From NCBI GenBank assembly GCA_038328135.1, contig JBBQLR010000002.1, forward strand, positions 12,936 through 76,935: a stretch of 64,000 nt of DNA. The letters run 5' to 3'. Below the pieces are notes generated by a model. It made no database searches and was not told the DNA's origin. It worked only from the letters and a program-made list of their open reading frames with translations. The translations under genes were made by a program, and so were the position numbers. This DNA comes from Patescibacteria group bacterium. Lineage in GTDB: Bacteria; Patescibacteriota; Microgenomatia; UBA1406; GWC2-37-13. Numbering within the stretch: the stretch's first letter is position 1; every line of letters begins with the position of its first letter. Shown one piece after another: positions 1 to 64,000 of the stretch.

Positions 1-702
1 AAACATAAACTTGTCAACAATGAGGCGGTATTTCAGGATGATACACAGCGGTTAGCGGTAGATATCAATACATATAATTTTAGGTATGACTATGATTTTA
101 GGAAGGACAGTGAGCTTGTAGAAGCTGCAACTGTTCCGGATGTAGAAAGCTCAAAAAACACGGCGATTAACTTTTTGAAATCAATCGACAGATATCCAAA
201 TGAACTTGCGCTTGGAGATACCACTGTCATTAATATGTTTTATGATAAAACTGCATCTACCGCAGGGGTGGTCGCCAATTTACAGGAGTCCAACATGATT
301 GAGGTAGATTTTTATCGCCAAAAGATAGACCAATATCTTCCGATGTCGCCCACCTATTTCAATAGTCAAAACTATGTGATGCTTATGCCCAGCGGCTCAA
401 GCTTAAAAGTGGTGAGTGCTCAAGTACGTTTTTTTGAAACCTCGTCTACTCAAATTGGCGTATATCCACTCATTACAGGAAAGCGAGCTTATGAAATGCT
501 CCTTGCCGGTAAGGGCCTCCTCGTTTCTCCTGGTTCAGGAAAGAAAAACATTTCCATAAAAACGATGACGCTTGGCTATTTTGATCCAGACATCTATCAG
601 GATTATTATCAACCAGTCTATGTATTCACAGGAGACAATGACTTCGTCTCGTACGTGCCTGCAGTATCGGAGGAATGGTTGATAGATGAAAGTAAGCTTT
701 AA
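1..702 (+). CDS. hypothetical protein, C-terminal part (5' end lies outside the window)
   Basis: Frame 1 is open from base 1 to the TAA at 700-702. The track ORF 175..702 merely starts at an internal TTG. No catalytic motif recognised. Confidence 0.5.
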   Translation, partial: KHKLVNNEAVFQDDTQRLAVDINTYNFRYDYDFRKDSELVEAATVPDVESSKNTAINFLKSIDRYPNELALGDTTVINMFYDKTASTAGVVANLQESNMIEVDFYRQKIDQYLPMSPTYFNSQNYVMLMPSGSSLKVVSAQVRFFETSSTQIGVYPLITGKRAYEMLLAGKGLLVSPGSGKKNISIKTMTLGYFDPDIYQDYYQPVYVFTGDNDFVSYVPAVSEEWLIDESKL

Positions 703-703
703 T

Positions 704-1624
704 TTAAAGTGGCATAGGAACATGATTTACATAGAGGTCAATCCACTGGGTAAGTATTTTCGTATCCTCAAATCGATCCAAGCTTTTTAGAACGACTATT
801 ATATATTGATTCCCCCCTTTTTTGTAAAAGCTCACAAGATTTTGACCCGCAAGTTCAGTGTATCCAGTTTTAAGACCTCCAATTCCAACTACTTTTCCTA
901 ATAACTCATTCACATTACTTAACCGATGGAAATATTTATAGTCTGTGTCAGAAATCGTAATTTCCTTTGTGGAAACGAACTTTGCTAAATAAGAGTTTTT
1001 AAGAAGAGCTCTAGCCGCGAGAGCGAGGTCATATGAGGTGGTGAGCTGCTCATAATCATCAATACCTATTGGATTTTTAAAATGTGAGTTTTTCATCCCT
1101 AGTTCCTGTGCTTTCTGGTTCATTTTATTGATGAATTTATCATACCCGTAGGAATCGGCAAGTGTAAATGCTGCATCATTAGCTGAATAAACAAGTATGC
1201 CGTACAATAGATTTTCTATAGTTATTTTTTCTCCGGTAACGAGGCCCATAAGCTGCCAGTCTGGTTGATCTGCCTTAGTTATTTGTTTATTCACCATAAT
1301 GACATCGGTCGGTTTAAACTCATCCGCAACAACAAGTGCAGTGATGATTTTTGCGGTTGAAGCTGGGTATAGTTTTTCTTTGCTGTTTCGTTCAAAAATC
1401 GGAGTGAATGAAGATAGGTCGGCTATATAAACGGATTCTGCTGAAATAAGAGGGTAGGGAGCGTTTTTATCAACCTCTGGAATCGTATGCAATGCAAATT
1501 GGAGAGCTGGTTTCTCTTGCCATAGACTTTGATTAGAAAAAGCCTGGGTAAGCCAATAGTTTCCAGGATAAAACAACAACAAAAAAGTAAAGGTCAAAAA
1601 AACAACAATCCGTAACGATGTCAT
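704..1624 (-). CDS. D-alanyl-D-alanine carboxypeptidase (serine peptidase S11, PBP5-like)
   Basis: N-terminal TM/signal segment plus the three penicillin-binding motifs: SxxK (STAK), SxN (SAND) and KTG (KTGYT). Confidence 0.85.
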   Translation of the reverse strand: MTSLRIVVFLTFTFLLLFYPGNYWLTQAFSNQSLWQEKPALQFALHTIPEVDKNAPYPLISAESVYIADLSSFTPIFERNSKEKLYPASTAKIITALVVADEFKPTDVIMVNKQITKADQPDWQLMGLVTGEKITIENLLYGILVYSANDAAFTLADSYGYDKFINKMNQKAQELGMKNSHFKNPIGIDDYEQLTTSYDLALAARALLKNSYLAKFVSTKEITISDTDYKYFHRLSNVNELLGKVVGIGGLKTGYTELAGQNLVSFYKKGGNQYIIVVLKSLDRFEDTKILTQWIDLYVNHVPMPL

Positions 1625-3009
1625 TTCTTCATTGTATCAGGAATTATGGTCGCAATTCCTAATTCTTTTAGTTTTGCATGAGCAATTGGAGCAGGGGCGT
1701 TCATAACAGATGTCCTTCCTCCGCTTGTCATTGGGAATGCTATTACTTCTCGTAAATTTACCTCTCCACGGATGCAGGTTAACAATCGGTCAATTCCTGG
1801 CGCAATTCCGCCGTGAGGTGGGGCTCCCCATGCAAGCGCTTCAAGCATGTGGCCAAACTGAGATTGAATATCACTTTCGGAATATCCCATTATTTCAAAA
1901 ACTGTCTTGAGAACTTCTGGTTCATGTGCACGAATGCTTCCTCCACCTACCTCAAATCCATTACACACCAAATCATATTGTGTGGTAACAATACTTCCAA
2001 TATCTTTTTTTTCTAGGAGCTGTTTTTTATATTCAGGTAATGGAGCAGAGAACGGATTGTGTGTAAAAGTCCACCCACCCTCTTCTGTTTTTTCAAAAAA
2101 TGGAAAATCGACTACCCATGCAAATGCTTGAATCTTGTTTTTTTTATCTTCTTCAGTCCGTAAGTCAAATTTATCTGCTCCAAACTGTTTTTGCGCCTCT
2201 TGATAGGTATAACGAGGGAACGGTTTTTGTTTAATGGGAATATTTAGTTTTTCATACACCTCAATGACCATTTTTTCGGTGAGCGCCATCACGTCTTCCC
2301 GTTCCACAAAGCTCATTTCCAAATCAAGCTGTGTAAATTCCCCATAAGCGCGGTCTGCACGAGGATCTTCATCTCGGAAACAGCGTGCAATTTGGAAATA
2401 CCGCTCAAGTCCTCCCACCATTAAAAGTTGTTTGTACTGCTGAGGGGATTGGGGGAGGGCATAAAATTTACCTAATTGTAAGCGGGAAGGGATAATGAAA
2501 TCGCGAGCTCCCTCAGGTGTAGATTCCGATAGAATAGGGGTTTCAACTTCAATAAATCCGTTTTTGTAATAAAACTCGCGAATCTCACGTATAAACTGAG
2601 AGCGAAATGCGAGGTTCTCTGCTAACCGAGGTCTGCGCATATCGAGATAGCGATATTTGAGGCGTGCCTCTTCATCTATTTCATACCCGTCAGTCGTAAC
2701 CGGAATAGGCATGGCTTTTGCTTTATTGAGTATCACTATTTTTTTTACTTCAACTTCAATAGCTCCCGTTTTAATTTTTGTGTTAATTAGTTTTTCTGGG
2801 CGTTGTTTCACTAGTCCCGTTACTTCAACCACATCTTCCATGGAAAGCCCTTTACATTCTTCCCCTCCGATTGCTTGTACAATTCCACTTCTATCGCGAA
2901 GATCAAGAAACACGATTTTTTTATGATCTCGTACGGTATTTACCCATGCATAAAGTACAACTTCTTTTCCAACGAGTCCTGGAGTATCTGCAATGTATAT
3001 GGTTTTCAT
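1621..3009 (-). CDS. aspS: aspartate--tRNA ligase, bacterial type but lacking the GAD insertion domain
   Basis: Class II motifs FYALPQSPQQYKQLLM, RCFRDEDPRADR..EFTQLD and GGGSIR, and C-terminal GIAPGIDRL. Start placed at MKTIY (3009), which has TATAAT 9 nt upstream. An alternative upstream ATG at 3033 overlaps recJ. Confidence 0.9.
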   Translation of the reverse strand: MKTIYIADTPGLVGKEVVLYAWVNTVRDHKKIVFLDLRDRSGIVQAIGGEECKGLSMEDVVEVTGLVKQRPEKLINTKIKTGAIEVEVKKIVILNKAKAMPIPVTTDGYEIDEEARLKYRYLDMRRPRLAENLAFRSQFIREIREFYYKNGFIEVETPILSESTPEGARDFIIPSRLQLGKFYALPQSPQQYKQLLMVGGLERYFQIARCFRDEDPRADRAYGEFTQLDLEMSFVEREDVMALTEKMVIEVYEKLNIPIKQKPFPRYTYQEAQKQFGADKFDLRTEEDKKNKIQAFAWVVDFPFFEKTEEGGWTFTHNPFSAPLPEYKKQLLEKKDIGSIVTTQYDLVCNGFEVGGGSIRAHEPEVLKTVFEIMGYSESDIQSQFGHMLEALAWGAPPHGGIAPGIDRLLTCIRGEVNLREVIAFPMTSGGRTSVMNAPAPIAHAKLKELGIATIIPDTMKK

Positions 3010-3019
3010 AGTTTTTTTA

Positions 3020-4645
3020 TTATAACACCTCATCGACAGCTTTAACGAAGCACTTGAGCTGCTTTCTTCCCTGCCAGTATTGAGCTTCTACGGTATAGAT
3101 GATGGAAAGTGTTACTCCCTCTTTTATCATATCTTTCTGTACGTCTCGTGGTGAAAAAAACACACATTCTACTTCTTTGGTTTTTATTTCAAGGTCCTGG
3201 CCGATAAACTTAAGATGTTCTTGTTTTTTCCCCATTGTTTTAACAAAAATAATTTTTGTTTTGCTTTGAAATGTAGGAGTCGGATTACCGATTCCAAAAG
3301 GAGTTAATTGTTGCAACAAGTCTGCAAGACGTTCACTTACTGAGCTAAGTGGAATATCCAAATCAACACTTATCTCTTTTTCTTTTGGATTGGGAACTTC
3401 ATTCATACGTTCGTCTATGCCTTTTTCAAAGTTAGTAAGTTCTTCATCAGTGATTGAAAACCCAGCAGCTTGAGGATGTCCTCCAACGTGTTTGAGTATC
3501 GCAAGCGATCGAAGAAATGCAATGATATTAAATCCTTTTACGGAACGGGCAGAACCCTTCCATCCGCCCTCCGTTTTTGTCATAACAATCGAGGGTCTAC
3601 GATATCGATCGGTTATTTTAGATGAAATAAGCCCGATAATGCCCTCATTCCAATCCTTATTTTTTTGGAGAATTAATTTTGGTATCCCGGTTTTTTCAAT
3701 TTCAATGAATGCCGTCTCCACAGCAACATCAACCATTTTCTGTCGCGTCACATTATGTTTCTGCGCTTCCTGTGCAAGAAGTTTTGCCTTAAGTGCATCT
3801 TTTGTACAAAGCATACGGACAGCTTCGATGGCATGCGAAAGCCTTCCCACAGCATTAATGCGAGGAGCGAGCGCAAACCCAGCGTGATAGGTGGAGATCT
3901 CCATATTAGTAAGTCCTGATACGGCGAGCAGTTCTTTTATTCCTGGTTTTGTTACGTGGGAAAAAGCTGCTAGCCCATATTTTGCGATACTCCGAGAATA
4001 GCCAACAAGGGGTACCAAATCGGCAATTGTTCCCAGCGAAGCAAGCGCGAGGAAATCATAGGTAAACATGGTTTTTAACCTTTCATTCTTTGGGTCAAAT
4101 GACTGCCATATATCGAGAGCTGTTATATATGCTAACCCGGAACCAGATACAAGCGGGCAATGGATGATTGCTACAGCCGCCTCAGGAAGAATCTCTGGTT
4201 TTGCGTGATGATCCGTTACTATAACAGGAATCCCTTTATCACTCGCATACTGTATTTGATCTCTCGCACTTATCCCATGGTCAACGCTGATAATGAGTCC
4301 GGGATTATATTTTTCTAAAACAACATCTATCCCTTTGGTAGAAAATCCATACCCCTCACTCTGTCGATGAGGAACGTAAGGAAAAGCCGAAAAGCCGAGA
4401 GTATGGAGCGTTTCCCACAACAGAGATCCTCCGGTGATGCCATCAGCATCATAATCGGTATAGACTATTACGTTTTTATTTTTTTCTTTACATGTTTGGA
4501 GGTATGAAAGAAGGATAACAAGCTCTTTTGAAAATCCAAGATTTTTAAGAGAAAAAGTGAGTGGATGAGGAGGATGTAGGAATAATTCAATGTCGTCAAT
4601 TTTTCTTTTTGAAAGCAAAGTTTCAATGATTTTTTCTGGATGCAT
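3020..4645 (-). CDS. recJ: single-stranded-DNA-specific exonuclease RecJ
   Basis: DHH family motifs DYDADGITGG, SVDHG and VTDHH, plus DHHA1 GGHPQAAG. Length 541 aa. Confidence 0.9.
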   Translation of the reverse strand: MHPEKIIETLLSKRKIDDIELFLHPPHPLTFSLKNLGFSKELVILLSYLQTCKEKNKNVIVYTDYDADGITGGSLLWETLHTLGFSAFPYVPHRQSEGYGFSTKGIDVVLEKYNPGLIISVDHGISARDQIQYASDKGIPVIVTDHHAKPEILPEAAVAIIHCPLVSGSGLAYITALDIWQSFDPKNERLKTMFTYDFLALASLGTIADLVPLVGYSRSIAKYGLAAFSHVTKPGIKELLAVSGLTNMEISTYHAGFALAPRINAVGRLSHAIEAVRMLCTKDALKAKLLAQEAQKHNVTRQKMVDVAVETAFIEIEKTGIPKLILQKNKDWNEGIIGLISSKITDRYRRPSIVMTKTEGGWKGSARSVKGFNIIAFLRSLAILKHVGGHPQAAGFSITDEELTNFEKGIDERMNEVPNPKEKEISVDLDIPLSSVSERLADLLQQLTPFGIGNPTPTFQSKTKIIFVKTMGKKQEHLKFIGQDLEIKTKEVECVFFSPRDVQKDMIKEGVTLSIIYTVEAQYWQGRKQLKCFVKAVDEVL

Positions 4646-4663
4646 TGAACAATTGTATCACCT

Positions 4664-5626
4664 TTAGATGAGTCCGCCACCCTTGAAGATGTTTGGCTTT
4701 AGCCAATCTTGTGGGCTTTGTGCGCCTTCTTTTGACTGACTTTCCTGTGATTCGACCGATGTAATAGATTGCACCTGTTGTCGTTCGTTTCCAGACTGTT
4801 TCACAGAAAATACGGGAGTGGAAACTGGTCGCTGCGGTATTGGCTGAAATGATTGCTGATCGTTTGTTTGTTGTTTCATCGGTTGTGGATTTATTTTTTT
4901 AGCGGCACCCGATTTCAATAAAGAAGCAACAGTTTCAAATGTTTCGGCATTTACAGAATAGGATGTAAAGGTGTTTGTTGCGGCAGCAATACCTGCATAC
5001 AAATTAGTTGCCATATCTTTATCTATTTCGCAATCCAATTGTTTTAATACCTTATACACGAGTTCACTCGTCGAGGAGCTTGTCTTATTAATAAAATTGA
5101 CAGTACCATAAAATGCGTTGGTAAGATGTCTATCAATATTGATTATTTCCTTTCCTTGGAATTGGGTTTGGTTTTCTGTGTACAGCGTTCCAACAGTATT
5201 TAAATTAGGAGCGTCAACTGTAACAATAAAGTCAAATGACCCACCTGAATATGAATATTGCACCTGATTTGGATTGAGTTTTGGAAATCCTTGGCGAGGT
5301 GAGATCACAAGATTAAATTTGTCACCCTGAATGTGATAGTCGATTTTGTCTATCGCACCATCAGTATAGGGGAATGACACTACGAGATTTTCCCCGCCTA
5401 CGGAAAGTGAAGACTGCACTTTGTCAGCAGCAGCCATATCACTTTTTATAGGAGTGGAAGCTACGATTGTCACATTTTTACCCATTTTGAGGAGACCCAA
5501 ATATAAGGCAGTTGCAGCTGCAATAGCATCTTGAGATGGATTAGTAGGCAGGACAACAATGCCATTGAGGCCTTTTGTTATTATGTCAGAAACACGGGGT
5601 AGTGTTGGATTGGTATTTGGAAACAT
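4664..5626 (-). CDS. DHH-domain (NrnA-like) protein with degenerate catalytic motifs and a Q/S/P-rich C-terminal tail
   Basis: Collinear with the NrnA DHH domain, but motif I reads PTNPSQDAIAAA, DHH reads DRH and GDTGRF reads AATNTF. No DHHA1 GGGH domain; the last ~80 aa are low complexity. Confidence 0.6.
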   Translation of the reverse strand: MFPNTNPTLPRVSDIITKGLNGIVVLPTNPSQDAIAAATALYLGLLKMGKNVTIVASTPIKSDMAAADKVQSSLSVGGENLVVSFPYTDGAIDKIDYHIQGDKFNLVISPRQGFPKLNPNQVQYSYSGGSFDFIVTVDAPNLNTVGTLYTENQTQFQGKEIINIDRHLTNAFYGTVNFINKTSSSTSELVYKVLKQLDCEIDKDMATNLYAGIAAATNTFTSYSVNAETFETVASLLKSGAAKKINPQPMKQQTNDQQSFQPIPQRPVSTPVFSVKQSGNERQQVQSITSVESQESQSKEGAQSPQDWLKPNIFKGGGLI

Positions 5627-5627
5627 A

Positions 5628-7085
5628 TTATAGGATACATTTTACCACATCACCTACACGGATGTCAAGTGCAGGAGAGAGGATGAGGCCGCACTCTTGT
5701 TCCTTCTTTACCTCTTCTACCTTTTTAGCACGTATCTTAAGAGAGACTATCTTTGATTTTCCTATAATATTTTCTCCTCTATGAATTTCAAGCATATCTC
5801 CAAGCTCAAACTTACCCTTTGACAGCTTGCAACCGAAGACTTTTTCTCCCTCAATCATGAATGTAGCCAGGATTTTCGCCTCACCTTTGAGATTCTTTTC
5901 GGATTGTTCCTTTTCCTGAAGTAATAAAGCGACTTCTTCAAGCTCTTCAAGAAGCTCATAAATGATAGTATATGACTTGATGATGACTTTTTCTTGCTTG
6001 GCCACATCCTTCGTTTCAGGATCAATCCTTGTATTGAAGCCTATCACGATAGCCTTGCTAGCCTTGGCTAAAAAGACATCAGACTTATGTATATCGCCTA
6101 CACCACTCAGGATAATCTCAATATTGGGATTTTCCGATAAAATAGCCTCAAGTGCTTCAAGTGAGCCTTGAGAATCCGTTTTTACGACGATTGCTAATTT
6201 TTTTTGTTCCTTTGGAGGTGTAGCAAAGAAGTCTTGTGCGGTAAAAGCCTTCTGAGCAACTGGTTTTTGTGGCTCTTCAACAGGTTTTTCCTCTTCCTTT
6301 TTTGAAGTCATTTTTGAGCCTACAAGCGGAGCCGTCTCAAATCCGAGAAGTTCACAAGCTTGAGAAGCGGTAGCTTCTTTAAGGGGGTTGTTTGCGTCAT
6401 CGGTAATGGAGCGTACTTTAGCCTTGATTTCTCCTGCATACACCACGTCTCCGAGGTGGATTGTTCCATTTTTGACGATGATGCTAACAGCCGTGCCACG
6501 TCTATCTTTTTTGGTTTCTATTACGTATGCTTCAAGCTCGGCTTTTGGATCATAAGTGAGGCCTTTGTCTGTTGCGAGGAATAGGATTGTTTCCAGAAGC
6601 TCGGGAACTCCCTTGCCTGTTTTAGCACTGATTGGAGCTACTGGGATTTCTCCCCCTTTGCCTTCGACCATGATTCCGTGGCGAAGTAAATCATTCTTCA
6701 CTTTTTCAGGTTTAGCCTCGGGAAGATCCATTTTATTCAACACCACGATACAAGGCGCTCCGGCATGTTTTATGTGCGAAATTGATTCGATTGTTTGAGG
6801 CATGAGGGAATCTTTTGCGTCTATGATAAGAAGGACTATATCCGCGACATTCGCTCCGCGAGCTCGAAGCTGTGAAAATGCTTCGTGGCCTGGAGTATCA
6901 ATGAATGTAATTTCGTTTATCGGATATCCTTTAATATCTGTTTTAGCCGTGTATCCTCCAATTTTTTGCGTAATACCACCCTGTTCTTTAGCGGCAATTC
7001 TGGAGCTTCGGATATAATCAAGAAGCGTCGTTTTACCATGATCTACATGGCCAAGAATCGCAACAACAGGAGAACGTGGTTTCAT
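5628..7085 (-). CDS. infB: translation initiation factor IF-2 (short form that starts at the G domain)
   Basis: [20 protein letters not shown] and NKMD GTPase motifs; IF-2 C-terminal domains; follows nusA. Confidence 0.92.
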   Translation of the reverse strand: MKPRSPVVAILGHVDHGKTTLLDYIRSSRIAAKEQGGITQKIGGYTAKTDIKGYPINEITFIDTPGHEAFSQLRARGANVADIVLLIIDAKDSLMPQTIESISHIKHAGAPCIVVLNKMDLPEAKPEKVKNDLLRHGIMVEGKGGEIPVAPISAKTGKGVPELLETILFLATDKGLTYDPKAELEAYVIETKKDRRGTAVSIIVKNGTIHLGDVVYAGEIKAKVRSITDDANNPLKEATASQACELLGFETAPLVGSKMTSKKEEEKPVEEPQKPVAQKAFTAQDFFATPPKEQKKLAIVVKTDSQGSLEALEAILSENPNIEIILSGVGDIHKSDVFLAKASKAIVIGFNTRIDPETKDVAKQEKVIIKSYTIIYELLEELEEVALLLQEKEQSEKNLKGEAKILATFMIEGEKVFGCKLSKGKFELGDMLEIHRGENIIGKSKIVSLKIRAKKVEEVKKEQECGLILSPALDIRVGDVVKCIL

Positions 7086-7112
7086 AATAATATAAATAGG
7101 AACTCGTTAATA

Positions 7113-8120
7113 CTACCCAGCTTTTTCTTTTTTTTCTGATTTATCGTCTTTGACTGGTTCGGAGGTATTGGGGATTTGGATTATATCGATAGTATAACCC
7201 GCAAGACGTGAAGCGAGATTAACGTTTATGCCACCTTTACCTATAGCGAGAGGGGCTTGAGACTCTTCAACTGTGACTTTAGCATGCTTTGCTTTTTCGT
7301 CTAGCTCAATTGAGGATACTTTAGCGGGAGAGAGCGCTGACATGATGAACAGTTTGCTGTCGCTGTTCCAGAGAATGATATCTATTTTTTCAGTTCCACC
7401 ACATTCGTCTGTCACTGTTTGCACTCTCACACCCCGTTGTCCAACGCAAGCTCCAACAGGATCGACTGCGCCATGACCTATCGCGACTGCTATTTTTGCT
7501 CGTTCTCCGGGTTCACGGACTATTTTCTTTATAAGAACGGATCCGTTTGCGATTTCAGGAACTTCTCGTTTAAATAGTTCCTCGATAAGCCGTACATCAC
7601 TTCTTGAAACAACAATCCGAGGATTGCCATATTTGTCATTTCCAATTTCCTTGATATAGAGGGTATAGCTCATGTTAACTGAATACTCTTCTTTTTTGAT
7701 TTGATCCTCTTTTGGTAGAATAGCCTCTGCTTTTCCGATATCAAAATATGCGTTATAGCCGTCGAATCGAATTACTCTACCCTTGATACAATTTCCTAGA
7801 TGAGATTGAAAATGTTGAACGACGGTTCTTTTTTCTACTTCTCGTATTTTTTGGAGAATAACTTGTTTTGCGGTTTGAGCAGCAATACGACCAAAACCGG
7901 GAGGTGTAATATCTTTATCATCTTCAAATAAGTGAGCTTCACCCGATTGGCGATTAATCTTGGCTGAGATATTTTCGTTTTCAACAACTTCTGGATATTC
8001 TTTTTTATAAGCAGCAACTAAAGCTTGTTCAATAGAAGAGAGAACATCCTCTGCAGGAATATTTCGTTCTGCAGCTACCTGATTGAGCGCAAGCAAAAAT
8101 TCTGATTTTACTACTGTCAT
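7113..8120 (-). CDS. nusA: transcription termination/antitermination factor NusA
   Basis: N-terminal NusA domain, S1 domain and two KH domains (GACVGQRGVRV, AIGKGGINV); conserved nusA-infB order. Confidence 0.92.
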   Translation of the reverse strand: MTVVKSEFLLALNQVAAERNIPAEDVLSSIEQALVAAYKKEYPEVVENENISAKINRQSGEAHLFEDDKDITPPGFGRIAAQTAKQVILQKIREVEKRTVVQHFQSHLGNCIKGRVIRFDGYNAYFDIGKAEAILPKEDQIKKEEYSVNMSYTLYIKEIGNDKYGNPRIVVSRSDVRLIEELFKREVPEIANGSVLIKKIVREPGERAKIAVAIGHGAVDPVGACVGQRGVRVQTVTDECGGTEKIDIILWNSDSKLFIMSALSPAKVSSIELDEKAKHAKVTVEESQAPLAIGKGGINVNLASRLAGYTIDIIQIPNTSEPVKDDKSEKKEKAG

Positions 8121-8144
8121 AGTTGTTGTAAAGAAAATGATTCA

Positions 8145-8861
8145 TTATTCCTTTTTAGCTTCTTTTTTAGACTCTTTCTTTTCTTCTACTGGTGCTACTT
8201 TCGCTCCCACTTCTCCTTCAACTGCGTCTGGTTTTGCAGTAAGGACTTCAGGAATTGCGGCTGCAGCTGTTTCGGCAATAACACTTTCTTCTTTATGAGC
8301 TGCAACGGATACGAGCACTTTTTCTGGCTCTGTCTTTATAAGATAGCTAGGATTGAGGAGAATATCTGACACTTTGATTTCAGCACCAATATCTTTCAAG
8401 ATGCTCAAATCGATTTCGATATGATTTGGAATATCTTGTGGCAATGCTTCAACAGTGACTTTATCTGTTTGAGTGAGCACAACTCCACCTGCATTTGCGG
8501 CTGGTGCGATTCCCACAAATGTAAGAGGTACTTCGGCTTGTATTTTGATTGTAAGGTCCACTTTTCTGAAGTCGACATGAAGCACTAAGCCTTCAAGAGG
8601 ATCTCTTTGAAGGGATGTGATAAGAGTTGGAATTTCGTCTTTTTCAGTTTTAATATAAACGACTCCTGTTTCTCCGACAGTTCTGAATGTTCGTTTGAAT
8701 TCAATATAGTTTATGGATATAGCCTGTGAAGGGAAATGAGATCCATAAATATTGGCGGGAAGAAGCCCCTCTTTGCGGAGATGCTTATTTTTTTTACCAA
8801 ACACTGTTCTTAATTTTGCATCGAGAACTGTTTTTTTCTTATCTGTCTGAGCTTTTTTCAT
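8145..8861 (-). CDS. rplY: 50S ribosomal protein L25 (Ctc form)
   Basis: LRKEGLLPANIYG N-terminus, two-domain Ctc length (238 aa) and acidic/lysine-rich tail. Confidence 0.85.
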   Translation of the reverse strand: MKKAQTDKKKTVLDAKLRTVFGKKNKHLRKEGLLPANIYGSHFPSQAISINYIEFKRTFRTVGETGVVYIKTEKDEIPTLITSLQRDPLEGLVLHVDFRKVDLTIKIQAEVPLTFVGIAPAANAGGVVLTQTDKVTVEALPQDIPNHIEIDLSILKDIGAEIKVSDILLNPSYLIKTEPEKVLVSVAAHKEESVIAETAAAAIPEVLTAKPDAVEGEVGAKVAPVEEKKESKKEAKKE

Positions 8862-11122
8862 AGTTGTTCTTTCAATAATTCAATAAAAAACACACGATCC
8901 GTCGACAAGTCAGTATTATAGAGGATTAGGCTATTTTTCACAAGGGGAGAAAAATTTGTATTGAGGAGATTCATATTTTTCGGGAGTCTCAGGGAAAAGT
9001 GGACATCATGTGAAAGTGCACCAATTTGTTTTTGGAGAACGAGTTGATATGTGGCCTTTCCTTTCTTAAATCGTATCGAAGAGGAGTAGGTGAGTGATAT
9101 AGTTTTTCTGGCTTGAGGAGGGATCTCAATGAGGAATCCGATAGTTTTTTGTTTTCCCAATTCTGAATCAAAGGAGCTTACCTGTTGTCCATCAATTTGG
9201 ATACCAAGAACAGGCGAATCTGGCGGAAGTAGAATCTGGAAATAATTGCGATACGCGCCTCCCGGAAAGACATCCGATAATGAATTGTTTATATATGTAA
9301 TGGAAAGATTTGTTGTGATAAGGCCGGCTTCATCAATGCTTGTTTTCACATCATATGATTTGTCAATGAAGAAATTGGTTTTATTCACCCCCAAGTTTGC
9401 GTCAATCGGAAATTGAAAATCTGCGTAACAATTATCTTTGGCAGATTCGGGGCAGAACGGAGTGGCGAGCCGGCCGCTCCAAAAGAGCTCGTCAAGGCTT
9501 TTTTGCAATTTTTCATTGTTCATAAACAACACCATATTTTTCTGATCAAACCCTTGAACAATCGCGGAGCTGAGAAGTAGGGGATTTGCCGTTTCCACCT
9601 TTGTCAGAAGCTGTTTTACAAGTGAAGAAAGGAAGCTTTTTTTCTGAGTTGATCCTGGAAAAAAATCATGTTCAACATAATACTGAGTTTTTATATAGAA
9701 ATTATCTTTAGTGATTTTCTCGTTATAATCGGGTAAAAGTATCTCACCGAAAGCCCCAATTATATCTTTCACAGCAGAAGTGGTAATGAGGGCTGCGCCG
9801 TTCCATGAACTGAGGCCCATCTCCTTTTGTAAAAAGAAAGACGCTTGTTGATAGGTGTCATAAAAGTCTGGAAAAAACGCACTATCCCTCAGGAACCAAT
9901 GGGGTTGATTCAAATAATCGCGAATCGGGTTTGGCGGCGCTACATGAGCAGTAAGTTGGCCATCTGCATCATAGACGTCATATATTTTAAATTCTTTTAT
10001 ACCAAAATATTGGGTTTTTAAAACACCGTAGGAACCAATAAATCCACCTCCGGGGCGCAATTCCATATTATTAGCAAAAAGTAGCATGATATTATGTTCT
10101 TCGGTTTCACCGAGGAGATCGGGCAGGAGTGTGAATACTTTCTTCGCTTTTCTTAATTGAGAAATCCCCTTTTGAAACTGATCTTTGTATTTATTAGAAA
10201 TGAAATAGGGTGGAATTTTTCGGTATATAGTAAGAATCTTATCTTCAGACATTGTTAGTAATTCTTGCACTGCATCATAGTGTTGACGAGTTAATTTACT
10301 AGTGGTTGCGTTTCTTGTCGATTGAAGCACAAGGCGTGAAAAAAGCTGGGACTCATCGGCAAGTTTTTCTAAAGTCAGGACTAAATCGGTCTCTGTATAG
10401 TTTACGACGAATAAATCATCCGGTAATTGAGCAAGAGAAAAAAATAAATAGAGAGGATGTACGGGTTTGTATAAAAGTGATGCAAGTGAAAGAAAAAAGC
10501 TTTTTTTCGCATCACTATCTTTTGCCTCAGAAATAGTATTTGCTTGGATTTGTTTGGCAGAATTAAACGAATACAGGCTGCTTATTCCGAGGGGCACCCA
10601 GAAGGAGAATAAATAAGCTAGTACAATGAGAATACCGATGAGTCGAATGAAGCGAATGGGCATAACGAAATGGAAGCGAATTGCTTTATGTTTTTTTGGC
10701 TTCGAAGGTGCCTGGAAAGTAGATTCAAGCGTAAGTGTTGGGGAATGGTTTTCCTGGGAAATGGCAAACCAGATAATGGTTTGAATTCGACTTACAGCAT
10801 ACTGAGGATTCCCAAGGATATTGATGATTTTTGAGTTTTTGGGAGGTTGGTGTGCCCGAATATGCTTTTTTTGAGAATGGAATAGAATATAGGTGGTGGG
10901 GAGCACATCCCCCATTTTTTTCAGTTTATTAGAAGAGTTTACAACAAAGCAGAGAGTAAACTGGGCAAGATCCTCTGGGATATGGGGAGAAATGAAAACG
11001 CGCATATCATGGGAGACTAAATGGGATTTTAATTGTTTGATAAAATCGTCATTTTCCTCTGTCACAATGAGTACTCTTTGTTTGTGAGTTGTTTGTTCTG
11101 TTACATAGTGAACCCTAGTCAT
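8858..11122 (-). CDS. large membrane-anchored protein, DUF4012-like
   Basis: One TM segment near residue 160 and the block LLFANNMELRPGGGFIGSYGVL, which I recognise as the DUF4012 hallmark. 4-nt overlap with rplY. Confidence 0.7.
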   Translation of the reverse strand: MTRVHYVTEQTTHKQRVLIVTEENDDFIKQLKSHLVSHDMRVFISPHIPEDLAQFTLCFVVNSSNKLKKMGDVLPTTYILFHSQKKHIRAHQPPKNSKIINILGNPQYAVSRIQTIIWFAISQENHSPTLTLESTFQAPSKPKKHKAIRFHFVMPIRFIRLIGILIVLAYLFSFWVPLGISSLYSFNSAKQIQANTISEAKDSDAKKSFFLSLASLLYKPVHPLYLFFSLAQLPDDLFVVNYTETDLVLTLEKLADESQLFSRLVLQSTRNATTSKLTRQHYDAVQELLTMSEDKILTIYRKIPPYFISNKYKDQFQKGISQLRKAKKVFTLLPDLLGETEEHNIMLLFANNMELRPGGGFIGSYGVLKTQYFGIKEFKIYDVYDADGQLTAHVAPPNPIRDYLNQPHWFLRDSAFFPDFYDTYQQASFFLQKEMGLSSWNGAALITTSAVKDIIGAFGEILLPDYNEKITKDNFYIKTQYYVEHDFFPGSTQKKSFLSSLVKQLLTKVETANPLLLSSAIVQGFDQKNMVLFMNNEKLQKSLDELFWSGRLATPFCPESAKDNCYADFQFPIDANLGVNKTNFFIDKSYDVKTSIDEAGLITTNLSITYINNSLSDVFPGGAYRNYFQILLPPDSPVLGIQIDGQQVSSFDSELGKQKTIGFLIEIPPQARKTISLTYSSSIRFKKGKATYQLVLQKQIGALSHDVHFSLRLPKNMNLLNTNFSPLVKNSLILYNTDLSTDRVFFIELLKEQL

Positions 11123-11126
11123 ACTG

Positions 11127-11136
11127 TATAATTATA
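11127..11136. promoter_or_regulatory. overlapping divergent -10 boxes in a 16-nt intergenic gap
   Basis: Plus strand: TATAAT 11127-11132, 6 nt before ATG 11139. Minus strand: TATAAT (plus 11131-11136), 8 nt before ATG 11122. No SD on either side. Confidence 0.5.
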
Positions 11137-11138
11137 TA

Positions 11139-11624
11139 ATGAATTTTGATCATAAAATCTTGTCCCTATCTTCTCTGGAGAAGAATGGATTAGATACTAA
11201 TAAGAAGATAGTTGTAGCAGGAGGGTGTTTTGATATTCTTCACTTCGGACATCTCACTTTCCTGCAAAAAGCCAAAAGCGCTGGGGATATTCTCGTCCTC
11301 CTTCTTGAGCCAAATGAGTTTATTTTGACAGTTAAAAAGAAAACGCCGGTCCATACCCAGCGTCAACGAGCAGAGATTCTCGCAGCCATAGGATATGTTG
11401 ATTATGTTATACTGTTGCCCTTGCTGAAGGATCCGAATAAGGATTATCCGGTTATAATTAAAGGATTACATCCAAGCGTTATAGCCCTTACAGAAGGAGA
11501 TCCGATATCAGCGCGAAAAAAAGAATTTGCACAATCTATCGGTGCGGAGACATTATCAATTCCTTATTTGTCCTCATTTTCCAGTTCACAGCTTATCACC
11601 TATGCGCCTATTTTTAGGGATTGA
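11139..11624 (+). CDS. cytidylyl/adenylyltransferase family protein (RfaE domain II / TagD-like)
   Basis: GGCFDILHFGHLTFL carries the HxGH nucleotidyltransferase signature; 161 aa. Confidence 0.75.
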   Translation: MNFDHKILSLSSLEKNGLDTNKKIVVAGGCFDILHFGHLTFLQKAKSAGDILVLLLEPNEFILTVKKKTPVHTQRQRAEILAAIGYVDYVILLPLLKDPNKDYPVIIKGLHPSVIALTEGDPISARKKEFAQSIGAETLSIPYLSSFSSSQLITYAPIFRD

Positions 11625-12135
11625 ACTCCCACAACCAGAACGAGAATCGTTGTATAAACAATTAATTCCTCTTATCAGAACCTATCCTGGATTTAGATGG
11701 GTTCATCCTGATACATATCACGCCACTTTTCAGTTTTTTGGGGAAATAGAGGATACGACAAAATTAATAGATTCAATAAAAACAACTCTGTATGACAAAG
11801 AGAGATTTACTCTCTACGGATTGGGGCTGGGGATGTTTCAAACAACAGAACTTGTTCTCCATATGACCTATCGAAGAGAAAAAAAGATTGACGACATCGT
11901 TCATTCGCTTGAGACGACGTATCCTATTTTCGTAAAACAAAGACCGTTCGTTTTCCATACAGCTATCGCGCGTGCACCTCGTTCTTCGAAACAACAGTTT
12001 TTTCTTTTGAGAAAAATACTTGATAAAGCAGAAATCGATATTTCCTATCCCGTCAATTCACTCACCTTATATTCAAGTTCCAAAAATAGTGAAGGAAGAA
12101 AGTTTATAAAAATAGAGGAATTCCCGCTAGTATAA
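11602..12135 (+). CDS. thpR: RNA 2',3'-cyclic phosphodiesterase (2H family, LigT/ThpR)
   Basis: Starts MRLFLGIELP. Two HxT/S motifs (HATFQF, HTAIAR). The track ORF from 11527 is an N-terminal over-extension in a different frame from the upstream gene. Confidence 0.8.
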   Translation: MRLFLGIELPQPERESLYKQLIPLIRTYPGFRWVHPDTYHATFQFFGEIEDTTKLIDSIKTTLYDKERFTLYGLGLGMFQTTELVLHMTYRREKKIDDIVHSLETTYPIFVKQRPFVFHTAIARAPRSSKQQFFLLRKILDKAEIDISYPVNSLTLYSSSKNSEGRKFIKIEEFPLV

Positions 12136-12140
12136 AACAA

Positions 12141-12173
12141 AAACCATTCTTTTTACAGAATGGCTTTTGTTTT
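12141..12173. terminator. bidirectional intrinsic terminator between convergent thpR and the DUF5679 gene
   Basis: Stem CCATTCT (12144-12150) / AGAATGG (12157-12163), 6-nt loop, A-run upstream and CTTTTGTTTT downstream, so there is a U tract on both strands. Confidence 0.75.
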
Positions 12174-12190
12174 GGATGGTAATGAATATC

Positions 12191-12337
12191 TTACTTGGAT
12201 CCAATTTTGTACATACCTGTTGCACAAGTTGGGCATTTTGCCTTCATTGCTGGTTTACCATTTTTCATGGTAACTTTTTCAGGATCTGTAACATCTTTTT
12301 TTGCTCGACATTTTACACAATACATTGATGTTGTCAT
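12191..12337 (-). CDS. small zinc-ribbon protein (DUF5679-like), 48 aa
   Basis: Not in the ORF track because it is under 60 aa. Translation: MTTSMYCVKCRAKKDVTDPEKVTMKNGKPAMKAKCPTCATGMYKIGSK. It has CxxC...CxxC and a strong SD GGAGGTG 9 nt upstream. Confidence 0.8.
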   Translation of the reverse strand: MTTSMYCVKCRAKKDVTDPEKVTMKNGKPAMKAKCPTCATGMYKIGSK

Positions 12338-12345
12338 AGGGTGGT

Positions 12346-12564
12346 TCACCTCCTTTCAAATAGACGAAGATAATAAATGAAATATAATGCAATTTCAAAT
12401 AGAGAAATAAAGAGCGCAAACAAAATACTTTTAGTCAAATCTTTTTTGAACATGGGATCCCCGGTTAAAAAATCATTATGAATCACAGTGGTTTGTGTTC
12501 CTTCGGAGACCTCTCTTATTTTCATCTGATTTCTAAGCTTGTGCAGCCGTGTTTTTTTAGGCAT
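12346..12564 (-). CDS. small single-pass membrane protein (72 aa), possibly translationally coupled to the zinc-ribbon gene
   Basis: One hydrophobic helix (ILFALFISLFEIALYFIYYL). Its TGA stop lies inside the SD of the downstream gene. TACAAT sits 6 nt upstream of its ATG. No homology recognised. Confidence 0.4.
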   Translation of the reverse strand: MPKKTRLHKLRNQMKIREVSEGTQTTVIHNDFLTGDPMFKKDLTKSILFALFISLFEIALYFIYYLRLFERR

Positions 12565-12570
12565 GGTGTA

Positions 12571-12611
12571 ATTGTAATCATATTGACAGCACTTTGTAAA
12601 GTGGATAAAAT
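12571..12611. promoter_or_regulatory. back-to-back divergent promoters
   Basis: Plus strand: TTGACA 12583-12588, 17 nt, TAAAAT 12606-12611, 7 nt, ATG 12619. Minus strand: TACAAT (plus 12571-12576), 6 nt, ATG 12564. Confidence 0.55.
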
Positions 12612-12618
12612 GAAAGGT

Positions 12619-13065
12619 ATGGTAGTGAATATCACGCTTGCACTAATGTTCGGATGGCTCGCTTTGGTTACTTTCGTTGTCCTGAAGCTGAGAAACCACT
12701 ATAGAAGGTTGACAAAAAGATCTGGCGTTCATTCAATTGACGCTATCCTTGATATGCTCCTTAGGGAAACTGAAAAGGGTGAAAATAGACAAGAACACCT
12801 CGAAAAGAAGATTCAAGAACTTCAGATTGCATCTGCCCATATGTATCGTAAAATAGGAATAGTACAGTTTCATGCACTTGGGAAAACAGAGGGAGAAAAA
12901 AGCCTCGTCATTGCGTTGTTGAATAATCTCCACAGCGGCATTGTTCTTGATTTTATGTATATCCCAGATGGCATACGAGTATATTCGAAGATAATTAAAG
13001 AAGGAAAAGGCGAAACACTTGAATTGACGAAAGAGGAAATGGAAGCGATTAATAAAGCGATGTAG
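12619..13065 (+). CDS. DUF4446-like membrane protein
   Basis: N-terminal TM, a coiled-coil, then IGIVQFHALGKTEGEKSLVIALLNNLHSGIVLDFMY...RVYSK...LTKEEMEAI, which fits the DUF4446 pattern. Start chosen from promoter geometry; an alternative ATG lies at 12610. Confidence 0.7.
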   Translation: MVVNITLALMFGWLALVTFVVLKLRNHYRRLTKRSGVHSIDAILDMLLRETEKGENRQEHLEKKIQELQIASAHMYRKIGIVQFHALGKTEGEKSLVIALLNNLHSGIVLDFMYIPDGIRVYSKIIKEGKGETLELTKEEMEAINKAM

Positions 13066-13099
13066 ATTCTATTACTAATTTTTTGTAAGATATATTTCT

Positions 13100-14275
13100 A
13101 TGGATATTAAAAAAGTAATTGGTTTGTCAGTTATATTGGCACTGGTTTCTTTTGGAGGTACATATGGAATAATGCAGGTAATCCAAACTTCAAAAAAAGC
13201 ATCTAGCACAAAAACAAACACAACTCCTTTAGAGGTGGTGGATACAGAACCCAAAACAGAAGCTTGCCCAATAAATGGACAAATGATGACAAAAACACAA
13301 AAAGATAAATGGGTAACGCGACGACCTCTTGGAATAATGATTGAAAATCATGTAGAAGCACGACCTCAATCGGGAATTTCTTCTGCAGATGTGGTTTATG
13401 AGGCAGTTGCTGAGGGTGGGATTACGCGATTTCTTTCCATCTTCTATTGCCAAGACGCTCCATTTGTTGGCCCTGTTCGTTCTGCTCGCGTTCATTTCAT
13501 GACAATGTTAAGAGAATATGGAGAATATCCATTGTACGGACATGTCGGCGGAGCAAACTGTGATGCTGAAACAGGATCTGGTTGTGCAAATGGAGCAAAG
13601 GCAGATGCTCTTGGAATAATCCGGAAACTAGGTTGGGACTCATATAACGACATGAATCAATTCGCTGTTCCCTTCCCGTATTATTGGAGGGACTATGAAA
13701 GACTACCGAATGTTGCGACCGAACACACAGTATATTCTTCAACAGCGAAACTGTGGGACTATGCAAAAACAAAACGACTCTTGACTAATGTAGACGAAGA
13801 AGGAGTTTCATGGGATAAAACATTTGAATCTTGGAAATTTGCCGATGATGCAAAAGTTTCAGAAAGAGGAATTACTAATAAAATTCAGTTTGGATTTTGG
13901 ACGAACTTAGCAAACGACTTTTCTGTGATTTGGAATTACAACAAAACAAACAATACATATGCACGTGTTGACGGTGGGAAACCACACCTTGACAAAAATA
14001 CCGGAAAACAACTCGAAGCAAAGAATATTGTTATAGTGTTCGCTAAAGAAAGCGCGGCAAATGATGGATACGAAGGTGGACATATTCTTTATGGTTTGAC
14101 AGGAACGGGAGACGCAATCGTTTTTCAAAACGGTAATGCGATAAAAGCGACGTGGAAAAAAGCAGATCCTGAAACAAGAATGAAGTGGTATGATGAGAAT
14201 GATAAAGAAATCACGATAGTCCGAGGGAAGGTATTTGTTGAAATACTTCCGATAGGGAATAAGGTGACTTATTAA
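13100..14275 (+). CDS. DUF3048 (YerB-like) secreted/lipoprotein-type protein
   Basis: N-terminal TM, then RRPLGIMIENHVEARPQSGISSADVVYEAVAEGGITRFLSIFY, the block characteristic of DUF3048. Confidence 0.75.
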   Translation: MDIKKVIGLSVILALVSFGGTYGIMQVIQTSKKASSTKTNTTPLEVVDTEPKTEACPINGQMMTKTQKDKWVTRRPLGIMIENHVEARPQSGISSADVVYEAVAEGGITRFLSIFYCQDAPFVGPVRSARVHFMTMLREYGEYPLYGHVGGANCDAETGSGCANGAKADALGIIRKLGWDSYNDMNQFAVPFPYYWRDYERLPNVATEHTVYSSTAKLWDYAKTKRLLTNVDEEGVSWDKTFESWKFADDAKVSERGITNKIQFGFWTNLANDFSVIWNYNKTNNTYARVDGGKPHLDKNTGKQLEAKNIVIVFAKESAANDGYEGGHILYGLTGTGDAIVFQNGNAIKATWKKADPETRMKWYDENDKEITIVRGKVFVEILPIGNKVTY

Positions 14276-14295
14276 TATCATCATTTGAATTATTT

Positions 14296-14871
14296 ATGTT
14301 AGCTGCAGTTATTCCCTCAAAGACGCGGAGAAAAATTCTCGAACTCTTTTTTACCCATCATACTGAGTTCTACTATCTAAGAAATATCGTTCGAGCAGTG
14401 GACGAAGAAGTAAACGCTGTGAAGAGAGAACTGGATATTTTGGAGAAAGCAAAAATCCTTTTCAAGGAAAAAAGGCTCAATAAATCTTTTTATACACTCA
14501 ATAAATCCTATATTTTTTATGAGGAGTTTCTTCGAATTTTCGCAAAGATGAGCTCGTTTCCGGTGGCAGTTCATGAAAATGCACCCCGGCTTGGTAAAAT
14601 TAAGTTTGCGGCTTTATCCGTCAAATTCATTAAGCAGCTACCAATAAAAAAAGATGAAGTATACTTTCTTCTAGTTGGGATGATAATAATACCCGAAATT
14701 GAAGCATTCATAAAGAAAATGGAAGAAAAAAATGGGAGACAAATTGATTATACAGTGATGACAGAAGACGAATTTATCTTCAGGAAACGGAACAATGATC
14801 CCTTTTTATGGCGTTTTTTGCGTACTCCAAAAATTATGATTTGCGGTTCTGAAGAAGAACTCATGAAATAA
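14296..14871 (+). CDS. hypothetical protein with an N-terminal winged-helix (ArsR-like) DNA-binding domain
   Basis: KTRRKILELFF...YYLRNIVRAVDEEVNAVKRELDILEKAKIL resembles a wHTH domain. The C-terminal domain is unassigned. Confidence 0.5.
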   Translation: MLAAVIPSKTRRKILELFFTHHTEFYYLRNIVRAVDEEVNAVKRELDILEKAKILFKEKRLNKSFYTLNKSYIFYEEFLRIFAKMSSFPVAVHENAPRLGKIKFAALSVKFIKQLPIKKDEVYFLLVGMIIIPEIEAFIKKMEEKNGRQIDYTVMTEDEFIFRKRNNDPFLWRFLRTPKIMICGSEEELMK

Positions 14872-14874
14872 CCT

Positions 14875-16224
14875 ATGAACAGTCGTCGAATTATTTATAT
14901 CGTTCTTCTTATTATTCTTATCGGGCTTTGTCTACCAGAAAATGTGCCGGTAAAATTTAATGTTAATAGATCTAAGGTAAACTTTACTATCAACCCGATT
15001 TCGTTAAACGCTTCTATCCTTGGAATACAAATAAAAAAAGAATTTAAGACTAAGCTTGGCCTTGATCTCAAAGGGGGAAGCCACCTTGTCTTTAAAGTGG
15101 ATACAAAAGGAATAAAATCAGAAGATGTAAAAGATGCCCTTGCATCGGCACGAGATATTATAGAAAAGCGAGTCAATTATTTCGGAGTATCAGAACCTCT
15201 TGTTCAGAATATTAAATCCGGTAACGAACAAAGGATAACTGTTGATTTGCCAGGACTTGAAAACGTTTCACAAGCCGTTGCCCTTATCGGCCAAACCGCA
15301 CAACTTCGTTTTATCGAAGAAGGGCCGATTGATCCAAAAATAGCCACAACGGCCTCGCTACTCGAACGACTTAATAAGGATACGGGTATGACGGGAAAAC
15401 ACGTAAAAAAAGCAGCCGTAGTATTTAATCCAGAGGATGGGAAGCCGCAGGTGTCGCTTACTTTTACTGCAGAAGGAGCAAAGCTATTTGAAGAGGTAAC
15501 GGGAAGAAATATCGGGAAACCAGTCGGCATTTTCTTGGATTATATGCCAATCTCAGCGCCCACTGTTCAACAAAAAATCGTAGACGGAAGTGCAGTCATA
15601 ACAGGTTCCTTTTCGACGGATGAAGCAAAAAAACTAGCGATTGCAATCAATTCTGGAGCCCTCCCTCTCCCTATTCAGCTTATTGAACAACGAAATATTG
15701 GACCGAGCCTTGGTGCGGAAGATATCCAGAAAAGTGTTATCGCTGGAGGCATTGGACTACTGATGGTTTGTATTTTTATGGTTGGGTATTACGGTAAACT
15801 GGGAGTTATATCTGTAGCGGCACTCGCACTCTACGGAATGCTTTCATTTGCTATGTTCAGAGCAATTCCAGTCGTTTTGACTTTACCTGGAATAGCTGGA
15901 TTTATTCTCTCAATTGGTATGGCAGTGGACTCCAATATTCTGATTTTTGAACGAATCAAGGAAGAGCAAAGAAAAGGCAAAGACTTTAAAACCGCAATAA
16001 AACTAGGATTTGGACGGGCATTGGACGCTATAAAAGATGCTAATATCACTACTATGCTTGTTGCATTTATATTGTTCAACCCTCTAAATTGGGAGTTTCT
16101 TCCTCAATTTGGAATGGTAAGAGGATTTGCACTCACTCTTGGAATCGGAGTAGCCACAAGTCTTTTTACAGGAGTTGTTATTACAAAACGCTTAATTCAA
16201 ACATTTTATAAAAAAGAAATATGA
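14875..16224 (+). CDS. secD: protein translocase subunit SecD
   Basis: N-terminal TM, periplasmic domain with LGLDLKGGSHLVF, and six C-terminal TMs. 4-nt overlap with secF. Confidence 0.9.
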   Translation: MNSRRIIYIVLLIILIGLCLPENVPVKFNVNRSKVNFTINPISLNASILGIQIKKEFKTKLGLDLKGGSHLVFKVDTKGIKSEDVKDALASARDIIEKRVNYFGVSEPLVQNIKSGNEQRITVDLPGLENVSQAVALIGQTAQLRFIEEGPIDPKIATTASLLERLNKDTGMTGKHVKKAAVVFNPEDGKPQVSLTFTAEGAKLFEEVTGRNIGKPVGIFLDYMPISAPTVQQKIVDGSAVITGSFSTDEAKKLAIAINSGALPLPIQLIEQRNIGPSLGAEDIQKSVIAGGIGLLMVCIFMVGYYGKLGVISVAALALYGMLSFAMFRAIPVVLTLPGIAGFILSIGMAVDSNILIFERIKEEQRKGKDFKTAIKLGFGRALDAIKDANITTMLVAFILFNPLNWEFLPQFGMVRGFALTLGIGVATSLFTGVVITKRLIQTFYKKEI

Positions 16225-17090
16225 TCCGCTTTCACAGATATACTTGGCTATATGTGACAATTTCAACGATTATTATCGTATTAGGATTATTTTCTATCTT
16301 CCGATTTGGATATCGTTACTCGATAGATTTTACGGGTGGATCTACCATGAGTTTTAAGCTGAGCAAACCTGTTCAAACAAAAGACGTGGAAAAAATCCTC
16401 ACTTCGATGAAGCTCAAAGCCGTTCATATATCAATGCAGGGTAACGTTTTGGACATCCAAACAAATGCACTCACCGATACACAGGAGAAAAAAATACAGG
16501 AAGAGGTAATGAAAATCAACAAAACTCAACTAACAACATTGAAGTACGAAACTGTTGGTCCAACCCTTGGTAAAGAAACAGGGCAAAAAACGATAATAGC
16601 TGCAATACTAGCGATTTGTGGCATTTTGATTTATATGAGCTTTTCTTTCAAGAATTTCAATTTTGCACTTGCTGCAGTGCTCGCCACAGTTCATGACTTT
16701 TTTGTATTATTAGGTACGTATTCTATACTCTCTTATTTCTTTGGAGCGGAATTTGATCTCATGTTTGTTACTGCACTCCTCACAACGATGTCATTTTCCG
16801 TACATGACACGATTGTCATCTTCGATAAAATTCGGGAATATCTTAAGACATCCAACAAAAGTAGTTCAATAGAAGACTTGTCAGACAAAGCTATTAGTGA
16901 AACAATGGTTCGTTCAATCAATAATTCGCTCACGATTTTCTTTATGCTTTCCGCTCTTCTTCTTATGGGAGGGGCAACAATCCGATTCTTTATTGCTGCA
17001 TTATGGATTGGGACAGTGACGGGAGCATATTCCTCCCCATTCGTAGCTACACCTTTGTTGATTTTGCTTGAGAAGAGGAAAAAAGAATAA
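16221..17090 (+). CDS. secF: protein translocase subunit SecF
   Basis: YSIDFTGGS motif and SecF-type TM bundle immediately after secD. Confidence 0.9.
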   Translation: MIRFHRYTWLYVTISTIIIVLGLFSIFRFGYRYSIDFTGGSTMSFKLSKPVQTKDVEKILTSMKLKAVHISMQGNVLDIQTNALTDTQEKKIQEEVMKINKTQLTTLKYETVGPTLGKETGQKTIIAAILAICGILIYMSFSFKNFNFALAAVLATVHDFFVLLGTYSILSYFFGAEFDLMFVTALLTTMSFSVHDTIVIFDKIREYLKTSNKSSSIEDLSDKAISETMVRSINNSLTIFFMLSALLLMGGATIRFFIAALWIGTVTGAYSSPFVATPLLILLEKRKKE

Positions 17091-17099
17091 TCAATCGCA

Positions 17100-17714
17100 A
17101 TGAAAATCCATACCTATACGCTCGGGGAGCTTCAGGCAAACTGCTATCTTATTGAAGAAGAGGGGAAAGCCCTTATAATAGACCCAGCTGATGACGCCAG
17201 CTTTCTTTTGGAGGAAGTACAAAGGAAGAATCTCGAGTTGGTTGGGCTTTTCGCTACACATGGTCATTTTGACCACGTGATGGCAGTAGGGGAGATACAG
17301 ATGAGCTTTGACGTCCCTTTATATATCCACAAAAAAGACAAATTTCTCATAGATAGACTGGAAAGTACTGCAGAGCATTTTCTTGGCCACAAACAAATCA
17401 TCATCCCCCCGACCAACATACACTATATTTCTTCGGATGAATTTCAAATTTTAAATTCCAAATTTCAAATTTTCCATACCCCCGGCCATACGCCAGGTGG
17501 AGTCAGTTTTTATTCCCCTGGAGAACAAGCCATTTTTACTGGGGATACATTGTTTGCAGGAGCAATTGGGAGAACTGATTTATCATATAGTAATAAGACA
17601 GATTTATGGAGCTCGCTGAGAGTAATTCTTGCTCTTCCTGAAGAAACCGTTATCTATCCGGGACATGGAGAGTCAACATATATCGGAGAAGAAAAAGATA
17701 TAATTCAACCTTGA
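17100..17714 (+). CDS. MBL-fold metallo-hydrolase (glyoxalase II-like)
   Basis: THGHFDH metal motif, HTPGHTPG, and TGDTLF...GR.D. Confidence 0.85.
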   Translation: MKIHTYTLGELQANCYLIEEEGKALIIDPADDASFLLEEVQRKNLELVGLFATHGHFDHVMAVGEIQMSFDVPLYIHKKDKFLIDRLESTAEHFLGHKQIIIPPTNIHYISSDEFQILNSKFQIFHTPGHTPGGVSFYSPGEQAIFTGDTLFAGAIGRTDLSYSNKTDLWSSLRVILALPEETVIYPGHGESTYIGEEKDIIQP

Positions 17715-19030
17715 GAAAGCGCAGTAAGGAGTGCATCTCGTTCATTTTTTAGTTCTCCGCTGATTACTTTCTCAAAAAGGCTGTCTAAAATATTTCCAAC
17801 TTCTTTACTTGGTTTAATATTTTTTATTTTCATCACATCGAGTCCATTAATCTTTAAATCTTTTACCGTAAACGGCTCTTTTTGCACCTCAATAATTCGT
17901 TTCTTGAAGAGATCCAATCGCCATGATGTTGGGGTTGACCCTGATCCTACGCGATCTGCTGTACGAAGGTCTAACATATCTTGGATATATTCCTTTCCGA
18001 CGTCTCGTATAAATCTCCGTACTGCTTTATCAGTTTGATCTTCGATAACGGTGAACTGATGAAACTCAATTAATCGGATGAACTTTGTTTTTTGTTCATT
18101 CGATAAACGAAGTCTCTCAGCGATTTTTTTAGCTTGTATTGTCCCCACTACTTCGTGATTGTAAAAAGTAATAAGCTGTGACTCTTCATCCTTATGAAAA
18201 GTCCCCACTTTACCGATATCGTGTAAAAGTGCGGCTAGTCTGGTGATTGGATCTGGTGACGGACAGTTTTTTAAAGCCATTATCAAATGAGTTCCTACAT
18301 CATAGATATGATGTCGATTTGGGCTTTTTTGAGGAATAGCAAAACAAACGTCCAATTCCGGCAAGATAAATTTTAGTATACCAGTGCTTTTTAGAAATAA
18401 TATTCCCTCTGAAGGGTGGTCACTCCCGACTATTTTAAGAAGTTCATCGCGGATACGTTCCCATGAAATCTTTGTAATAAGCTCGCTGTTTCGAGTCATT
18501 GCATTCATTGTTTCTTCATCGATTAAAAAACCAAGCTGAGAAGCGAATCGAATTCCCCTCATAAGTCGTAGAGCATCCTCTTGAAAGCGGGTGTCAGGGA
18601 CCCCCACAGCGACAATCCTCTTTTCTTCGATGTGTTTTTTACCATCGAATAAGTCAGTAATCTCAGTCCCATCATAGGCCATGGCATTTACGGTAAAATC
18701 ACGTCGTCCAAGATCCTCTGAAAGTGTTTTTGCCCAGGCTATTATTTCAGGATGTCTATTATCCTGATAATTCGATTCTTTTCGATATGGAGTGATTTCA
18801 AACAAAAAATTGTTGGATTTCACCGTCACTGTTCCATAAACATTGTGATAGAAATTGTCTGGAAACAGTTTTTGGATTTCTTCAGGTGATGCATTGGTTG
18901 TAAAATCCCAGTTAGTTACCTCTTTACTCAACAGAAGATTACGGACAGCACCTCCAACCACGTACACCTCAAATCCGTTTTTACGGATACTATTCATAAA
19001 CTCAAGAACGGAAGGTGGAAGAGGCTTCAT
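17705..19030 (-). CDS. cca: CCA-adding tRNA nucleotidyltransferase with HD domain
   Basis: GGAVRNLLL, RRDFTVNAMA, and a C-terminal HD domain (LLHDIGK). Confidence 0.88.
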   Translation of the reverse strand: MKPLPPSVLEFMNSIRKNGFEVYVVGGAVRNLLLSKEVTNWDFTTNASPEEIQKLFPDNFYHNVYGTVTVKSNNFLFEITPYRKESNYQDNRHPEIIAWAKTLSEDLGRRDFTVNAMAYDGTEITDLFDGKKHIEEKRIVAVGVPDTRFQEDALRLMRGIRFASQLGFLIDEETMNAMTRNSELITKISWERIRDELLKIVGSDHPSEGILFLKSTGILKFILPELDVCFAIPQKSPNRHHIYDVGTHLIMALKNCPSPDPITRLAALLHDIGKVGTFHKDEESQLITFYNHEVVGTIQAKKIAERLRLSNEQKTKFIRLIEFHQFTVIEDQTDKAVRRFIRDVGKEYIQDMLDLRTADRVGSGSTPTSWRLDLFKKRIIEVQKEPFTVKDLKINGLDVMKIKNIKPSKEVGNILDSLFEKVISGELKNERDALLTALSQG

Positions 19031-19893
19031 ACTTCTATTATACTCAAGCCAAGAGCCTTGAGTATGTCTATATTCTTCTTATCCGGCCCCTTCCCTTCAA
19101 ATCCCGGGGTTTCTATAATAAAGGGGAGGTTGGAGGTTCGTTTGTCATGGACAAGAAGCTTAAATGGGGCTAACGTAAGGGAGCCTGCCCCGATATTTTC
19201 ATGTCGGTCCCGCCCTGAATTAAACGGATCTCGACTATCATTTATATGTAAAACAATCAGTTTATGTATCCCTATTTTTTTGTCGAACTCATTGAAAAAT
19301 AGATCCATTTTAGCTTTGGTCGAAAGTTCATATCCGGCTGAAAAAAGGTGGCATGTATCGAGGCAAACTTTCAGTCGTTCATTATTTACATCATTCAGAA
19401 TGGATGCTATTTCATCGATATTTTGCCCAATCTTTTTATTCCCGGCGTTTTCTATTATTAAAAAAGTATCTTGCGGTGTATGAGCTAACACTTCATTGAT
19501 ATTGTTAATGAGAGCGCTGTATTTTCTATCTTGAGACACATCCCACATTGCGGGAACGTTCCCTTTGAATGAACCGATATGCACAATACTGCCAATTATT
19601 CCAATTTGGGAAGCAACATTGAGCTCCGCTATTAAGGATTTTTTTGACTCTTCCCCAATTCGTCCGTCATCTGCGAGATTGATAAGATAAGATGCATGAA
19701 AAAAAACATCTGTTATTTTAAGCCTTTTTTTCGTATCTAAGAATAATTGTTTCGATTCATCTGTGATCGTAGCTCTATTCCATCCGCGGGGGGAGGCTGA
19801 AAAGATCTGTAAGCAATTTCCTCCAATGGCGTTAACTCTTTCTAAAGCCTTATCATATCCTCCAGCTATCGAAAGATGTGCTCCTATTTTCAT
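19027..19893 (-). CDS. nfo: deoxyribonuclease IV (endonuclease IV)
   Basis: IGAHLSIAGG, HASYLINLA, IIENAG, CLDTCHLF and HINDS motifs of the AP endonuclease 2 family. Confidence 0.9.
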   Translation of the reverse strand: MKIGAHLSIAGGYDKALERVNAIGGNCLQIFSASPRGWNRATITDESKQLFLDTKKRLKITDVFFHASYLINLADDGRIGEESKKSLIAELNVASQIGIIGSIVHIGSFKGNVPAMWDVSQDRKYSALINNINEVLAHTPQDTFLIIENAGNKKIGQNIDEIASILNDVNNERLKVCLDTCHLFSAGYELSTKAKMDLFFNEFDKKIGIHKLIVLHINDSRDPFNSGRDRHENIGAGSLTLAPFKLLVHDKRTSNLPFIIETPGFEGKGPDKKNIDILKALGLSIIEV

Positions 19894-20306
19894 ATTAATT
19901 TCGTAAAAATTTCAATAATTCTTTTTTTAATATTTTCTGCAAAAGGGAGGCTTTTCATTTCATTTATGCTTGAAATCCATTTATATTCTGTCAATTTATT
20001 TTCAAGTATTACCGTCTGACTGAGAGCCTTGCAAAGGAAATGCTCTGCATGGAACATTTTATCCTGGTCGGGAAAAACATCCTCACCGATCCACTGAATA
20101 GAGTCGATTTGAAGGCCAACTTCTTCATTGACTTCGCGTCTCAACCCAGTGAGAATTGGTTCGGAAGGGTATATTTTCCCTCCTGGAATTGTCCATAACC
20201 CCGCATCTATCTGTTCTTTTGGCGATTTTTTTACTACCAAAAGATATCCATCTTTATTAAATATGAAAGCTCCAACTGAGAGAATCAATGTATATTTCTC
20301 GTACAT
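19890..20306 (-). CDS. NUDIX hydrolase
   Basis: Nudix box GGKIYPSEPILTGLRREVNEEVGL. An extended -10 TGaTATACT sits 6 nt upstream of the ATG. Confidence 0.85.
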   Translation of the reverse strand: MYEKYTLILSVGAFIFNKDGYLLVVKKSPKEQIDAGLWTIPGGKIYPSEPILTGLRREVNEEVGLQIDSIQWIGEDVFPDQDKMFHAEHFLCKALSQTVILENKLTEYKWISSINEMKSLPFAENIKKRIIEIFTKLI

Positions 20307-20331
20307 TTCACTAGTATATCAAAAATACCCC

Positions 20332-20368
20332 TTGACTTAATTTAGCAGAGTTGGTATATTATTGCTAA
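20332..20368 (+). promoter_or_regulatory. hrcA promoter overlapping a CIRCE-like inverted repeat
   Basis: TTGACT 20332-20337, 17 nt, TATATT 20355-20360. Inverted repeat TTAGCAGAG-N9-TATTGCTAA at 20342-20368, compared with the CIRCE consensus TTAGCACTC-N9-GAGTGCTAA. The hrcA ATG follows one nt later. Confidence 0.65.
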
Positions 20369-20369
20369 T

Positions 20370-21125
20370 ATGGATGATTTAACTGCAAGACAGTTGGAAA
20401 TATTAAAAGTGATAATTCAAGAACATACGGATACAGGTGAACCTGTTGGGTCTGAAATTTTGGAAAAAAAGTATAAGCTAGGTGTTTCACCAGCCACAAT
20501 CCGAAATGAAATGGTGATTTTGGCCAAAAAGGGATATATCGTGAAGTCACATTTTTCCTCCGGCAGAATTCCATCCCCAAAAGGGTTCCGCCTCTATATC
20601 AATAAGATAATGAAACAAAAAGATATGTCAACGGCTGATGAAGTGGCATATAAAAATAGTGTATGGGATGAACGGGGAGAAATGCATAAACTTCTGACGC
20701 AAGCAACGAGAGTACTTGCTCACAGAACTGGTCTTGTATCGCTTGCAACAACAAATACAGGAGACATTTACTTTGCAGGGCTTGCGAATTTACTTAACAT
20801 CCAGGAGTATATTGACCGAGAGATGGAGCGACAGGTGTTCCAACGATTGGAACAAATGGAATATTGGGAAAGGTTATTAAGCAAATTCGGGGCAACGGAA
20901 AATCATGATATTTATTTTGTTCTTGGGGACGAAGGGTATGCAGATCCCATTTATGATTCGTGTGCGAGTATTTTCGGGGAATTTGAATCAAATAACATAA
21001 AAGGAATCATCGGAGTAGTTGGTCCAAAACGAATGCATTATGATCTTATCGCACCGCAGATTAAATACTTTTCAACATTATTGGAAGAGATGATGAGAGA
21101 ACAGAAGTTAGGGGTAAGTATATAG
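20370..21125 (+). CDS. hrcA: heat-inducible transcription repressor HrcA (short, 251 aa)
   Basis: N-terminal wHTH LTARQLEILKVIIQEHTDTGEPVGSE...SPATIRNEM; heads the grpE-dnaK-dnaJ operon. Confidence 0.88.
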   Translation: MDDLTARQLEILKVIIQEHTDTGEPVGSEILEKKYKLGVSPATIRNEMVILAKKGYIVKSHFSSGRIPSPKGFRLYINKIMKQKDMSTADEVAYKNSVWDERGEMHKLLTQATRVLAHRTGLVSLATTNTGDIYFAGLANLLNIQEYIDREMERQVFQRLEQMEYWERLLSKFGATENHDIYFVLGDEGYADPIYDSCASIFGEFESNNIKGIIGVVGPKRMHYDLIAPQIKYFSTLLEEMMREQKLGVSI

Positions 21126-21179
21126 TAGTTTCGCCCAAAGGGCGATGGACCTTTGTTCCAAGTAATTATAAATTTTACG

Positions 21180-21725
21180 ATGACGATGAAAAATAATACA
21201 GACAAACCTGAAAATCAAAAAATCGAGACAGAGAGATCAGAAATAGAGGAAGTTGAGCAAGTAGAAAAAGAAGTAAAAGAATGTAAGAACAGTGAGGAGC
21301 TGTCAAAACAAGTCGATGAGTACAAAACAAAGTACCTCCGGGCAATCGCAGATTACCAAAATTATGAGCGTCGTGTACTGGATCAGCGAATCGAGTGGAC
21401 TAAAAATGCAAATAAAAATGTGATTCTCAAGTTGTTGTCATTTCTTGATGATCTTGAACGAGCGGAAGTATTTGTAAAAGATCCCAATTTAGTTCTTATA
21501 AAAGATTCATTCAATAAAATGTTGAAAAACGAGGGACTAGAGGAAATCGAAGTTTTGAATAAGCCATACGACCCGTATACGGCAGAAGTCATCGACATGA
21601 AAGAAGGAGATGAAGATAATATAGTATTGAATGTCTTAAAAAAAGGGTACACATATAACGGTCAGTTATTAAGAGTTGCACAAGTAACCGTTTCAAAGAA
21701 AGTAGAGAAGAAAGTTATAAGTTAA
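21180..21725 (+). CDS. grpE: nucleotide exchange factor GrpE
   Basis: YLRAIADYQNYERR signature and C-terminal beta domain. Start placed at the first ATG (MTMKNN); the track ORF starts at an upstream TTG. Confidence 0.9.
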   Translation: MTMKNNTDKPENQKIETERSEIEEVEQVEKEVKECKNSEELSKQVDEYKTKYLRAIADYQNYERRVLDQRIEWTKNANKNVILKLLSFLDDLERAEVFVKDPNLVLIKDSFNKMLKNEGLEEIEVLNKPYDPYTAEVIDMKEGDEDNIVLNVLKKGYTYNGQLLRVAQVTVSKKVEKKVIS

Positions 21726-21754
21726 AATTTTTTATTAATTATATTTTTTAAACT

Positions 21755-23659
21755 ATGTCAAAAGTAATAGGTATCGATCTCGGTACAACAAACTCATGTG
21801 TCTCAGTTATGGAAGGTGGAAAACCAAAAGTGATCTATTCTCAGGAAGGGAGAAACACCATTCCTTCAGTTGTTGACCCAATTAAACGAGTTGTCGGAGA
21901 TGTGGCAAAACGACAGATGGTAATTAATCCTAAAAACACCATATTTTCGGTAAAACGATTGATGGGAAGACGGTTTAACGACCCATCAGTGGCGATTGAT
22001 AAGAAATGGCTTCCCTATACAATTAAAGAGGGGCGTGATGGAATGGCTGATGTTGAAGTAGATGGAAAAACATTTACTCCACAAGAAATTTCCGCTCAGA
22101 TTTTACAAAAAATCAAAGTTGATGCAGAAAGCTATTTGGGTGAAAAGGTCGAAAAAGCAGTAATCACGGTTCCAGCCTACTTTGATGATGCGCAGCGACA
22201 AGCGACAAAACAAGCGGGTGAAATTGCGGGACTTGAAGTAGTTCGTATCATCAATGAACCCACCGCCGCTGCACTTGCATACGGGCTTGATAAACAACAT
22301 TCCCACACAATTGTCGTTTACGATTTGGGTGGTGGAACGTTTGATGTAACTGTTCTTGAACTTGGGGAAGGCGTATTTCAAGTAAAGGCAACGAATGGTG
22401 ATACTCATTTGGGAGGAGATGACTTTGATAAAGTGATACTAGACTTCCTTGCAGATGAATTTAAAAAAGATAGTGGCGTAGATTTACGACTCGACAAACA
22501 GGCTCTTCAACGATTAAGAGATGCTGCAGAAAAAGCCAAGATAGAGCTTTCTACATCATTGGAAACTGAAGTGAACTTACCGTTCGTAACTGTGAAAGAT
22601 GGACAACCACTTCACTTGGTAGTAAAAATTACCCGAGCAAAGCTTGAACAGTTGGTCGGAGGGTTGATTGATAAGACGTTCGAACCAGTGAAAGCATGTT
22701 TGAAGGATGCAGGAATTGATGTATCAAAGATCAACGAAATAGTGATGGTTGGAGGTATGACTCGTATGCCAAAAGTGTATGACAAGGTGAAGGAATTTTT
22801 TAATCATGAGCCAAACAGAAGTGTGAATCCTGATGAAGTAGTGGCAGTTGGTGCTGCAATCCAAGCGGGCATATTAACTGGAGAAACAAAGGATGTCGTG
22901 TTGCTTGACGTGACACCGCTTACGTTAGGAGTTGAGACGTTAGGAAGCGTATCCACTCCTCTTATCCAAAGAAATACAACCATCCCCACATCCAGATCCG
23001 AAATATTCTCCACAGCTGGAGATAACCAAACACAGGTGGAGATTCACATTTTACAGGGAGAGCGACCATTAGCTAAGGATAACAAGTCGCTTGGACGATT
23101 CATTCTCGATGGAATACCTCCTGCTCCTCGTGGAGTTCCTCAAATCGAAGTAGCTTTTGATATTGATGCAAGTGGCATAGTCACGGTAACAGCAAAAGAT
23201 AAAGCAACTGGGAAAACGCAAGCGATAAAGATAACAGGGTCAACTGGACTTACGAAAGACGAAATAGATAAAATGAAGGTTGAAGCGGAGCAAAATGCAG
23301 AAAAAGACAAGGATGAAAAAGAAAAGATCGAAGTGAAGAATAAAGCGGATAATCTCATTTATACTGCTGAAAAATCCCTTAAGGATGTTGGCGATAAAGC
23401 ACCAAAAGAATTGAAGGAAGCAGTGGAGAAAAAGATAAAAGATTTGAAAGACGTTACCGAAAAGGGAGATAAGGCCGACATAGAGAAAAAAACATCTGAA
23501 TTATCTGATGAATTGCAAAAGATCGGGCAATATATGTATAAAAAAGATGAAAAAGCTCCAGATGCAAGTCCAGAAGGAGCAGGAACGGGAGATAAAAAAG
23601 AAGAAGCAAAACCATCAGAAGAAAAGAAAAATGTAGAAGAAGGACAAGTGGTTAGCTAA
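21755..23659 (+). CDS. dnaK: molecular chaperone DnaK (Hsp70)
   Basis: [17 protein letters not shown] and VGGMTRMP signatures; 634 aa. Confidence 0.97.
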
Positions 23660-23683
23660 GATGACTATAATTCTGGAATCAGA

Positions 23684-23724
23684 AAAACGACATCCCGAAA
23701 TATTTTTCGGGATTTCGTTTTTGT
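23684..23724 (+). terminator. intrinsic terminator after dnaK
   Basis: ATCCCGAAA (23692-23700) / TTTCGGGAT (23705-23713), extended by AACGA/TCGTT, followed by a T run. Confidence 0.8.
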
Positions 23725-23776
23725 AAAGAAGTGGTAAAATAGATTTCCGTTATATATTGATGGTGAATGGTTGAAT

Positions 23777-24646
23777 ATGGATTATTACGAATTACTTGGG
23801 CTTAAAAAAGGTGCAACGGAAGCAGAAATAAAAGCTGCATATAGAAAACAAGCCCTCAAATGGCATCCAGATCGAAACAAGGCTCCCGATGCTGCTAACA
23901 AATTCAAGGAAATAAATAAAGCATACGAAGTACTCGCAGATACACAAAAACGTGAAATGTATGATCAATATGGAAAAGAGGGGTTTGAAAGGGGAGGATT
24001 CGGGAGTCATTCTCGAAGTGGTTCAGCAGGTCAACAGCAACAAGGTCCTTTTTCCTATACCTATTCTTCAAATGGAGGCGGTCAAAGCCCTTTTGAAGGA
24101 GTGGATTTTGGAGGAAGCGACCCATTTGAAATATTCGAGCAGTTTTTTGGATTTGGCGGGGCGGGAGGAGCTAGAAGTAAAAAACGACGAGATTTATATC
24201 AAATGGAACTTTCATTCCAAGAGGCCGTTCATGGAGTTTCAAAAGAAACAGCAATCAAAGGAAGTAGTCGCACAATAAAAATACCTGCAGGAGTAGATGA
24301 TGGAATGAAAATAAGATTCGATGATTTTGACGTCTTGGTAAGAGTCCGTTCGGATGCTAAATTCAGAAGAGAGGGACAGGATGTATATGTAGAGAAAAAA
24401 ATTTCATTCCCGCTTGCTGCATTAGGTGGAGAGTTGGCTGTGGAAACTCTTGAAAGCCCTGTTACTCTGCGCGTGCGTCCTGGCACGAAAAGTGGAACTA
24501 CTGTGCGGCTTCGAAGTCACGGAATTGTTTACCCACAACAAAATCGTAAAGGAGATTTGTATGTAATTTATACAATTGAAGTCCCTGAACGATTGTCATC
24601 AAAGTCGAAAAAACTCTTGGAAGAGTTGCAGAAAGAATTGTCCTGA
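23777..24646 (+). CDS. dnaJ: J-domain co-chaperone (DnaJ/CbpA class II, no zinc-finger domain)
   Basis: DYYELLGL and HPDRN J-domain, G/F-rich linker, two C-terminal beta domains. No CxxCxGxG repeats. Confidence 0.88.
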   Translation: MDYYELLGLKKGATEAEIKAAYRKQALKWHPDRNKAPDAANKFKEINKAYEVLADTQKREMYDQYGKEGFERGGFGSHSRSGSAGQQQQGPFSYTYSSNGGGQSPFEGVDFGGSDPFEIFEQFFGFGGAGGARSKKRRDLYQMELSFQEAVHGVSKETAIKGSSRTIKIPAGVDDGMKIRFDDFDVLVRVRSDAKFRREGQDVYVEKKISFPLAALGGELAVETLESPVTLRVRPGTKSGTTVRLRSHGIVYPQQNRKGDLYVIYTIEVPERLSSKSKKLLEELQKELS

Positions 24647-24694
24647 TATACAATAGGGTTTCAGCAATACAATATTATTATTTAAAAGAATCAC

Positions 24695-25261
24695 ATGAAA
24701 ACCAGTGCAGGAGCTTTAAAAAAGGGAGAATTTATTAAACATCTTGACACCATTTGGCAAGTGCAAAAGGCAGATTTTTACTCTCCCGGAAAAGGCTCTG
24801 CTCTCATGAAAGCTCGCATAAAGAATCTCATTACTCATAAAAATATCGATTACGCTTTTAAATCAAATGAAAGTGTAGACGTTTTAGACGTGTCTTGTAT
24901 TGAGATGGAATATTTATATAAAGATCAGGAAAATGTATATTTCATGGACCAGAGAACGTATAATCAATATACACTCGCGGTATCCATTGTAGGAGATGTG
25001 GCGAAATTCATGAAGGAGGGTAATGGATATTACGTATATATGTACGATGATAAACCCCTTACGATGAGACCACCAACCTCAGTAAAATTCAAAATAGTTG
25101 AAACTGAAGACGCCGTAAAAGGAGATACCGTTTCTGGGGCAAAGAAAGCAGCAAAAGTCGAGACGGGCGTAACTGTTATGGTCCCACTATTTGTTAAAGT
25201 CGGCGATATGATAACCGTTAATCCAGAAACAGGAGAATATGGAGAACGGGTAAAAGAATGA
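24695..25261 (+). CDS. efp: elongation factor P
   Basis: 188 aa, SPGKGSA loop carrying the conserved lysine, three-domain length. Confidence 0.9.
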   Translation: MKTSAGALKKGEFIKHLDTIWQVQKADFYSPGKGSALMKARIKNLITHKNIDYAFKSNESVDVLDVSCIEMEYLYKDQENVYFMDQRTYNQYTLAVSIVGDVAKFMKEGNGYYVYMYDDKPLTMRPPTSVKFKIVETEDAVKGDTVSGAKKAAKVETGVTVMVPLFVKVGDMITVNPETGEYGERVKE

Positions 25262-25277
25262 TATTTAGATTTATATT

Positions 25278-25901
25278 ATGCTCTCTGTCGGAAAACTTCT
25301 GAAGGATGCTCGTGAGCGAAAAAAGCTGTCTCTTCGTGACGTGGAAAAGAGCATAAAAGTACGTGAACAATTCATTCGTGCACTTGAGGAAGATAGATGG
25401 GATTTGTTTACATCCCGCATATACGTTACTGGGATACTAAAAAATTATTCTCGTTTTTTGGGACTGGATGAGCGTAAGATACTTGCATTTTTCAGACGCG
25501 AATACGAACGAATAGAGGAAATAAAATTCAAAGAAAAAGTTTCCACTTCCTACCTGTCATCTGATTCAAAAAAAACGATTATCGTGGGATTTGTATTTGT
25601 ATGTATTCTTCTCGCTGCATATTTTTCCTATCAGTTATTCCAATATTTTAGACCTCCTTCTATCCAAATTTTGTCCCCCAATACTACGACTTTTAAAAGA
25701 GAACTAGTAGTAAAAGTAGTAGGAAAAACGGAAAAGGAAGCGGTCGTAACTATCATGGGTGAACGGATATATCAGAATAAAGAGGGAATATTTGAATACA
25801 CCATGCCACTTAAACAAAAAGAGAATAATCTTTCAATAGAGGTTGTGGGAGCTAATGGAAAGACTACTATATTGAAAAAAGTATTTATGCGGACGCAATA
25901 A
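25278..25901 (+). CDS. RodZ-like HTH membrane protein
   Basis: N-terminal Xre-type HTH (LGKLLKDARERKKLSLRDVEKSIKV), one TM, and an extracytoplasmic beta-rich domain. Confidence 0.6.
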   Translation: MLSVGKLLKDARERKKLSLRDVEKSIKVREQFIRALEEDRWDLFTSRIYVTGILKNYSRFLGLDERKILAFFRREYERIEEIKFKEKVSTSYLSSDSKKTIIVGFVFVCILLAAYFSYQLFQYFRPPSIQILSPNTTTFKRELVVKVVGKTEKEAVVTIMGERIYQNKEGIFEYTMPLKQKENNLSIEVVGANGKTTILKKVFMRTQ

Positions 25902-27165
25902 ATTTCTGAATTTCACGTATTGAAGTGAGGTGAGTATGGTCAAGTGGGTTCATGCCCAGTCGTTTTGCTTCTTTTGAAGTCTTTACTCCTAAATAACCTG
26001 ATCGGATTTCGCCTAGAAGGCCCACTTCTCCAATAAAAACTTGATTTGCTTTAACCGTTTTTGAAAGTACCGAAGAATAGAGGGCTGCGATTATGCCAAC
26101 ATCTGCGAGCGGGGAAGTGATTCTAATACCCCCGACAACATTGAAATAGATGTCATAACTATCGAGTTTAAGATTGAGGTATTTTTTGGCTATCGCGATG
26201 AGTAATTGGACACGATTAAAGTCTATTCCTTTCGCAACACGGCGGGGCATTGAGAGAGATGTTGGAACCGCAAGCGCTTGAACTTCAAGGAACATTGGTC
26301 TATTTCCCTCACAAATGCCCACAATAGCTTTACCCACTTCTTTTTTCGATGAATCCGCGAGAAGCGCAGTTGCCGAGTTTACTTCATTCAATCCATTTTC
26401 CTTCATTTCAAATACGCCAATCTCGTCGATCGATCCAAATCTATTTTTTGAAGATCGAAGAATCCGAAACGGGGAAGCAGCATCCCCTTCAAGGGATAAC
26501 ACACAATCGACCATATGCTCGAGTGTCTTTGGCCCGGCTAAGTCCCCATCCTTTGTTACATGACCAATAACAAGAAATGGAATCCCGCTTTTTTTAGCAA
26601 ATGGAATCACGCGATTCATTACTTCTTTAATTTGGTTTATGCTTCCTGGTGGTGTTTCAACGTCATCAGTGTACAGCGTTTGGATGGAGTCAAGAATAAC
26701 AAATTGCGCGGTTTTTTGTGTTTCTATTCCAGATAGAATTTTATCAATATTTGCCTCATCGGAAAATAATATATGTGCTATATCTGCTTTCAACCGCTCA
26801 GCTCTATGCTGGACTTGGTCAAGCGATTCTTCGCCTGATACGTAAATTGCAAGACTTTTTTTAATGATTTGAAGAAGGAGTGTGGATTTGCCGATACCCG
26901 GCTCTCCCGAAAGGAGAACCACTTCTCCACGAGTAAGGCCTCCACCTAGCACTCGATCAAATTCAAACATGCCCATCGATTGTCTACTAGACTTTGATTT
27001 ATCGATTTTCTTCAGTTGAGAGAATTGAGTAGGAGTGGCTTTTCTTCTCGTAATTTGTGTCTCTTCCTTTTTTTGTTGAAGTGTGTTCCACTCTCCACAG
27101 CCGGGACACTTTCCAATCCAGGAAGCTGCGCCGTATTGACAAGAAGAACATATAAAAAAAGCCAT
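25885..27165 (-). CDS. radA: DNA repair protein RadA
   Basis: N-terminal C4 zinc finger (CSSC...CPGC), Walker A GEPGIGKST, KNRFG motif, Lon-like C-terminal domain. Confidence 0.92.
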   Translation of the reverse strand: MAFFICSSCQYGAASWIGKCPGCGEWNTLQQKKEETQITRRKATPTQFSQLKKIDKSKSSRQSMGMFEFDRVLGGGLTRGEVVLLSGEPGIGKSTLLLQIIKKSLAIYVSGEESLDQVQHRAERLKADIAHILFSDEANIDKILSGIETQKTAQFVILDSIQTLYTDDVETPPGSINQIKEVMNRVIPFAKKSGIPFLVIGHVTKDGDLAGPKTLEHMVDCVLSLEGDAASPFRILRSSKNRFGSIDEIGVFEMKENGLNEVNSATALLADSSKKEVGKAIVGICEGNRPMFLEVQALAVPTSLSMPRRVAKGIDFNRVQLLIAIAKKYLNLKLDSYDIYFNVVGGIRITSPLADVGIIAALYSSVLSKTVKANQVFIGEVGLLGEIRSGYLGVKTSKEAKRLGMNPLDHTHLTSIREIQKFIASA

Positions 27166-27167
27166 AG

Positions 27168-28862
27168 TTACATTTTTTGAACTGTTTGTATTCCGAGCAA
27201 ATTTAGACCATGTTTGACAATAGATGCCACTGCCTTTGTAATGGTAAGACGTATATATTTTTGGTTAGGCTCCGCCTTTAGTATAGGATTCTTTTGGTAG
27301 AACAGGTTATATTCTTTTGATAATTCATAGAGATAACTTGCAATGATGTTTGGCGATAATGTCGATGCTGCTTTATACACTTTATCGGTATATTGGTAGA
27401 TAAGTCGCAACATAAGTTTTTCATCAGGAGAAATGTCTTTTGGATACTGTCCCGAATTTTCTGTTTCTTTTGCTAAGATACTTTGTGTGCGGACATATGT
27501 GTAGAGGATATAGGGAGCGGAATTTCCCTCAAGGGAAATACTCTCATCTATATCAAACGCAATTTGGGTATTTGTTGAATTTTTAAGAAATGAATACTTC
27601 ACTGCTGCAACAGCAAGAGTTTCAACGATATCATTCGCATTCTCAAATTTTTCCAAAATCTTTTTCTTGATTTCATCCAGTAACCAAGATGCTTCAATTA
27701 CATTACCCGTTCTGGACGACATCTTACCCTCCTTCAACTTTACCCATTCATAGGCAAGGTGAAATTGTTTATTCCCGAATTTTTCTTTATCCAATAATTC
27801 TTCGACTTTAAACGTTATTTTAAAGAAGCTGGTTTGTTCTGGTGTAACGACATGGATGCATTTATCGAGTTTTCCAAAATCGCTAAATTCTTTTGCAGCA
27901 AGCCCTAATTCTTTTCCTTCATACGTGGGGTACCCAAGGCTGTTTATAAATACTCTTGTATCCAAGCCATACTGTTCTCCTTTAAAGACAACAGCTCCCT
28001 CGCTTTTTTCAAGGATTCCTTTTTCAAGAAGTTTTTTTGAGGTTTTTAATCCCTGTTCATGTACTTCACTTTCAAAATAACAACGATCAAAGTGGGAATA
28101 AACACGTTTATATATTTCTTCGTAATACTGTAAGCTCCAAGCTCTTGTAGTTGTCCAGAGCTCTGTTATTTCAGGAGAGTCTTTTTCATAAATATGCTTA
28201 TTTATGACAATTATTTCCGCTTTTGAAGCTTCATCTGATTCGTAGGCCGTCTGACCTTCTGAATATCCCCTTCCAAGCAATTTTATTTTTTCTTGCAGCG
28301 AAAGAGCTTCAAATAAGGATTTTCCATCTTTTTCAATCATTTTTTTTATTCCCCAGAGACATTTTGCGATATGAAGGCCAACATCTCCCTGATAATTAGT
28401 CCGGACAACGGTATTTCCAACGGCGGAAAGCATTCTCACGACTGATTCACCAGTAGAAATATTTCGTAAATGGCCGATATGGAACAATTTATGAGTATTG
28501 GGATGTGCAAACTCTACCATCGCTTTTTTTTCACTACCATAATAAAAAGTTTGAATAGCAAATATATTATTTACAGCCTTTTCAAGAGGTGTGATTAGCT
28601 CTTTTTTAGATAGCCAAATATTGATAAATCCAGGCTTAAGAACCTGAATCGATTCAATATACTCATTCGGCTTTATTTGAGATTTAATTTTTTCTGCTAG
28701 TTCAAGAGGGTTTTTCTTTAATTGTTTTGCTAGTATGAGGGCAATATTCGTCGAGAAATCCCCAAACTGAAGTTGGGGAATACTGATAGGTACTTCACCT
28801 GAAAAATCGATTTGGTTTTTTAGGATAGCTTTTGTAACTAGTTCTTTGATTTTCAATTCCAT
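27168..28862 (-). CDS. argS: arginine--tRNA ligase
   Basis: HIGH (HIGHLRN) and MSSRTG (KMSKS-type) class I motifs; anticodon-binding DALR domain length. Confidence 0.92.
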   Translation of the reverse strand: MELKIKELVTKAILKNQIDFSGEVPISIPQLQFGDFSTNIALILAKQLKKNPLELAEKIKSQIKPNEYIESIQVLKPGFINIWLSKKELITPLEKAVNNIFAIQTFYYGSEKKAMVEFAHPNTHKLFHIGHLRNISTGESVVRMLSAVGNTVVRTNYQGDVGLHIAKCLWGIKKMIEKDGKSLFEALSLQEKIKLLGRGYSEGQTAYESDEASKAEIIVINKHIYEKDSPEITELWTTTRAWSLQYYEEIYKRVYSHFDRCYFESEVHEQGLKTSKKLLEKGILEKSEGAVVFKGEQYGLDTRVFINSLGYPTYEGKELGLAAKEFSDFGKLDKCIHVVTPEQTSFFKITFKVEELLDKEKFGNKQFHLAYEWVKLKEGKMSSRTGNVIEASWLLDEIKKKILEKFENANDIVETLAVAAVKYSFLKNSTNTQIAFDIDESISLEGNSAPYILYTYVRTQSILAKETENSGQYPKDISPDEKLMLRLIYQYTDKVYKAASTLSPNIIASYLYELSKEYNLFYQKNPILKAEPNQKYIRLTITKAVASIVKHGLNLLGIQTVQKM

Positions 28863-28877
28863 ATTTTGTATATCATA

Positions 28878-29930
28878 TCACAATTCGGTGATACATTTTT
28901 TTATAATCTCGCATAATAACTGTAAGTCTATAACGGCAACCTGTTCTTCTGTAGTATGAGGTTTTTTGATTCCATCAGTCAGATTAACGGTTTCTATTCC
29001 CTGTGCATTTAAAACATTTGCATCGCTAATCCCTGAATGCATAAAAAATGTAGTATTTATGTTCAATTTCGTAAATACCTCGGAAATAGATTCGATAAAT
29101 AGAGCATCTTTCTCATGGGTATACCCAGCACAGAATCCGGATAGTTTAAAATCTACTCCAGCTCCAGTTTTTTTCGCCTGAGTATGTGCAATTGTTTTTA
29201 TATTCTGAATATGTTTATTAAATAATAGCTCACTATAGCTTCTTACTTCACCCTGAATTTGGATGAGATTTGGTACTATATTTATTCCCGCTCCTCCTTT
29301 TATAAGTCCAATATTTACAGTCGTTTCTCCTGCATCGAGATTGCCAACTGGAATTTGTACCATGGCTTCGAAAGCGGGCATGAAGGCATTGATACCCGTA
29401 TCCGGTTTGGAGGAATGGGTTGATATTCCGGTAAATTGGAGGTCGAAATTGGTGATGAAAGGAGATCTAAGCACGATACCGCCCAACGGGTTTGCACTGT
29501 CGAATATCAATGATTTCTTTGATTGAATTAAATCAAATTGAAAAAATTCAACACCACCACCAGTTTCCTCTTTCACTGTAAAAAGAAGTTCAATCGCACG
29601 ATTGTTTGTGGTTGTTTCAAGCGCGCACAAAAGGGAGGCTATGAAAGCTTTATTATCCGCCCCCAAAATTGTTTTCCCATCAGATGTAATTACTCCGTCT
29701 TTAACGATTGGATTTATATTCTCTCCCGGTTGGACCGTGTCCATATGTGCACAAAGTAATAGAGGTTCGCCATTCGCATTATTTTTAGCTAAAATATTTC
29801 CAACAGTATCGATTTGAAATGTAAAATCATGTGTTGTTAACCAATTTTGCAAATAAACGCTCATAAGTCCTTCTTTTCCTGAAGGACTGGAAATTTTGAC
29901 GAGTTCGATGAATTGTGATGTGATATCCAT
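28878..29930 (-). CDS. M20 family metallo-hydrolase (ArgE/PepT-like deacylase or peptidase)
   Basis: HMDTV, GADNKA and KEETGGG metal/catalytic motifs. Specificity cannot be read from the sequence. Confidence 0.75.
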   Translation of the reverse strand: MDITSQFIELVKISSPSGKEGLMSVYLQNWLTTHDFTFQIDTVGNILAKNNANGEPLLLCAHMDTVQPGENINPIVKDGVITSDGKTILGADNKAFIASLLCALETTTNNRAIELLFTVKEETGGGVEFFQFDLIQSKKSLIFDSANPLGGIVLRSPFITNFDLQFTGISTHSSKPDTGINAFMPAFEAMVQIPVGNLDAGETTVNIGLIKGGAGINIVPNLIQIQGEVRSYSELLFNKHIQNIKTIAHTQAKKTGAGVDFKLSGFCAGYTHEKDALFIESISEVFTKLNINTTFFMHSGISDANVLNAQGIETVNLTDGIKKPHTTEEQVAVIDLQLLCEIIKKCITEL

Positions 29931-29945
29931 ATAGTTAATAGTAAC

Positions 29946-30584
29946 TTATGGCGAATATAAAACGGGTTCATAAATGAAAATGGTTGATTCTGGCTCCCAG
30001 CCATCAAGGACATCAATACCCAGCTCAGCCAATGCTTTTTCTCTTTCCACAATTCTCCATTGGAGTCGTTTAAACACATGAAGAGAAGCCACATTGTCAA
30101 TTGTCACTACTGCTATTCTTTTAATTCCTGGGTACATTGAATTGCTGTCTTCAACCATTTGAGTTACTAATGCTCCCCCTAATCCTCTTCCTTGTTCTGC
30201 AGTATCCACAACGAGACTTCCGATTTCAACGCAGACAGGAACGGTATTTCCATTATAAATATCATCAAAATGTTCAGGCACTTCCGCCATTGCCCCTTTT
30301 TTTATTTCACACATATCATTTGACCCGACTACCCATGGAGACATCTTCACATAACCCGTGAGGGTATCCATATGATTTGTGGCAACAAGCGCATGTCCGG
30401 TTTCAATCGCGAATTGGAGGTTTTGAATAGGTGGTTGGAATGTATGTTCTCCACCCAATCTGAATAATAATTCAGAAGCCTGGGTTGCCCATCCTAATTT
30501 TGTATTGGGGTTTTGTGAATTCATCGATTCATGACTGAGAACCGAAATATGATGAGCAAAACCCTTATTATCAATCTCCGCCAT
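29946..30584 (-). CDS. GNAT-fold acetyltransferase-like protein (212 aa)
   Basis: Acetyl-CoA motif A: EQGRGLGGALV. Paralogous in layout to the 200-aa protein at 32056..32658. Confidence 0.6.
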   Translation of the reverse strand: MAEIDNKGFAHHISVLSHESMNSQNPNTKLGWATQASELLFRLGGEHTFQPPIQNLQFAIETGHALVATNHMDTLTGYVKMSPWVVGSNDMCEIKKGAMAEVPEHFDDIYNGNTVPVCVEIGSLVVDTAEQGRGLGGALVTQMVEDSNSMYPGIKRIAVVTIDNVASLHVFKRLQWRIVEREKALAELGIDVLDGWEPESTIFIYEPVLYSP

Positions 30585-30599
30585 AGGTATATTATTGAA

Positions 30600-32090
30600 T
30601 TATTTCTCGATACATTTTGTAACTTCTATAAGTAAATCTTGTTCTGCCTTAAGAAAATTATTCTCCTGTGTTTTATTCCATGATTCCAATCCTTTTAATT
30701 CTTTTTTCAATTTTTTATTGATTTTTAGAACATGTGTTGGTCCGGCAGTACCATCATATTGATATTGTTCTAATGCGTTATTTACGTCGAAAACCTCTTC
30801 GATAAACTTCTGCTCAATAGAAATAACACTTCCAGTAAGCTGTTTGACGGCAATTTCAACTACTTGATTATCAATCAAAGAGATATCACCCTTGACGATC
30901 CCTACAGATTTTCCGACAATCTTATGTGCTGTTCTGAAGGGGATTTTATATTTTTTTACCAGTTCATCAGCCAATTTTGTTGGGAGGGTAGATACGACCC
31001 CTGCTTTCATTACTTCCGGATTAGCCTTTAACTTGGATATCATATCTCCAACTATCAAAACGGTATTTACCGATTCTTCTAGAGACGATAGTATAGCTAT
31101 TTTACTTTCAGCACTATCTCTATTGTAACCGGATGGAGTCCCTTTCATAGCGATAAGAGCGTGATTTAGATTGGCAATTAATTTTGCACTTTTACCCTTT
31201 ATTTTTTCTGCAATATCGGGGTTCATTTTCTGTGGCATTATAGATGATCCTGTTGTAAATTCTTCTGAGATTGCAATATAATTTAATTCAGGAAGACTCC
31301 AAATGATAATATCTTCCATCATTCTCGATAAAATAGTCAGAAATAATGTGAGTTGACTTATAATTGCAGCATCTTCAATTCCTCTGTTATTTATTGCACT
31401 CAATGCATTGTTGAATGGTTTGGAAAATCCAAGTAAATTTGCTGTCATCTCGGTATTAATTTTCCAATTCACCCCATATGAAGCTCCAGCACCAAGAGGA
31501 CAGGAATCATAGACTTCACATGTGTATATCAATAGCTTATGAATACTGAGAATCTGATCTAAATATGATTGCCACCAAAAACCGAAAGAGGAGGGCATTG
31601 CCCCTCTCATATGGGTAAATCCAGGCATAACCGTATATGAGTATTTCTCCGCTTTTTCCCACAGAATAGTTTCAAAGTGTATTAATCCATTAAAAAAATC
31701 GAACAAATATTTTTTTGTGATTAATTTTTGATCAGTAACTGTTTGGTCATTTCTACTTCTTCCAATATGGAACCATTCGGCGTCATCACCGATAAGCTTT
31801 GTCAATTTACTTTCAACATTTTCATGAACGTCACCAATCTGTGGGTCGACTATTTGACCACTCTTGGCTATTGGTAAAAGATTTAACAGACCTTGCAGTA
31901 TTTTTTTAGTGCTTTTTTTTGGGACAATTCCGCACTTCGCCAACATTACATTATGAGCCATTGTTTCCAATAGATAATAGGACGCAATTTTGTTTTCAAT
32001 TACTGTCATTGCTGGGTCCATAATAAATTGATCTGTTTTTTGAGAGGGCCCTTGGTTATAAATCCCCCCATAGATTTTGTTGTTTGACAT
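30600..32090 (-). CDS. argH: argininosuccinate lyase
   Basis: GRSRNDQTVTD and GSSIMPQKMNPD fumarate-lyase/ArgH signatures. Confidence 0.9.
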   Translation of the reverse strand: MSNNKIYGGIYNQGPSQKTDQFIMDPAMTVIENKIASYYLLETMAHNVMLAKCGIVPKKSTKKILQGLLNLLPIAKSGQIVDPQIGDVHENVESKLTKLIGDDAEWFHIGRSRNDQTVTDQKLITKKYLFDFFNGLIHFETILWEKAEKYSYTVMPGFTHMRGAMPSSFGFWWQSYLDQILSIHKLLIYTCEVYDSCPLGAGASYGVNWKINTEMTANLLGFSKPFNNALSAINNRGIEDAAIISQLTLFLTILSRMMEDIIIWSLPELNYIAISEEFTTGSSIMPQKMNPDIAEKIKGKSAKLIANLNHALIAMKGTPSGYNRDSAESKIAILSSLEESVNTVLIVGDMISKLKANPEVMKAGVVSTLPTKLADELVKKYKIPFRTAHKIVGKSVGIVKGDISLIDNQVVEIAVKQLTGSVISIEQKFIEEVFDVNNALEQYQYDGTAGPTHVLKINKKLKKELKGLESWNKTQENNFLKAEQDLLIEVTKCIEK

Positions 32091-32658
32091 AGTCTTGGTA
32101 TAGTGAACTGGTAATCATTCCCTTCATATCAATAATAGTTTCAGGATGATCCGTCTCACCCTCCTGAGCCGCCAACATATTAGGAACGTAAGATGGGCGT
32201 TTTATAATAGTTCCACCATAAGACAATAATATACGTAGAGGCATGGGATTATCAGAGGAACATACCGCAAATAGATCGGCTTGAGGATCAAATTTGTCGT
32301 GGTATGCCTTAATCGCCCCAACTAACGCTAAAGTACCATAGCCCTTACCTCCACTAGAAGAAAACCAAGTGGAGAATTCGTACCCCAGAACATCACCCTC
32401 CGTTGCCACATAGGGGTACAATTTTGCAAAAGCCATCAATTGGCTATCGACCATTACTGCAGAGGCTAAGCCTTCTTTCATAAACTCTATGAGTTTTTCT
32501 TTCGTTTGTTTTACCATGTGACCAGACGCAACATGAGAGGCTAGTATGGGTAACGCTTGATTAGCTATAAGTTGTTTATGCGCATGGGGAACCGTCTGTA
32601 TAGCTTTTCCAGCATATATAGTCGTACACATCTTAACAATTTTTTGTTTGTTTTTCAT
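32056..32658 (-). CDS. GNAT-like protein (200 aa) between argG and argH
   Basis: Start at MKNKQK forms an ATGA overlap with the argG stop. SSGGKGYGTLALVGAI resembles GNAT motif A. The track ORF from 32751 is an over-extension inside argG. Confidence 0.5.
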   Translation of the reverse strand: MKNKQKIVKMCTTIYAGKAIQTVPHAHKQLIANQALPILASHVASGHMVKQTKEKLIEFMKEGLASAVMVDSQLMAFAKLYPYVATEGDVLGYEFSTWFSSSGGKGYGTLALVGAIKAYHDKFDPQADLFAVCSSDNPMPLRILLSYGGTIIKRPSYVPNMLAAQEGETDHPETIIDMKGMITSSLYQDYVKQQNLWGDL

Positions 32659-33869
32659 TGTAGACTCCCTCCTTTTGTTGATTTTTTTGCTGCGATTACT
32701 GACTGCAATCCATAGAGCTTTACAAATCCATTCACCTCTTCTTTTGTCCATGATTTACTTTGAGCATACTGAGCCACTTTTGGATCGATAAGGGACTGAG
32801 GAGTCAATACTGATACAGGTAGTGCATTGCCATATTCTAGTTTCATCAGTACTTTCCCCGTGACTTTCTTTTGTTGTGAAGTAATAAATGCCTTCAGATC
32901 CGTAACAAATGGATTATAGAATTTTCCATTATAAATATATTCAGTCAGTTCTTTGTCGATAGACTCACCAAAATATATCTGTGGTTTTGCCAAGACATAT
33001 TGTTCGAGGGCTTTATGGGCTTTTATGAGGAATAAGAGGCCAGGAGCTTCAAAGACAAGATGGCCTTTAATACCAATCATGCAGTCACCGGTATAATATT
33101 CTTTACCAAAGCCGTATTTCCCAACCTCGGTATTGAGTATATCTAGAATGGTCCATCCCTCCATGGATTTTCCATTTAGTTTGTAAGGAACCCCTTCCTG
33201 GAAATCAATTTCAAAATACTCTTGTTTATCTGTTTTTTCACCAGTTACCCAGCTAAACATATTCTGTTCCGGTTCACAGTTTTCGTCAATTTCAGAACCA
33301 GAATAGGTAATACCGGCAAGACTCACATTAATACTATATTTTTTATGAGTTGCACTCACGTTATACCCTTTTTTAGCTAGATATTGCTTTTCTTCTTCTC
33401 TATTACCGCCCATGTCCTTAATCGGTTCAATTATTTCAATATCCGGAGCAAGAATTTTTGCCGTGATATTGAAGCGAATTTGATCGTTGCCCATACCTGT
33501 ATTGCCATTAGCGATGGCTTGTGCTTTTTCCTTCTTGGCAATTTCAACGCATTTTTCAACGATATGATAACGCTGAGATGAGACTATATTTGGATAGAAG
33601 CCTTCATACAAGCCATTGGATTTAATAATCCAAGACAGCATCGAATCAAAGTAGTATTTTTTTGAGTCGATTTGATAATGTTTTATTGCCCCCAATTGCT
33701 TTGATTTTTGCGCTATCTCCTCTTTTTCTGCATGGGAAAAGCCACCAGAATCCACTGTTACAGTAATAACCTCAAATCCTTTATCCATAAGATAAGGGAC
33801 GCAGAAACTCGTATCTAGGCCGCCTGAAAATGCTAAAATGACTTTTTTTTGATCTTTATTTTTTTTCAT
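32655..33869 (-). CDS. argG: argininosuccinate synthase (divergent)
   Basis: AFSGGLDTS PP-loop, NGNTGMGNDQIRF (canonical xGxTGKGNDQVRF), and C-terminal synthetase domain. Confidence 0.85.
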   Translation of the reverse strand: MKKNKDQKKVILAFSGGLDTSFCVPYLMDKGFEVITVTVDSGGFSHAEKEEIAQKSKQLGAIKHYQIDSKKYYFDSMLSWIIKSNGLYEGFYPNIVSSQRYHIVEKCVEIAKKEKAQAIANGNTGMGNDQIRFNITAKILAPDIEIIEPIKDMGGNREEEKQYLAKKGYNVSATHKKYSINVSLAGITYSGSEIDENCEPEQNMFSWVTGEKTDKQEYFEIDFQEGVPYKLNGKSMEGWTILDILNTEVGKYGFGKEYYTGDCMIGIKGHLVFEAPGLLFLIKAHKALEQYVLAKPQIYFGESIDKELTEYIYNGKFYNPFVTDLKAFITSQQKKVTGKVLMKLEYGNALPVSVLTPQSLIDPKVAQYAQSKSWTKEEVNGFVKLYGLQSVIAAKKSTKGGSLQ

Positions 33870-33892
33870 AAGTGTATAAATGTTGTTAACCC

Positions 33893-33920
33893 AAAAAAAA
33901 TCCCCCGTAAATTGCGGGGG
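33893..33920 (-). terminator. intrinsic terminator 23 nt upstream of the argG start (attenuator terminator)
   Basis: Minus strand CCCCCG / loop CAAUUUA / CGGGGG, then A plus U8 (plus 33893-33900). Confidence 0.7.
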
Positions 33921-33974
33921 TGAGTAGTAGTGAAAGGGTTATTTATTTTGCAGAACAATACCTACTACTCTCCC
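33918..33974 (-). promoter_or_regulatory. putative antiterminator helix competing with the argG leader terminator
   Basis: GGGAGAGUAGUAG (plus 33962-33974) pairs with CUACUACUCACCC (plus 33918-33930): 12 bp with one A.A mismatch. The final CCC belongs to the terminator 5' arm. Confidence 0.55.
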
Positions 33975-34023
33975 TGGAGCTTCGCCTTAAGCAAGTGAAT
34001 TGGGATGTACTAATAGATATCAT
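33943..34023 (-). CDS. putative argG leader peptide, 26 codons with 4 Arg codons
   Basis: MISISTSQFTCLRRSSRESSRYCSAK. The ATG lies 7 nt after a -10 box (leaderless geometry). Arg codons at 13, 14, 17 and 21. The ORF overlaps the antiterminator 5' strand. Confidence 0.45.
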   Translation of the reverse strand: MISISTSQFTCLRRSSRESSRYCSAK

Positions 34024-34030
34024 AAATGTC

Positions 34031-34059
34031 ATTTTACAGAATAGTCCTATAATTGTCAA
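34031..34059 (-). promoter_or_regulatory. sigma-70-type promoter of the argG leader
   Basis: Minus strand TTGACA (34059-34054), 17 nt, TAAAAT (34036-34031). Confidence 0.65.
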
Positions 34060-34085
34060 ATTATTTTCGGGGCTTTGTAAAACAC

Positions 34086-34114
34086 TTGTCTTGAGGGAAA
34101 TGAAGAACTACAAT
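34086..34114 (+). promoter_or_regulatory. promoter of the PEGA/SH3 gene
   Basis: TTGTCT 34086-34091, 17 nt, TACAAT 34109-34114, 8 nt, ATG 34123. No SD. Confidence 0.5.
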
Positions 34115-34122
34115 ATGAATGT

Positions 34123-34974
34123 ATGAAAGGGAAGTTAAAGTTTATTGCTGTTTTAAGCATCGCATTTGTCGCCTTTGTGCTGATTAAGCTTTTCTTTGAT
34201 ATAGCCTCAAAAAAAGAGGGAAGACTACAGGTTTTTTCACGGCCCAGTGCGGCTGTTTTTGTTGACAATGTGATGAAAGGTAATACGCCGTATGTAAATA
34301 CATTTAAAGAGGGTGAATATCTCCTTAAAATCGTTCCTGATGGTGTGGCTACCTCAGCTGCATCATGGCAGAAAAAAATATCTATATTTTCCGGAGCTCT
34401 CACCTATGTCGACGTGCAGCTGGAAAGCACTGATATTTCCACATGGGCAGACTTGTATTGGTTAACGAAATTAGGCGGATTTAGCTCGGCAAGTGGGCTC
34501 ACCATAGAGACGGAGCCATCTGGTGCTTTACTATATATCGATAATGATGAAAAAGGGGTATCCCCTCTCACGTTGGAAAACGTATCGCAGGGAAGTCATG
34601 AATTGTCTGTATTTATGCCGGGATTCAGCAGAAGATCAAAGAAAATAAATATAAGCCCTGGGTTTCAACTGCATGGATATATTAAGCTTGCTCTTGACCC
34701 CAGCCAAAAGTCCCAATACTCAATAATAGAACCCTCTCCAATCGCAACTGCTTCAGCTTTAGTTAAAGAACCAGCAAATACCGTTCGTATCCTTGACACA
34801 CCAACAGGTTGGCTTCGCGTACGAAATGAGCCTACTCTTGAAGGAAGTGAATCCGCACGAGTTAACCCTGGTCAGCGATTTGAACTACTTGAAGAGCAGG
34901 CAGGATGGTATAAAATCAAGATAGATTCAGCTGTGCAAGGATGGATTTCTTCCCAATACGCAGAAAAAAAGTAA
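34123..34974 (+). CDS. membrane-anchored protein with two PEGA domains and a C-terminal bacterial SH3 domain
   Basis: N-terminal TM. PEGA-like repeats (VFVDNVMKGNTPY, LYIDNDEKGVSPL). C-terminal GWLRVRNEP...GWYKI...GWISSQY is SH3b-like. Confidence 0.7.
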   Translation: MKGKLKFIAVLSIAFVAFVLIKLFFDIASKKEGRLQVFSRPSAAVFVDNVMKGNTPYVNTFKEGEYLLKIVPDGVATSAASWQKKISIFSGALTYVDVQLESTDISTWADLYWLTKLGGFSSASGLTIETEPSGALLYIDNDEKGVSPLTLENVSQGSHELSVFMPGFSRRSKKINISPGFQLHGYIKLALDPSQKSQYSIIEPSPIATASALVKEPANTVRILDTPTGWLRVRNEPTLEGSESARVNPGQRFELLEEQAGWYKIKIDSAVQGWISSQYAEKK

Positions 34975-34976
34975 CC

Positions 34977-36086
34977 TTATTTCTTCCAAATAACCTTGTT
35001 ATATAAGAAATATGAATAGGGAATAATCAGGAATGCTATGATAGCAATCTTATATAAGATCCAGAAGGATTCATGGTCTCCCAAGAATCTAAGTGCGAGA
35101 AGCATACCAGCCCATTGGATGAAAATCGAACCGGAAGATACGAAATTGAACAACAGAAAACTCTTCAGGAAACTAAAGATCCCACTATCAATTTTTTTGT
35201 GTTTGAAACTCCAAAAATTATTGATGAAAAAATTGCAAATAATAGCAATTTCAGCACTAAATATGGTTGCAGTAGCTTTTGCTATATGGAGAGCGTTGAT
35301 AAAAAAATAAGAGAAACCAAAATCAATTCCAAACCCAAAAAACCCTGTTATAACAAATTTAATAAATGAAGAATGAGTGAGCACATAGGTAAATGTTTGA
35401 ATAATATATTGAATTGAATTTATTTTGGATACTCCCTCCGTCCTATCAATAAATTGGATGGGCACTTCGGCAATTCTAGCCTTTTGATTTATCGCAAAAT
35501 CAAGGAGTGCAACCTGGAAGACATATCCGGAATAAGATTTTACATGGGAAAGAGCCGCCTTTGCGACCCACACTTTGATTGCCCTAAACCCACCCGTCCA
35601 ATCACTTGTTGAAAGTCGCATAAAACCAAGCCGAACAAAGAGATTCGCACCGATTGAAAAAAACTTCCTGTGCAAGCCCCAATTTGCGGGAATAGAACCG
35701 CCCTTAATGTATCGAGAACCGATGACAAAATCCGCGCCCTTTTCAATCTTGTGTAAAAATTCTGGTATATATTTTGGATTATGCGAGAGATCTGCATCCA
35801 TTTCAAATAAGACAAATGGATTCATATGCTCTAAAGCATACGTAAAACCGGTAATATATGCCTTACCCAAACCTTCTTTCTTTGTTTCGATGAAATGGAT
35901 ATGGGAATTGTTTTTCTGTATTTCCTTTACTTCGTCAATGGTGCCATCTGGAGATGAGCTGTCTACGATAAGTAAATCTACCTCCCAATTCGTAATTTTC
36001 GAGGTTGTAAGGACAACCGACTCAATGAGCTGTTTAATATTACCCTTCTCATTGTAAGTGGGAACAACAATTACAGCTTTTTTCAT
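34977..36086 (-). CDS. GT2 polyprenyl-phosphate glycosyltransferase (Dpm1-like) fused to a GtrA-like membrane domain
   Basis: VVPTYNE, DSSSPDGT and MDADLSHNP GT2 motifs, followed by four C-terminal TM helices typical of GtrA. Confidence 0.8.
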   Translation of the reverse strand: MKKAVIVVPTYNEKGNIKQLIESVVLTTSKITNWEVDLLIVDSSSPDGTIDEVKEIQKNNSHIHFIETKKEGLGKAYITGFTYALEHMNPFVLFEMDADLSHNPKYIPEFLHKIEKGADFVIGSRYIKGGSIPANWGLHRKFFSIGANLFVRLGFMRLSTSDWTGGFRAIKVWVAKAALSHVKSYSGYVFQVALLDFAINQKARIAEVPIQFIDRTEGVSKINSIQYIIQTFTYVLTHSSFIKFVITGFFGFGIDFGFSYFFINALHIAKATATIFSAEIAIICNFFINNFWSFKHKKIDSGIFSFLKSFLLFNFVSSGSIFIQWAGMLLALRFLGDHESFWILYKIAIIAFLIIPYSYFLYNKVIWKK

Positions 36087-37024
36087 ATGATTGATTTAAA
36101 ATATGCAATAGTTTTGTGCAATCCTTCATCCAGTGAAACTTTGGGTTCCCACTCAAGAAGTTCTTTTGCTTTGGATATATCTGGCTTTCTTTTCAGCGGA
36201 TCATCAAGTTCGATGGCCTTCAAAACAATTTCACTTGACGACTGCGTTAACCTCTTTATTTTATTGGCAATCTCTCTGATGGTCATCTCATTGGGGTTTC
36301 CTAAATTTATCACTTCTCCATTTTCAACTTCTTTTGTGGCGAGTGCCCATAGCCCGGAAACGAGGTCTGAAACGAAGCAGAAAGATCGCGTTTGCTCTCC
36401 TGTTCCATACAGAGAAATGGGTTCGTTCTTGAGGGCTTGGACGATAAAATTTGATATCACACGCCCGTCATCCACATCCATCCGTGGGCCATATGTATTG
36501 AAAATTCTTGCAATTCTTACTCCTGTCTTTTTCGTCCTCATATATGTCATACACATTGCTTCCCCAAAGCGTTTTGCTTCATCATAACAAGACCTTACAC
36601 CGTTTGGGTTTACGTTTCCCCAGTACCATTCAACTTGCGGGTGAACGAGTGGATCTCCGTATACCTCTGATGTTGATGCATAAATCAGAAGTGCATTTTT
36701 TTCCGTTGCAAAATCGAGTGCTTGTTTTGTCCCGAGTGAATTCACCTGCAACGTTTCGACCGGATGTTTTTTATATTGAATAGGGGAAGCGGGAGATGCC
36801 ATATGAAAAACAATATCAACCGGGGATTTGATTGAAGAATAATCAAATGTTAAGACATTTTGTTGAATAAAATGGAATGAAGGATTTTTAAGGGAATCAG
36901 ATATATTTTTTTCGCTACCCGTTATGAAATTATCGATACCCGTCACAGAATGTCCCAGATTTAAGATATGTCCCACCAAATGGGATGCAATAAAGCCGGC
37001 CGAACCAGTGATGAGAATATGCAT
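36083..37024 (-). CDS. UDP-glucuronate decarboxylase (UDP-xylose synthase) type SDR
   Basis: GSAGFIASHL Rossmann motif, YDEAKR (YxxxK), and RIFNTYGPRM, which is typical of UXS enzymes. Confidence 0.8.
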   Translation of the reverse strand: MHILITGSAGFIASHLVGHILNLGHSVTGIDNFITGSEKNISDSLKNPSFHFIQQNVLTFDYSSIKSPVDIVFHMASPASPIQYKKHPVETLQVNSLGTKQALDFATEKNALLIYASTSEVYGDPLVHPQVEWYWGNVNPNGVRSCYDEAKRFGEAMCMTYMRTKKTGVRIARIFNTYGPRMDVDDGRVISNFIVQALKNEPISLYGTGEQTRSFCFVSDLVSGLWALATKEVENGEVINLGNPNEMTIREIANKIKRLTQSSSEIVLKAIELDDPLKRKPDISKAKELLEWEPKVSLDEGLHKTIAYFKSII

Positions 37025-37030
37025 ATCCTA

Positions 37031-38332
37031 TTATAGCGAAACAGGAGCTCTTCCTGTCGAAATGTATGTAAACCCGAGTTCCTTCATGGTTTGTAAGTCA
37101 TAAATATTTCTCCCATCAAAAATCAAAGGCTGTTTCATGAGTTTTTTGACCTTAGACAGATCTATATTTTTGAATTCATTCCAATCGGTAAGAATAACAA
37201 GAGCATCAGCGTTATGGAGAGCATCATATGAACTTTTGGCATAGGTAAGCTTGTCTCCAAACATCTTTTGAATATTCTTCATACCTTCTTGATCATAGAC
37301 GGAAAGGATATATCCTTTTTCAAGAAGCGCTTTGATAATATCTGCAGAAGGAGCGAATCGGATATCGTCCGTATTTGGTTTGAAGCTTAAACCCCAGATA
37401 GCAATCCTTTTTCCCTTTACTTGAACAAGTATCTTGTCTAGAAGGTTAGTTCTCGCTTTTTCATTGATTGTATCAACAGCCTCAAGAAGTTGTGTATCAA
37501 TATCTAGATGTTTACCGGTCGAAATAAGGGCCTTCACATCTTTTGGAAAGCACGATCCTCCATATCCCACACCTGGGTCCATGAAAATTCTTCCAATACG
37601 TTGATCAAGGCCGACTGCGTCAAGTACATATTCGACATTAGCTCCCGTTTTTTCGCAGTAAAACGAAATAAGATTTGCAAATGAAATTTTCATTGCTAGT
37701 ACAGAATTAGATGTATATTTTATGAGTTCAGCGGACGCCAAATCAGTGACTATTTTTTTACCCGTGATTGGGGTGTGGATTTTTAATAGCAAATCTATGG
37801 CTTTTTGTGACTCCGAACCAATAACCACTCGATCTGCGTGAAACGTATCGTGAAGTGCACTTCCTTCTCGTAAAAACTCCGGGCATGAAGCGACTGCAAA
37901 TTGTGCATCTTTATTTTTACATTTATTTATTATTCCTTCAATTATTTTATTAGTTCCAACTGGTACTGTACTTTTACAAGATATAACGGTGAATCTTTTT
38001 GAAATATTTTTTCCGATTTGTTCTGCCACCTTAAGAACTGTTGATAAATCAGCTTCTCCATTTTCTTTTGGCGGAGTGCCAACCGTGATGAAAACGATTT
38101 CACTGTTTGGAACGGAGGCAACAAAATCCGTAGTAAAAATCAATCTCCCCGCTTTGATATTTTTTTCCAAAACTTCTTTTAGACCCGGTTCATAAATAAT
38201 CGGATCCCCACTTTTTAGTCGTTCTAATTTTTCTGGTGTATGTCCAACAACATACACAGTGTTTCCAAAATCTGCAAAAACGCAAGCAGAAACTAAGCCC
38301 ACATATCCATGCCCAACGATTGTGATTGTCAT
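37031..38332 (-). CDS. ugd: UDP-glucose 6-dehydrogenase
   Basis: GHGYVGLV NAD fold and GGSCFPKD catalytic-cysteine motif; 433 aa. Confidence 0.9.
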   Translation of the reverse strand: MTITIVGHGYVGLVSACVFADFGNTVYVVGHTPEKLERLKSGDPIIYEPGLKEVLEKNIKAGRLIFTTDFVASVPNSEIVFITVGTPPKENGEADLSTVLKVAEQIGKNISKRFTVISCKSTVPVGTNKIIEGIINKCKNKDAQFAVASCPEFLREGSALHDTFHADRVVIGSESQKAIDLLLKIHTPITGKKIVTDLASAELIKYTSNSVLAMKISFANLISFYCEKTGANVEYVLDAVGLDQRIGRIFMDPGVGYGGSCFPKDVKALISTGKHLDIDTQLLEAVDTINEKARTNLLDKILVQVKGKRIAIWGLSFKPNTDDIRFAPSADIIKALLEKGYILSVYDQEGMKNIQKMFGDKLTYAKSSYDALHNADALVILTDWNEFKNIDLSKVKKLMKQPLIFDGRNIYDLQTMKELGFTYISTGRAPVSL

Positions 38333-38416
38333 ATAAGTTTGCGTCGCATTAAATAATAAATTTTACCTCTCCTTTCAGGAGAATGCGACATAAGGGTTCG
38401 TAATCATCAATCATTT

Positions 38417-39271
38417 TCATATTGATGAACGATCCCTAAGTTGATTTTTAATAATAGTTAATCCTTCTTCAAAAGTATGCATGGGGAAAAACGTATTTTT
38501 TTCACTTCGTACGTCGTTGTAGCGAGGGCCTTTTGCCTTATCCTTGAAATATTCTTCATAGGTGGTTTTACCAATGAGCGAATCGTCAAGCTGGAAAACA
38601 CGCGCTATCGTTTTTGCTAAGGTAAAAGGAGACATAGCGTCTTTTCCCACGAGATGAAATGTATCGTTTGAAAAATTATTCATCAGATATCCAAGGCCTT
38701 GGGCGATATCGTCTATGAAAGTGGGGACCATGAGTGAATCATCCACCATTGTAAGAGATTTTTTTGCTTCAAGTAGCGACTTGAGGGTACGAAAAATATC
38801 CTTCTTTTCTTCAAATGCGCTTCGATACGGGTAGGCAAATCGCACAATCATCCCGTTTTTTCCTACTACTTTTTCTCCGGCATATTTTGAGGCTGCATAG
38901 ACAGAAATTGGATGAGGAATACTCGTTTCAGTATAGGGTGGGTGAGTCCCATCAAATACAAAATCGGTAGAAATATAAATAAATTCTTTTTTTGCGGATT
39001 GTACAACGTCAAGAAGATTTCTCGTGCCGGTTTCATTTATCGAAAATACCTTTTCCTTTTCTGCTTCTCCTCCCATTACATTCGTATATGCTGCTAAATG
39101 AAGCATGAGGTCATAGGAAAGATCTTTCAAATTTTTTTGGATTGAATTTTTATCAGTAATGTCCATGTTTTGAATGGACAGAGGAACAAACTCAAATTGT
39201 TTGGAAAGGAGTTCTATTATCCTACTTCCAACCAAACCACTAGCACCTGTGACGGCAACTTTTTTTTTCAT
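38417..39271 (-). CDS. dTDP-4-dehydrorhamnose reductase-like SDR (RmlD family)
   Basis: TGASGLVGSRI, YAASKYAGE (YxxxK), 284 aa, adjacent to rfbB. Confidence 0.7.
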   Translation of the reverse strand: MKKKVAVTGASGLVGSRIIELLSKQFEFVPLSIQNMDITDKNSIQKNLKDLSYDLMLHLAAYTNVMGGEAEKEKVFSINETGTRNLLDVVQSAKKEFIYISTDFVFDGTHPPYTETSIPHPISVYAASKYAGEKVVGKNGMIVRFAYPYRSAFEEKKDIFRTLKSLLEAKKSLTMVDDSLMVPTFIDDIAQGLGYLMNNFSNDTFHLVGKDAMSPFTLAKTIARVFQLDDSLIGKTTYEEYFKDKAKGPRYNDVRSEKNTFFPMHTFEEGLTIIKNQLRDRSSI

Positions 39272-40278
39272 TATTTATATTGGGTTTTGTAATAGTCTTT
39301 ATATTCTCCGCTTTTTATGCGTTTCCACCATTCCTCATTTTTTTTGAACCATTCTATTGTTTCAATGAGTGCTGTCTCAAAGGAGTGCTTTGGGCTCCAT
39401 CCAAGTTCCTGATTAATAGTGGACCAGTCGATTGCATACCTTCTATCATGTCCTGGTCTATCTTTTACATATTTAATCACGGATTCATCTACTCCCATAA
39501 TCTTGATTATCTTCTTAATTACCTCAATATTTGAAATATCCTCTGATAATCCTCCCACCAGATATGTTTTTCCGACAGTTCCTTTTTGGATAATTGCATC
39601 AATAGCCTCACAATGGTCCAAGACATACAGCCAATCACGAACATATAGACCATCACCATACACAGGCACTGTTTTGCCTTCTACTATATTTGTGATTGCA
39701 AGGGGAATGAGTTTTTCTGGAAAATGATGAGGACCGAAATTATTTGAGCAATTGGAAATGGTGAAAGGAAGATTATATGTGTCTCCATATGCCCGAACAA
39801 GATGGTCTGACGATGCTTTTGAAGCGGAATAGGGGCTATGAGGGTTGTATGGCGTTGTATCCTTAAATTTTTCCGATGAATCAAGGGGGAGAGCGCCGAA
39901 AACCTCATCAGTTGAGACATGATGGAAACGGGAAATCTTATTTTTTATAGCTGCCTCAAGAAGTACATGAGTGCCAACGATATTCGTTTGAATAAAGGGA
40001 GCAGCATCAAGTATTGATCGATCGACATGGCTTTCTGCCGCAAAATGGACAATCATATCCACGTTTCGGGTAACATCCTCTATTAACCGTTTATTGCAGA
40101 TGTCTCCCTGGATAAATTCATAATTGGGATTTTTTTCTACTTCCTTAAGATTTTCTAGGTTTCCTGCATAGGTGAGTTTATCGAAGTTAATTATTGAATC
40201 TTGAGGATATTTTTTCATCCAATACAAAATGAAGTTTGAACCGATAAATCCAGCTCCGCCTGTGACGAATAATTTCAT
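39271..40278 (-). CDS. rfbB: dTDP-glucose 4,6-dehydratase
   Basis: TGGAGFIGSNF, HVSTDEV and YSASKASSDHLVRAY signatures. TATAAT sits 8 nt upstream of the ATG. Confidence 0.9.
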   Translation of the reverse strand: MKLFVTGGAGFIGSNFILYWMKKYPQDSIINFDKLTYAGNLENLKEVEKNPNYEFIQGDICNKRLIEDVTRNVDMIVHFAAESHVDRSILDAAPFIQTNIVGTHVLLEAAIKNKISRFHHVSTDEVFGALPLDSSEKFKDTTPYNPHSPYSASKASSDHLVRAYGDTYNLPFTISNCSNNFGPHHFPEKLIPLAITNIVEGKTVPVYGDGLYVRDWLYVLDHCEAIDAIIQKGTVGKTYLVGGLSEDISNIEVIKKIIKIMGVDESVIKYVKDRPGHDRRYAIDWSTINQELGWSPKHSFETALIETIEWFKKNEEWWKRIKSGEYKDYYKTQYK

Positions 40279-40354
40279 ATAGGTACATTATACCGAGTTG
40301 AAACAAAATTACCAGCAAACTCAATAATGATTTGTTTCATAATTGAGGAGTAAA

Positions 40355-40834
40355 ATGAGAGATATGGAGAAGAAAAATAAAGTGCCTATATCAGAGTATA
40401 AAGAGGAATATAAGGGTCAGATTATAAAACTTGTAGGAGAGACGCTTGTGGACCAGGAAGTGATTAAGGCAAGCGACCTACCAATTGATGATGATGATCT
40501 GCAGAAAATACCGGAACTATATAAAGGGAGAAGTAGGTTTTGGGTGGCCGTTGACGGGGAGCGAGTTGTTGGCACTGTAGGCATCCAGGAAAAGTACGAA
40601 ACTCTCTCGAAATTACGAAGAATGTTTGTGCAAAAAGAATATCGAGGCACCGGATTGGGCCAAAAACTCCTCGATACAGCAATCCAATTTGCGAAAGATG
40701 CTGGATATACCAAAATCGCCCTCAACACTCACCAAAACATGAAGCGTGCGCACCATTTTTATGAAAAGAACAAGTTTGTCCTTATTGGGGAAAAAGGAAG
40801 TGAGTGCAAGATTTGTTATGAGAGAAGCTTATAA
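40355..40834 (+). CDS. GNAT family N-acetyltransferase
   Basis: Motif A YRGTGLGQKLL. Start at the ATG 4 nt after SD GAGGAG (40345-40350); the track ORF starts at an upstream TTG. Confidence 0.8.
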   Translation: MRDMEKKNKVPISEYKEEYKGQIIKLVGETLVDQEVIKASDLPIDDDDLQKIPELYKGRSRFWVAVDGERVVGTVGIQEKYETLSKLRRMFVQKEYRGTGLGQKLLDTAIQFAKDAGYTKIALNTHQNMKRAHHFYEKNKFVLIGEKGSECKICYERSL

Positions 40835-40852
40835 AGGTTAAATGTAGGCTGG

Positions 40853-40872
40853 ATCCCCGCCTCCGCCGGGAT
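40853..40872. terminator. GC-rich hairpin between convergent genes (possible bidirectional terminator)
   Basis: ATCCC..GC / GC..GGGAT with a 4-nt loop and one C.C mismatch; an A/T-rich run follows on the plus strand. Confidence 0.4.
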
Positions 40873-40892
40873 GATGATAAAAATTCTCTATT

Positions 40893-42053
40893 TTATTTTT
40901 TTAGAGTCGTTTTTTCTTCGGTATAGTATTGGCTGTTGACGAGCTTGTCGAGCATTTTCCATCTCTTGTCCTTCACAACATGAGGAACATCATCCGGAAT
41001 ATTTTTATATGCATGAGTTCCTCGGCGATTTGAGTAGATAGAAATATAAGCCTTTTCAAATTTGATTGTTTCACACAGCTTAACGGTATTTTGATATTCC
41101 TCCTCTGTTTCACCACAAAACCCTACGATAATGTCTGTTGTGATATGTGCTTCAGGCATTTTCTTCTTGATTCGCCGTACCAAATCGATATATTCCTTCG
41201 CTGTATACCACCTATTCATTCGTTTTAAAACGGCGTCATCCCCAGACTGAACAGCTAGGTGGAATGTACGAGTGATGTTTTTATATTTGGCAATTGTGTC
41301 TATTAGTTCCTCCGAAAAATCCCATGGATTACTGGACATGAAACTCACTTCTTCAAACCCTATTTCGGCAACAGCAGCCAATAGATGGGGGAATAGAGTG
41401 GGTATTCGGCTTTTTCCTAAGTGTTTTACATATATGGGTTTTAGTTCTTGCTGTTTCTTCCCAGCGAGTACGATATCTGAACCGTAAGAATTTACATTTT
41501 GGCCAAGTAAAAGCACTTTTTTAAATCCATTTAAAAATGCCGTCCCAGCTTCTTTAACAATGTCTTCAAAAGCTCGGCTGATCTCCCTTCCCCGGGTGTA
41601 AGGCACCACACAATAGGTACAGAAATTATTACAACCATTTGTGATGGGGATAAGCGCGGTTTCTTTATCCTGTCTTAAAGGAGCCAGCTCAAATCCAATC
41701 TCTTCTAGAGGCACAAACTGGTCCGCCGCAGGCATTCTTCTATGGAGCTCTTTCATCATTTTCCCCGTTTTATCTCTCACAGCCATTCCCGTCATACAAC
41801 CGGTTATTACTATTTTAAATTCTTTATTCGCTTTTAGTTTTTTTTCCTTGAGCGGGATGAGATTATTTACCATACCATACACTCTATTTTCTGCTGCTTC
41901 CTTGATCATACACGTGGTAATAACGACATAGTTCGACTCTTCTAAAGACGACGCTTTTTCCATTCCAGCATTTTCACAATACGCAGCTAGTCGTTCGGAA
42001 TCGGCAACGTTTTGTTGACATCCAAACGTGTGTATAAAATATTTTTTTTTCAT
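40893..42053 (-). CDS. radical SAM methylthiotransferase (MiaB/RimO family) without a TRAM domain
   Basis: N-terminal MTTase domain (HTFGCQQN) and radical SAM CNNFCTYC. Ends after the radical SAM domain at 386 aa. Confidence 0.8.
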   Translation of the reverse strand: MKKKYFIHTFGCQQNVADSERLAAYCENAGMEKASSLEESNYVVITTCMIKEAAENRVYGMVNNLIPLKEKKLKANKEFKIVITGCMTGMAVRDKTGKMMKELHRRMPAADQFVPLEEIGFELAPLRQDKETALIPITNGCNNFCTYCVVPYTRGREISRAFEDIVKEAGTAFLNGFKKVLLLGQNVNSYGSDIVLAGKKQQELKPIYVKHLGKSRIPTLFPHLLAAVAEIGFEEVSFMSSNPWDFSEELIDTIAKYKNITRTFHLAVQSGDDAVLKRMNRWYTAKEYIDLVRRIKKKMPEAHITTDIIVGFCGETEEEYQNTVKLCETIKFEKAYISIYSNRRGTHAYKNIPDDVPHVVKDKRWKMLDKLVNSQYYTEEKTTLKK

Positions 42054-43111
42054 GATAACACTTCCTTTTTTTTATCAACAACGATGAAAAAGATAGCGAG
42101 CAAGAGCGCGACAAGACCGAAAGCAATAAGTTTTTCCAAGCCATTTAAAAAGAGACTTGCACTCCCTAAAATAGCGGTGACTAACCAATAGAATATCGCG
42201 ATTCTTCTTTTTCCCCAACCAAGTTCCATAAGACGATGGTGAAGGTGCCCTCTATCTGCCTTAAATGGTGATGCTCCTTTCCTAATTCGGCGAATAATTG
42301 TGTAGAGTGCATCAATCATGGGGACAGCTAAAACAAGCACGAAAGTCCCGATTTTTCCAAATGAAAGGATTGATAATACTCCAAGCCAAAAGCCAGCTAA
42401 TGCGCCACCTCCGTATCCAGGCATAATCATTTGAGGAAAGAAATTGAACGGAAGAAATCCCACAAATACTCCCGACACGATTATTGCAAAAAAAAGAACA
42501 TTTGTGGTGCTGACATCATGGGCGATAAACCGTTGGGAAACAAGCCCAAGAATAATAGCTGCGATAGCAACGAATCCAGGCATCTGGCCATCTACCCCCT
42601 TACTCCAATTGATCATATTAGTAATCCATGTAAGCCAAATAAGTGCAATTAAATCTGCCAAAGGCAAAATTGAGTGGACACCACCAAAAATAGTAAAGGT
42701 AATTCTCCATGTGTCAAGGTGAATGACGCCTCCAAACGGATTTGATACAAACGGAATTCCGAGTCCAAATCCAATGACAATTGCGGAAATTAAAAGGTTA
42801 ATTCCAAACCGGAAATAGGGCGACAAATCATAGTAGTCATCAAGAAGCCCGACAATTATAGTAAGCGTGCTCGCGATAATGATGCCTATATAGAGCTTAT
42901 TGAGGGAGATAAATATAAAAGAAGTAATGATGAAAGCAAGAAAAAGGGGGAGACCGCCGCCTCGCGGTATACGTCCAATATGGGTGTGTGCTGGGTGTTT
43001 ACGAATTTTGCTATCAGTGATTAGCCCAAAACGGTTTGCAAGAAATATCGTCGGAGGTGTAAGAAGATAGGCAAAACTAGCAGCCATTCCAAACGCAAGA
43101 ACATATTCCAT
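42050..43111 (-). CDS. polyprenyl-phosphate N-acetylhexosamine-1-phosphate transferase (GT4, WecA/TagO-like)
   Basis: About 10 TM helices, GLLDDYYDL, NWSKGVDG and DRGHLHHRL motifs (WecA-like rather than the MraY PIHHH motif). Confidence 0.8.
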   Translation of the reverse strand: MEYVLAFGMAASFAYLLTPPTIFLANRFGLITDSKIRKHPAHTHIGRIPRGGGLPLFLAFIITSFIFISLNKLYIGIIIASTLTIIVGLLDDYYDLSPYFRFGINLLISAIVIGFGLGIPFVSNPFGGVIHLDTWRITFTIFGGVHSILPLADLIALIWLTWITNMINWSKGVDGQMPGFVAIAAIILGLVSQRFIAHDVSTTNVLFFAIIVSGVFVGFLPFNFFPQMIMPGYGGGALAGFWLGVLSILSFGKIGTFVLVLAVPMIDALYTIIRRIRKGASPFKADRGHLHHRLMELGWGKRRIAIFYWLVTAILGSASLFLNGLEKLIAFGLVALLLAIFFIVVDKKKEVLS

Positions 43112-43116
43112 AATAG

Positions 43117-43422
43117 TTAGGAAACCAACAAAATGATTCTAATGAACAAATAGGTACATATTCCAATGATTGATATATTTACATACCGAAACAATGATTT
43201 CTCAAAATCTTCACGATGAAAATAAGTGTTATATATGAATGTATTGAAAATACAAAAACTATTCATAATAATGGGGATAAGAAAAATCATCCACCACTCG
43301 ACAAGCTGATCCTCGCCAATAGGGAGTGAATAGAAGAGAGGAATTTGGGGAGGGATCATTCTCATCCTAAGGATATACACACCAAGTTGCAAGAGATTTG
43401 CGCCCAAAAGCAAGCCTATCAT
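43117..43422 (-). CDS. small polytopic membrane protein (101 aa)
   Basis: Three hydrophobic helices. Start placed at MIGLLLG, which has TATAAT 9 nt upstream. The 46 codons further upstream in the track ORF look non-coding. Confidence 0.5.
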   Translation of the reverse strand: MIGLLLGANLLQLGVYILRMRMIPPQIPLFYSLPIGEDQLVEWWMIFLIPIIMNSFCIFNTFIYNTYFHREDFEKSLFRYVNISIIGICTYLFIRIILLVS

Positions 43423-43575
43423 ATAATGTATATTATACCTTATCAATCCAGAATGAGGCAGGGAGTAGCGAGAATCTACCCCTTGCAGGGAGAAAAAAAA
43501 TACAGTATTATCACCGCATGACATAAAAAGATTAGCTCTCCTCACCCACCTATTAATCATTCATTTTTTATTACC

Positions 43576-44892
43576 ATGGTTGACAAAATACTCCAAAAAC
43601 TTACTCAGGAAGAAGTGAAAAGACAAACGGAAGGAATTGAGCTTATCCCTTCCGAAAACTTTGCTTCTGCGTCGGTTCGATCATATTTAAGCACAGAATT
43701 TGTGAACAAATACTCGGAAGGATACCCGGGTAAACGATACTACGGAGGAAATGAAGTGGTTGATAAGGTAGAGCTATTAGCTCAAGATCGTGCGAAAAAA
43801 CTGTTCGGTGTTCCTTTCGTCAATGTACAGCCGTACTCAGGTTCGCCTGCGAATTTAGCTGTCTATTTAGCCGTGTGCAAGCCGGGAGACAGTATCATGG
43901 GGCAGGGGCTTACCGCTGGTGGGCATCTTACGCACGGGCATATGGTATCTGCAACGGGAATTTTCTATAAAAGCCACCAATATGGTGTAGATCCAACGAG
44001 CCCGGACCTTTTCGATTATGAAGCAATATTGAAACTTGCTGAAGAGTTTAAGCCAAAGCTTATTTGGGTTGGAGCAACAGCTCATCCTCTTATTTTCAAC
44101 TATAAAAAATTTAGCGAAATAGCAGAAAAAGTAGGAGCGGTGCTTGCTGCGGATATTTCACACATTGCGGGTTTAATAGTAGGAGGAGTTCATCCAAGCC
44201 CAGTTCCCTATGTTCATATTGTAACAACTACCACTCATAAAACGCTTCGAGGACCCCGTGGAGCAATGATAATGGTTACAAAAAAAGGGTTTGAAGCTTA
44301 CCCAGATTTACCTGACAGAATTAATAAGGCTGTATTTCCCGGTCTTCAAGGAGGACCTCATGATAATCAGACAGCAGCAATTGCAGCGGCTCTTGAAGAA
44401 GCTTCCACGAAGAAGTTTGCCACATACGCAAAACAAATTGTAAAGAATTCATTGGCTCTCGCCGATGAGCTAAAAAAACAAGGGATGCAGTTGGTTGGAG
44501 GCACTTCACAAAATCATCTCATCCTAGTCGACTTAACGGAGGCAATGGGACCTGGAACAGGAATATTTATGCAGCGAGCCCTAGATCACTCAGGACTTAC
44601 TTTGAATAAGAATACTGTTCCAGGAGAAAAATCATCTCCTTTCTATCCATCGGGAGTACGTCTGGGAACGCCAGCAGCAACAAGTAGAGGGATGAAAGAA
44701 AATGATATGAAGAAAATTGGGCAGTTTATGGGACAAATCTTGGATATCATAAAAGGCTATAAACTTCCGTCCGAAAAAGAAGAAAGACTGAAACTATTGA
44801 AGGAGTTCTCACTATTTATCTCAACAAATAAGGAAATAAAGAAAATCAGGGAAGAGGTACGAATCATGGCAAAACGATTCCCCTTGCCATAA
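43576..44892 (+). CDS. glyA: serine hydroxymethyltransferase
   Basis: LIPSENF, GYPGKRYYGG and TTTTHKTLRGPRG (PLP lysine) signatures. Confidence 0.95.
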   Translation: MVDKILQKLTQEEVKRQTEGIELIPSENFASASVRSYLSTEFVNKYSEGYPGKRYYGGNEVVDKVELLAQDRAKKLFGVPFVNVQPYSGSPANLAVYLAVCKPGDSIMGQGLTAGGHLTHGHMVSATGIFYKSHQYGVDPTSPDLFDYEAILKLAEEFKPKLIWVGATAHPLIFNYKKFSEIAEKVGAVLAADISHIAGLIVGGVHPSPVPYVHIVTTTTHKTLRGPRGAMIMVTKKGFEAYPDLPDRINKAVFPGLQGGPHDNQTAAIAAALEEASTKKFATYAKQIVKNSLALADELKKQGMQLVGGTSQNHLILVDLTEAMGPGTGIFMQRALDHSGLTLNKNTVPGEKSSPFYPSGVRLGTPAATSRGMKENDMKKIGQFMGQILDIIKGYKLPSEKEERLKLLKEFSLFISTNKEIKKIREEVRIMAKRFPLP

Positions 44893-44895
44893 CGA

Positions 44896-46200
44896 TTATT
44901 GGGAAGACTGGAGTGTGTACGTGCCATCGTCGTTCACGATGAAAGCGCGTTCTGGATATTGTGGAAGAGAGTCCCGGAACGACTGTTTGTCAATGAGCAC
45001 TTTTCCAACAAACCAAGGTAGGTCTTCGTATGTTTTTTTATAAAGATATACTTTTTTTGTGGGGAGATAATACTCTGCTGGATGGAAGTCATATTCATGA
45101 GTGACATAGACAACATCATGTGGGCCCATCTCATTTCGTATTGTTTTAAATGTTTTATTTAAGGGTGCCTTTACTCGCAATAGTATCTGGATTGAGGAAT
45201 ATGACAGTAAGAAAAATGTAAAAAGAAATATAAGTGCAAAACGAATATATTTATTAGCAATGCTTTCAAAAGAAACAATAAGAAAAAGAATCATACCGAC
45301 TGATGTAAATATAAGATAGCGAGGAAGGAAAATAGGTTTAAAGAAAGACAGAATATAAACAACTAGCGGAATTCCAAAAGCCCATCCAATGAGAAGAGGA
45401 AAATGTATCTTTTTTTGACGTGAAAAATGATGAAGCGCACCAAAAATCATCGTTCCTGAAATGATAAGCGAAAGAAAGGTGAGAAAAGGAAAAACGACCC
45501 ATGCATCTTTTTCATACCCGGTGAGGATAATCGCAGGGAGAAGTAGTAAATCTTTCAATGAAGAAGTTGGAACCCAAAATGATTCACCTACAGGTGGACG
45601 AGCAAACAGCAGAATCACGATCCACGGTATAAACCATAGGGCAGCTTTAGCAAGCGGTAGTAAGAAACGATTCCGTTCTGCCTTGTGGGTAGTAATCACA
45701 ATAAAAGCAACCTGAAACAGTATCACACCTAAGAGAAAGTAATGTGTGTATAACGCAACTAGTGCGGTATATGCATACAGTTTATATTTTTTCTTCATTA
45801 AAAAATAGAAGAGGAGTGTCGCTATAAATGCCATCATGCTATACATACGCGCTTCAAAGGCATAGTAGTTTAAGAGTGGATTAATCATAAAAAAAAGAAG
45901 ATAGAGAAGCGATTTTTTTGTTCCCAATTTAAATATATCCCTCATGATAATGAACGCAACATACAGCGTTGCCCAAAAAAAGACAAAAGAGAGACTGCGG
46001 AGAGACACTTCAGAAGTTCCAAACAGAGCCATCCACAATTTCAATAAAAGATAATACAGAGGTGGGTTGGCGTCTTGGGCTGTAGACCAAAAAAGGAGAT
46101 GAATAGGCTGGTTTGCCATGAGATATGAAAATGCTTCATCTCTCCAGAAGCTCGCCACGAAATACGCTAGTGGCGTATTGGTAAATAAGTATCGCATCAT
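44896..46200 (-). CDS. GT-C membrane glycosyltransferase (GT39/PMT_2, ArnT-like)
   Basis: About 11 TM helices with an N-terminal-loop WRDEAF (DE motif) and a C-terminal soluble domain. Confidence 0.7.
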   Translation of the reverse strand: MMRYLFTNTPLAYFVASFWRDEAFSYLMANQPIHLLFWSTAQDANPPLYYLLLKLWMALFGTSEVSLRSLSFVFFWATLYVAFIIMRDIFKLGTKKSLLYLLFFMINPLLNYYAFEARMYSMMAFIATLLFYFLMKKKYKLYAYTALVALYTHYFLLGVILFQVAFIVITTHKAERNRFLLPLAKAALWFIPWIVILLFARPPVGESFWVPTSSLKDLLLLPAIILTGYEKDAWVVFPFLTFLSLIISGTMIFGALHHFSRQKKIHFPLLIGWAFGIPLVVYILSFFKPIFLPRYLIFTSVGMILFLIVSFESIANKYIRFALIFLFTFFLLSYSSIQILLRVKAPLNKTFKTIRNEMGPHDVVYVTHEYDFHPAEYYLPTKKVYLYKKTYEDLPWFVGKVLIDKQSFRDSLPQYPERAFIVNDDGTYTLQSSQ

Positions 46201-47678
46201 ACTTTTTCAGTCACTTTATAAGTAATATTTTTCTTTAGGATAATACGCGTATGTGATTCAAGTGCTGGAAGGGCGGAAAGAAAAAAGGATATGAACGGCA
46301 AAAAGTACCATTGGATTATCATAAGCGGCAGAGCTGTGATTGGTGTCTCAACTTTCATTTTCTTCCTAATATGGATATCAATATAAACGTAGACAAGTAT
46401 CATCGATGACGAAACGGTAAGAATGAATCCAGATAACTGGGGAAGAAGAAAACCAAGAACCGTATTCTTAAAAGCAGGATTGATAATGGGAGGGATGGAA
46501 GCACTTATTGTTAAAATGAAAAAAGATATTGGCCAAAGAAGATGGTTTTTTGACAGGAACGCTATTTTCTTGAATTTTGTTTTGAGCGAAATATGGGGGC
46601 TTGTCAGTGACTTACGGAGGGCATACCCGATATCACTCACACCCCAAGCCCATCGTTTTTCTTGTTCATATCGACTCTTGAATGTTTTGAGAAGACTTCC
46701 TGCAAATACCGCATCACTTCCGATAAGAGTGTACATAGGAATTGTTTTCACCTTATCTCCAAATTTGAAAAAGGCCTGTAAATAGACATGCCAGTCCTCA
46801 GGAATAATGTCAACGTCCCAATAATTAATTTCATGGATGAGCCACAGACTAACTGAATAGGTGGAAATTTGGATAAGGTTGTCTTTCTGGGACAAAAAAG
46901 CAAGTCGCATAATTGATGACAAAGTGGCTTGAATGCGAATGAAAAGGGGGAGGTGCCAGAAATTATTATAAAGAAGGACAGGTGCCCAATAGAAATGATA
47001 AATACGGTCTTTATCATGGGTAAAAGAGTGAGAGAGATACGAAAAGTAGTTTGTCGGGAGAATGCTGTCTGCATCACAAATGGTGAGAATAACTTCCTTG
47101 GGATCGAGATTATTTTTTTGCACATAAGTTGAAATAAGGTGAGCTGCCGCGGTTTGGTTACTTGCCTTACCCGCTTCTTCGTTAGCTTCGAGAACGTGAT
47201 AAGATACAATGATGTCCATAAAAAAATGACCGTATTCATTCCTAATAACTTCTGCTTTCTCCGATGCTTCAGGTTCTCTTTTTTCAAATGCTAATACCAA
47301 AACAATTTTCTTATACGGATAATCATTCGCCACCATATGATCGAGTGTTTTTTTTAGTTTATAGAGCGGTTCTTTGTAATTGGGGATGATGATGAAATGG
47401 GTTACTAGTGCTGTTTTTTCTGATCCTTGCTTTATGAGAGAATAAAACGGAACTTTTTCGAATGTATGGAGCAGGTGATAGGAAAGAGTGCTGTAGTAGA
47501 CGGTCTCCAAACAACTATACAGGAAGTAGAGGTCAAAGGCGATAATGAAATAAGCAACGAGCGCAGGGTGAAACGGGGATAACCAAAGAGGGAGAGTGAT
47601 AAGAAACCATGATAATACAGGGATTGTTAAATCGAACAATCGACCCAAAAAGGGATGACATTCACTTTTCTCTGACAT
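46197..47678 (-). CDS. membrane-embedded processive GT2 glycosyltransferase (cellulose/chitin synthase-like)
   Basis: IIPNYKEP, CDADS (DxD) and QEKRWAWG (QxxRW) motifs flanked by TM helices. ATGA overlap with the GT39 gene. Confidence 0.75.
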   Translation of the reverse strand: MSEKSECHPFLGRLFDLTIPVLSWFLITLPLWLSPFHPALVAYFIIAFDLYFLYSCLETVYYSTLSYHLLHTFEKVPFYSLIKQGSEKTALVTHFIIIPNYKEPLYKLKKTLDHMVANDYPYKKIVLVLAFEKREPEASEKAEVIRNEYGHFFMDIIVSYHVLEANEEAGKASNQTAAAHLISTYVQKNNLDPKEVILTICDADSILPTNYFSYLSHSFTHDKDRIYHFYWAPVLLYNNFWHLPLFIRIQATLSSIMRLAFLSQKDNLIQISTYSVSLWLIHEINYWDVDIIPEDWHVYLQAFFKFGDKVKTIPMYTLIGSDAVFAGSLLKTFKSRYEQEKRWAWGVSDIGYALRKSLTSPHISLKTKFKKIAFLSKNHLLWPISFFILTISASIPPIINPAFKNTVLGFLLPQLSGFILTVSSSMILVYVYIDIHIRKKMKVETPITALPLMIIQWYFLPFISFFLSALPALESHTRIILKKNITYKVTEKV

Positions 47679-47684
47679 AGCAGT

Positions 47685-47702
47685 ATTATACCGCAGTATA
47701 AT
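47685..47702. promoter_or_regulatory. divergent pair of perfect -10 boxes
   Basis: Minus strand: TATAAT (plus 47685-47690), 6 nt before ATG 47678. Plus strand: TATAAT 47697-47702, 6 nt before ATG 47709. No SD on either side. Confidence 0.55.
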
Positions 47703-47708
47703 ATTCTC

Positions 47709-50702
47709 ATGTCATCATTCCAAAAAGTATACTCATTGTTGAACGAGCAACAAAGGCAGGCAGTTGACACAATCGAAGGTCCGGTGATGGTAGTGGCAGG
47801 CCCGGGAACGGGGAAAACGCAGATTCTCACACTCCGTATTGCCAATATCCTTTTAAAAACCCAAGTTAACCCTGAAAATATCCTTGCCCTTACCTTTACG
47901 GAAAACGCTGCCGCTGAGATGAAAGACAGGTTGAGCGCCCTCATTGGTCCAGACGCATTTCGGGTAAACATAAACACTTTTCACGGATTTTGTAATGAAC
48001 TGATCCAGAAACACTTTGACATCTTTCATCATTTAGCCTCATATATGCCGATAAGCGCACTTGAGGAGATCCAGATGATTCAACAAATTATCGAAAGCGA
48101 AAATTTCATTTTTCTACGCCCTCAGGGAGATCCTGCTTATTATTTTCACCCGATTAGGTCTGCCCTATCAGCATTAAAAAAAGAAGGGGTAAGTCCCGCA
48201 CAATTTAAAAAGGCTGTCAAGGAGTGGAAGAGTGATTTTGAGAAGCGGGATGACCTTATCAACACAAAAGGTAAATATAAGGGAAAGATGAAAGGGTTCG
48301 CAATAGATGAAATAAAAAATATTGAAAAAAATAAGGAATTCGCTCGAGTTTATGAGCTATACCAGGAGAAAATGAGGACGAATAAATTATACGATTTCAA
48401 CGATATGATAATTGAGGTGATTCAAGCATTTAAACAAAGCGAGGATTTTCTTTCTCAGATTCGGGAAACATACCAGTATATCCTTGTCGATGAACATCAG
48501 GATACGAATAATGCCCAAAATACCATAATTGAATATATATGTAGTATCGATGATTTCCCTAATCTTTTCGTTGTAGGAGATGAAAAACAGTCGATTTTTC
48601 GTTTTCAAGGAGCGTCCCTTGAGAATTTCCTTTATTTCAAAAAGACATTTCCGCGGGCAACGCTCATCTCTCTTATCGATAACTATCGGTCAACGCAAAG
48701 TATTCTCGATTCTGCACATTCACTCATTAAACACAATATACAAAGTATTTCGAGGGAAATTCACCTGAATGCAAGAGCTAAACTTCCTGAAATAACGATG
48801 ACTCTTCTTAAGAATAGCAATCCACATCAGGAGTATTTTGAAGTTGCCCGCTCAATACTCAAACAACATGAATCTGGAGTGGCGTATGAGCAAATAGCGA
48901 TAATCATGAGGAAGAACATCGATCTACTTAATATGGCTGACGTGCTAACGAAAAACAATATTCCTTCTATCATTTCCACGGATGAATCAATTTTCTCTGA
49001 CATCTATATCCAAAAAATACTTTCATTGTTGCGGGCGATTTATTTTGCGGGTGATGATGCATTTTTATCGAAGGTGTTGCTCATGGATATTTTCTCACTC
49101 AGTCCACTCGATGTTTTTACTGTCATGCAAAATGCTCACAAAAGCAAACAATCACTTTGGGATTATTTGAACGGGGCAGTTGTACCTAAAAATCTTACAG
49201 AAACGATACACGCCATAATCGGATGGAAAAAGCGGTCCGAAAACGAAAGTATCGATGAGTTTTTTATCGAGTTGCTCCATGAATCGGGGATTATGGAACA
49301 TATCCTCAAAGAATATAATTCACTTGCGATATTGGAGAAGCTGCATGTGTTATATGAAGACATAAAAGAGCTCCAGCGAAAAAATCATTTATTGGACCTT
49401 AAAGGATATCTCGAATATCTCGAATTGTTGGAAGAACACGCAATCGCACCACATATAAAAACGATCAAAAGAAAAGCAGGGAGTGTGTTTATAACGACTG
49501 CACACAAAGCAAAAGGGCTGGAATTTGAATATGTCTATATTCCCAAAGTAACGGATGGTTATTGGGGAAATGCTCGCGGCCAGATATCGCTCATCCATCT
49601 TCCTTGGAACTATCTATCGCGCATAGAGACAAAACAGGAAAAAGAAGATCTAATCGAAGAAGAACGAAGGCTTTTTTATGTTGCCCTTACCCGTGCAAAA
49701 AAACAATTGATTCTTTCCTACAGCGTTCAAAATGAAGAAGGAAAAGCTCAACTCCCTTCACGATTTATTTTTGAAATCCCACAGGAATTAATCCATATGG
49801 ATTCTAAAGAAGAACTTCCGGATGAAGCAAAAAATAGGTTAATTACCTATCTTACCCCTCATAAACAAGCTCCAGATTATTACGATAAAGAAGAAATGCA
49901 GGAGTATATCCGGTCTCTTTTTATTCATAATGGTGTATCAGTGAGCGCCCTAAACAATTTTATAAACTGTCCTTGGCGTTATTTGTTCCGCAATCTCATT
50001 CGGCTTCCGGACATACGGGGATATTATCTACTTCTGGGGACGGCGGTCCATGATACTATCCGTGAATATATTTCACAAAAGAAAAATAACGTACTTTGGG
50101 GAGAAAACGAGCTCATACATTACTATAAAGAGACCATTACACACTATTCTGCTACGGAAAAGGATTTAACTGTCTTATTAGATAAGGGCTCCGAAATAAT
50201 TAAATCATATTATCAAAAACGCATGAAGGATTGGGATACGAATAGAGAATCGGAATTAATTATCCCGAAAATGTATCTTGACGAGGATATATCAATCAAC
50301 GGAAAAATAGATATGATGGTTTTGGAGAAAAACAATGTAGTCGTGGTATACGACTTTAAAACGGGAAAAGCGAAAAGTAGAAATGCGCTTCTTGGTGGAA
50401 CGCAAACTCAAAATAAAGACTATTATCGTCAACTCGTCTTTTATAAGCTCCTTTTGTCTTTGTATAAAAAAGGGCAATTCAAGATGAGGGAGGGAATAAT
50501 TGAATTTGTTGAATCTGCACTGGATGGGGAAATCAAAAGTGATTCATTTATTATCGAAGAAATCGAAGTGAAGAATCTAATAGAGGAAATTCATGTGATG
50601 AAGAATTCTGTCCTTTCCCTTTCATTCTGGGATAAGAGATGTGGCGACGTGGAGTGTGAGTATTGCCGACTGAGGTCCCATTTTTATCGACCTTTACGAT
50701 GA
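47709..50702 (+). CDS. UvrD/PcrA-type SF1 helicase fused to a C-terminal PD-(D/E)xK (Cas4/AddB-like) nuclease with a Cys cluster
   Basis: AGPGTGKTQ Walker A, DEHQDTN, and TAHKAKGLEF...YVALTRA. C-terminal CPWRY, IDMMV...VYDFKTGK and CGDVECEYC. Confidence 0.85.
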   Translation: MSSFQKVYSLLNEQQRQAVDTIEGPVMVVAGPGTGKTQILTLRIANILLKTQVNPENILALTFTENAAAEMKDRLSALIGPDAFRVNINTFHGFCNELIQKHFDIFHHLASYMPISALEEIQMIQQIIESENFIFLRPQGDPAYYFHPIRSALSALKKEGVSPAQFKKAVKEWKSDFEKRDDLINTKGKYKGKMKGFAIDEIKNIEKNKEFARVYELYQEKMRTNKLYDFNDMIIEVIQAFKQSEDFLSQIRETYQYILVDEHQDTNNAQNTIIEYICSIDDFPNLFVVGDEKQSIFRFQGASLENFLYFKKTFPRATLISLIDNYRSTQSILDSAHSLIKHNIQSISREIHLNARAKLPEITMTLLKNSNPHQEYFEVARSILKQHESGVAYEQIAIIMRKNIDLLNMADVLTKNNIPSIISTDESIFSDIYIQKILSLLRAIYFAGDDAFLSKVLLMDIFSLSPLDVFTVMQNAHKSKQSLWDYLNGAVVPKNLTETIHAIIGWKKRSENESIDEFFIELLHESGIMEHILKEYNSLAILEKLHVLYEDIKELQRKNHLLDLKGYLEYLELLEEHAIAPHIKTIKRKAGSVFITTAHKAKGLEFEYVYIPKVTDGYWGNARGQISLIHLPWNYLSRIETKQEKEDLIEEERRLFYVALTRAKKQLILSYSVQNEEGKAQLPSRFIFEIPQELIHMDSKEELPDEAKNRLITYLTPHKQAPDYYDKEEMQEYIRSLFIHNGVSVSALNNFINCPWRYLFRNLIRLPDIRGYYLLLGTAVHDTIREYISQKKNNVLWGENELIHYYKETITHYSATEKDLTVLLDKGSEIIKSYYQKRMKDWDTNRESELIIPKMYLDEDISINGKIDMMVLEKNNVVVVYDFKTGKAKSRNALLGGTQTQNKDYYRQLVFYKLLLSLYKKGQFKMREGIIEFVESALDGEIKSDSFIIEEIEVKNLIEEIHVMKNSVLSLSFWDKRCGDVECEYCRLRSHFYRPLR

Positions 50703-51526
50703 CCTGTGTCCTTACTATACATTTCGTATACCGAAACGAGCGTAAATACGAAAATAAGCGAAACTGCTATGGTTGCTACGTTAACTACGAACGGAAACAG
50801 AGCAAAAAGAAGCGTTATGGTGAATAATGGGACGTGCGTGCCATGCATACTCGCCTGGATGCATTTTTTAAGGTGAATATGGGGTATGAAGGTTCGAAGT
50901 AATACAAATACAAGGAACGATGACAATAAGACAAGAAGGGAAACCCCTACCATAAAAGTCAATGGTACGAGAACGATAAGAATAGTATAGAAGAATAATA
51001 TAAAGGCCGGGAAATATGAATTTGTTTGCGTAATAAATGACTGAATTGTAGGCTTTGTGATAAGAAAATTCCAAGAACTGTTATACGGTCGAACAAATAC
51101 ACTCCCTTTATAAGATATTTGCGCCTTGTCCTGCCCAAGGAAAACAAGCGGGAGTGGGATATGTGCGTTTTCCATTTTGTCCCTTGTTTGGACCATAAAC
51201 ATAAAAAGAGGTTGGCTTCCGTCATAGACCCACAAGAACAATGGTTTGTCTAAATTCGTTTCCAATATTCCCTTCGTGAAAGTAAGCTTCACATCATCAG
51301 GAAAAGACATGAGGGATCTAATTGTTGCATTTTTGTAATGAGCCATTTTTATCGGAGATACTTGATATACTACAATCCCAGTAATTATCAATGCAAAAAA
51401 GGAAAGGACAATAAAATAGTATTTAAACGAAAATTGAAAGCGAGTATGAAGTAGTTTTGGGTAATAAATGTCTTGAGGGACGAAAGAATGAACAAAGGTT
51501 GCTAAAATGTGCTTGACTTTTTTCAT
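50684..51526 (-). CDS. polytopic membrane protein (possibly DUF1189-like)
   Basis: Start at MKKVKHIL with CATAAT 7 nt upstream. N-terminal TM, a soluble loop, then 4-5 C-terminal TMs. Family assignment is tentative. Confidence 0.5.
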   Translation of the reverse strand: MKKVKHILATFVHSFVPQDIYYPKLLHTRFQFSFKYYFIVLSFFALIITGIVVYQVSPIKMAHYKNATIRSLMSFPDDVKLTFTKGILETNLDKPLFLWVYDGSQPLFMFMVQTRDKMENAHIPLPLVFLGQDKAQISYKGSVFVRPYNSSWNFLITKPTIQSFITQTNSYFPAFILFFYTILIVLVPLTFMVGVSLLVLLSSFLVFVLLRTFIPHIHLKKCIQASMHGTHVPLFTITLLFALFPFVVNVATIAVSLIFVFTLVSVYEMYSKDTGHRKGR

Positions 51527-51615
51527 GTTACGAATTATGATAGAGTAATCAGAAAAAAAATGCAACTTCATCTATTGAAGTGAGATTTTTCTTTATTAAT
51601 TTATATTATTATCTT

Positions 51616-52800
51616 ATGGCAGAAGGAGTATTTGCTAGAACAAAACCTCATTTGAATATTGGAACTATTGGACACGTCGATCACGGAAAAACTACAACAA
51701 CATCTGCTATTCACTACGTTCTTTCCAAAAAAGGTCTCGCAAAATTTCTTAAATACGAAGATATTGATAAAGCTCCAGAAGAAAGAGCACGTGGCGTCAC
51801 CATCAATCTTCATCACTCAGAATACGAAACAGTAAAAAGGCACTATGCACATATTGATGCTCCAGGACATTCCGATTACATCAAGAACATGATTACAGGA
51901 GCCGCTCAAATGGATGGAGCAATCCTCGTTGTATCAGCTCCAGATGGTCCAATGCCACAAACGAGAGAGCACATCCTTCTTGCAAAACAGGTTAACGTTC
52001 CTGGCATTATTGTCTTTCTTAATAAGGTAGATATGGTTCAAGACAAGGAAATCCTTGACCTCGTTGAAATGGAAGTGAGAGATCTTCTTACAAAATATGG
52101 ATTCCCAGGAGACACTGTTCCCATTATCAGAGGATCAGCCCTTAAAGCTCTTCAAGATGATCCAGAAGCTATCAAACAGATTGAAGCTCTTATGGACCAA
52201 GTTGATTCATATTTCCCAGATCCAGTCAGACCAACAGACAAACCATTCCTTATGCCTATTGAGGATGTTTTTACAATCCCAGGTCGTGGAACAGTGGTTA
52301 CAGGTCGTGTTGAAAGAGGAATCTTAAAGCTCGGAGAAGAACTTGAAATTGTTGGACTCAAAGACACAACAAAGACAGTAGTTACAGGTATCGAAATGTT
52401 CAGAAAAACACTTGATGAAGCACGAGCAGGAGACAATACAGGAATTCTTATCAGAGGAATTGAAAAGAAAGACGTACAACGTGGACAAGTTCTTGCAAAA
52501 CCAGGAACAATCAAACCACACACAGAATTTGAGGCTGAAATCATCGTTCTTAAAAAGGAAGAAGGGGGAAGACACACAGCATTCTTCAATGGATATAGAC
52601 CACAGTTTTATATCAGAACGACAGATGTTACTGGAGAAATCATTCTTCCAGCAGGAGTAGAAATGGTTATGCCAGGAGATAATGTAAAGGTCACTGGAAA
52701 GCTTATCTACCCAGTTGCTATGGAAGAAGGATTAAAGTTTGCTATCCGAGAGGGTGGCCACACAGTAGGAGCTGGAGTCGTAACAAAAATTATTAAATAA
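51616..52800 (+). CDS. tuf: elongation factor Tu
   Basis: [14 protein letters not shown] and NKVD motifs. Start at [12 protein letters not shown]; the track ORF begins at an upstream non-ATG codon. Confidence 0.97.
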
Positions 52801-52828
52801 TGGTTCGATTTAAGAGTACTTTTACACT

Positions 52829-53137
52829 ATGCCTAAAGGAAGAATTAGAATTAAACTGAGGTCTTATGATTATCGCATAATTGATGAGACTTGTCAGAAG
52901 CTTGTTGACACAGCAGTGAGAACAGGGGCTTCAGTTATGGGGCCTATTCCTCTTCCAACAAAGGTAGAAGTGTTCGTTGTAAATAAATCGACGTTTATTG
53001 ATAAAAATGCTAGAGAGCACTTTGGCTTGAAGACTCATAAACGATTAATCGATATATTGAACCCAACAAATCAGACGATTGATTCGTTGATGCATTTGGA
53101 ACTTCCAGCCGGCGTCGAGGTTGAAGTAAAAATGTAA
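52829..53137 (+). CDS. rpsJ: 30S ribosomal protein S10
   Basis: RIRIKLRSYD...GPIPLPTK signature; 102 aa. Confidence 0.95.
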   Translation: MPKGRIRIKLRSYDYRIIDETCQKLVDTAVRTGASVMGPIPLPTKVEVFVVNKSTFIDKNAREHFGLKTHKRLIDILNPTNQTIDSLMHLELPAGVEVEVKM

Positions 53138-53144
53138 TTTGAGG

Positions 53145-53173
53145 TTGATAAAAGGCGATTAGTATTATATAAT
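53145..53173 (+). promoter_or_regulatory. promoter-like element between rpsJ and rplC
   Basis: TTGATA 53145-53150, 17 nt, TATAAT 53168-53173. Confidence 0.45.
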
Positions 53174-53192
53174 CACAAAGTTCCGGATAGTA

Positions 53193-53222
53193 AAATATGC
53201 CGAATCAAAGGCATATTTTTTT
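53193..53222 (+). terminator. hairpin plus U tract between rpsJ and rplC (terminator or attenuator)
   Basis: AAATATGCC (53193-53201) / GGCATATTT (53210-53218), 8-nt loop, T7 run to 53222. The stem is AT-rich, so strength is uncertain. Confidence 0.5.
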
Positions 53223-53252
53223 CGTCATTGTCCGATAAGTTTAAATAACGCT

Positions 53253-53924
53253 ATGGACAGGTTTATTTTAGGTACAAAAAAAAGTCAATCACAACGGTTT
53301 GATGAAAAAGGCTCTCGAGTCGCAGTCACAACCATTGAAACAACCCCAAACTATCTTCTCGATATAAAACTATCAGATAAGAACGGATATTCTGCATTAG
53401 TAGTTGGATACCGCGAAGGTAAAAACATTGCAAAACCAGTTTTAGGTCTTCTTAAAAAGGCAAAAGTCGAAAAAAAATTAAAATATATCCAAGAATTTCG
53501 ATTTGATCCAAAAGTTCTTGCCGTTACAGAAAAAGATGGTAAGAAAAGTATTGCTTTTGGCGAAACCATTGTTGAAGTCGGTCAAGAATTGAAACCAACC
53601 CAATTATTCACTGTTGCAGATTCAGTTACTGTGACAGGAACGAGTAAGGGAAAAGGATTTCAAGGAGTAGTAAAGAGACATGCCTTTAAGGGTGGATCAA
53701 AAACACACGGACAATCTGACCGCGAACGTGCTCCAGGATCTATCGGTATGTCTACCACTCCAGGACGTGTTTTTAAAGGAAAAAGAATGGCAGGAAGAAT
53801 GGGAAATGACACTGTAACCGTAAGTGGCCTCAGCATCATGGAAACGACAGAAACAGGAATACTTGTAAAAGGTCTTGTTCCAGGAGCAATAGGCGGATTA
53901 GTGAGAATTAAAAGAATTTCATGA
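53253..53924 (+). CDS. rplC: 50S ribosomal protein L3
   Basis: GTSKGKGFQGVVKRH and GSIG signature blocks. Confidence 0.95.
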   Translation: MDRFILGTKKSQSQRFDEKGSRVAVTTIETTPNYLLDIKLSDKNGYSALVVGYREGKNIAKPVLGLLKKAKVEKKLKYIQEFRFDPKVLAVTEKDGKKSIAFGETIVEVGQELKPTQLFTVADSVTVTGTSKGKGFQGVVKRHAFKGGSKTHGQSDRERAPGSIGMSTTPGRVFKGKRMAGRMGNDTVTVSGLSIMETTETGILVKGLVPGAIGGLVRIKRIS

Positions 53925-54604
53925 AAAGTACTGATATGGAAGCCACAAAAAAAATAAAAGTCAAGAAAGAAGTAATCGTAAAAAAATACACTGTCGACGG
54001 TAGCGATGCAGGTGAAGTTACCCTCATTGAGGAACTTCTTTCATTCAAACCAAATCAAACTCTCCTTGCGCAATATATTCGCATGTTCCTTGCTAATCAA
54101 CGAGAAGGAAATGCATCTTCAAAGACAAGAGCAGAGGTTGCAGGTACAACAAAGAAAATATATAAACAAAAAGGAACAGGTGGAGCCCGACACGGATCAC
54201 AAAAAGCACCTATTTACAAGGGTGGTGGAGTTGTTGGAGGTCCAAAACCAGCAGAATATCGTCTTGAAATGTCAAAGAAACAAAAGTCAGGAACTCTCAT
54301 AAGCGCAATCGCTTTCCAAGTTCAACAAGGAGCAGTCGCAGTAGTTGAATCGGACATAGTGAAACTTCCTCCAAAAACAAAAACAATCGCATCATTCCTC
54401 GCAAAGACACAGACAAATACAAAAAATGTGCTTTTCGTCCTGCCTGATTCCAAAGCAATCGGGCTTATAAAATCAGCACGTAATATTCCAGGCGTGTCAA
54501 TCACCAATATGGGATCATTGAATGCTCATGAAGTATTACAGTCAAAAAATATAATAGTTGTAGCAGAAGCTTTTGAAGCAATGCAACACATGTTCACAAA
54601 ATAA
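53921..54604 (+). CDS. rplD: 50S ribosomal protein L4
   Basis: KQKGTGGARHGS motif; operon position. Confidence 0.93.
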   Translation: MKSTDMEATKKIKVKKEVIVKKYTVDGSDAGEVTLIEELLSFKPNQTLLAQYIRMFLANQREGNASSKTRAEVAGTTKKIYKQKGTGGARHGSQKAPIYKGGGVVGGPKPAEYRLEMSKKQKSGTLISAIAFQVQQGAVAVVESDIVKLPPKTKTIASFLAKTQTNTKNVLFVLPDSKAIGLIKSARNIPGVSITNMGSLNAHEVLQSKNIIVVAEAFEAMQHMFTK

Positions 54605-54888
54605 TGACAACCATAATTCTAAAGTCACCAGTCGTAACCGAAAAAGCAACAGCTCTTGCGCAGAAGAATGTGTATCTCTTTGTCGTTGGAACATTTGCAA
54701 CGAAAGATCAAATACGTCATGCTGTTGAAACTTTCTATAACGTTACTGTTGGAAGTATCAGAGTAAGTATTCGCAAAGGAAAAGTACAACGAGTTGGAAA
54801 AAGAATGGTGCCAAAATCAGTTGCAGATAAGAAAGTAGCCTATGTCACTGTTACAAAAGGATCGATAAGCTTGTTTCCAAAAGCATAA
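54604..54888 (+). CDS. rplW: 50S ribosomal protein L23
   Basis: 94 aa, L23-like TEKA...KKAYVT pattern, between rplD and rplB. Confidence 0.9.
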   Translation: MTTIILKSPVVTEKATALAQKNVYLFVVGTFATKDQIRHAVETFYNVTVGSIRVSIRKGKVQRVGKRMVPKSVADKKVAYVTVTKGSISLFPKA

Positions 54889-54904
54889 GTTTGTTATTTA
54901 AGAT

Positions 54905-55660
54905 ATGACTAATTCATCAAGCCACCCAGAAAAAAACCTTACAGAACTGCTAAAGAAGCACTCTGGACGTAATAATGCTGGAAGAATCACTGTTAGACAT
55001 CAAGGAGGAAGACACAAACGATTCTATCGTGAAATAGATTTTAAAAGAGACAAAAGAGATATGGAAGGCGTAGTTCGAGGAATCGAATACGATCCAAATA
55101 GAAATTCCCTCATTTGCTTGGTCGAATATACAGACAGTGAAAAAAGATATATCTTACAACCAAACGAAATCAAAGTTGGAGACGCAGTATACTCTGGTGA
55201 AAAGGCAGATATAAAAGCCGGAAATGCCCTTCCACTCAGATTGATTCCTATCGGTATTGAAATTCATAACCTAGAATTATTCCCAGGACAAGGCGGAAAG
55301 CTTATAAGAGGAGCAGGCACTGCAGGAGTAGTGGTCGCAAAAGAAGGTATTTACGTTCATGTAAAACTTCCCTCAGGCCTCGTACGAAAGTGTTTTGCAG
55401 AATGTTATGCAACAGTTGGAATGTTGGGAAATATTGAACATAAAGATAGAATATTAGGAAAAGCAGGTACTAGCCGCCACATGGGAATTCGTCCAACTGT
55501 CCGTGGCACCGCCCAGAATCCTCGAAGTCATCCACACGGTGGAGGAGAAGGTCGATCTGGAGAAGGTATGCATCCTAAGACGCCATGGGGTAAGTCCGCA
55601 AGAGGAACAAAAACAAGAAACAAAGTTAAATGGAGTAATAAGTTTGTAGTGAAACAATAA
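54905..55660 (+). CDS. rplB: 50S ribosomal protein L2 (N-terminally short)
   Basis: GRNNAGRITVRHQGGRHKR, YDPNR and PHGGGEG blocks. An in-frame TAA two codons upstream of the ATG excludes a longer N-terminus. Confidence 0.95.
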   Translation: MTNSSSHPEKNLTELLKKHSGRNNAGRITVRHQGGRHKRFYREIDFKRDKRDMEGVVRGIEYDPNRNSLICLVEYTDSEKRYILQPNEIKVGDAVYSGEKADIKAGNALPLRLIPIGIEIHNLELFPGQGGKLIRGAGTAGVVVAKEGIYVHVKLPSGLVRKCFAECYATVGMLGNIEHKDRILGKAGTSRHMGIRPTVRGTAQNPRSHPHGGGEGRSGEGMHPKTPWGKSARGTKTRNKVKWSNKFVVKQ

Positions 55661-55665
55661 TACCT

Positions 55666-56124
55666 ATGGAAGCAAAAGCATCAGTAACAGACGTACATAC
55701 AACACCAAAGAAATTGAGAACTCTTTTGACAGATGTTAAGAAGATGTCGCCGGTAAAAGCGATGGATCATCTCTTGTATTCTCCAAAGAAATCAGCAAAT
55801 ATCTTGTATAAAGTAATTAAGTCGGCTGTTGATAACGCGAAAGCTACTTTACAGATTGATGCAAATCTGTTAGAATTTAAGCTTTTGAAAGTAGATCAAG
55901 GGCATGCATTACGTCGTTATAATCCAGGATCCCGTGGAAATGCAAAACCATATAGAAAACAGTTTGCACATATTAATGTTGTCGTCGGATTAAAAGGTTC
56001 CGCAGCAAAAAAAAGTGTGGAAACAATTGAAGATGTTAAGCCAATCACAAAAACAGAGAAAAAAATATTACCAGTTGCTAAAAAACCTTCCCTTAAAAAG
56101 AAGTTAGCGGCACCAGCAAAATAA
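55666..56124 (+). CDS. rplV: 50S ribosomal protein L22 (with lysine-rich C-terminal extension)
   Basis: SPKKLRTLLTDV...MDHLLYSPKKSA and RGNAKPYRKQFAHINVVV. It directly follows rplB, with no room for rpsS. Confidence 0.93.
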   Translation: MEAKASVTDVHTTPKKLRTLLTDVKKMSPVKAMDHLLYSPKKSANILYKVIKSAVDNAKATLQIDANLLEFKLLKVDQGHALRRYNPGSRGNAKPYRKQFAHINVVVGLKGSAAKKSVETIEDVKPITKTEKKILPVAKKPSLKKKLAAPAK

Positions 56125-56127
56125 TAG

Positions 56128-56763
56128 ATGGGACAAAAAGTTGATCCAAAAGGACTTCGAATGGGAATATCCCAAACATGGACTTCCAGATGGTTTTTTA
56201 GTAATAAAAAAACATTCAGGGATTCCCTTATCTCAGATATTCGTATACGAGAAAAACTCATGCAGAAATTTAAATTTGCATCAGTTACTCAAATTGATAT
56301 AGAACGTGCAATAAAGAAGATTTCTGCCATTATTTATGCTGTGAAGCCAGGAATGATTATAGGACGCGGAGGAAAAGGACTTGAAGAAGTAAAAAAATAC
56401 ATCGTAGCAGACTTGGATAAGAAACCAAATAAAGAATTGAAAGTAGAAATAAAAATAGAACCTGTAAAGAAACCATATTTGAGTGCATATTATGTTGCTC
56501 AAATGATTGCTGAGAAAATCATCAAAGGGTTTCCTCATAGAGCGGTCATCCACCACACAATGGATCGTGTTATGGAAGCTGGAGCAAAGGGTATTAAGAT
56601 TCAACTGGGAGGAAGAATCAATGGAGCTGAAATTTCGCGAAGAGAAAAATACTTCCTTGGAAGTATTCCAACCTCGACAATTCGAGAGAATGTTGAATTT
56701 GTACGATATCCAGCTTTAACAAAATCAGGATATATTGGAGTAAAAGTTTGGCTTTGTAAATAA
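56128..56763 (+). CDS. rpsC: 30S ribosomal protein S3
   Basis: MGQKVDPKGLRMG N-terminus and KH domain GRGGKGLEEV. Confidence 0.95.
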   Translation: MGQKVDPKGLRMGISQTWTSRWFFSNKKTFRDSLISDIRIREKLMQKFKFASVTQIDIERAIKKISAIIYAVKPGMIIGRGGKGLEEVKKYIVADLDKKPNKELKVEIKIEPVKKPYLSAYYVAQMIAEKIIKGFPHRAVIHHTMDRVMEAGAKGIKIQLGGRINGAEISRREKYFLGSIPTSTIRENVEFVRYPALTKSGYIGVKVWLCK

Positions 56764-56765
56764 TT

Positions 56766-57176
56766 ATGTTGGCACCAAAAAGACAGAAATTTAGAAAGAC
56801 GTTCCGGGGAACATGGAGAAGAATCGCATTACGCGGTGCTCTTGTATCTTTTGGATCTGTCGGCCTTAAAACAACAGATAAGGGATGGATAAAAGACAGA
56901 GAGATAGAAGCATGCCGAGTAATATTGGCCCGAGCAACAAGAAAGATGGGTAAGTTTTGGATTCGTATTTTTCCTGATAAACCATATTCAAAAAAACCAC
57001 CAGAAGTAACCATGGGTGCAGGAAAAGGAGATATTGCATATTTTGTCGCATCAGTCGTTCCGGGAAAAGTAATGTTTGAAATTGATGGATTGCCAGTTGA
57101 AGAAGCGCGAGCAGTTTTGAAAAGCGTATCAATGAAGTTATCAGTAAGAACGAAAATCGTTACAAAAGAACTATGA
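56766..57176 (+). CDS. rplP: 50S ribosomal protein L16
   Basis: MLAPKRQKFRKTFRG N-terminus and MGAGKG block. Confidence 0.95.
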   Translation: MLAPKRQKFRKTFRGTWRRIALRGALVSFGSVGLKTTDKGWIKDREIEACRVILARATRKMGKFWIRIFPDKPYSKKPPEVTMGAGKGDIAYFVASVVPGKVMFEIDGLPVEEARAVLKSVSMKLSVRTKIVTKEL

Positions 57177-57367
57177 GCATTTACATGAAAGACGCAACAA
57201 AAAAAACAGTCGAAGAACTTGAGAAGTCAATAATTGATTTACGACAGGAAATTGCAAAATTAGCTGTAGAATTGACAGTCACACAACAAAAGAATACAAA
57301 TACAATGCCAAATAAACGAAAACAGTTAGCAGTTCTCTTGACGGTCCTAAGACAAAAGAAGAGTTAA
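57173..57367 (+). CDS. rpmC: 50S ribosomal protein L29
   Basis: 64 aa helical protein, ATGA overlap with rplP, canonical position. Confidence 0.88.
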   Translation: MSIYMKDATKKTVEELEKSIIDLRQEIAKLAVELTVTQQKNTNTMPNKRKQLAVLLTVLRQKKS

Positions 57368-57378
57368 TAAACAATACT

Positions 57379-57627
57379 ATGGCACGAACATTAGTAGGAA
57401 CAGTAATCTCAGACAAAATGCAGAAAACAGTAGTTGTATCTGTTGAGAATAAATTTAGACATGCGAAATACGGGAAAGTTATCGTGAAACACAAGAAATA
57501 CAAAGCGCATGCAGAAGAGGGCGGATATATAATAGGAGATCTCGTTGAAATGCAGGAAGTACGACCAATCTCACGTGATAAGCGATTTACGGTTATTAAA
57601 AAGTTAAAGAAAACAACCCAGGAATGA
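57379..57627 (+). CDS. rpsQ: 30S ribosomal protein S17
   Basis: LVGTVISDKMQKTVVV...KYGK...KKYKAH...GD.V...E.RPISR pattern. Confidence 0.93.
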   Translation: MARTLVGTVISDKMQKTVVVSVENKFRHAKYGKVIVKHKKYKAHAEEGGYIIGDLVEMQEVRPISRDKRFTVIKKLKKTTQE

Positions 57628-57998
57628 TACAACTTAGAACAGTCTTGACAGTGGCAGATAACAGTGGTGCGAAAGAAGCGATAATGATTGGTATGCCATT
57701 TAAAGGAAATAGAAAATACGCTTATATTGGTGAAATCGTTAACATCGCTGTGAAAGATGCTATTCCTTTTGGTCAAGTAAAAAAAGGTGAAGTATTGTCA
57801 GCTGTTGTAATCAGAACTCATAAAGAATATAGAAGAGAGGACGGAAGTTATATCCGATTTGACGATAACGCCTGTGTCATTTTGCAAGCAAAGGACAACA
57901 AGGATCCTAAAGGGACACGCGTATTCGGACCAGTTGCAAAAGAAGTAAAAGATAACGGATTCAAGAAGATTGCAAGTTTGGCAGAGGAAATGTATTAA
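57624..57998 (+). CDS. rplN: 50S ribosomal protein L14
   Basis: MIQLRTVLTVADNSGAKE N-terminus; 124 aa. Confidence 0.95.
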   Translation: MIQLRTVLTVADNSGAKEAIMIGMPFKGNRKYAYIGEIVNIAVKDAIPFGQVKKGEVLSAVVIRTHKEYRREDGSYIRFDDNACVILQAKDNKDPKGTRVFGPVAKEVKDNGFKKIASLAEEMY

Positions 57999-57999
57999 T

Positions 58000-58305
58000 A
58001 TGAAAATCAAAAAGAACGATAAAGTAACAATTCAGACCGGCAAGGATAGAGGAAAACAAGGTGTTGTTGAAAAAGTATATCCAAAACAGAACACAATCCT
58101 TGTTACAGGAATGAATCTATACAAAAAGCATGTACGAAAGAGTGAACAAATGCCAAAAGGCGGTATTGTAGAAGTACCTCGACCAATGGATATTTCAAAA
58201 GTCGGACTCGTGTGTCCACATTGCAAGAAAACTGTCCGAATCGGATACCAAATTGAAGCTGGAAAAAAGTCTCGAATTTGTAAAAAATGTAAAACCATTA
58301 TTTAA
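58000..58305 (+). CDS. rplX: 50S ribosomal protein L24 (with C-terminal CxxC...CxxC)
   Basis: MKIKKNDKVTIQTGKDRGKQG KOW motif. Start at ATG 58000; the track ORF from 57970 overlaps rplN. Confidence 0.92.
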   Translation: MKIKKNDKVTIQTGKDRGKQGVVEKVYPKQNTILVTGMNLYKKHVRKSEQMPKGGIVEVPRPMDISKVGLVCPHCKKTVRIGYQIEAGKKSRICKKCKTII

Positions 58306-58310
58306 GCACT

Positions 58311-58850
58311 ATGTCATCATTTAAAGAATTTTTTAAAACCGAAGTAAAACCAGCACTCATGAAAGAGCTTGGGCTAAAAAACACCCTCGCGGTTCCTAAT
58401 ATCGTAAAAATCGTTCTTAATGTAGGAGCGGGAGAAGCTGTGACAAATAAGGGAGTTATTGCTAAGATTCAAGAACAAATCAGTATTATCGCAGGACAAA
58501 AAGCAGTTGTAACGAAAGCGCGGAAATCAGTCTCAGCCTTCAAAATTAGAGAAGGACTCGCAATTGGAGTAAAGGTAACACTTCGCGGAGATAGAATGTT
58601 TGAATTCTTGCAGAAATTTGTTACAATCGTACTTCCTCGACTTCGCGATTTTAAAGGAATCGATGACAGCTCGGTAGATGCACATGGTAATTTAAATATT
58701 GGTTTTACAGAACAAACGTTATTTCCAGAGATCGAATATGACAAGGTAGATAAGTTACGTGGACTTCAGATTACAGTAGTAACGACAGCAAAAGATAAGA
58801 AAAAAGGTAGATTACTATTTGAAAAATTGGGAGTCGCATTTAAAAAATAA
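58311..58850 (+). CDS. rplE: 50S ribosomal protein L5
   Basis: VPNIVKIVLNVGAGEA and RGDRMFEFLQKF blocks. Confidence 0.95.
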   Translation: MSSFKEFFKTEVKPALMKELGLKNTLAVPNIVKIVLNVGAGEAVTNKGVIAKIQEQISIIAGQKAVVTKARKSVSAFKIREGLAIGVKVTLRGDRMFEFLQKFVTIVLPRLRDFKGIDDSSVDAHGNLNIGFTEQTLFPEIEYDKVDKLRGLQITVVTTAKDKKKGRLLFEKLGVAFKK

Positions 58851-58856
58851 TCATCT

Positions 58857-59042
58857 ATGGCAAAAACATCAGACGAAGTAAAATTTAAGAAAGAACAAAA
58901 ATACAAAGTACGCAATCATAATAGATGTCAGATTTGTGGAAGATCGAGAGGGTATATGCGCCGATTTGGCCTATGTCGCATCTGTTTCAGAAGAAGAGCA
59001 TTAGATGGAGAGATTCCAGGAGTTAGAAAGATTTCTTGGTAA
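58857..59042 (+). CDS. rpsN: 30S ribosomal protein S14, zinc-binding short (type Z) form
   Basis: 61 aa, [22 protein letters not shown]. Confidence 0.93.
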
Positions 59043-59048
59043 ATAATT

Positions 59049-59333
59049 ATGAGTAGATCAATAAAAAAAGGACCATACGTCGATGAAAACCTCATGAAAA
59101 AGGTTATGGCACAAAAAAAGGGATCTGATAGAAGTGTCTTGAAGACATGGGCACGTGCTAGTCAAATCGCCCCAGAGTTTGTGACACACAAAATCGGGAT
59201 CCACAACGGGAGAAAACATATTGAAGTGCTTATCACTGAAGGAATGGTTGGACACCGACTCGGAGAATTTTCGCTTACCAGAACATTCAGGGGACATGGA
59301 AAGATTACAAAGAGAACAGCAGATAAGACTTAA
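59049..59333 (+). CDS. rpsS: 30S ribosomal protein S19 (in a non-canonical operon position)
   Basis: MSRSIKKGPYVD...IHNGRKHIEV.ITEGMVGHRLGEFSLTRTFRGH is an unambiguous S19 signature. Confidence 0.93.
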   Translation: MSRSIKKGPYVDENLMKKVMAQKKGSDRSVLKTWARASQIAPEFVTHKIGIHNGRKHIEVLITEGMVGHRLGEFSLTRTFRGHGKITKRTADKT

Positions 59334-59349
59334 AAATTGATATATATCT

Positions 59350-59736
59350 ATGAACGATCCAATAATTGATTTGATAATAAGAATAAAAAATGCATATATG
59401 ACAAAGAATGAGGGGCTTGAAATGCCACATTCAAGTTATAGAGAAGCGGTTTTAAAGAAACTGCAAGACATGAAATATATCAAATCATATTCTGTTGAGG
59501 GAGATATCATCAAGACAATCGAAATTGAGCTTATGTATACAAAAGGCGTTCCAGCCCTTACCGATGTAAAATTAGTATCAAAACCAGGAAAGCGAGAATA
59601 TGTTTCATACAGAGACTTAAGAAACGTAATGAATGGAATGGGTGTTTCGTTTTTATCAACACCAAAGGGTATCATGACAAATAGAGAAGCACGAAAAGAG
59701 AAGCTTGGGGGCGAATTATTATTTATGATTTGGTAA
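59350..59736 (+). CDS. rpsH: 30S ribosomal protein S8
   Basis: MNDPIIDLIIRIKNA N-terminus and GGELLFMIW C-terminus. Confidence 0.95.
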   Translation: MNDPIIDLIIRIKNAYMTKNEGLEMPHSSYREAVLKKLQDMKYIKSYSVEGDIIKTIEIELMYTKGVPALTDVKLVSKPGKREYVSYRDLRNVMNGMGVSFLSTPKGIMTNREARKEKLGGELLFMIW

Positions 59737-59740
59737 TACT

Positions 59741-60289
59741 ATGTCAAAAATTGGACAAAAAGTACTCACTGTTCCCGCAACTGTAACTTTTACAGTCGAA
59801 CGTAGTGAAGTGACTATAAAAGGGAAATTGGGTGCTTTAACTATCGTATTACCACAAGGAATCACAGTAGAAAAAGGACAAGATAATACATATTCTGTTG
59901 TTCGAAGAAGCGATTCAAAGGATTTAAAATCCCTTCATGGAACGTTTCGAACTCTTATCGACAATGCTATCAGGGGAGTTGACAAGGCATGGGAAAAAAG
60001 ACTTGAAGTTGTAGGAACAGGATTTAACGTCAAGATGCAGGGAAAAGATCTCGTTTTCAAGGTGGGCTATTCTCACCCTGTCATTTACAAGGAATCAGAA
60101 GGAGTTACATTTGCGGTGGAAGGTAACAATAAAGTGATTATCAGCGGAAGAGACAAACAACTTGTTGGAGAAATCGCATATAAAGTAAAGATGCTTAAGA
60201 AACCTGATGCATATAAAGGAAAAGGGATAAAGTATGAAGGTGAAAAGTTAAGAATTAAGCCAGGTAAGAAGGCAGCAAAAACGGCTTAA
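59741..60289 (+). CDS. rplF: 50S ribosomal protein L6
   Basis: MSKIGQKVLTVP N-terminus, GVDKAWEKRLEVVGTGF and KGKGIKYEGE blocks. Confidence 0.95.
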   Translation: MSKIGQKVLTVPATVTFTVERSEVTIKGKLGALTIVLPQGITVEKGQDNTYSVVRRSDSKDLKSLHGTFRTLIDNAIRGVDKAWEKRLEVVGTGFNVKMQGKDLVFKVGYSHPVIYKESEGVTFAVEGNNKVIISGRDKQLVGEIAYKVKMLKKPDAYKGKGIKYEGEKLRIKPGKKAAKTA

Positions 60290-60304
60290 CGAAGCACGAT
60301 ACCT

Positions 60305-60652
60305 ATGAAAAAATTTATTAATACGGATAGAAAACTAAGAAGAAAAAAGAGAGTGAGTATGAATATCATTGGAACCGCAGAGCGACCACGCGTGTCTGTC
60401 TATAGATCATCAAAGAACGTATATATCCAAGCGATTGATGACATGACAGAAAAAACTATTTGTGCAGCGCATAGTAAGACGGTCACTAATGGAAAAAAGT
60501 CTGATGAGGCCTTTGAAGTTGGGAAAAAACTTGGATTACTAATGAAAGAAAAAAATATTACAAAAGCTGTTTTTGATAGAGGTCCTTATACCTATTTAGG
60601 TCGTGTACAACGACTCGCGGAAGGTCTTCGCGAGGCGGGGATACAGGTTTAA
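60305..60652 (+). CDS. rplR: 50S ribosomal protein L18
   Basis: RPRVSVYRSSKNVYIQAIDD and FDRGPYTYLGRVQRLAEGLREAG. Confidence 0.95.
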   Translation: MKKFINTDRKLRRKKRVSMNIIGTAERPRVSVYRSSKNVYIQAIDDMTEKTICAAHSKTVTNGKKSDEAFEVGKKLGLLMKEKNITKAVFDRGPYTYLGRVQRLAEGLREAGIQV

Positions 60653-60668
60653 TAATTATTACTGATTT

Positions 60669-61151
60669 ATGGTAGATCAATTTCAAGAAAAAAAGTTAGA
60701 AGAGAAAATTTTACTTATCAAGCGAGTAACAAAGAAAATCACCGGTGGAAGCCATATCACATTTGTTGCAGTTGTTGCTGTTGGAGACAGAAAAGGTAAA
60801 GTTGGTGTCGGAATGGGCAAAGGAAGAGAAGTTCCACAAGCCATCCGCAAAGCATTCACAAAAGCACAAAAGAAAATGGTCACTATCCCAGTTTATAAAG
60901 GAACTATTCCTCATGAAATTTTCCTGAAATATAAAGCAGGTGTTGTATTTTTGAAGCCAGCTCCAGAGGGAACTGGACTTAAAGTGGGAAGTGTAATTCG
61001 TACCATATTCGACCTTGCAGGAGTATATAATGTATCTGGCAAGATTATTGGATCTAGAAACCAAATCGTGAATACTCATCTTATCATGAAGGCAATCAGT
61101 ATGCTTAAAAATAGAACATTACCAGTTTCCGAAGGGTCAAAGAACGAATGA
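60669..61151 (+). CDS. rpsE: 30S ribosomal protein S5
   Basis: [38 protein letters not shown] signature. Confidence 0.95.
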
Positions 61152-61594
61152 TATCATTTTTGTCAGTTTTACCAACGTTAGTTGAACGTTCCAAGAAACG
61201 ATTAGGTCGTGGACTTGGTAGTGGAAAAGGTGCAAAAAGTGGACGAGGGACAACTCGACACCAAAAAGCACGATCTACTATTCCTCTTCATTTTGAAGGT
61301 GGACAGGGAAGACTCGTAAAAAGATTTCCGCTTCTTCGAGGAAAAGGTAGAAATTATAGTAGAAAGACTTATAAGTATGTTATCTACTCAGAGCAACTTA
61401 ATGTGTTTGAAGATGGAGCAGTAGTTGATATTGCAGCTTTATTCAAGGCAAATCTTATAGAAGCAGACGCAAAAAGCCCAATCGTAAAGCTCATCAAGAA
61501 GGGAGATGTAACTAAAAAATTGACAGTTGCTTTACCAGTTACTCAATCGGTAAAAGCAATGATTGAGAAAGCGGGCGGGACCGTGAGAGTATGA
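61148..61594 (+). CDS. rplO: 50S ribosomal protein L15
   Basis: RLGRGLGSGKGAKSGRG block. 4-nt overlap with rpsE, so no rpmD (L30) lies between them. Confidence 0.93.
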   Translation: MISFLSVLPTLVERSKKRLGRGLGSGKGAKSGRGTTRHQKARSTIPLHFEGGQGRLVKRFPLLRGKGRNYSRKTYKYVIYSEQLNVFEDGAVVDIAALFKANLIEADAKSPIVKLIKKGDVTKKLTVALPVTQSVKAMIEKAGGTVRV

Positions 61595-62877
61595 AAGATA
61601 TAAAGGAAAAACTAAGACTACTTGCAGGAGACAAAGTCTTACAAAAAAAGATTTATTTCACACTCGCAATTTTCCTTTTTTTCCGTATATTCGCTTTTCT
61701 ACCTGTATCAATCATCAATCTTGCCAAGTTGAAGGCGCTTTTTGATCAAAGCCAATTTCTTTCTCTTCTTGATATTTTTTCCGGAGGCACTCTCATAAAC
61801 TTTTCTATTATGGCCCTGGGATTAAATCCGTATATCAATGCATCTATCATATTACAATTACTTTCTGTCATATTTCCACAGTTGGAACAACTTGCAAAAG
61901 AAGGAGAGTATGGAAGGTTTAAGATGAATCAGTACACTCGTTTTCTGACTGTGCCTCTCACCATCGTCCAAGCTATCGGCATTTATGTTCTTCTTAAGAA
62001 TCAAAAAATTCTCACCAATCTGTCCCCTCTTGAGTTTTTCTCGTTTATATTCACTCTCGTTGCTGGCACCTTTATTTTGGTATGGTTTGGTGAGCTTATT
62101 TCGGAATTCGGCATGGGGAATGGAATTTCTCTTATTATCTTTGCCGGTATCGTGGGTAGGATGCCTGTGCTTTTGGGAAAAACGGCAACCACTTTGAATC
62201 AGGAAATGGTCATTAACTTAATTGTATTTATCGTTGTATCAGTAGCCGTTATCGCGGCAGTCGTGTTTATTAACGAAGCAATCAGAAGGATTCCGGTTTA
62301 TTACGCCAAGCGAATAAAAGGGAATAAAGTGTATCAAGGTGCAACTAATTATCTTCCCCTCAAATTAAATCAAGCAGGAGTTATCCCAATCATATTCGCG
62401 GTTTCATTTGTTCTTTTTCCTCAATTGGTTGGGAACTTCCTTCAATATTCAAAACAGCCAATCGTAGCAAGTGTCGCAAAGTTTCTTGTTGTTACCTTTA
62501 AACCATCGGGTGCAATATATAATATTCTTTACTTCCTCCTTGTCATTGGGTTTACTTTTTTCTATACGATAATTGTGTTTAGTCCACAAAAAATATCCGA
62601 AGAGATTCAGAAGCAAGGTGGATTTATCCCTGGTATCCGCCCTGGACTAGCAACAAAGCAATATTTGGAACAAGTGCTTTACAAGATTACAAGCGTAGGG
62701 GCATTATTCCTTGGTTTAATCGCAGTTATGCCTACCATTTTATCTGCTATCACAGGTATCACAGGGCTTGTCATCGGTGGGACAAGCATATTAATCGTGG
62801 TTTCAGTCATCCTTGAATCTTTCAAGATGATGGAATCTCAACTTGTGATGAAAAGCTACGATAAATTTGCGAAGTAA
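61591..62877 (+). CDS. secY: preprotein translocase subunit SecY
   Basis: 10-TM protein with LGLNPYINASIILQLL and GIPGIRPG blocks; canonical position after rplO. Confidence 0.95.
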   Translation: MKDIKEKLRLLAGDKVLQKKIYFTLAIFLFFRIFAFLPVSIINLAKLKALFDQSQFLSLLDIFSGGTLINFSIMALGLNPYINASIILQLLSVIFPQLEQLAKEGEYGRFKMNQYTRFLTVPLTIVQAIGIYVLLKNQKILTNLSPLEFFSFIFTLVAGTFILVWFGELISEFGMGNGISLIIFAGIVGRMPVLLGKTATTLNQEMVINLIVFIVVSVAVIAAVVFINEAIRRIPVYYAKRIKGNKVYQGATNYLPLKLNQAGVIPIIFAVSFVLFPQLVGNFLQYSKQPIVASVAKFLVVTFKPSGAIYNILYFLLVIGFTFFYTIIVFSPQKISEEIQKQGGFIPGIRPGLATKQYLEQVLYKITSVGALFLGLIAVMPTILSAITGITGLVIGGTSILIVVSVILESFKMMESQLVMKSYDKFAK

Positions 62878-62902
62878 CATTATAAATATTATTTAATTCA
62901 CT

Positions 62903-63076
62903 ATGGCAAAAAAAGGATCTCGTGTGCTTCTCGGATTAGTCTGCGAAGTATGTGGAAAACAAAACTATGTCACCCAGAAAAATAAAGTGAATACAACTGA
63001 ACCCTTAAAGTTGCAGAAGTATTGCAACCAGTGCAAGAAGACAGTAGCTCATAAAGAACGAAAAAAGTTAGATTAA
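62903..63076 (+). CDS. rpmG: 50S ribosomal protein L33 (C4 zinc form), 57 aa
   Basis: Not in the ORF track because it is under 60 aa. Translation: MAKKGSRVLLGLVCEVCGKQNYVTQKNKVNTTEPLKLQKYCNQCKKTVAHKERKKLD. This matches the L33 pattern, including the CxxC...CxxC. Confidence 0.85.
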   Translation: MAKKGSRVLLGLVCEVCGKQNYVTQKNKVNTTEPLKLQKYCNQCKKTVAHKERKKLD

Positions 63077-63102
63077 TTTTTCGCATTCGCTTTAAATTTT
63101 CT

Positions 63103-64000
63103 ATGAAATTGGTACTCATTGGTATACAAGGATCTGGAAAATCAACCCAAGGTAATATCCTTTCGAAGTTGTTTAAGATTCCTTACTTATCAACAGGCCA
63201 TGTCTTTCGTGAAATCGCAAAGGAAAAAACGACGCTTGGCCGCTATATCAAAGAGACCATGAATGCTGGTATTCTCATACCAGATGAAAAGACGATAGAA
63301 ATCGTAAACGGCTATTTATCTCGCCCAGAATATAAAAGAGGCTACATTCTAGATGGATTTCCTCGCACACTCAAGCAGGTAGAAAAGTTCAAAAATAACG
63401 TTGATAAAGTGATATATCTTCAAATTTCCGATAAAGAAGCATTATGGAGGCTTACCCATCGGAAAGATACAAGGGAAGATGAAACGCTTCCCGCAATTAA
63501 AAAAAGAATAGAGCTATTTCATCAATTTACCGATCCGGTCATAAAGCATTATGAAGAGGAAAAAAGGTTGATTGATATAGATGGGTCAGTATCTATCGAG
63601 GACGTAAACAAACAAATTCTCGAAGGGTTGGGAAAACAACTGGTTGAGAATGAGGTTATTGAATGGAAACCAAAAAAAACGGTGATCGCGCTTGTTGGAT
63701 TGCCCGGAGCGGGAAAGACGGACGCTGCAGAGTTTTTCAAGGAACACGAATTTCCTATCATCCATTTCGGGAAAATAATTAACGATTATATCGATGAAAA
63801 AGGACTTGAACACTCTGAAGAAGTGCATAAGAAAACACGAGAAGCATTAAGAGAAAAACACGGCAAAGAAGCCCTTGCAGTGCTTAATTTGGAAAAAATT
63901 GAAGCAGCTTTCAAGGAAAGCCAAGTTATTGTTATCGACGGAATGAGATCATGGGAAGAATATCTATACTTAAAGAAAAATCTTAATAAAACTCGTATTT
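63103..64000 (+). CDS. adk: adenylate kinase (short-lid type) fused in frame to a second P-loop nucleotide-kinase-like domain; 3' end outside the window
   Basis: MKLVLIGIQGSGKSTQG, GILIPDE, ILDGFPRT and the Adk core to about residue 185. It then continues without a stop into KKTVIALVGLPGAGKTD (second Walker A) up to the window edge. Not in the track because no stop is reached. Confidence 0.85.
   Translation, partial: MKLVLIGIQGSGKSTQGNILSKLFKIPYLSTGHVFREIAKEKTTLGRYIKETMNAGILIPDEKTIEIVNGYLSRPEYKRGYILDGFPRTLKQVEKFKNNVDKVIYLQISDKEALWRLTHRKDTREDETLPAIKKRIELFHQFTDPVIKHYEEEKRLIDIDGSVSIEDVNKQILEGLGKQLVENEVIEWKPKKTVIALVGLPGAGKTDAAEFFKEHEFPIIHFGKIINDYIDEKGLEHSEEVHKKTREALREKHGKEALAVLNLEKIEAAFKESQVIVIDGMRSWEEYLYLKKNLNKTRI

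Follow-up and report, generated by a model that had tools for sequence, protein, structure and literature searches.

Introduction

Translation of leaderless mRNAs is already known, and the closest described systems are the genomes that GeneMarkS-2 places in group C, which include Mycobacterium tuberculosis and Deinococcus deserti and show frequent leaderless transcription (Lomsadze et al. 2018, PMC6028130). That paper describes a Pribnow box 6-8 nt (about -10) before the first genes of operons, 25-50% of transcripts predicted to be leaderless, Shine-Dalgarno (SD) sequences for the remaining genes, and confirmation of the in-silico signature by dRNA-seq in both M. tuberculosis and D. deserti (PMC6028130). 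According to a preprint (bioRxiv 10.1101/2022.07.25.500264), almost all group C genomes with genetic code 11 are high in GC. Mycoplasma is a low-GC, code-4 member of group C with small, AT-rich genomes; 30-60% of its genes are predicted to be leaderless and an SD-type motif serves the others, according to the MetaGeneMark-2 preprint. Zheng et al. (2011, PMC3160421) surveyed 953 bacterial genomes and recognised leaderless "TA-led" genes by a TA-like signal some 10 bp ahead of the translation start; such genes make up more than 20% of the total in Actinobacteria and Deinococcus-Thermus. The Bacteroidota ("group B") retain the anti-SD, lack an SD before most genes and have an A-rich start context; one non-promoter motif precedes all of their genes according to PMC6028130.

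Patescibacteria are not mentioned in the available portions of PMC6028130 and bioRxiv 10.1101/2022.07.25.500264. Our literature search found no paper describing leaderless initiation for this lineage. To our knowledge, the 2011 survey predates the availability of genomes from the candidate phyla radiation (CPR). Here we examine the genome of an uncultured Ca. Roizmanbacteria member of this radiation (1.05 Mb, 38.6% GC), in which a -10 box stands 6-10 bases 5' of the ATG in about one quarter of all genes, and in about one half of those that come first in a transcription unit.

Results

A sequence-only reading of the window, a stretch of 64,000 nucleotides from this genome, had listed 16 gene starts with a -10-like hexamer just before the ATG. 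Every hexamer, spacer, coordinate and strand in that list matches the sequence exactly. Its claim that none of these genes has an SD also stands, since our search of all 16 sites found no SD at a workable spacing. The sites had been described as mostly leading transcription units, and 14 of them have a divergently oriented neighbour, the exceptions being aspS and a DUF3048 gene.

The genes for a DUF4012 protein (11120-11136, minus strand; TATAAT at 11131-11136, 8 nt, A of the ATG at 11122) and a cytidylyltransferase (11127-11141, plus; TATAAT at 11127-11132, 6 nt, ATG 11139) are divergent partners whose opposite-strand -10 boxes overlap in a 16-nt intergenic space. The GT2 gene (47676-47690, minus; TATAAT at 47685-47690, 6 nt, A at 47678) and a helicase gene (47697-47711, plus; TATAAT at 47697-47702, 6 nt, ATG 47709) form a back-to-back pair with a 30-nt intergenic space. 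TATAAT also precedes rfbB (40276-40292, minus; hexamer 40287-40292, 8 nt, A at 40278) and the gene for a small membrane protein (43420-43437, minus; hexamer 43432-43437, 9 nt, A of the predicted ATG at 43422). Another membrane protein gene has CATAAT (51524-51539, minus; hexamer 51534-51539, 7 nt, A at 51526), and tuf (51602-51618, plus; ATG 51616) has either TATATT at 51602-51607 with 8 nt or TATTAT with 6 nt.

An additional upstream hexamer was seen at a 72-aa ORF (12562-12600, minus; TTTACA-18-TACAAT with the latter at 12571-12576, 6 nt, A at 12564) and at the DUF4446 gene (12583-12621, plus; TTGACA at 12583-12588, 17 nt, TAAAAT at 12606-12611, 7 nt, ATG 12619), where an AAAGG ends 1 nt from the ATG, an unworkable spacing for an SD. 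The same holds for an Arg-rich leader ORF 5' of argG (34021-34059, minus; TTGACA-17-TAAAAT, 7 nt, A at 34023), a PEGA gene (34086-34125, plus; TTGTCT-17-TACAAT, 8 nt, ATG 34123) and hrcA (20332-20372, plus; TTGACT-17-TGgTATATT, 9 nt, ATG 20370). The hrcA promoter is overlapped by a CIRCE-like TTAGCA-N15-TGCTAA; this promoter/operator adjoins the ATG in 23 of 74 orthologs, and leaders of at least 15 nt are found in 46 of the 74. A TGn-extended hexamer, TGaTATACT (hexamer 20313-20318), lies 6 nt from the NUDIX start (20304-20321, minus; A at 20306), and at 12 related loci an ORF that begins with MYEK, as this gene does, has its start arranged in the same way.

The two exceptions follow genes on the same strand. 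The aspS start (3007-3027, minus; TGtTATAAT with the hexamer at 3019-3024, 9 nt, A at 3009) belongs to a gene just 10 nt behind its upstream neighbour, which places the putative promoter inside the 3' end of that neighbour; a GAGGTG is present upstream of the -10 box, where it is unworkable as an SD. The DUF3048 gene (13086-13102, plus; TAAGAT, 8 nt, ATG 13100) is a weak case with two mismatches, lies 34 nt behind its same-strand neighbour and may be co-transcribed with the DUF4446 gene. Four further cases on the minus strand of the window add to the 16. TGaTACAAT is found 6 nt from the ATGs with A at 1624 (1622-1639), in a gene overlapping aspS by 4 nt, and at 4645 (4643-4660). TATAAT is found 6 nt from the ATG with A at 19030 (19028-19042), where the -10 lies inside an upstream gene with a 4-nt overlap, and 5 nt from that at 37024 (37022-37035).

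The hexamers had also been held to settle several ambiguous start codons. Homology bears this out for 12619, the start of the short form, whose match to the Pfam DUF4446 profile begins at residue 4; the long form adds 47 residues, and these match nothing. The aspS start at 3009 is consistent with the N-terminus of solved AspRS chains, and the start at 51526 is weakly consistent with a weak DUF1189 match beginning at residue 24. In alignments with solved EF-Tu chains, their residue 1 falls on the tuf ATG at 51616, and the hrcA start was verified across 80 orthologs.

Genome-wide, a hexamer with at most one mismatch to TATAAT at a spacer of 5-10 nt precedes 220 of 647 first-ATG starts, compared with 61.8 +/- 7.5 (maximum 80) in 200 dinucleotide shuffles (z ~21). 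Exact TATAAT was observed at 94 of these starts, compared with 8.1 +/- 2.7 in the shuffles (z ~32). The genome holds 1177 exact copies counted on both strands; those followed by the ATG of an ORF of at least 100 codons at spacers of 6, 7, 8, 9 and 10 nt number 64, 18, 34, 18 and 16, and most other spacers yield about 1-6 each. With any early ATG admitted as a start, the signal was scored at 320 of 825 genes, compared with 90-116, about one third, in shifted spacer windows; by this measure about 100 of the 320 can be expected to be false positives. The distance between -10 and ATG has a sharp maximum at 6 nt. Spacers of 8-10 nt account for 124 of the 320 calls and would allow leaders of 1-4 nt; for many of these genes "leaderless" may mean "near-leaderless". 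Internal in-frame ATGs, used as a control, showed no hexamer peak. The peak at spacers 6-10 is found for ATG (171 at spacer 6), and the GTG, TTG and CTG starts that we examined have none.

The hexamers that abut starts have other hallmarks of promoters. TGn precedes 28% of them, compared with 5.4% of 15,128 other such hexamers (p = 3.5e-37), and a -35 (TTGACA with at most two mismatches) is found at 16-18 nt in 28%, compared with 13% (p = 4e-11), with no enrichment at a control spacing of 24-26 nt. About half have a TGn or a -35, compared with 18% of controls. By contrast, a generic scan of 33800-52000 for promoters with two hexamers found 53 sites and shuffled sequence 53.5, no excess, so the case rests on position and not on promoter density.

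Occurrence depends on gene context. The signal precedes 58% of divergently transcribed genes, compared with 13-16% in control windows (8-19% over all context classes), 50% of genes lying 16-60 nt behind a same-strand gene, and 20% of those at most 15 nt behind one, compared with 8-12% in controls. No credible case was found in the interior of the ribosomal-protein operon. Both partners are hexamer-led in 33 of 94 divergent pairs, and 20 of these 33 have intergenic gaps of 17-100 nt. Upstream promoters could also give leadered read-through transcripts of hexamer-led genes.

All genes, hexamer-led or not, have an A-rich, SD-free start context with T at -1. Where the hexamer is missing, the region from -8 to -2 is A-rich and T stands at -1, and many such genes overlap or abut an upstream gene. 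T is found at -1 before 64% of tightly coupled internal genes and is equally frequent before hexamer-led genes, so this base does not specifically indicate a transcription start.

The 3' end of the 16S rRNA, which the sequence-only reading had put forward for checking, retains an intact anti-SD (GGATCACCTCCTTT, CCTCC included). The view that SD-dependent initiation also exists here holds for roughly a dozen mostly short genes with SD sequences of 7-11 nt, including those for bL12, DUF5679 and small membrane peptides. It does not extend to the genome as a whole, since a genome-wide search for GGAG, GAGG, AGGA and GGAGG found no positional peak anywhere. The DUF5679 gene (12335-12356, minus) provides the contrast in the window, with an 11-nt perfect SD, AAAGGAGGTGA (12346-12356), separated by 8 nt from the ATG whose A is at 12337. 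The GAGGAG in front of the GNAT gene at 40355 is a further candidate SD. The genome also encodes a short S1 protein with four domains.

Among 61 genomes of the class, TATAAT-N6-ATG is found 2039 times, compared with 535 for a reversed control. The same signature was detected in 52 of the 61 and, outside the class, in about half of the Patescibacteria sampled.

Discussion

The geometry, its statistics, the promoter hallmarks, the context dependence, the ATG specificity and the conservation in relatives are all observed. We think it probable (roughly 0.8) that the hexamers are -10 elements giving leaderless mRNAs that are translated from a 5'-terminal AUG, a reading supported by all of the in-silico checks proposed for it, among them the -10-to-start distances, which peak sharply at 6-10 nt when set beside positional and shuffled controls. 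From these observations we infer the transcription start sites and the mode of ribosome loading. The hexamers would be housekeeping (sigma-70-type) -10 elements, often TGn-extended and sometimes with a -35, from which RNA polymerase would start at the A of the ATG or 1-3 nt before it. Transcription starts optimally 7-8 bp after the -10, at a Y-1 R+1 Y+2 start element (PMC12641261). With a spacer of 6 nt, the A would be the 7th base after the hexamer, where initiation is optimal, and T(-1)A(+1)T(+2) would supply the pyrimidine-purine-pyrimidine element; the spacer-6 maximum is what a start at the A predicts and what a promoter merely nearby does not. The resulting mRNAs would have no 5' UTR for a ribosome-binding site, and a ribosome with fMet-tRNA would bind the 5'-terminal AUG. 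This route would be the default for about half of the unit-leading genes, in all about 220 genes (27% of the modelled set), and some tightly packed downstream genes may use it as well from promoters within the coding sequence ahead of them. All other genes would be translated without an SD, save the roughly a dozen with one of 7-11 nt.

In a genome of 38.6% GC, where a generic scan finds no more promoters than in shuffled sequence, such hexamers might arise by chance in AT-rich intergenic DNA. This explanation has practically no probability, given z values of ~21 and ~32, the fall to one third in shifted windows and the lack of a peak at internal in-frame ATGs; the positional, shuffle, shifted-window and internal-ATG controls refute it. 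The hexamer could instead be a translational signal on leadered mRNA, an AU-rich, S1-bound or other non-SD motif of the group B kind. The absence of general SD use, the encoded S1 protein, the A/T-rich upstream regions and the position of the motif at the usual distance of a ribosome-binding site would all suit this. However, a ribosome-binding site should precede all genes, as PMC6028130 has it, and the motif is concentrated at unit-leading genes and near background before tightly linked and ribosomal-protein-operon genes. TGn and a -35 at 16-18 nt are contacts of polymerase, and the hrcA hexamer lies inside the CIRCE-like operator, downstream of TTGACT. We therefore regard a translational signal as very improbable.

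Somewhat less improbable, though still unlikely, is that the promoters are real but secondary or internal, with transcripts mostly leadered or starting several nucleotides upstream and with ordinary SD-independent initiation. Read-through is plausible at aspS and the ATGs at 1624, 19030 and 37024, which lie at most 10 nt from, or inside, a preceding same-strand gene; the start context common to all genes evidently supports internal initiation, and most hrcA orthologs have leaders. Against this, the 17-100-nt spacers of divergent pairs leave no room for another promoter unless it is inside the opposite gene, and the sharp spacer-6 maximum fits a start at the A. Polymerase preference alone would not lead one to expect a peak at ATG only, since polymerase can initiate just as well at a G.

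The preferred reading, leaderless mRNAs from start-abutting promoters, is well supported and makes this genome resemble group C; its near-absence of SD elsewhere is unusual. As in group C, the -10 box lies 6-10 nt before the first genes of operons, and hexamer-led genes have no SD; AUG is strongly preferred, as in leaderless translation, and TGn and/or a -35 at 16-18 nt agree with sigma-70-type extended -10 promoters. The dual model of group C, in which the remaining genes are SD-led, did not hold in our genome-wide search, and the GC content differs from that of code-11 group C genomes. The Roizmanbacteria genome is small and AT-rich like those of Mycoplasma, but it uses code 11 and has no general SD. 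Its ~27% would reach the top class of the TA-led survey. The retained anti-SD, the SD-free majority of genes and the A-rich start context recall group B; here, however, the motif is promoter-like and belongs to unit-leading genes, and it does not precede internal operon genes as it does first genes.

Whether the pattern extends to the Microgenomates-type class and to much of the phylum, with a leaderless default for unit-leading genes, three tiers of initiation and genes flipping between modes, we judge to be about an even bet. If so, this would be the third large bacterial lineage with a leaderless default, after Actinobacteria and Deinococcus-Thermus, and the first that is low in GC and uses genetic code 11. 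The first tier would be 5'-terminal AUGs from (TGn)TATAAT-N6-9 promoters. In the second, genes would be initiated internally or by coupling without an SD, their starts marked by an A-rich tract and a U at -1. The third would be served by the intact anti-SD, retained for roughly a dozen mostly short genes with 7-11-nt SD sequences. Single genes, such as hrcA, would be leaderless in one genome and carry a structured leader with an SD in a close relative.

A -10-like hexamer precedes many ATG start codons

The window (C2:12936-76935) belongs to a 1.05 Mb assembly of 86 contigs with 38.6% GC. The sequence-only reading had listed 16 ATGs in it that are preceded by a -10-like hexamer at 6-9 nt and had proposed that such genes make leaderless mRNAs. 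We read the 50 nt 5' of each ATG and computed the hexamer coordinates, the spacer (the nucleotides between hexamer and ATG), any TGn extension directly 5' of the hexamer, and the best -35. On this re-reading the hexamer, spacer, coordinate, and strand were identical at all 16 sites. Eight sites have an exact TATAAT and seven have one mismatch, and the weak hexamer of the DUF3048 gene (TAAGAT) has two. A TGn extension is found at three sites (aspS, NUDIX, and hrcA) and a -35 with no more than two mismatches at 17-18 nt is found at five (DUF4446, arg leader, hrcA, PEGA, and the 72-aa ORF). As had been claimed, none of the 16 has a Shine-Dalgarno (SD) sequence at a usable distance within the 50 nt read. 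The window contains four additional cases, all on the minus strand, at ATGs 1624 and 4645 (both TGaTACAAT, 6 nt), 19030 (TATAAT, 6 nt), and 37024 (TATAAT, 5 nt).

The sequence-only reading had itself raised the possibility that such hexamers are no more frequent than expected in an AT-rich background. This was examined with three tests designed so that starts were not picked by the motif itself. The genome contains 1177 copies of exact TATAAT; 64, 18, 34, 18, and 16 of these are followed, at spacers of 6, 7, 8, 9, and 10 nt, by an ATG that opens a reading frame of at least 100 codons, versus approximately 1-6 at most other spacers. The other tests used a gene model of 825 genes covering 81% of the genome, chosen by a periodic Markov coding score, and a hexamer with at most one mismatch to TATAAT, A2 and T6 fixed, at a spacer of 5-10 nt. 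Taking only the first ATG per frame, this hexamer occurs at 220 of 647 starts, compared to 61.8 ± 7.5 (maximum 80) when these 40-nt upstream regions were shuffled 200 times with dinucleotide counts preserved, and exact TATAAT occurs 94 times versus 8.1 ± 2.7. When any early in-frame ATG was permitted, 320 genes matched at spacers of 5-10 nt, versus 116, 90, and 95 in windows shifted to 14-19, 22-27, and 30-35 nt. The controls are exceeded by about 220 genes, which corresponds to 27% of the gene model. Start-adjacent hexamers are most common at a spacer of 6 nt (119), followed by 8 (66), 7 (49), 9 (32), 5 (28), and 10 (26), and no distance peak was found at internal in-frame ATGs. Thus, the distance statistics proposed in that reading give a peak at 6-10 nt, and because the anchored, shuffled, and shifted-window controls all lie far below the observed counts, chance is rejected.

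Start-adjacent hexamers have promoter hallmarks

We set the 315 start-adjacent hexamers against all 15,128 remaining genomic hexamers that fit this definition, using TGn and -35 elements, which had played no part in site selection. TGn directly precedes 28% of the start-adjacent hexamers versus 5.4% of the others (p = 3.5e-37), and a -35 (TTGACA, at most two mismatches) at 16-18 nt is present in 28% versus 13% (p = 4e-11). At a control spacing of 24-26 nt, -35 frequency did not differ between the two groups (p = 0.62). A two-hexamer promoter scan of window positions 33800-52000 gave 53 sites versus 53.5 in shuffles. We therefore dropped promoter-like density as evidence and relied on position and co-occurrence.

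The signal also depends on gene context. The hexamer lies 5-10 nt upstream in 58% of divergently transcribed genes (control windows 13-16%), in 50% of genes 16-60 nt behind a same-strand gene (9-19%), and in 20% of genes no more than 15 nt behind one (8-12%). Together with the divergently transcribed neighbor opposite 14 of the 16 sites, this bears out the claim that they mostly lead transcription units. We found no credible case in the ribosomal-protein operon (53253-62877). Both partners carry the signal in 33 of 94 divergent pairs, 20 of which have an intergenic spacer of just 17-100 nt. In the window the gap is 30 nt for GT2/helicase and 16 nt for DUF4012/cytidylyltransferase. In such short-gap pairs the -35 regions fall inside the opposite gene and there is zero room for a leader.

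Three successive minus-strand genes (ATGs 4645, 3009, and 1624; window 1622-4660) each have their own TGn-extended -10 located 6-9 nt from the ATG. The gap to the preceding gene is just -4 to 18 nt, which places each promoter within the 3'-terminal part of the coding sequence before it. The arg leader ORF (window 33893-34059, minus strand) has 26 codons, four of them Arg, behind a TTGACA-17-TAAAAT-7-ATG promoter. It is followed by a GC-rich hairpin and T run (33902-33920) directly upstream of a gene that had been called argG. The arrangement is that of a leader-peptide attenuator, here on a predicted leaderless transcript.

Transcription is predicted to start at or near the ATG

At the strongest promoters transcription starts 7-8 bp after the -10, and a pyrimidine-purine-pyrimidine "start element" centered at the start determines where transcription begins in 79-93% of variants (PMC12641261). 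With a spacer of 6 nt, the A of the ATG is the seventh base past the hexamer and the T-A-T of "T ATG" forms such an element; a pyrimidine occupies -1 in 73-91% of cases with spacers of 6-8 nt. Because of this optimum, the T-A-T element, and the pyrimidine at -1, we infer that at spacers of 6-10 nt transcription start sites are at or near the ATG. Initiation would occur at the A with spacers of 6-7 nt, and either there or 1-3 nt farther upstream with spacers of 8-10 nt. The resulting mRNAs would have a 5'-terminal or near-terminal AUG, and their translation would necessarily occur without an SD.

A -10 box approximately 10 nt upstream has already been described as a mark of leaderless genes (Zheng et al. 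2011, PMC3160421). GeneMarkS-2 group C comprises genomes with leaderless genes marked in this way, and the same in-silico signature agreed with dRNA-seq in M. tuberculosis and D. deserti (PMC6028130). The genome studied here has the defining sequence features of such genomes; unlike group C, it has no SD model for its remaining genes. Code-11 group C genomes are described as nearly all high-GC (bioRxiv 10.1101/2022.07.25.500264), and this genome, by contrast with most of those described there, is low-GC with code 11.

SD pairing is kept for a small set of genes

The 16S rRNA terminates in GGATCACCTCCTTT; thus, the anti-SD, which the sequence-only reading had wished to see checked, is intact. 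Seven 3-5-mers (including GGAG, GAGG, AGGA, AAGG, GGAGG, and AGGAG) showed no positional peak before the genome's starts, the sole pattern seen being the 3-nt coding periodicity, and a genome-wide search with 6-7-mers gave no general peak. The 7-mers of AAAGGAGGTGA gave a small bump at a spacing of 8-11 nt that is due to roughly a dozen loci. These mostly short genes have 7-11 nt of AAAGGAGGTGA ending 4-10 nt before the ATG, and seven of the loci contain 9-11 nt of it. The DUF5679 gene (start region at window 12335-12356, minus strand) has 11 of 11 nt; further loci, by contig of the assembly, are C63:668 (-), C5:35809 (+), C5:21994 (-), C20:14354 (+), C20:14600 (+), and C55:3226 (+). The products include ribosomal protein bL12, a GlsB/YeaQ-like membrane protein, and several hydrophobic or Cys/Gly-rich peptides of 46-68 aa. 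The claim that SD initiation also exists here thus stands for about a dozen genes, DUF5679 included, but not as a general signal, and use by this small set may account for the retained anti-SD.

Genes lacking a -10 box have an A-rich region at -8 to -2 and T at -1; this region of starts is G-poor as well. T at -1 is found at 64-81% of start codons in every context (for example window 52829, 53253, 55666, 58311, and 59741) versus 27-31% of non-start ATGs. Genes overlapping the upstream gene by 4 nt have it as well. We considered T at -1 as a mark of transcription start and rejected this because tightly coupled internal genes share it. From base composition, "U-AUG" appears to be a general start context of all genes.

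The genome encodes IF3 and a 356-aa S1 protein with 3-4 S1 domains. The S1 gene (rpsA-like; upstream region at L082:2557-2640, minus strand; G000:C40) is an exception, with TGgTATAGT approximately 35 nt before the ATG and AAGGAGAAAGG in the leader; it is therefore apparently leadered and perhaps SD-assisted.

The distance peak is present for ATG starts only and was not found for GTG, TTG, or CTG. Since RNA polymerase initiates equally well with G, this points to the AUG requirement of leaderless translation. The ATG-only peak could alternatively reflect the general rarity of GTG starts.

Start-codon assignments

Some of the ambiguous starts could be examined through their products. For tuf, residue 1 of solved EF-Tu chains (MAKEKF...) aligns with MAEGVF at 51616, as proposed, not at GTG 51580. 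The DUF4446 start at 12619 also held up, since the short form, from its residue 4 onward, covers the Pfam profile and the 47 residues that the long form adds gave no match. For aspS at 3009, residue 12 of the short form aligns with E. coli AspRS residue 13, which is consistent but not decisive, and the evidence for the membrane-protein start at 51526 is weakly consistent. Within the window five starts shift by 8-47 codons. The aspS product (window 1621-3009, minus strand) is an aspartyl-tRNA synthetase of just ~462 aa; its alignment to Thermus thermophilus AspRS omits ~120 residues (chain ~300-420), corresponding to the bacterial-type insertion domain.

The signature in relatives and across Patescibacteria

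Our sample of relatives was 80 loci encoding HrcA relatives (55-95% identity), largely in genomes labeled Candidatus Roizmanbacteria, Microgenomates, or Patescibacteria; many of the other records have generic or clearly mistaken labels. On this basis the organism is a Roizmanbacteria-type member of the candidate phyla radiation (CPR). Records JAZDOY010000037 and JAPLYQ010000105 contain an hrcA with 95% identity to that of the window. The start-hexamer test on these loci gave 3.2 matches per 6 kb with a spacer of 6 nt dominant, and the geometry was seen again among orthologs of several genes, NUDIX being one. The hrcA promoter is independently marked by a CIRCE-like inverted repeat, TTAGCA-N15-TGCTAA, that lies downstream of TTGAC(A/T) and covers the spacer and -10 box. 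Its right arm is no more than 5 nt from the ATG in 23 of 74 orthologs, likewise in the window, and 46 of 74 have a leader of at least 15 nt. Orthologs with and without a leader have the N-terminal sequence M-(D/E)-(D/E)-L in common, which leaves no doubt about the start codon. Leaders of 46-49 nt are present in the closest relatives (86-95% identity), and neither the window nor relatives at 82% identity have one. Thus, the two states swap quickly.

Leadered orthologs (loci L002-L007, L054, L067, and L068) contain a two-tier hairpin ~50-75 nt before the ATG (at 3001 in most loci). Its 3' arm has an SD-like CGGAG(G/U)G located 6-38 nt (mostly 7-15 nt) before the AUG and paired with a CCCUUCG-like 5' arm. 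No consensus structure emerged when 18 heterogeneous leaders were aligned together; a homologous subset of eight yielded one, with compensatory changes at 7 of 12 pairs. Judged from this alignment, the hairpin looks like an RNA-thermometer-type leader of a heat-shock operon. It is absent from the window's genome.

For breadth, we counted TATAAT-N6-ATG against a reversed-pattern control, which in the window's genome was 18, in line with counts of 20-26 at spacers of 13-14 nt. Across 61 genomes of the class Microgenomatia there were 2039 matches versus 535 for the control, with at least 2-fold enrichment in 52. In 143 genomes from other classes of the phylum the counts were 3068 versus 1493; of 119 informative genomes, 66 had at least 2-fold enrichment and 28 had none. 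The signature therefore extends across the class; in Patescibacteria as a whole it is widespread without being universal.

We found no paper describing leaderless initiation in the CPR, Patescibacteria, Saccharibacteria, or Microgenomates. A preprint on the TM7x transcriptome is silent on UTRs and promoters, and anti-SD loss is reported in part of Parcubacteria only (PMC9297842). The mechanism is already known; the lineage and the near-absence of SD despite an intact anti-SD are worth recording, as are the annotation consequences for CPR start codons. SD-based gene finders would make systematically wrong start calls for many genes in CPR genomes. Promoter-ATG fusions could find use in tools for gene expression in the first Patescibacteria that are genetically tractable. 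These results add a deep-branching, low-GC lineage to the debate about whether leaderless initiation is ancestral. They suggest that fusing the start signals for transcription and translation removes 5' UTRs and makes divergent genes 17-30 nt apart possible, and that ultra-small bacteria with reduced ribosomes would run mostly without SD/anti-SD pairing.

Follow-up and report, generated by a model that had tools for sequence, protein, structure and literature searches.

What do two small GNAT-like proteins do in a unit that holds argG, argH, argS and an M20-family hydrolase, with none of the genes for the earlier steps of arginine synthesis in view? The question is posed by a 64-kb stretch of DNA (hereafter the window) from a CPR-looking uncultured bacterium, probably ultra-small and from sediment. 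We consider it very probable that the locus is a leader-driven, two-module arginine-supply operon, and that both GNATs belong to a single lineage-restricted family of acyl-CoA transferases dedicated to an arginine gene context. That the variant ArgG and ArgH would act on N-acyl intermediates, a GNAT acylating citrulline and the M20 protein deacylating the product, is a possibility about which we have real doubts, and the explanation joining all these layers is offered tentatively, as the best available.

All seven minus-strand ORFs postulated by the sequence-only reading were confirmed (Table 1), in the order argG, GNAT1, argH, GNAT2, M20 gene, argS and radA. The start of GNAT1 (32658) overlaps the argG stop in an ATGA, with an AGGAGG ribosome-binding site upstream, GNAT1 and argH overlap by 35 nt, and the remaining spacers measure 15, 15, 15 and 2 nt; together with the family-model scores, these data uphold the view of one tightly packed arginine unit. 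One G fewer in the G6 run within the GNAT1/argH overlap would give a single 685-aa GNAT1::ArgH, resembling the proteins of 666-704 aa that occur as natural fusions. ArgH has all its catalytic motifs (SRNDQ, TH and GSSIMPQKMNP) and reads THMRGAMP where THLQ(R/K)AQP is canonical. The argS gene holds the same position in the loci of relatives, and radA is probably a syntenic housekeeping gene without function in the arginine unit.

Table 1. Coordinates of the arginine unit and its leader elements in the window.
Feature	Coordinates	Strand	Evidence
Promoter-like site TTGACA-17 nt-TAAAAT	34031..34059	-	11/12 matches, best in region
Leader mini-ORF, MISISTSQFTCLRRSSRESSRYCSAK and a stop codon; tandem Arg codons AGG CGA plus two more AGG	33943..34023	-	
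Intrinsic-terminator-like hairpin CCCCCG/CGGGGG + T8, between leader ORF and argG	33892..33920	-	
argG, variant type	32655..33869	-	TIGR00032 319.9 bits (cutoff 268.2); SGGLDTS present
GNAT1, 200 aa; founds a small GNAT family that lacks annotation	32056..32658	-	
G6 run in GNAT1/argH overlap	32064..32069	-	
argH	30600..32090	-	TIGR00838 326 bits (cutoff 279.5)
GNAT2, 212 aa, remote GNAT1 paralogue	29946..30584	-	
M20 metallo-hydrolase, PepT-like by sequence	28878..29930	-	Peptidase_M20 and M20_dimer domains
argS, arginyl-tRNA synthetase; ends the arginine-related part of the unit	27168..28862	-	Above NCBIfam cutoff
radA, co-directional, 2 nt after argS	25885..27165	-	Above NCBIfam cutoff

GNAT1 and GNAT2 show no BLASTP similarity to each other (E 1.8). 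Their family profiles are colinear across 142 columns (hhalign 92%, E 6.5e-7), pairing the two motif-A-like segments that had suggested diverged paralogues, and sequences intermediate between the two families are recognised by both HMMs, so that paralogy is now well founded. AlphaFold models have a confident GNAT fold in both cases (pLDDT 81.5 for GNAT1 and 90.4 for GNAT2), with 312 and 456 Foldseek matches in the PDB, respectively, at E<=1e-3, and the top 50 listed for each are all GNATs. Motif A, Q/R-x-x-G-x-G/A, binds the pyrophosphate of CoA. GNAT2 has the canonical form (QGRGLG, Q-x-x-G-x-G), and GNAT1 (GGKGYG) retains G-x-G with a first residue that is neither Q nor R; other members carry QGQGIG, NSGYG or RNGFG, and the first G is replaced by R in two relatives of GNAT1. 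The acyl-CoA motif is retained throughout the family, which accounts for about 60 of 1.84 billion representative clusters. In Pfam, GNAT2 exceeds the Acetyltransf_1 and FR47 cutoffs and GNAT1 exceeds none; GNAT1 likewise has zero NCBIfam matches. The specific likeness to Mycobacterium-type short N-acetylglutamate synthases (NAGS) or to the ArgH(A) domain that had been envisaged did not emerge from the NCBIfam scores, as GNAT2 matched NF005921 (PRK07922), NF008964 (PRK12308) and NF005840 in the motif-A region only and far under the cutoffs (E 0.012, 0.06 and 1e-4, respectively); sequence and profile searches of the PDB with the GNATs retrieved no NAGS.

The association with arginine genes extends well beyond the window. 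Among 83 variant-ArgG loci with downstream DNA, a GNAT of this family directly follows argG in 42, as a free gene in 33 and fused to the N-terminus of ArgH in nine, and the adjacency persists down to about 25% GNAT identity. Two conserved modules can be recognised: argG-GNAT-argH (module A) and GNAT2-M20-argS (module B). In relatives of the window, argG always has a family member after it, and the gene immediately downstream of GNAT2 is always that for the M20 protein; module B also occurs at loci without argG or argH nearby. The neighbourhood is thus kept in dozens of relatives, GNAT::ArgH fusions included, as the sequence-only reading would have it, but its five-gene arrangement is not itself a conserved unit.

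The ArgG of these loci is unusual precisely where citrulline is bound. In human ASS1, citrulline is contacted by Y87, N123, R127, S189, E191, E270 and Y282, and the E191Q and E270Q mutants are inactive (PMC13289927). In the same numbering, the window ArgG carries K121M, E191S, E270G and Y282F, and retains the ATP and aspartate motifs, Y87, T119, N123, D124, R127 and S/T189, among them the aspartate contacts T119, N123 and D124. E191, E270, Y282 and K121 are all present in canonical ArgGs of the PDB. The divergence already noticed in the motif NGNTGMGNDQ is real and common to all GNAT-linked ArgGs: in the nine first compared, E191S and E270G occur in 9/9, K121 is replaced by M or S, and Y282 is F in seven, I in one (L017) and retained in another (L018). 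The best NCBIfam model of the window protein is PRK04527. From chemistry and the structures known to us, we take E191 and E270 to be the holders of the citrulline alpha-amino group; an ArgG devoid of E191, E270 and Y282 could then not hold that group in its free form, and we propose N-alpha-acyl-citrulline as its substrate. Judged by its residues, such an active site may mean that arginine is finished on N-acylated intermediates.

The transcarbamylases of the same loci, counted over 42 transcarbamylase-bearing loci, divide along the presence of the GNAT. At variant-ArgG loci without a GNAT they are of the acyl-ornithine type in 27/27 (for example, 487 and 447 bits on NF003384), whereas the canonical ornithine transcarbamylases (OTCs; TIGR00658, 385-389 bits) belong to GNAT loci in 12/12. 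All GNAT loci are from a single lineage, however, so that the association of OTC with GNAT amounts to little more than one event in evolution. Together with the ArgG variant, this split lends specific support to what had been a mere alternative, an undescribed role of the GNATs in the last two steps. The early genes that were reported missing are indeed not found: searches detected no argB, argC, argD or argF in the 64-kb window, and neither inspection by eye nor the Pfam matches of the large ORFs left unassigned revealed an argJ. Absence of argB, argC and argD extends to about 50 loci of the lineage, seen for only about 10 kb per side, and these genes could therefore sit elsewhere. Outside the lineage, argB, argC and argD are present in 15-27 loci, clustered with the same ArgG type.

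By sequence, the M20 protein is not the ArgE-like enzyme it was first taken for. As in the M20A enzyme ArgE, it has the catalytic and dimerisation domains, and its gene stands where the arginine clusters of other lineages have an ArgE-type deacylase, but it scores just 66 bits on the ArgE model TIGR01892, whose cutoff is 297.7, and this identity was rejected on sequence. Nearest are the PepT-like M20B proteins (TIGR01883, 211.9 bits, under the cutoff of 274.25; PDB 3gb0 and 3rza), the closest PDB entry being 3gb0, annotated 'Peptidase T'. Its position in the cluster suggests a putative deacylase.

Upstream of argG, a leader with tandem arginine codons and a terminator looks like a candidate arginine attenuator. 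The promoter-like site lies 7 nt upstream of the mini-ORF, so that the transcript would begin with no or almost no leader of its own, and equivalent TATAAT boxes lie 5-10 nt ahead of the mini-ORF in relatives. The reading frame is open in 17 distinct sequences, with AGG at codon 14 in all and CGA, AGA or CGT at codon 15 in 16/17; a point against this view is the absence of third-codon-position bias from the leader (31/28/29). Covariance model R1 matches the window leader (34023..33894) at 93.8 bits and has 35 matches in 1.03 Mb, exactly one per related operon, and zero in 47 loci (L052-L099, the GNAT-carrying L053 included); no Rfam family matches the leader. Helices 1:2 and 2:3 are conserved, with a compensatory change in helix 2:3 at one locus (L005); however, helix 2:3 shares only 3-4 nt with the terminator stem, and minimum-free-energy folds retain the terminator. 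By the regulatory logic that we infer, scarcity of charged tRNA-Arg would probably raise operon expression through this leader. If the operon is so governed, it would have the first arginine-codon leader-peptide attenuator known to us.

In the preferred reading, citrulline, either imported or, in relatives with a plain OTC, synthesised by that enzyme, would be acylated by GNAT1; ArgG would turn the product into N-acyl-argininosuccinate, from which ArgH would release fumarate to leave N-acyl-arginine; and the M20 hydrolase would take off the acyl group, the arginine then passing to ArgRS. GNAT2 may acylate an acceptor other than that of GNAT1. The substrates named here are those we infer from the observed gene identities, paralogy, linkage and fusions, leader, substitutions and transcarbamylase association. 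Extended to the whole variant ArgG clade and its co-inherited ArgH, the scheme would have the last arginine steps run acylated, with deacylation at N-acyl-arginine, the GNAT loading and the M20 protein removing the group in the CPR-like lineage; we hold this wider version with still more doubt. In the accepted acyl-ornithine pathway, deacylation takes place at N-acyl-citrulline and ArgG then takes free citrulline, and should these late steps hold for the variant ArgG, its substitutions do not imply an acylated substrate. GapMind 2026 likewise makes ArgE an N-acylcitrulline hydrolase in organisms with acetyl- or succinyl-ornithine transcarbamylases. The N-acyl route would also spend one acyl-CoA per arginine for a gain that is not obvious, and the occurrence of module B away from argG and argH speaks against it. 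We know of no precedent for N-acyl-argininosuccinate.

In the main rival reading, short synthases of N-acetyl- or N-succinyl-glutamate would have a new type in GNAT1, and perhaps in GNAT2, with the PepT-like M20 protein replacing ArgE as N-acetylornithine deacetylase, argB, argC and argD lying elsewhere in the genome, and ArgG and ArgH using free citrulline and argininosuccinate. ArgH(A) of marine gamma-proteobacteria and Thermus argGH(A) offer precedent for argH-linked or -fused GNATs that are glutamate acetylases, and several putative acetyltransferase genes adjoin argG/argH in Deinococcus, where an arg(A) homology search retrieved only one (PMC1382215). At loci resembling L073, thought to be Bacteroidetes-like, the variant argG is immediately followed by a gene for a DUF1611-like protein, probably the alternative N-succinylglutamate synthase predicted by GapMind 2026. 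The GNAT fold-match list points the same way, headed by phosphinothricin and methionine-sulfoximine acetyltransferases, which act on glutamate analogues, with NAGS 2r8v in 24th place; so do the fusion of a sister-clade GNAT to a CarB-allosteric-like MGS domain, fitting a regulated committed step, and the order M20 then OTC in relatives, fitting conversion of N-acetylornithine through ornithine to citrulline. We nevertheless regard this reading as slightly less probable than the preferred one: argB, argC and argD are missing from the window and the lineage loci, as, to our knowledge, they generally are from CPR genomes, the GNATs lack specific similarity to short-NAGS models or PDB NAGS, and it would not be explained why ArgG has lost E191, E270 and Y282.

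The GNATs and the M20 protein might otherwise serve arginine supply or protection and not act on pathway intermediates at all. The hydrolase, for instance, could provide starved cells with arginine released from peptides or N-acetyl-amino acids, and acetylation by the GNATs could detoxify arginine analogues, regulate ArgRS, ArgG or ArgH, or modify some other small amine. Such roles suit the PepT-like relatives of the M20 protein, the persistence of module B under the Arg leader where argG and argH are not at the locus, and the amino-acid-analogue resistance and polyamine/agmatine acetyltransferases among the fold matches. They sit poorly with the strict, translationally coupled argG-GNAT adjacency and the repeated in-frame fusion to ArgH, which point inside the argG/argH steps, and with the place of the M20 orthologue, which is that of ArgE-type deacylases in other lineages, and we consider them improbable. 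Simple proximity has something in its favour too, as close relatives keep the gene order around the locus for 20 kb or more and part of the GNAT linkage is thus simply inherited. That the GNATs stand here by chance or through synteny alone, with no functional tie to arginine, is, however, highly improbable, as their adjacency outlasts module rearrangements (L003, L004 and L033 compared with the window), deep divergence (L014, L017 and L018) and fusion events, and leader control is shared.

The proposed N-acyl route would give an unannotated GNAT family a function and a setting, and would explain why argG and argH are kept without the early genes in reduced CPR-type genomes. Textbooks assume that ArgG always takes free citrulline; the perfect split between acyl-ornithine transcarbamylase and OTC plus GNAT around one ArgG variant makes that assumption testable. 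The Xanthomonas and Bacteroides acyl-ornithine transcarbamylase clusters contain the same variant ArgG clade (K121M/A, E191S/G, E270G, Y282F) and, as here, a deacylase gene adjoining argG or argH, and if the proposal is true the accepted late steps of pathways of their type would need revision. In contrast to those clusters, the OTC of the window's relatives is canonical, the window itself has none, and the putative deacylase is PepT-like and not ArgE-type; the acyl group could then not come from acyl-ornithine, which would account for a dedicated GNAT beside ArgG.

In ArgH(A) and short NAGS systems (Moritella, Thermus argGH(A), Mycobacterium Rv2747; Xu, Glansdorff and Labedan, 2006, PMC1382215), a single-domain GNAT is likewise linked or fused to ArgH in an arginine operon. 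The GNAT described here differs in being N-terminal to ArgH, between argG and argH, in lacking detectable specific similarity to the short-NAGS and ArgH(A) models, in belonging to a lineage with no argB, argC, argD or argJ found at the loci seen, and in being accompanied by a further paralogue, whose partner is an M20 hydrolase. The leader, a compact candidate regulatory element, shares with the trp, his, leu and thr attenuators a small reading frame in which codons for the end product stand in tandem, putative alternative helices and a U-run terminator before the first biosynthetic gene, but it uses arginine codons, its ORF is apparently leaderless and the overlap of its candidate antiterminator is short; unlike those systems, the operon that would be under its control also encodes the cognate tRNA synthetase.

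Seven tightly packed open reading frames occupy the minus strand of the window from 33869 to 25885. The sequence-only reading had described this unit accurately: its ORFs and overlaps were as stated and its gene names were recovered by profile search. GNAT1 starts at an ATGA shared with the argG stop codon, downstream of an AGGAGG ribosome-binding site, and overlaps argH by 35 nt. We consider it very likely that these genes form an arginine-supply operon, composed of two modules (A, argG-GNAT1-argH; B, GNAT2-M20-argS) under a single arginine-codon leader and with a dedicated family of GNAT acyltransferases. No tRNAs and no transcarbamylase were detected in the window, whose large unassigned ORFs are housekeeping or unknown. 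Elsewhere in the window, the S5 and L15 genes overlap. Adjacency of S5 and L15 without an intervening L30 is a reported hallmark of candidate-phyla-radiation (CPR) bacteria, and together with the sediment source this overlap would fit a CPR/Patescibacteria organism. The sequencing runs in which the locus occurs are DNA runs in every case.

Features of the window and of related loci (positions without a locus prefix are those of the window)
Feature	Position	Strand	Description
Leader	33892..34059	-	promoter, mini-ORF (leaderless, tandem Arg codons), pair of alternative helices, 1-2 terminators
Promoter-like site	34059..34031	-	TTGACA, 17 nt, TAAAAT; best of the region
Terminator-like hairpin	33920..33892		hairpin and T8, upstream of the argG start
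argG	33869..32655	-	TIGR00032, 319.9 bits (cutoff 268.2)
GNAT1, 200 aa	32658..32056	-	weak Acetyltransf_3 match only (E 0.004); no NCBIfam match
G6 run	32064..32069		inside the GNAT1/argH overlap
argH	32090..30600	-	TIGR00838, 326 bits (cutoff 279.5)
GNAT2, 212 aa	30584..29946	-	passes Pfam Acetyltransf_1 and FR47 cutoffs
M20 hydrolase	29930..28878	-	Peptidase_M20 and M20_dimer domains
argS	28862..27168	-	exceeds NCBIfam cutoff
radA	27165..25885	-	exceeds NCBIfam cutoff
S5 and L15 genes	60669..61594		4-nt overlap, no L30 between
GNAT-MGS fusion	L015:8001-8972
GNAT-MGS fusion	L017:8001-12233
Protein X	L073:5682-6800		directly 3' of argG
Third-type transcarbamylase	L024:14542-15576		directly after canonical OTC
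Third-type transcarbamylase	L032:13289-14284		directly after canonical OTC
Third-type transcarbamylase	L034:14532-15527		directly after canonical OTC

GNAT1 and GNAT2 show no similarity in a pairwise BLASTP comparison (E = 1.8), and their relationship is visible to profiles only. The two family profiles are colinear across 142 columns (hhalign 92%, E = 6.5e-7), pairing AGHMVxQT with GGEHTFQPP, GFAKLYPY with GFVKMTPW, and the two motif-A-like segments quoted in the sequence-only reading with each other. Both families are small (8 matches for GNAT1 and 15 for GNAT2 among 5.8 billion clusters; alignments A1 and A2), and when 1.84 billion representatives were searched exhaustively by profile, just 58 proteins emerged at E<=1e-3, several of which match both family HMMs (P0027, P0064, P0073 and P0077). 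The colinear profiles and the proteins scoring on both models thus indicate that GNAT1 and GNAT2 have diverged as paralogues inside a single GNAT family that is small and unannotated. This bears out the earlier proposal of paralogy despite the BLASTP result.

AlphaFold models of both proteins were confident (pLDDT 81.5 for GNAT1 and 90.4 for GNAT2) and matched hundreds of solved GNATs. The best matches were generic, namely phosphinothricin, EctA, YncA and RimJ-like enzymes for GNAT1, with the N-acetylglutamate synthase (NAGS) of Neisseria at rank 24, and arylalkylamine, agmatine and polyamine acetyltransferases for GNAT2. Sequence searches of the PDB with GNAT1, GNAT2 and superfamily profiles likewise gave weak generic GNAT matches, NAGS being absent, and a search of GNAT1 motifs against 185,579 species genomes produced one match only, a spurious one of 25 residues. 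Throughout the superfamily alignment one residue alone is invariant, the strand beta-4 glutamate (E94 of GNAT1); one motif-A glycine and one Asn following beta-5 are almost invariant. Aminoacyl-tRNA-dependent chemistry of the Fem or L/F-transferase kind was rejected for GNAT2, which has a canonical CoA-binding motif and whose 50 best fold matches are all acyl-CoA GNATs.

Among the relatives, argG-GNAT1-argH always occurs together in L001, L003 and L004, and GNAT2-M20-argS-radA occurs with argG and argH absent within 10 kb in L005-L010 and L019. In L012, an in-frame GNAT1::ArgH fusion of 666 aa stands ahead of M20, a gene for canonical ornithine carbamoyltransferase (TIGR00658, 385 bits) and argS. 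L014 reads argG-GNAT-argH-M20-argS with GNAT1 relatives that are ~25-30% identical, and L018 reads argG-GNAT. A metagenome scan with a clade-specific ArgG motif yielded 272 relatives, from which 80 loci were kept and annotated with HMMs made from the loci previously looked up. Where DNA downstream of a variant argG was available, the next gene was a free GNAT in 33/83 cases and a GNAT::ArgH fusion (666-704 aa) in 9/83, and the commonest order was argG GNAT argH M20 argF argS radA, preceded by divergent PEGA and EamA genes. Both paralogues are present in the window, L003, L004 and L033, and argF is absent from all four. Between M20 and argS of L025 and L026, argF is split into ORFs of 81 and 142 aa, which suggests that its loss is ongoing in part of the lineage.

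In the window itself, removal of one G from the G6 run would give a single 685-aa ORF, so that a one-base deletion would recreate the fusion of the relatives and the step between fusion and fission is a single indel; slippage at this homopolymer is conceivable from the sequence. Since the overlapping form is also found in two independent assemblies (P0002 and P0003), it is no assembly error. Two further features of these neighbourhoods were observed. A sister branch of the GNATs is fused to an MGS domain resembling the allosteric C-terminus of CarB (L015-L017 and L045-L047), and downstream of argG and this fusion lie genes for an 8-oxoguanine-deaminase-like amidohydrolase, a radical SAM protein and DUF6282 in place of argH and M20. 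An EamA/DMT-family transporter, which may carry citrulline, ornithine or an acylated amino acid, is divergent from argG beside the leader in L012, L020, L023, L026, L027, L032, L034, L036, L037, L041 and L051, but not at the leader of the window.

The ArgGs of these loci form a variant clade. In human ASS1, citrulline is contacted by Y87, N123, R127, S189, E191, E270 and Y282 and aspartate by T119, N123 and D124, and the E191Q and E270Q enzymes are inactive (PMC13289927). Canonical bacterial ArgGs in the PDB retain K121, E191, E270 and Y282. The nine GNAT-linked ArgGs first compared, that of the window and eight others, keep Y87, T/S119, D124, R127, S/T189 and, in 8/9, N123 (S in L012), while all nine carry K121M/S, E191S and E270G, and Y282 is F in seven, I in L017 and retained in L018. 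The same pattern was found in 80/80 scanned loci, with M/A/Q at 121 and S/G at 191, and the best NCBIfam model, PRK04527, scores 262-501 bits, under its cutoff of 603. On chemical and structural grounds, we take E191 and E270 to hold the alpha-ammonium group of citrulline; if so, losing both would clear a pocket without charge for an N-acyl group to occupy. In all these lineages, ArgH reads THxR(R/S/G)AMP in contrast to the canonical THLQ(R/K)AQP. Our literature search found no description of ASL substrate-contact residues, no paper testing ArgG on acetylcitrulline and no description of such a cluster in Patescibacteria.

The variant-ArgG loci that lack a GNAT belong to other lineages and are arginine clusters of ordinary make-up, such as L056 (acetylornithine carbamoyltransferase (NF003384, 487 bits)-argG-argE-argB(A)-argC...argH) and L073 (argG-X-argC-argD-argF' (447 bits)-argB-argH). 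Protein X, of ~345 aa and DUF1611-like by a faint match only, is found in L073 and 21 other loci. GapMind 2026 (10.1101/2024.10.14.618325) predicts an alternative N-succinylglutamate synthase, which protein X probably represents. Every transcarbamylase ORF of the loci was assigned to a type from how it scored against seed sequences. The acyl-ornithine type was found in 27 loci without a GNAT and none with one, canonical ornithine transcarbamylase (OTC) in none without and 12 with, and a third type in none without and three with (L024, L032 and L034). Thus, in the GNAT-free loci (L052, L054-L098) the enzyme is of the acetyl-/succinyl-ornithine type in 27/27. The third type scores about equally on the OTC, acetylornithine-transcarbamylase and YgeW models (~230-245 bits) and reaches the cutoff of none.

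According to this classification, variant ArgG in the sample always occurs either with an enzyme that makes N-acyl-citrulline or with a plain OTC and a GNAT beside argG. As the GNAT loci are one lineage, the second half of this pattern is close to a single evolutionary event. The first half raises the question of whether such ArgGs take N-acyl-citrulline. Seeds for argB, argC and argD matched nothing in the window and ~50 loci of the lineage, and the same seeds match 15-27 loci outside it.

The M20 protein had been called ArgE-like in the sequence-only reading, which named grouping with peptidases as evidence to the contrary. By sequence it is PepT-like: its best model is TIGR01883 (211.9 bits, cutoff 274.25), it scores 66 bits against the ArgE model TIGR01892, and its closest solved proteins are 3gb0 ('Peptidase T') and 3rza ('tripeptidase'). 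Its gene follows argH and precedes argF or argS, in the slot of the ArgE-type deacylase of other clusters, which by position it replaces.

Between the promoter-like site and the hairpin there is an ORF of 26 codons, MISISTSQFTCLRRSSRESSRYCSAK, which begins 7 nt past the -10 box, and relatives show the same layout ahead of the first operon gene, with MLKVLFISNSSSRRLFGEGSIFMA as a typical peptide. The ORF is open in 17/17 distinct sequences, codon 14 is AGG in all of them and codon 15 is CGA, AGA or CGT in 16/17. The leader precedes the first operon gene in L001, L003, L005, L008, L010, L012, L018-L044 and L051, and stands before GNAT2 where GNAT2 comes first (L003, L005, L008, L010, L019 and L033). 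In the GC-richer L005 the peptide retains LRR, and a compensatory replacement turns helix 2:3 from GAGUAGUAG/CUACUACUC into GAGCGGUAG/CUACCGCUC. A covariance model trained on 13 leaders and run over 1.03 Mb gave 35 matches, one per lineage operon and always in the orientation of the operon, with no further leader in the window and none in the 47 loci L052-L099.

Rfam searches, run with gathering as well as E-value thresholds, matched neither the window nor the leader, and testing the ORF for coding selection by codon position gave a neutral result (31/28/29, all positions varying equally). RNAalifold covariation was weak because the leader sequences are closely related, and folds with simulated ribosome positions showed no clear terminator/antiterminator switch, as helix 2:3 enters the terminator stem by only 3-4 nt. 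On balance, we regard the leader as a fairly probable arginine-sensing leader-peptide attenuator. By whichever mechanism it works, its presence marks GNAT1, GNAT2 and M20 as putatively co-regulated with argG, argH and argS. In L003, L004 and L033, arranged GNAT2-M20-argG-GNAT1-argH, a degenerate extra Arg leader (e.g. MKNIFFTISALRRHSI) lies between M20 and argG, and this second copy suggests that the modules were joined from units once regulated separately. In the more distant relative L053, GGTGGTACC, ~100 nt upstream of argG, is similar to a conserved T-box motif, and a T-box may there stand in place of the leader peptide.

As to the chemistry, our preferred but tentative reading is an acyl-protected late arginine pathway. 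GNAT1 would convert citrulline to N-acyl-citrulline, ArgG would turn this into N-acyl-argininosuccinate and ArgH into N-acyl-arginine, from which M20 would release arginine to be handed to ArgRS. However, the accepted scheme in acyl-ornithine organisms deacylates at N-acyl-citrulline (GapMind 2026, 10.1101/2024.10.14.618325), the route would spend one acyl-CoA per arginine, its GNAT-side association is not phylogenetically independent, and GNAT2 is left without an explained role.

The main rival, which we hold to be somewhat unlikely, makes the GNAT a new short N-acyl-glutamate synthase and M20 an ArgE analogue, and places the early genes in other parts of the genome. Precedents for it exist in the ArgH-acetyltransferase fusion ArgH(A), Thermus and Deinococcus (PMC1382215), and the positional analogy with protein X and the GNAT-MGS fusion also speak for it. 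A role in supply or protection, with no action on pathway intermediates, appears improbable, and a neighbourhood due to chance highly so. Alone among these readings, the acyl-protected pathway would jointly explain the ArgG substitutions and the transcarbamylase split, and also cover the position and fusion of the GNATs at the last two steps and the absence of argB, argC and argD. If ArgG and ArgH act on acylated substrates, this would count as a new pathway.

GNATs adjoining or fused to argH are already known, as are N-acylated arginine pathways. What is new is the GNAT family itself, its N-terminal fusion to ArgH, the pairing of a GNAT paralogue with a PepT-like hydrolase, the arginine-codon leader, and the tie of an ArgG active-site variant to the origin of the acyl group.

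Follow-up and report, generated by a model that had tools for sequence, protein, structure and literature searches.

On the minus strand of the window (the whole stretch of 64,000 nucleotides analysed here), a promoter-like site, a short open reading frame (ORF) that includes Arg codons and an intrinsic terminator stand ahead of argG, which raises the question of whether these parts work together as a regulatory device and, if so, what they sense. We give a probability of roughly 0.77 to the reading that this leader attenuates transcription of the argG–argH–argE-like operon by a ribosome-mediated (leader-peptide) mechanism and thereby reports the supply of charged tRNA-Arg. A preliminary description of the locus had proposed attenuation of the trp/his type for arginine, and this reading of the sequence is well supported by comparison with relatives; the response to arginine itself is what we infer from it.

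Leader architecture and operon in the window

The promoter, the ATG and the 26-codon ORF with its four Arg codons are all present on the minus strand as first described (Table 1). Within the 8 kb scanned, the TTGACA/TAAAAT pair was the top promoter-like site (11/12 match), and the ORF contains, in addition to the Arg pair at codons 13–14, AGG at codons 17 and 21. The ORF transcript is probably leaderless, judging from the promoter geometry. This had been a guess, and it fits the genome, in which Shine–Dalgarno-like motifs are few (only 3 of the 55 genes) and −10 boxes lie close to ATGs: a −10-like box ends 5–10 nt before the ATG in 18/55 genes of the window, a layout matched by the −10/ATG spacing of the leader ORF, and the −10-to-ATG gap peaks genome-wide at 6 and 8 nt. 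Leaderless-type starts thus appear to be the norm in the genome of the window. The AAGGAGA found at the Arg codons was rejected as a Shine–Dalgarno motif, as no start codon follows it and the genome barely uses such motifs. The literature searched yielded no paper on leaderless translation or Shine–Dalgarno use in candidate-phyla-radiation (CPR) bacteria. For the downstream gene, Pfam agrees with the earlier identification as argG.

Table 1 Features of the argG leader and of the genes that it probably controls
Feature	Position	Strand	Evidence or remark
−35 hexamer TTGACA	34054..34059	(-)	Sequence; relative L090 has the same hexamer
−10 hexamer TAAAAT	34031..34036	(-)	Spacer to −35, 17 nt; gap to ATG, 7 nt
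Leader ORF MISISTSQFTCLRRSSRESSRYCSAK, 26 codons + TAA	33943..34023	(-)	ATG at 34023
Strand 1 (anti-antiterminator), first 22 nt of the ORF including AUG	34002..34023	(-)	Minimum-energy folds
Small hairpin UUGCU-UAA-GGCGA, within the strand 1–strand 2 loop	33982..33994	(-)	Arg codons form its 3′ arm
Arg codons AGG CGA, codons 13–14, proposed as regulatory	33982..33987	(-)	Kept in relatives
Strand 2, GGGAGAGUAGUAGGUAUUGU	33955..33974	(-)	Pairs with strand 1, or through 33974–33962 with strand 3
Strand 3, CUACUACUCACCC, antiterminator partner of strand 2	33918..33930	(-)	Last 3 nt are the terminator base
Intrinsic terminator CCCCCG, 7-nt loop CAAUUUA, CGGGGG, A, U8	33893..33920	(-)	Stem-loop 33920–33902
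argG (argininosuccinate synthase), first controlled gene	32655..33869	(-)	Pfam PF00764, PF20979
Rest of likely controlled operon	28878..32751	(-)	Gene order shared with relatives
Small ORF	ends 32056	(-)	No Pfam or NCBIfam match
argH	30600–32090	(-)	
GNAT gene	29946–30584	(-)	
M20/ArgE-like deacylase	28878–29930	(-)	

The antiterminator pairing and the terminator elements were likewise both found where they had been placed. GGGAGAGUAGUAG (33974–33962) pairs with CUACUACUCACCC (33930–33918) over 12 bp with one A·A mismatch, and the terminator has a 6-bp G+C stem and a U8 tract that ends at 33893; 23 nt separate this end from the ATG of argG (33869). A third helix, formed by the ORF start (strand 1) with strand 2, had been missed; this extra pairing gives the leader a complete 1:2, 2:3 and 3:4 design. 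The fold of the 140-nt leader beats its shuffles (z = −2.3). Individually, the 1:2 duplex of the window reaches −18.0 kcal/mol (z = −2.8; 1/300 shuffles) and the 2:3 duplex shows a modest gain only (z = −1.9; 16/300). The small hairpin at the Arg codons, which is found in most relatives but in shifted registers, might be an RNA polymerase pause hairpin, a role that is uncertain.

The preliminary description had recognized no T-box or riboswitch core, and the Rfam check of the leader found no known family either: at the gathering threshold nothing matched in the window or in 10 related loci, at a permissive threshold the best match was to a eukaryotic small nucleolar RNA (E = 0.26), and the T-box family (RF00230) gave no match in 33800–34200 at E values up to 10. 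As a positive control, the T-box that precedes argG in a sister lineage (L099) was detected at 73 bits (E = 5e-16). With Rfam negative at both thresholds and the control detected, identity as a T-box or a known riboswitch was rejected. A TRAP-like reading of strand 2 as (G/U)AG repeats would also fail on what we take to be an unfit repeat number and spacing.

Conservation among related leaders

The decisive evidence that the arrangement is more than chance is its conservation in 16 further leaders. The resulting set comprises 17 homologous leaders from Roizmanbacteria-like CPR genomes, all of which sit upstream of arginine genes; as these leaders are related to one another, counts among them are not counts of independent events. 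When orthologous leaders were aligned, the ORF, the Arg–Arg pair, both helices and the terminator proved to be conserved. ArgG at the leader loci is 44–77% identical to that of the window, the module persists before a replaced argG (only 44% identical), and one genome (L014) has a second copy of the module before its M20/ArgE-like gene. A metagenome scan starting from an ArgG alignment used peptide patterns that were too general and returned mostly ArgG of about 40% identity from unrelated bacteria, the only useful loci being L012, L014 and L015. No comparable leader was found at the 20 distant ArgG loci scanned or at L100 (Shapirobacteria).

The ORF is present in every leader, with 16–26 codons and a TAA stop (17/17). 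Its ATG lies 6–10 nt after a strong −10 box in 16/16 leaders aligned by the covariance model (the best −10 match of L098 is weak, 4/6), and an extended −10 (TGnTATAAT) replaces the −35 in most relatives. Frame 0 is open and both other frames are stopped in all 14 leaders checked in this way, and the ORF was additionally confirmed in three more. AGG occupies codon 11–13 in all 17 leaders and is followed by CGA in eight (L098 included), AGA in six, CGT in two and CAT in one, so that a second Arg codon is present in 16/17, the exception being L090 (AGG CAT). The use of three synonymous Arg codons at one position points to selection on codon meaning. Several independent, at times compensating, indels lie before the Arg codons and all are multiples of three, the distance from ATG to AGG being only 30, 33 or 36 nt; from the Arg pair to strand 2 the distance is fixed at 7 nt in every leader. 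In two leaders (L004 and L095) the AUG is retained though it lies outside helix 1:2. The earlier suspicion that the Arg codons are a by-product of a purine-rich structural strand holds for Arg17 and Arg21, which are not conserved beyond the closest relatives of the window, but not for the pair at codons 13–14, which is conserved.

Helix 1:2, which we assessed by per-sequence duplex tests rather than by the model alignment, is significant in every leader (z = −2.4 to −6.8). Its covariation in the covariance-model-based alignment was not significant, partly owing to a register shift of strand 1 in the window, L090 and L006. Helix 2:3 has z values of −1.1 to −4.7 across leaders and is the RNAalifold consensus of 13 leaders; in an alignment fitted to this structure, it is 91% paired compared with 40–73% in slid controls, has compensatory changes at 5 pairs and shows covariation that exceeds 500/500 shuffles. 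One or two terminators with differing stem sequences are present in every relative except L098, which keeps the Arg–Arg ORF and has no recognizable terminator. Tandem pairs of terminators are found in many relatives; each terminator of a pair has a separate partner for strand 2.

A UGG 3′ of the U-tract is conserved as well. In leaders with two terminators in tandem it belongs to the second strand 3 and pairs with GGCC close to the stop of the ORF; this account does not extend to the window, which has a single terminator. This UGG was considered as an ORF start and rejected, as there is no conserved ORF at that place.

The reading frame of the conserved CCAAUU differs between the window and L090, so that the conservation is in part that of the RNA itself, which would suit a translation-independent riboregulator, that is, a small riboswitch or a protein- or tRNA-bound RNA with an incidental ORF. 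In such a device, a ligand or factor at the conserved AGG-NGN loop would stabilize helix 1:2 (as P1) and free strand 3, leading to termination. The long conserved helix 1:2 does enclose a loop with a conserved island, AGG.G., at its fixed distance of 7 nt from strand 2, and the sister lineage has an RNA-only sensor (the T-box) at the same place. We nevertheless consider a riboregulator unlikely, as it would leave unaccounted for the open frame 0 with the other frames closed (14/14), the restriction of indels ahead of the Arg codons to multiples of three, the variation of the second Arg codon among synonyms only (16/17) and the AUG at leaderless-gene distance from the −10, which is kept even where unpaired. 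Against it stand also the lack of any Rfam match, T-box included, at E up to 10, and the fact that CCAA is accounted for as part of helix 1:2, in which it pairs with UUGG.

The leader might instead be a translation-coupled attenuator for general translation capacity or for the slow decoding of rare codons, so that any slowdown in the ORF, and not arginine shortage, would cause readthrough. There are only two sensor codons, the invariant AGG is rare (9% of the Arg codons in window genes), so that its slow decoding could be constitutive, and the ORF is also rich in Ser codons. Such a general sensor is nonetheless very unlikely in our judgement: the element is found only before arginine-pathway genes (argG and ArgE-like M20), the second codon stays Arg through three codons that include AGA, the commonest Arg codon, and the Ser, Leu and Ile codons lack positional conservation. 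The T-box that replaces the element in L099, moreover, has an apparent CGC (Arg) specifier, although this reading is tentative.

It is hardly credible that an ordinary promoter stands before a hairpin that is a constitutive partial terminator or due to chance, with an ORF that has no role or encodes a functional small protein, for although the 2:3 duplex of the window is only marginally above its shuffles and the number of terminator-like sites in the region is near the shuffle expectation, the whole arrangement is conserved in 17 leaders across the above range of ArgG identity, terminators are present despite their differing stems (L098 excepted), the element is duplicated onto a second arginine gene, and conservation of the peptide between the window and L001 types is confined to the Arg–Arg pair, which argues against a functional peptide.

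Proposed attenuation mechanism and its energetics

Under the arginine attenuation model, transcription would begin on the leader AUG, or no more than about 3 nt away from it, to give a leaderless mRNA, and a ribosome would load at the 5′ AUG and translate the 26-codon ORF while RNA polymerase advances. At low arginine, the ribosome would be expected to stall with AGG or CGA (codons 13–14) in the A site, where it would occupy the loop between strands 1 and 2 and physically block the 1:2 helix, its leading edge stopping just short of strand 2, 7 nt past the Arg pair. Strand 2 would then be accessible and could pair with the emerging strand 3, and the 2:3 helix, by holding the bottom 3 C of the terminator stem and placing a rigid helix against the stem base, may sterically permit readthrough into argG. 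With ample arginine, the ribosome would reach the UAA just after strand 2 and cover strand 2, so that the terminator could form and transcripts would end at U8 (33893). If the ORF were not translated, helix 1:2 would form and termination would again be the predicted outcome.

As for the stall model of the preliminary description, its ORF, codons and helices stand, but the exclusivity on which it relied is small and strand 1 had to be added. The two helices had been described as mutually exclusive, which is true for 3 nt (C33920–C33918), whereas the other 9 bp of 2:3 are compatible with the full terminator; in the window and its relatives, the antiterminator shares just 2–4 nt with the 5′ arm of each terminator. 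The minimum-energy structure of the free RNA retained the terminator: the energies favour the full terminator together with a truncated 2:3 helix by 0 to 4.1 kcal/mol, the value for the window being 3.7 kcal/mol, and to pass from the antiterminator to the terminator form the RNA has a computed barrier of only about 3.4 kcal/mol to cross. Folding of the RNA that a ribosome halted on the Arg codons would leave uncovered gave, on its own, no antiterminated structure. A purely thermodynamic (equilibrium) switch was rejected on the basis of the small overlap and of free-RNA energies that favour the terminator, from which it follows that switching must be kinetic; likewise, the low barrier, with the terminator favoured, means that antitermination needs kinetic or steric help from the polymerase context. 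The attenuation model is therefore kept only with this kinetic and steric argument, which we infer. A further caveat is that the sensor consists of two Arg codons only, and L090 has one at that site.

Relation to known systems and implications

Leader-peptide attenuation is well established for Trp, His, Leu, Thr, Phe and Ile/Val. With the Escherichia coli trpL and his, leu, thr, phe and ilv attenuators, the window leader shares a short ORF with tandem cognate codons (two, as in trpL), four strands that can pair as 1:2, 2:3 and 3:4, an intrinsic terminator just before the first biosynthetic gene and a stop codon placed such that a non-stalled ribosome would cover strand 2. It differs from the trpL class in that it would sense arginine, in its CPR host, in its predicted position of the ORF at the transcript 5′ end without a Shine–Dalgarno sequence, in having the Arg codons in the loop between strands 1 and 2 and not inside strand 1, in the 2–4-nt overlap of antiterminator and terminator, and in the two tandem terminators, with one strand 2, of many of its relatives. 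It has no sequence similarity to the leader families in Rfam.

A comparable start is found in the mycobacterial polycysteine system, in which a ribosome stalled on a leaderless short ORF frees a sequestered downstream ribosome-binding site, so that control is translational (bioRxiv 10.1101/834739). The likeness would lie in an unannotated leaderless short ORF as first cistron and in cognate-codon stalling as the sensor, and the mycobacterial 'ribulon' (copies at several loci of one pathway) is comparable to the argG and M20 copies in L014. In contrast, the output in the window would be an intrinsic terminator in a genome that hardly uses ribosome-binding sites, and the amino acid and the phylum are others. 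In Salmonella speF orf34, as is proposed for the window, two consecutive Arg codons sense arginine, and pausing in the upstream ORF selects alternative mRNA structures; orf34 controls ornithine decarboxylase, by Rho-dependent termination, by unfolding the ribosome-binding site and by RNase G decay (PMC6386406), and differs from the window in its long leader, its normal translation start and its lack of an intrinsic-terminator output. The T-box of L099 also reads tRNA charging, sets an antiterminator against a terminator and precedes the same argG-X-argH-M20 operon, but it binds uncharged tRNA directly and free of the ribosome, and spans about 240 nt with Stem I and a specifier loop, compared with about 130 nt from AUG to U-tract and a conserved ORF in the window leader. 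In the fungal arginine attenuator peptide (the arg-2/CPA1 upstream ORF), the peptide senses free arginine in the ribosome tunnel and stalls the ribosome at high arginine. There, as proposed for the window, an upstream ORF ties an arginine-pathway gene to arginine through ribosome stalling; the window peptide, however, is unconserved, and stalling would be expected at low arginine and at the Arg codons.

The known controls of arginine synthesis are the ArgR repressor and, in some Firmicutes, T-boxes (PMC1262725), and surveys describe RNA-level control of arginine only through T-boxes (PMC2965389 and PMC1262725). Our search of the full-text literature found no Arg leader-peptide attenuator of arginine biosynthesis, and in the literature searched this classic type of bacterial control has no earlier description for arginine or for CPR bacteria. 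On balance, we favour the view that the leader is the first leader-peptide attenuator to sense arginine and to control transcription of an arginine-biosynthesis operon, one that would use a leaderless ORF in Roizmanbacteria-like CPR bacteria, occur in a tandem double-terminator version in which one strand disarms two terminators in turn, form a small regulon (argG and the ArgE-like gene) and be evolutionarily interchangeable with the Arg T-box of the sister lineage.

Among the amino acids covered by leader-peptide attenuation, arginine has long been missing; an Arg version would close this gap and would show that a pair of codons suffices if its distance from the sensor strand is fixed. The family is compact (about 130 nt), and its tandem-terminator variants would provide a natural design for low-leak attenuators. 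CPR bacteria are an uncultured group whose genomes are small and whose ribosomes are reduced. A conserved attenuator would imply that these bacteria initiate translation on leaderless transcripts, that their ribosomes closely trail the polymerase and that they regulate arginine synthesis from citrulline or ornithine; if the attenuation reading is true, these leaders would be direct sequence evidence of transcription–translation coupling in ultra-small, uncultured bacteria.

Leader architecture and the operon behind it

Re-reading the minus strand of the window (33700–34400) recovered the promoter, ATG, 26-codon ORF, Arg codons, complementary strands and terminator exactly where the preliminary description had placed them. 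The promoter is the top sigma-70-like match (11/12) across the 8 kb scanned, and the hairpin scored as a terminator in a terminator scan. Minimum-energy folding revealed one further element that had been overlooked: the first 22 nt of the ORF, including the AUG, are predicted to pair with the 5′ strand of the antiterminator. This helix (1:2, the anti-antiterminator) completes a four-strand design in the model, together with the antiterminator (2:3) and the terminator (3:4); strands 1 and 2 are joined by a loop that contains the Arg-Arg pair. Folding also paired a conserved GGG at 33887–33892 (minus strand), just past the U8, with AACCCU (approximately 33936–33941), enclosing strand 3 and the terminator.

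Elements of the argG leader from sequence reading of window positions 33700–34400
Feature	Position	Strand	Details
-35 box TTGACA	34059-34054	minus	
-10 box TAAAAT	34036-34031	minus	17-nt spacer from TTGACA
Leader ORF ATG	34023	minus	7 nt past -10 box
Leader ORF MISISTSQFTCLRRSSRESSRYCSAK	from 34023	minus	26 codons, TAA stop
Leader Arg codons		minus	codons 13-14, AGG CGA; codons 17 and 21, AGG
Strand 2 segment GGGAGAGUAGUAG	33974-33962	minus	complement of CUACUACUCACCC, one A.A mismatch
Strand 3 CUACUACUCACCC	33930-33918	minus	pairs with GGGAGAGUAGUAG
Terminator CCCCCG/CAAUUUA/CGGGGG, then A + U8	ends 33893	minus	23 nt 5′ of argG ATG 33869

Pfam confirmed the downstream gene as argininosuccinate synthase (argG), as previously assigned; a small ORF, argH, a GNAT gene, an M20/ArgE-like deacylase and argS follow on the same strand. 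The small ORF (32056–32751, minus) matched nothing in Pfam or NCBIfam and might be a short N-acetylglutamate synthase-like domain. Its counterpart in L091 (L numbers denote related argG-carrying loci from other genomes) has a weak GNAT match, and in L093, L094 and L095 one 666-residue gene with ArgH domains (PF00206, PF14698; 4212–6212 in L093 and L095) replaces both the small ORF and argH, which suggests a fusion of the two. argS starts 15 nt past the M20 gene (28862–28900, minus), and its ATG has a TGaTATGAT extended −10-like box ending 9 nt upstream; argS may have a promoter of its own as well as being transcribed as part of the attenuated operon. On the other side of the leader promoter lies a divergent PEGA/SH3 gene (34123). 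Approximately 70 nt upstream of this gene, a plus-strand promoter-like site (34026–34053; ATGTCA, 16 nt, TATAAT; 10/12) sits back to back over the minus-strand promoter, and the two may be divergent overlapping promoters.

Among the 55 window genes (ORFs of 150 aa or more), only 3 have a Shine–Dalgarno-like tetramer upstream, and 18 have a −10-like hexamer ending 5–10 nt before the ATG (other offsets would lead one to expect 5.8, and the distances peak at 6 and 8 nt). Given the few Shine–Dalgarno motifs and the −10 boxes near ATGs, this candidate-phyla-radiation organism seems to rely mainly on leaderless mRNAs, and the leader ORF, by its predicted geometry, begins as many of its real genes do. 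The leaderless ORF proposed earlier is plausible in that its −10-to-ATG spacing resembles that of the 18 genes, from which we infer the transcription start itself. A full-text search, with most subscription journals outside its coverage, found nothing relevant on leaderless or Shine–Dalgarno use in this bacterial group.

Conservation of the leader among relatives

The proteins nearest to the window ArgG (62–77% identity; window G+C, 38%) come from MAGs labelled Candidatus Roizmanbacteria or Patescibacteria. Thirteen leaders were used to build a covariance model, and a search with it of all argG loci from a genome collection, exact-protein look-ups and a metagenome scan gave one match per in-clade locus (in the window, 33890–34023, 89.7 bits) and none in the distant ArgG loci searched. 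The distinct leaders number 17 (window, L090, L001–L004, L006, L088, L091, L093, L095–L098, L015 and two in L014). The L098 leader (1771–1862), sited between an M20 gene and argG, has a shortened ORF (MKNIFFTISALRRHSI) that keeps AGG CGA, has no recognisable terminator and matches the model weakly (22 bits, E = 0.019); this may be a copy in decay, or else a variant acting differently.

Alignment of the orthologous leaders, which the preliminary description had recommended, showed the ORF and its first Arg codon, AGG, in 17/17. A strong −10 box, mostly extended (TGnTATAAT), lies 6–10 nt before the ATG in all 16 model-aligned leaders. The ORF spans 16–26 codons and always stops at TAA; frame 0 is open in each of the 14 leaders checked, all of which have several stops in both frame +1 and frame +2. 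Among tabulated leaders the ATG-to-AGG distance is only 30, 33 or 36 nt, and alignment requires several independent indels, some of them compensating +3/−3 pairs (L004/L095, L006, L002/L091, L093 and the second L014 copy, L014b). The AUG is conserved even in L004 and L095, where helix 1:2 does not include it. By these comparisons, the leader ORF is evidently under reading-frame constraint. Except for the Arg pair, the window/L090 type and the L001 type share no conserved peptide sequence, which makes a functional peptide unlikely.

The codon after AGG is CGA in 8 leaders (including L098), AGA in 6, CGT in 2 and CAT (His) in 1 (L090); if selection acts on codon meaning, three synonymous Arg codons at a single position are to be expected. 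In the 55 long window ORFs, AGG makes up 9% of Arg codons and Arg 3.6% of all codons. The pair lies 7 nt from the GGGA opening strand 2 in 15/16 model-aligned leaders (in L093 the motif reads GGAG). The earlier suspicion that the Arg codons are a by-product of the purine-rich strand fits Arg17 and Arg21, which are unconserved; the pair at codons 13–14 is conserved.

Duplex energies were −14 to −24 kcal/mol for helix 1:2 (z, −2.4 to −6.8 versus dinucleotide shuffles of strand 1) and −14 to −26 kcal/mol for helix 2:3 (z, −1.1 to −4.7). The RNAalifold consensus structure of a 13-leader alignment was helix 2:3. In the model-based alignment, helix 2:3 was 91% paired versus 40–73% with the partner slid, with five pairs changed on both sides and a covariation score above all 500 shuffles (figures somewhat inflated, as this alignment was fitted to 2:3); in L096, for example, GGGUAG to GGAUAG is matched by UUACC to UUAUC. 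Helix 1:2 was 82% paired versus 52–57% slid, with no significant covariation.

Terminator stems vary in sequence and, L098 apart, always form a perfect hairpin followed by a U-run. Seven relatives (L001, L002, L003, L088, L091, L093 and L095) carry two terminators in series, as apparently (by eye) does the first L014 copy, L014a. In the tandem leaders a separate stretch complementary to strand 2 precedes each terminator, so one sensor strand could, in this model, disarm both in turn. The second partner is the stronger and reaches the GGCC beside the ORF stop, which explains the conserved UGG right after the first U-tract; this UGG, equivalent to the window GGG at 33887–33892 (minus), is part of the second antiterminator. 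The window has a single terminator, with a strand 3 similar to the second type.

Proposed mechanism and its weak point

As judged from sequence comparison, the window leader is a real, conserved feature, best explained (with a probability of roughly three in four) as a transcription attenuator in which ribosomes translating a leaderless leader ORF sense arginine. The leading edge of a ribosome lies approximately 12–13 nt past the first P-site nucleotide. If a ribosome stalled with either AGG or CGA in its A site, this edge would fall just short of strand 2; the ribosome would occupy the loop to be closed by helix 1:2, which therefore could not form, leaving strand 2 free for strand 3. A ribosome at the UAA would cover strand 2 and let the terminator form, and on a leader devoid of ribosomes helix 1:2, and hence the terminator, would form.

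The proposed mutual exclusion of the two helices holds only for the 2–4 nt by which strand 2 reaches into the 5′ arm of each terminator. When the RNA not covered by a stalled ribosome is folded, its minimum-energy structure retains the full terminator with a truncated helix 2:3. This form is favoured over the antiterminator form by 0 to 4.1 kcal/mol (3.7 in the window), and the computed path to it from the antiterminator has a barrier of only approximately 3.4 kcal/mol. These energies and the low barrier rule out antitermination as a simple equilibrium of naked RNA structures. Antitermination by helix 2:3 is still likely for two reasons that we infer from the model: the terminator stem is short (6 bp) and the nucleotides it shares with helix 2:3 make up its bottom pairs, which would form last and in competition with the RNA:DNA hybrid; and, within the exit channel of the polymerase, the hairpin should be harder to complete with a rigid 9–12 bp helix one nucleotide away from its base. 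The trp/his-type reading first put forward is thus favoured by the conserved ORF, Arg pair and helices, and weakened by the free-RNA fold.

A known RNA family can be dismissed: Rfam 15 gave no match at the gathering threshold in the whole window, none in ten related loci, and at a permissive threshold only a eukaryotic snoRNA (E = 0.26) as the best match to the leader, bearing out the earlier view that it is no known T-box or riboswitch. The tool did recover a T-box ahead of argG in the sister lineage L099, which makes the negative result informative.

Known attenuators and apparent exchange of regulatory modules

The leader shares the overall design of trp/his class attenuators but differs in the amino acid it would sense, its predicted leaderless start and host phylum, in having its putative sensor codons in the loop rather than within strand 1, and in its minimal antiterminator/terminator overlap and tandem-terminator variants. 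Mycobacterial polycysteine ORFs are likewise leaderless, but act on a ribosome-binding site (bioRxiv 10.1101/834739); Salmonella orf34 also senses through two consecutive Arg codons, but its output is Rho, RNase G and RBS unfolding on speF (PMC6386406). A 2005 survey reported arginine control at the RNA level through T-boxes only (PMC1262725), and no arginine example appears in a 2010 survey of premature terminators (PMC2965389). Our full-text literature search, which left most subscription journals outside its coverage, found no Arg leader-peptide attenuator of arginine biosynthesis. A prior description is possible.

In L014, one leader copy (73–192) precedes an M20/ArgE-like gene (200–1252) and another (1316–1441) precedes argG, both with AGG CGT, and together they are a putative small arginine ‘ribulon’. 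The argG behind the leader in L014 (1501–2742) and L015 (1462–2712) is only 44% identical to that of the window, and the leaders themselves have hardly changed (123 bits for L015), as if the structural gene had been replaced and the regulatory module retained. L093 (and L094) has a 141-codon gene with no match in Pfam (L093:2550–2975) between the leader terminators and argG; this insertion is therefore predicted to be under the same attenuator. The leader is, on this comparative evidence, a mobile, arginine-linked module. L099 (ArgG 58% identical) has a T-box (RF00230, 2201–2439; 73 bits, E = 5e-16, below the gathering score of 93) upstream of an argG-X-argH-M20 operon, with a specifier that, when aligned to the model, is tentatively read as CGC (Arg). 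Ahead of the argG ATG in L100 (Shapirobacteria) there is no more than a hairpin and a U-run. The T-box and the leader-peptide attenuator look like a regulatory replacement at the same operon, and the conserved theme therefore seems to be operon control by tRNA-Arg charging, through two different devices.
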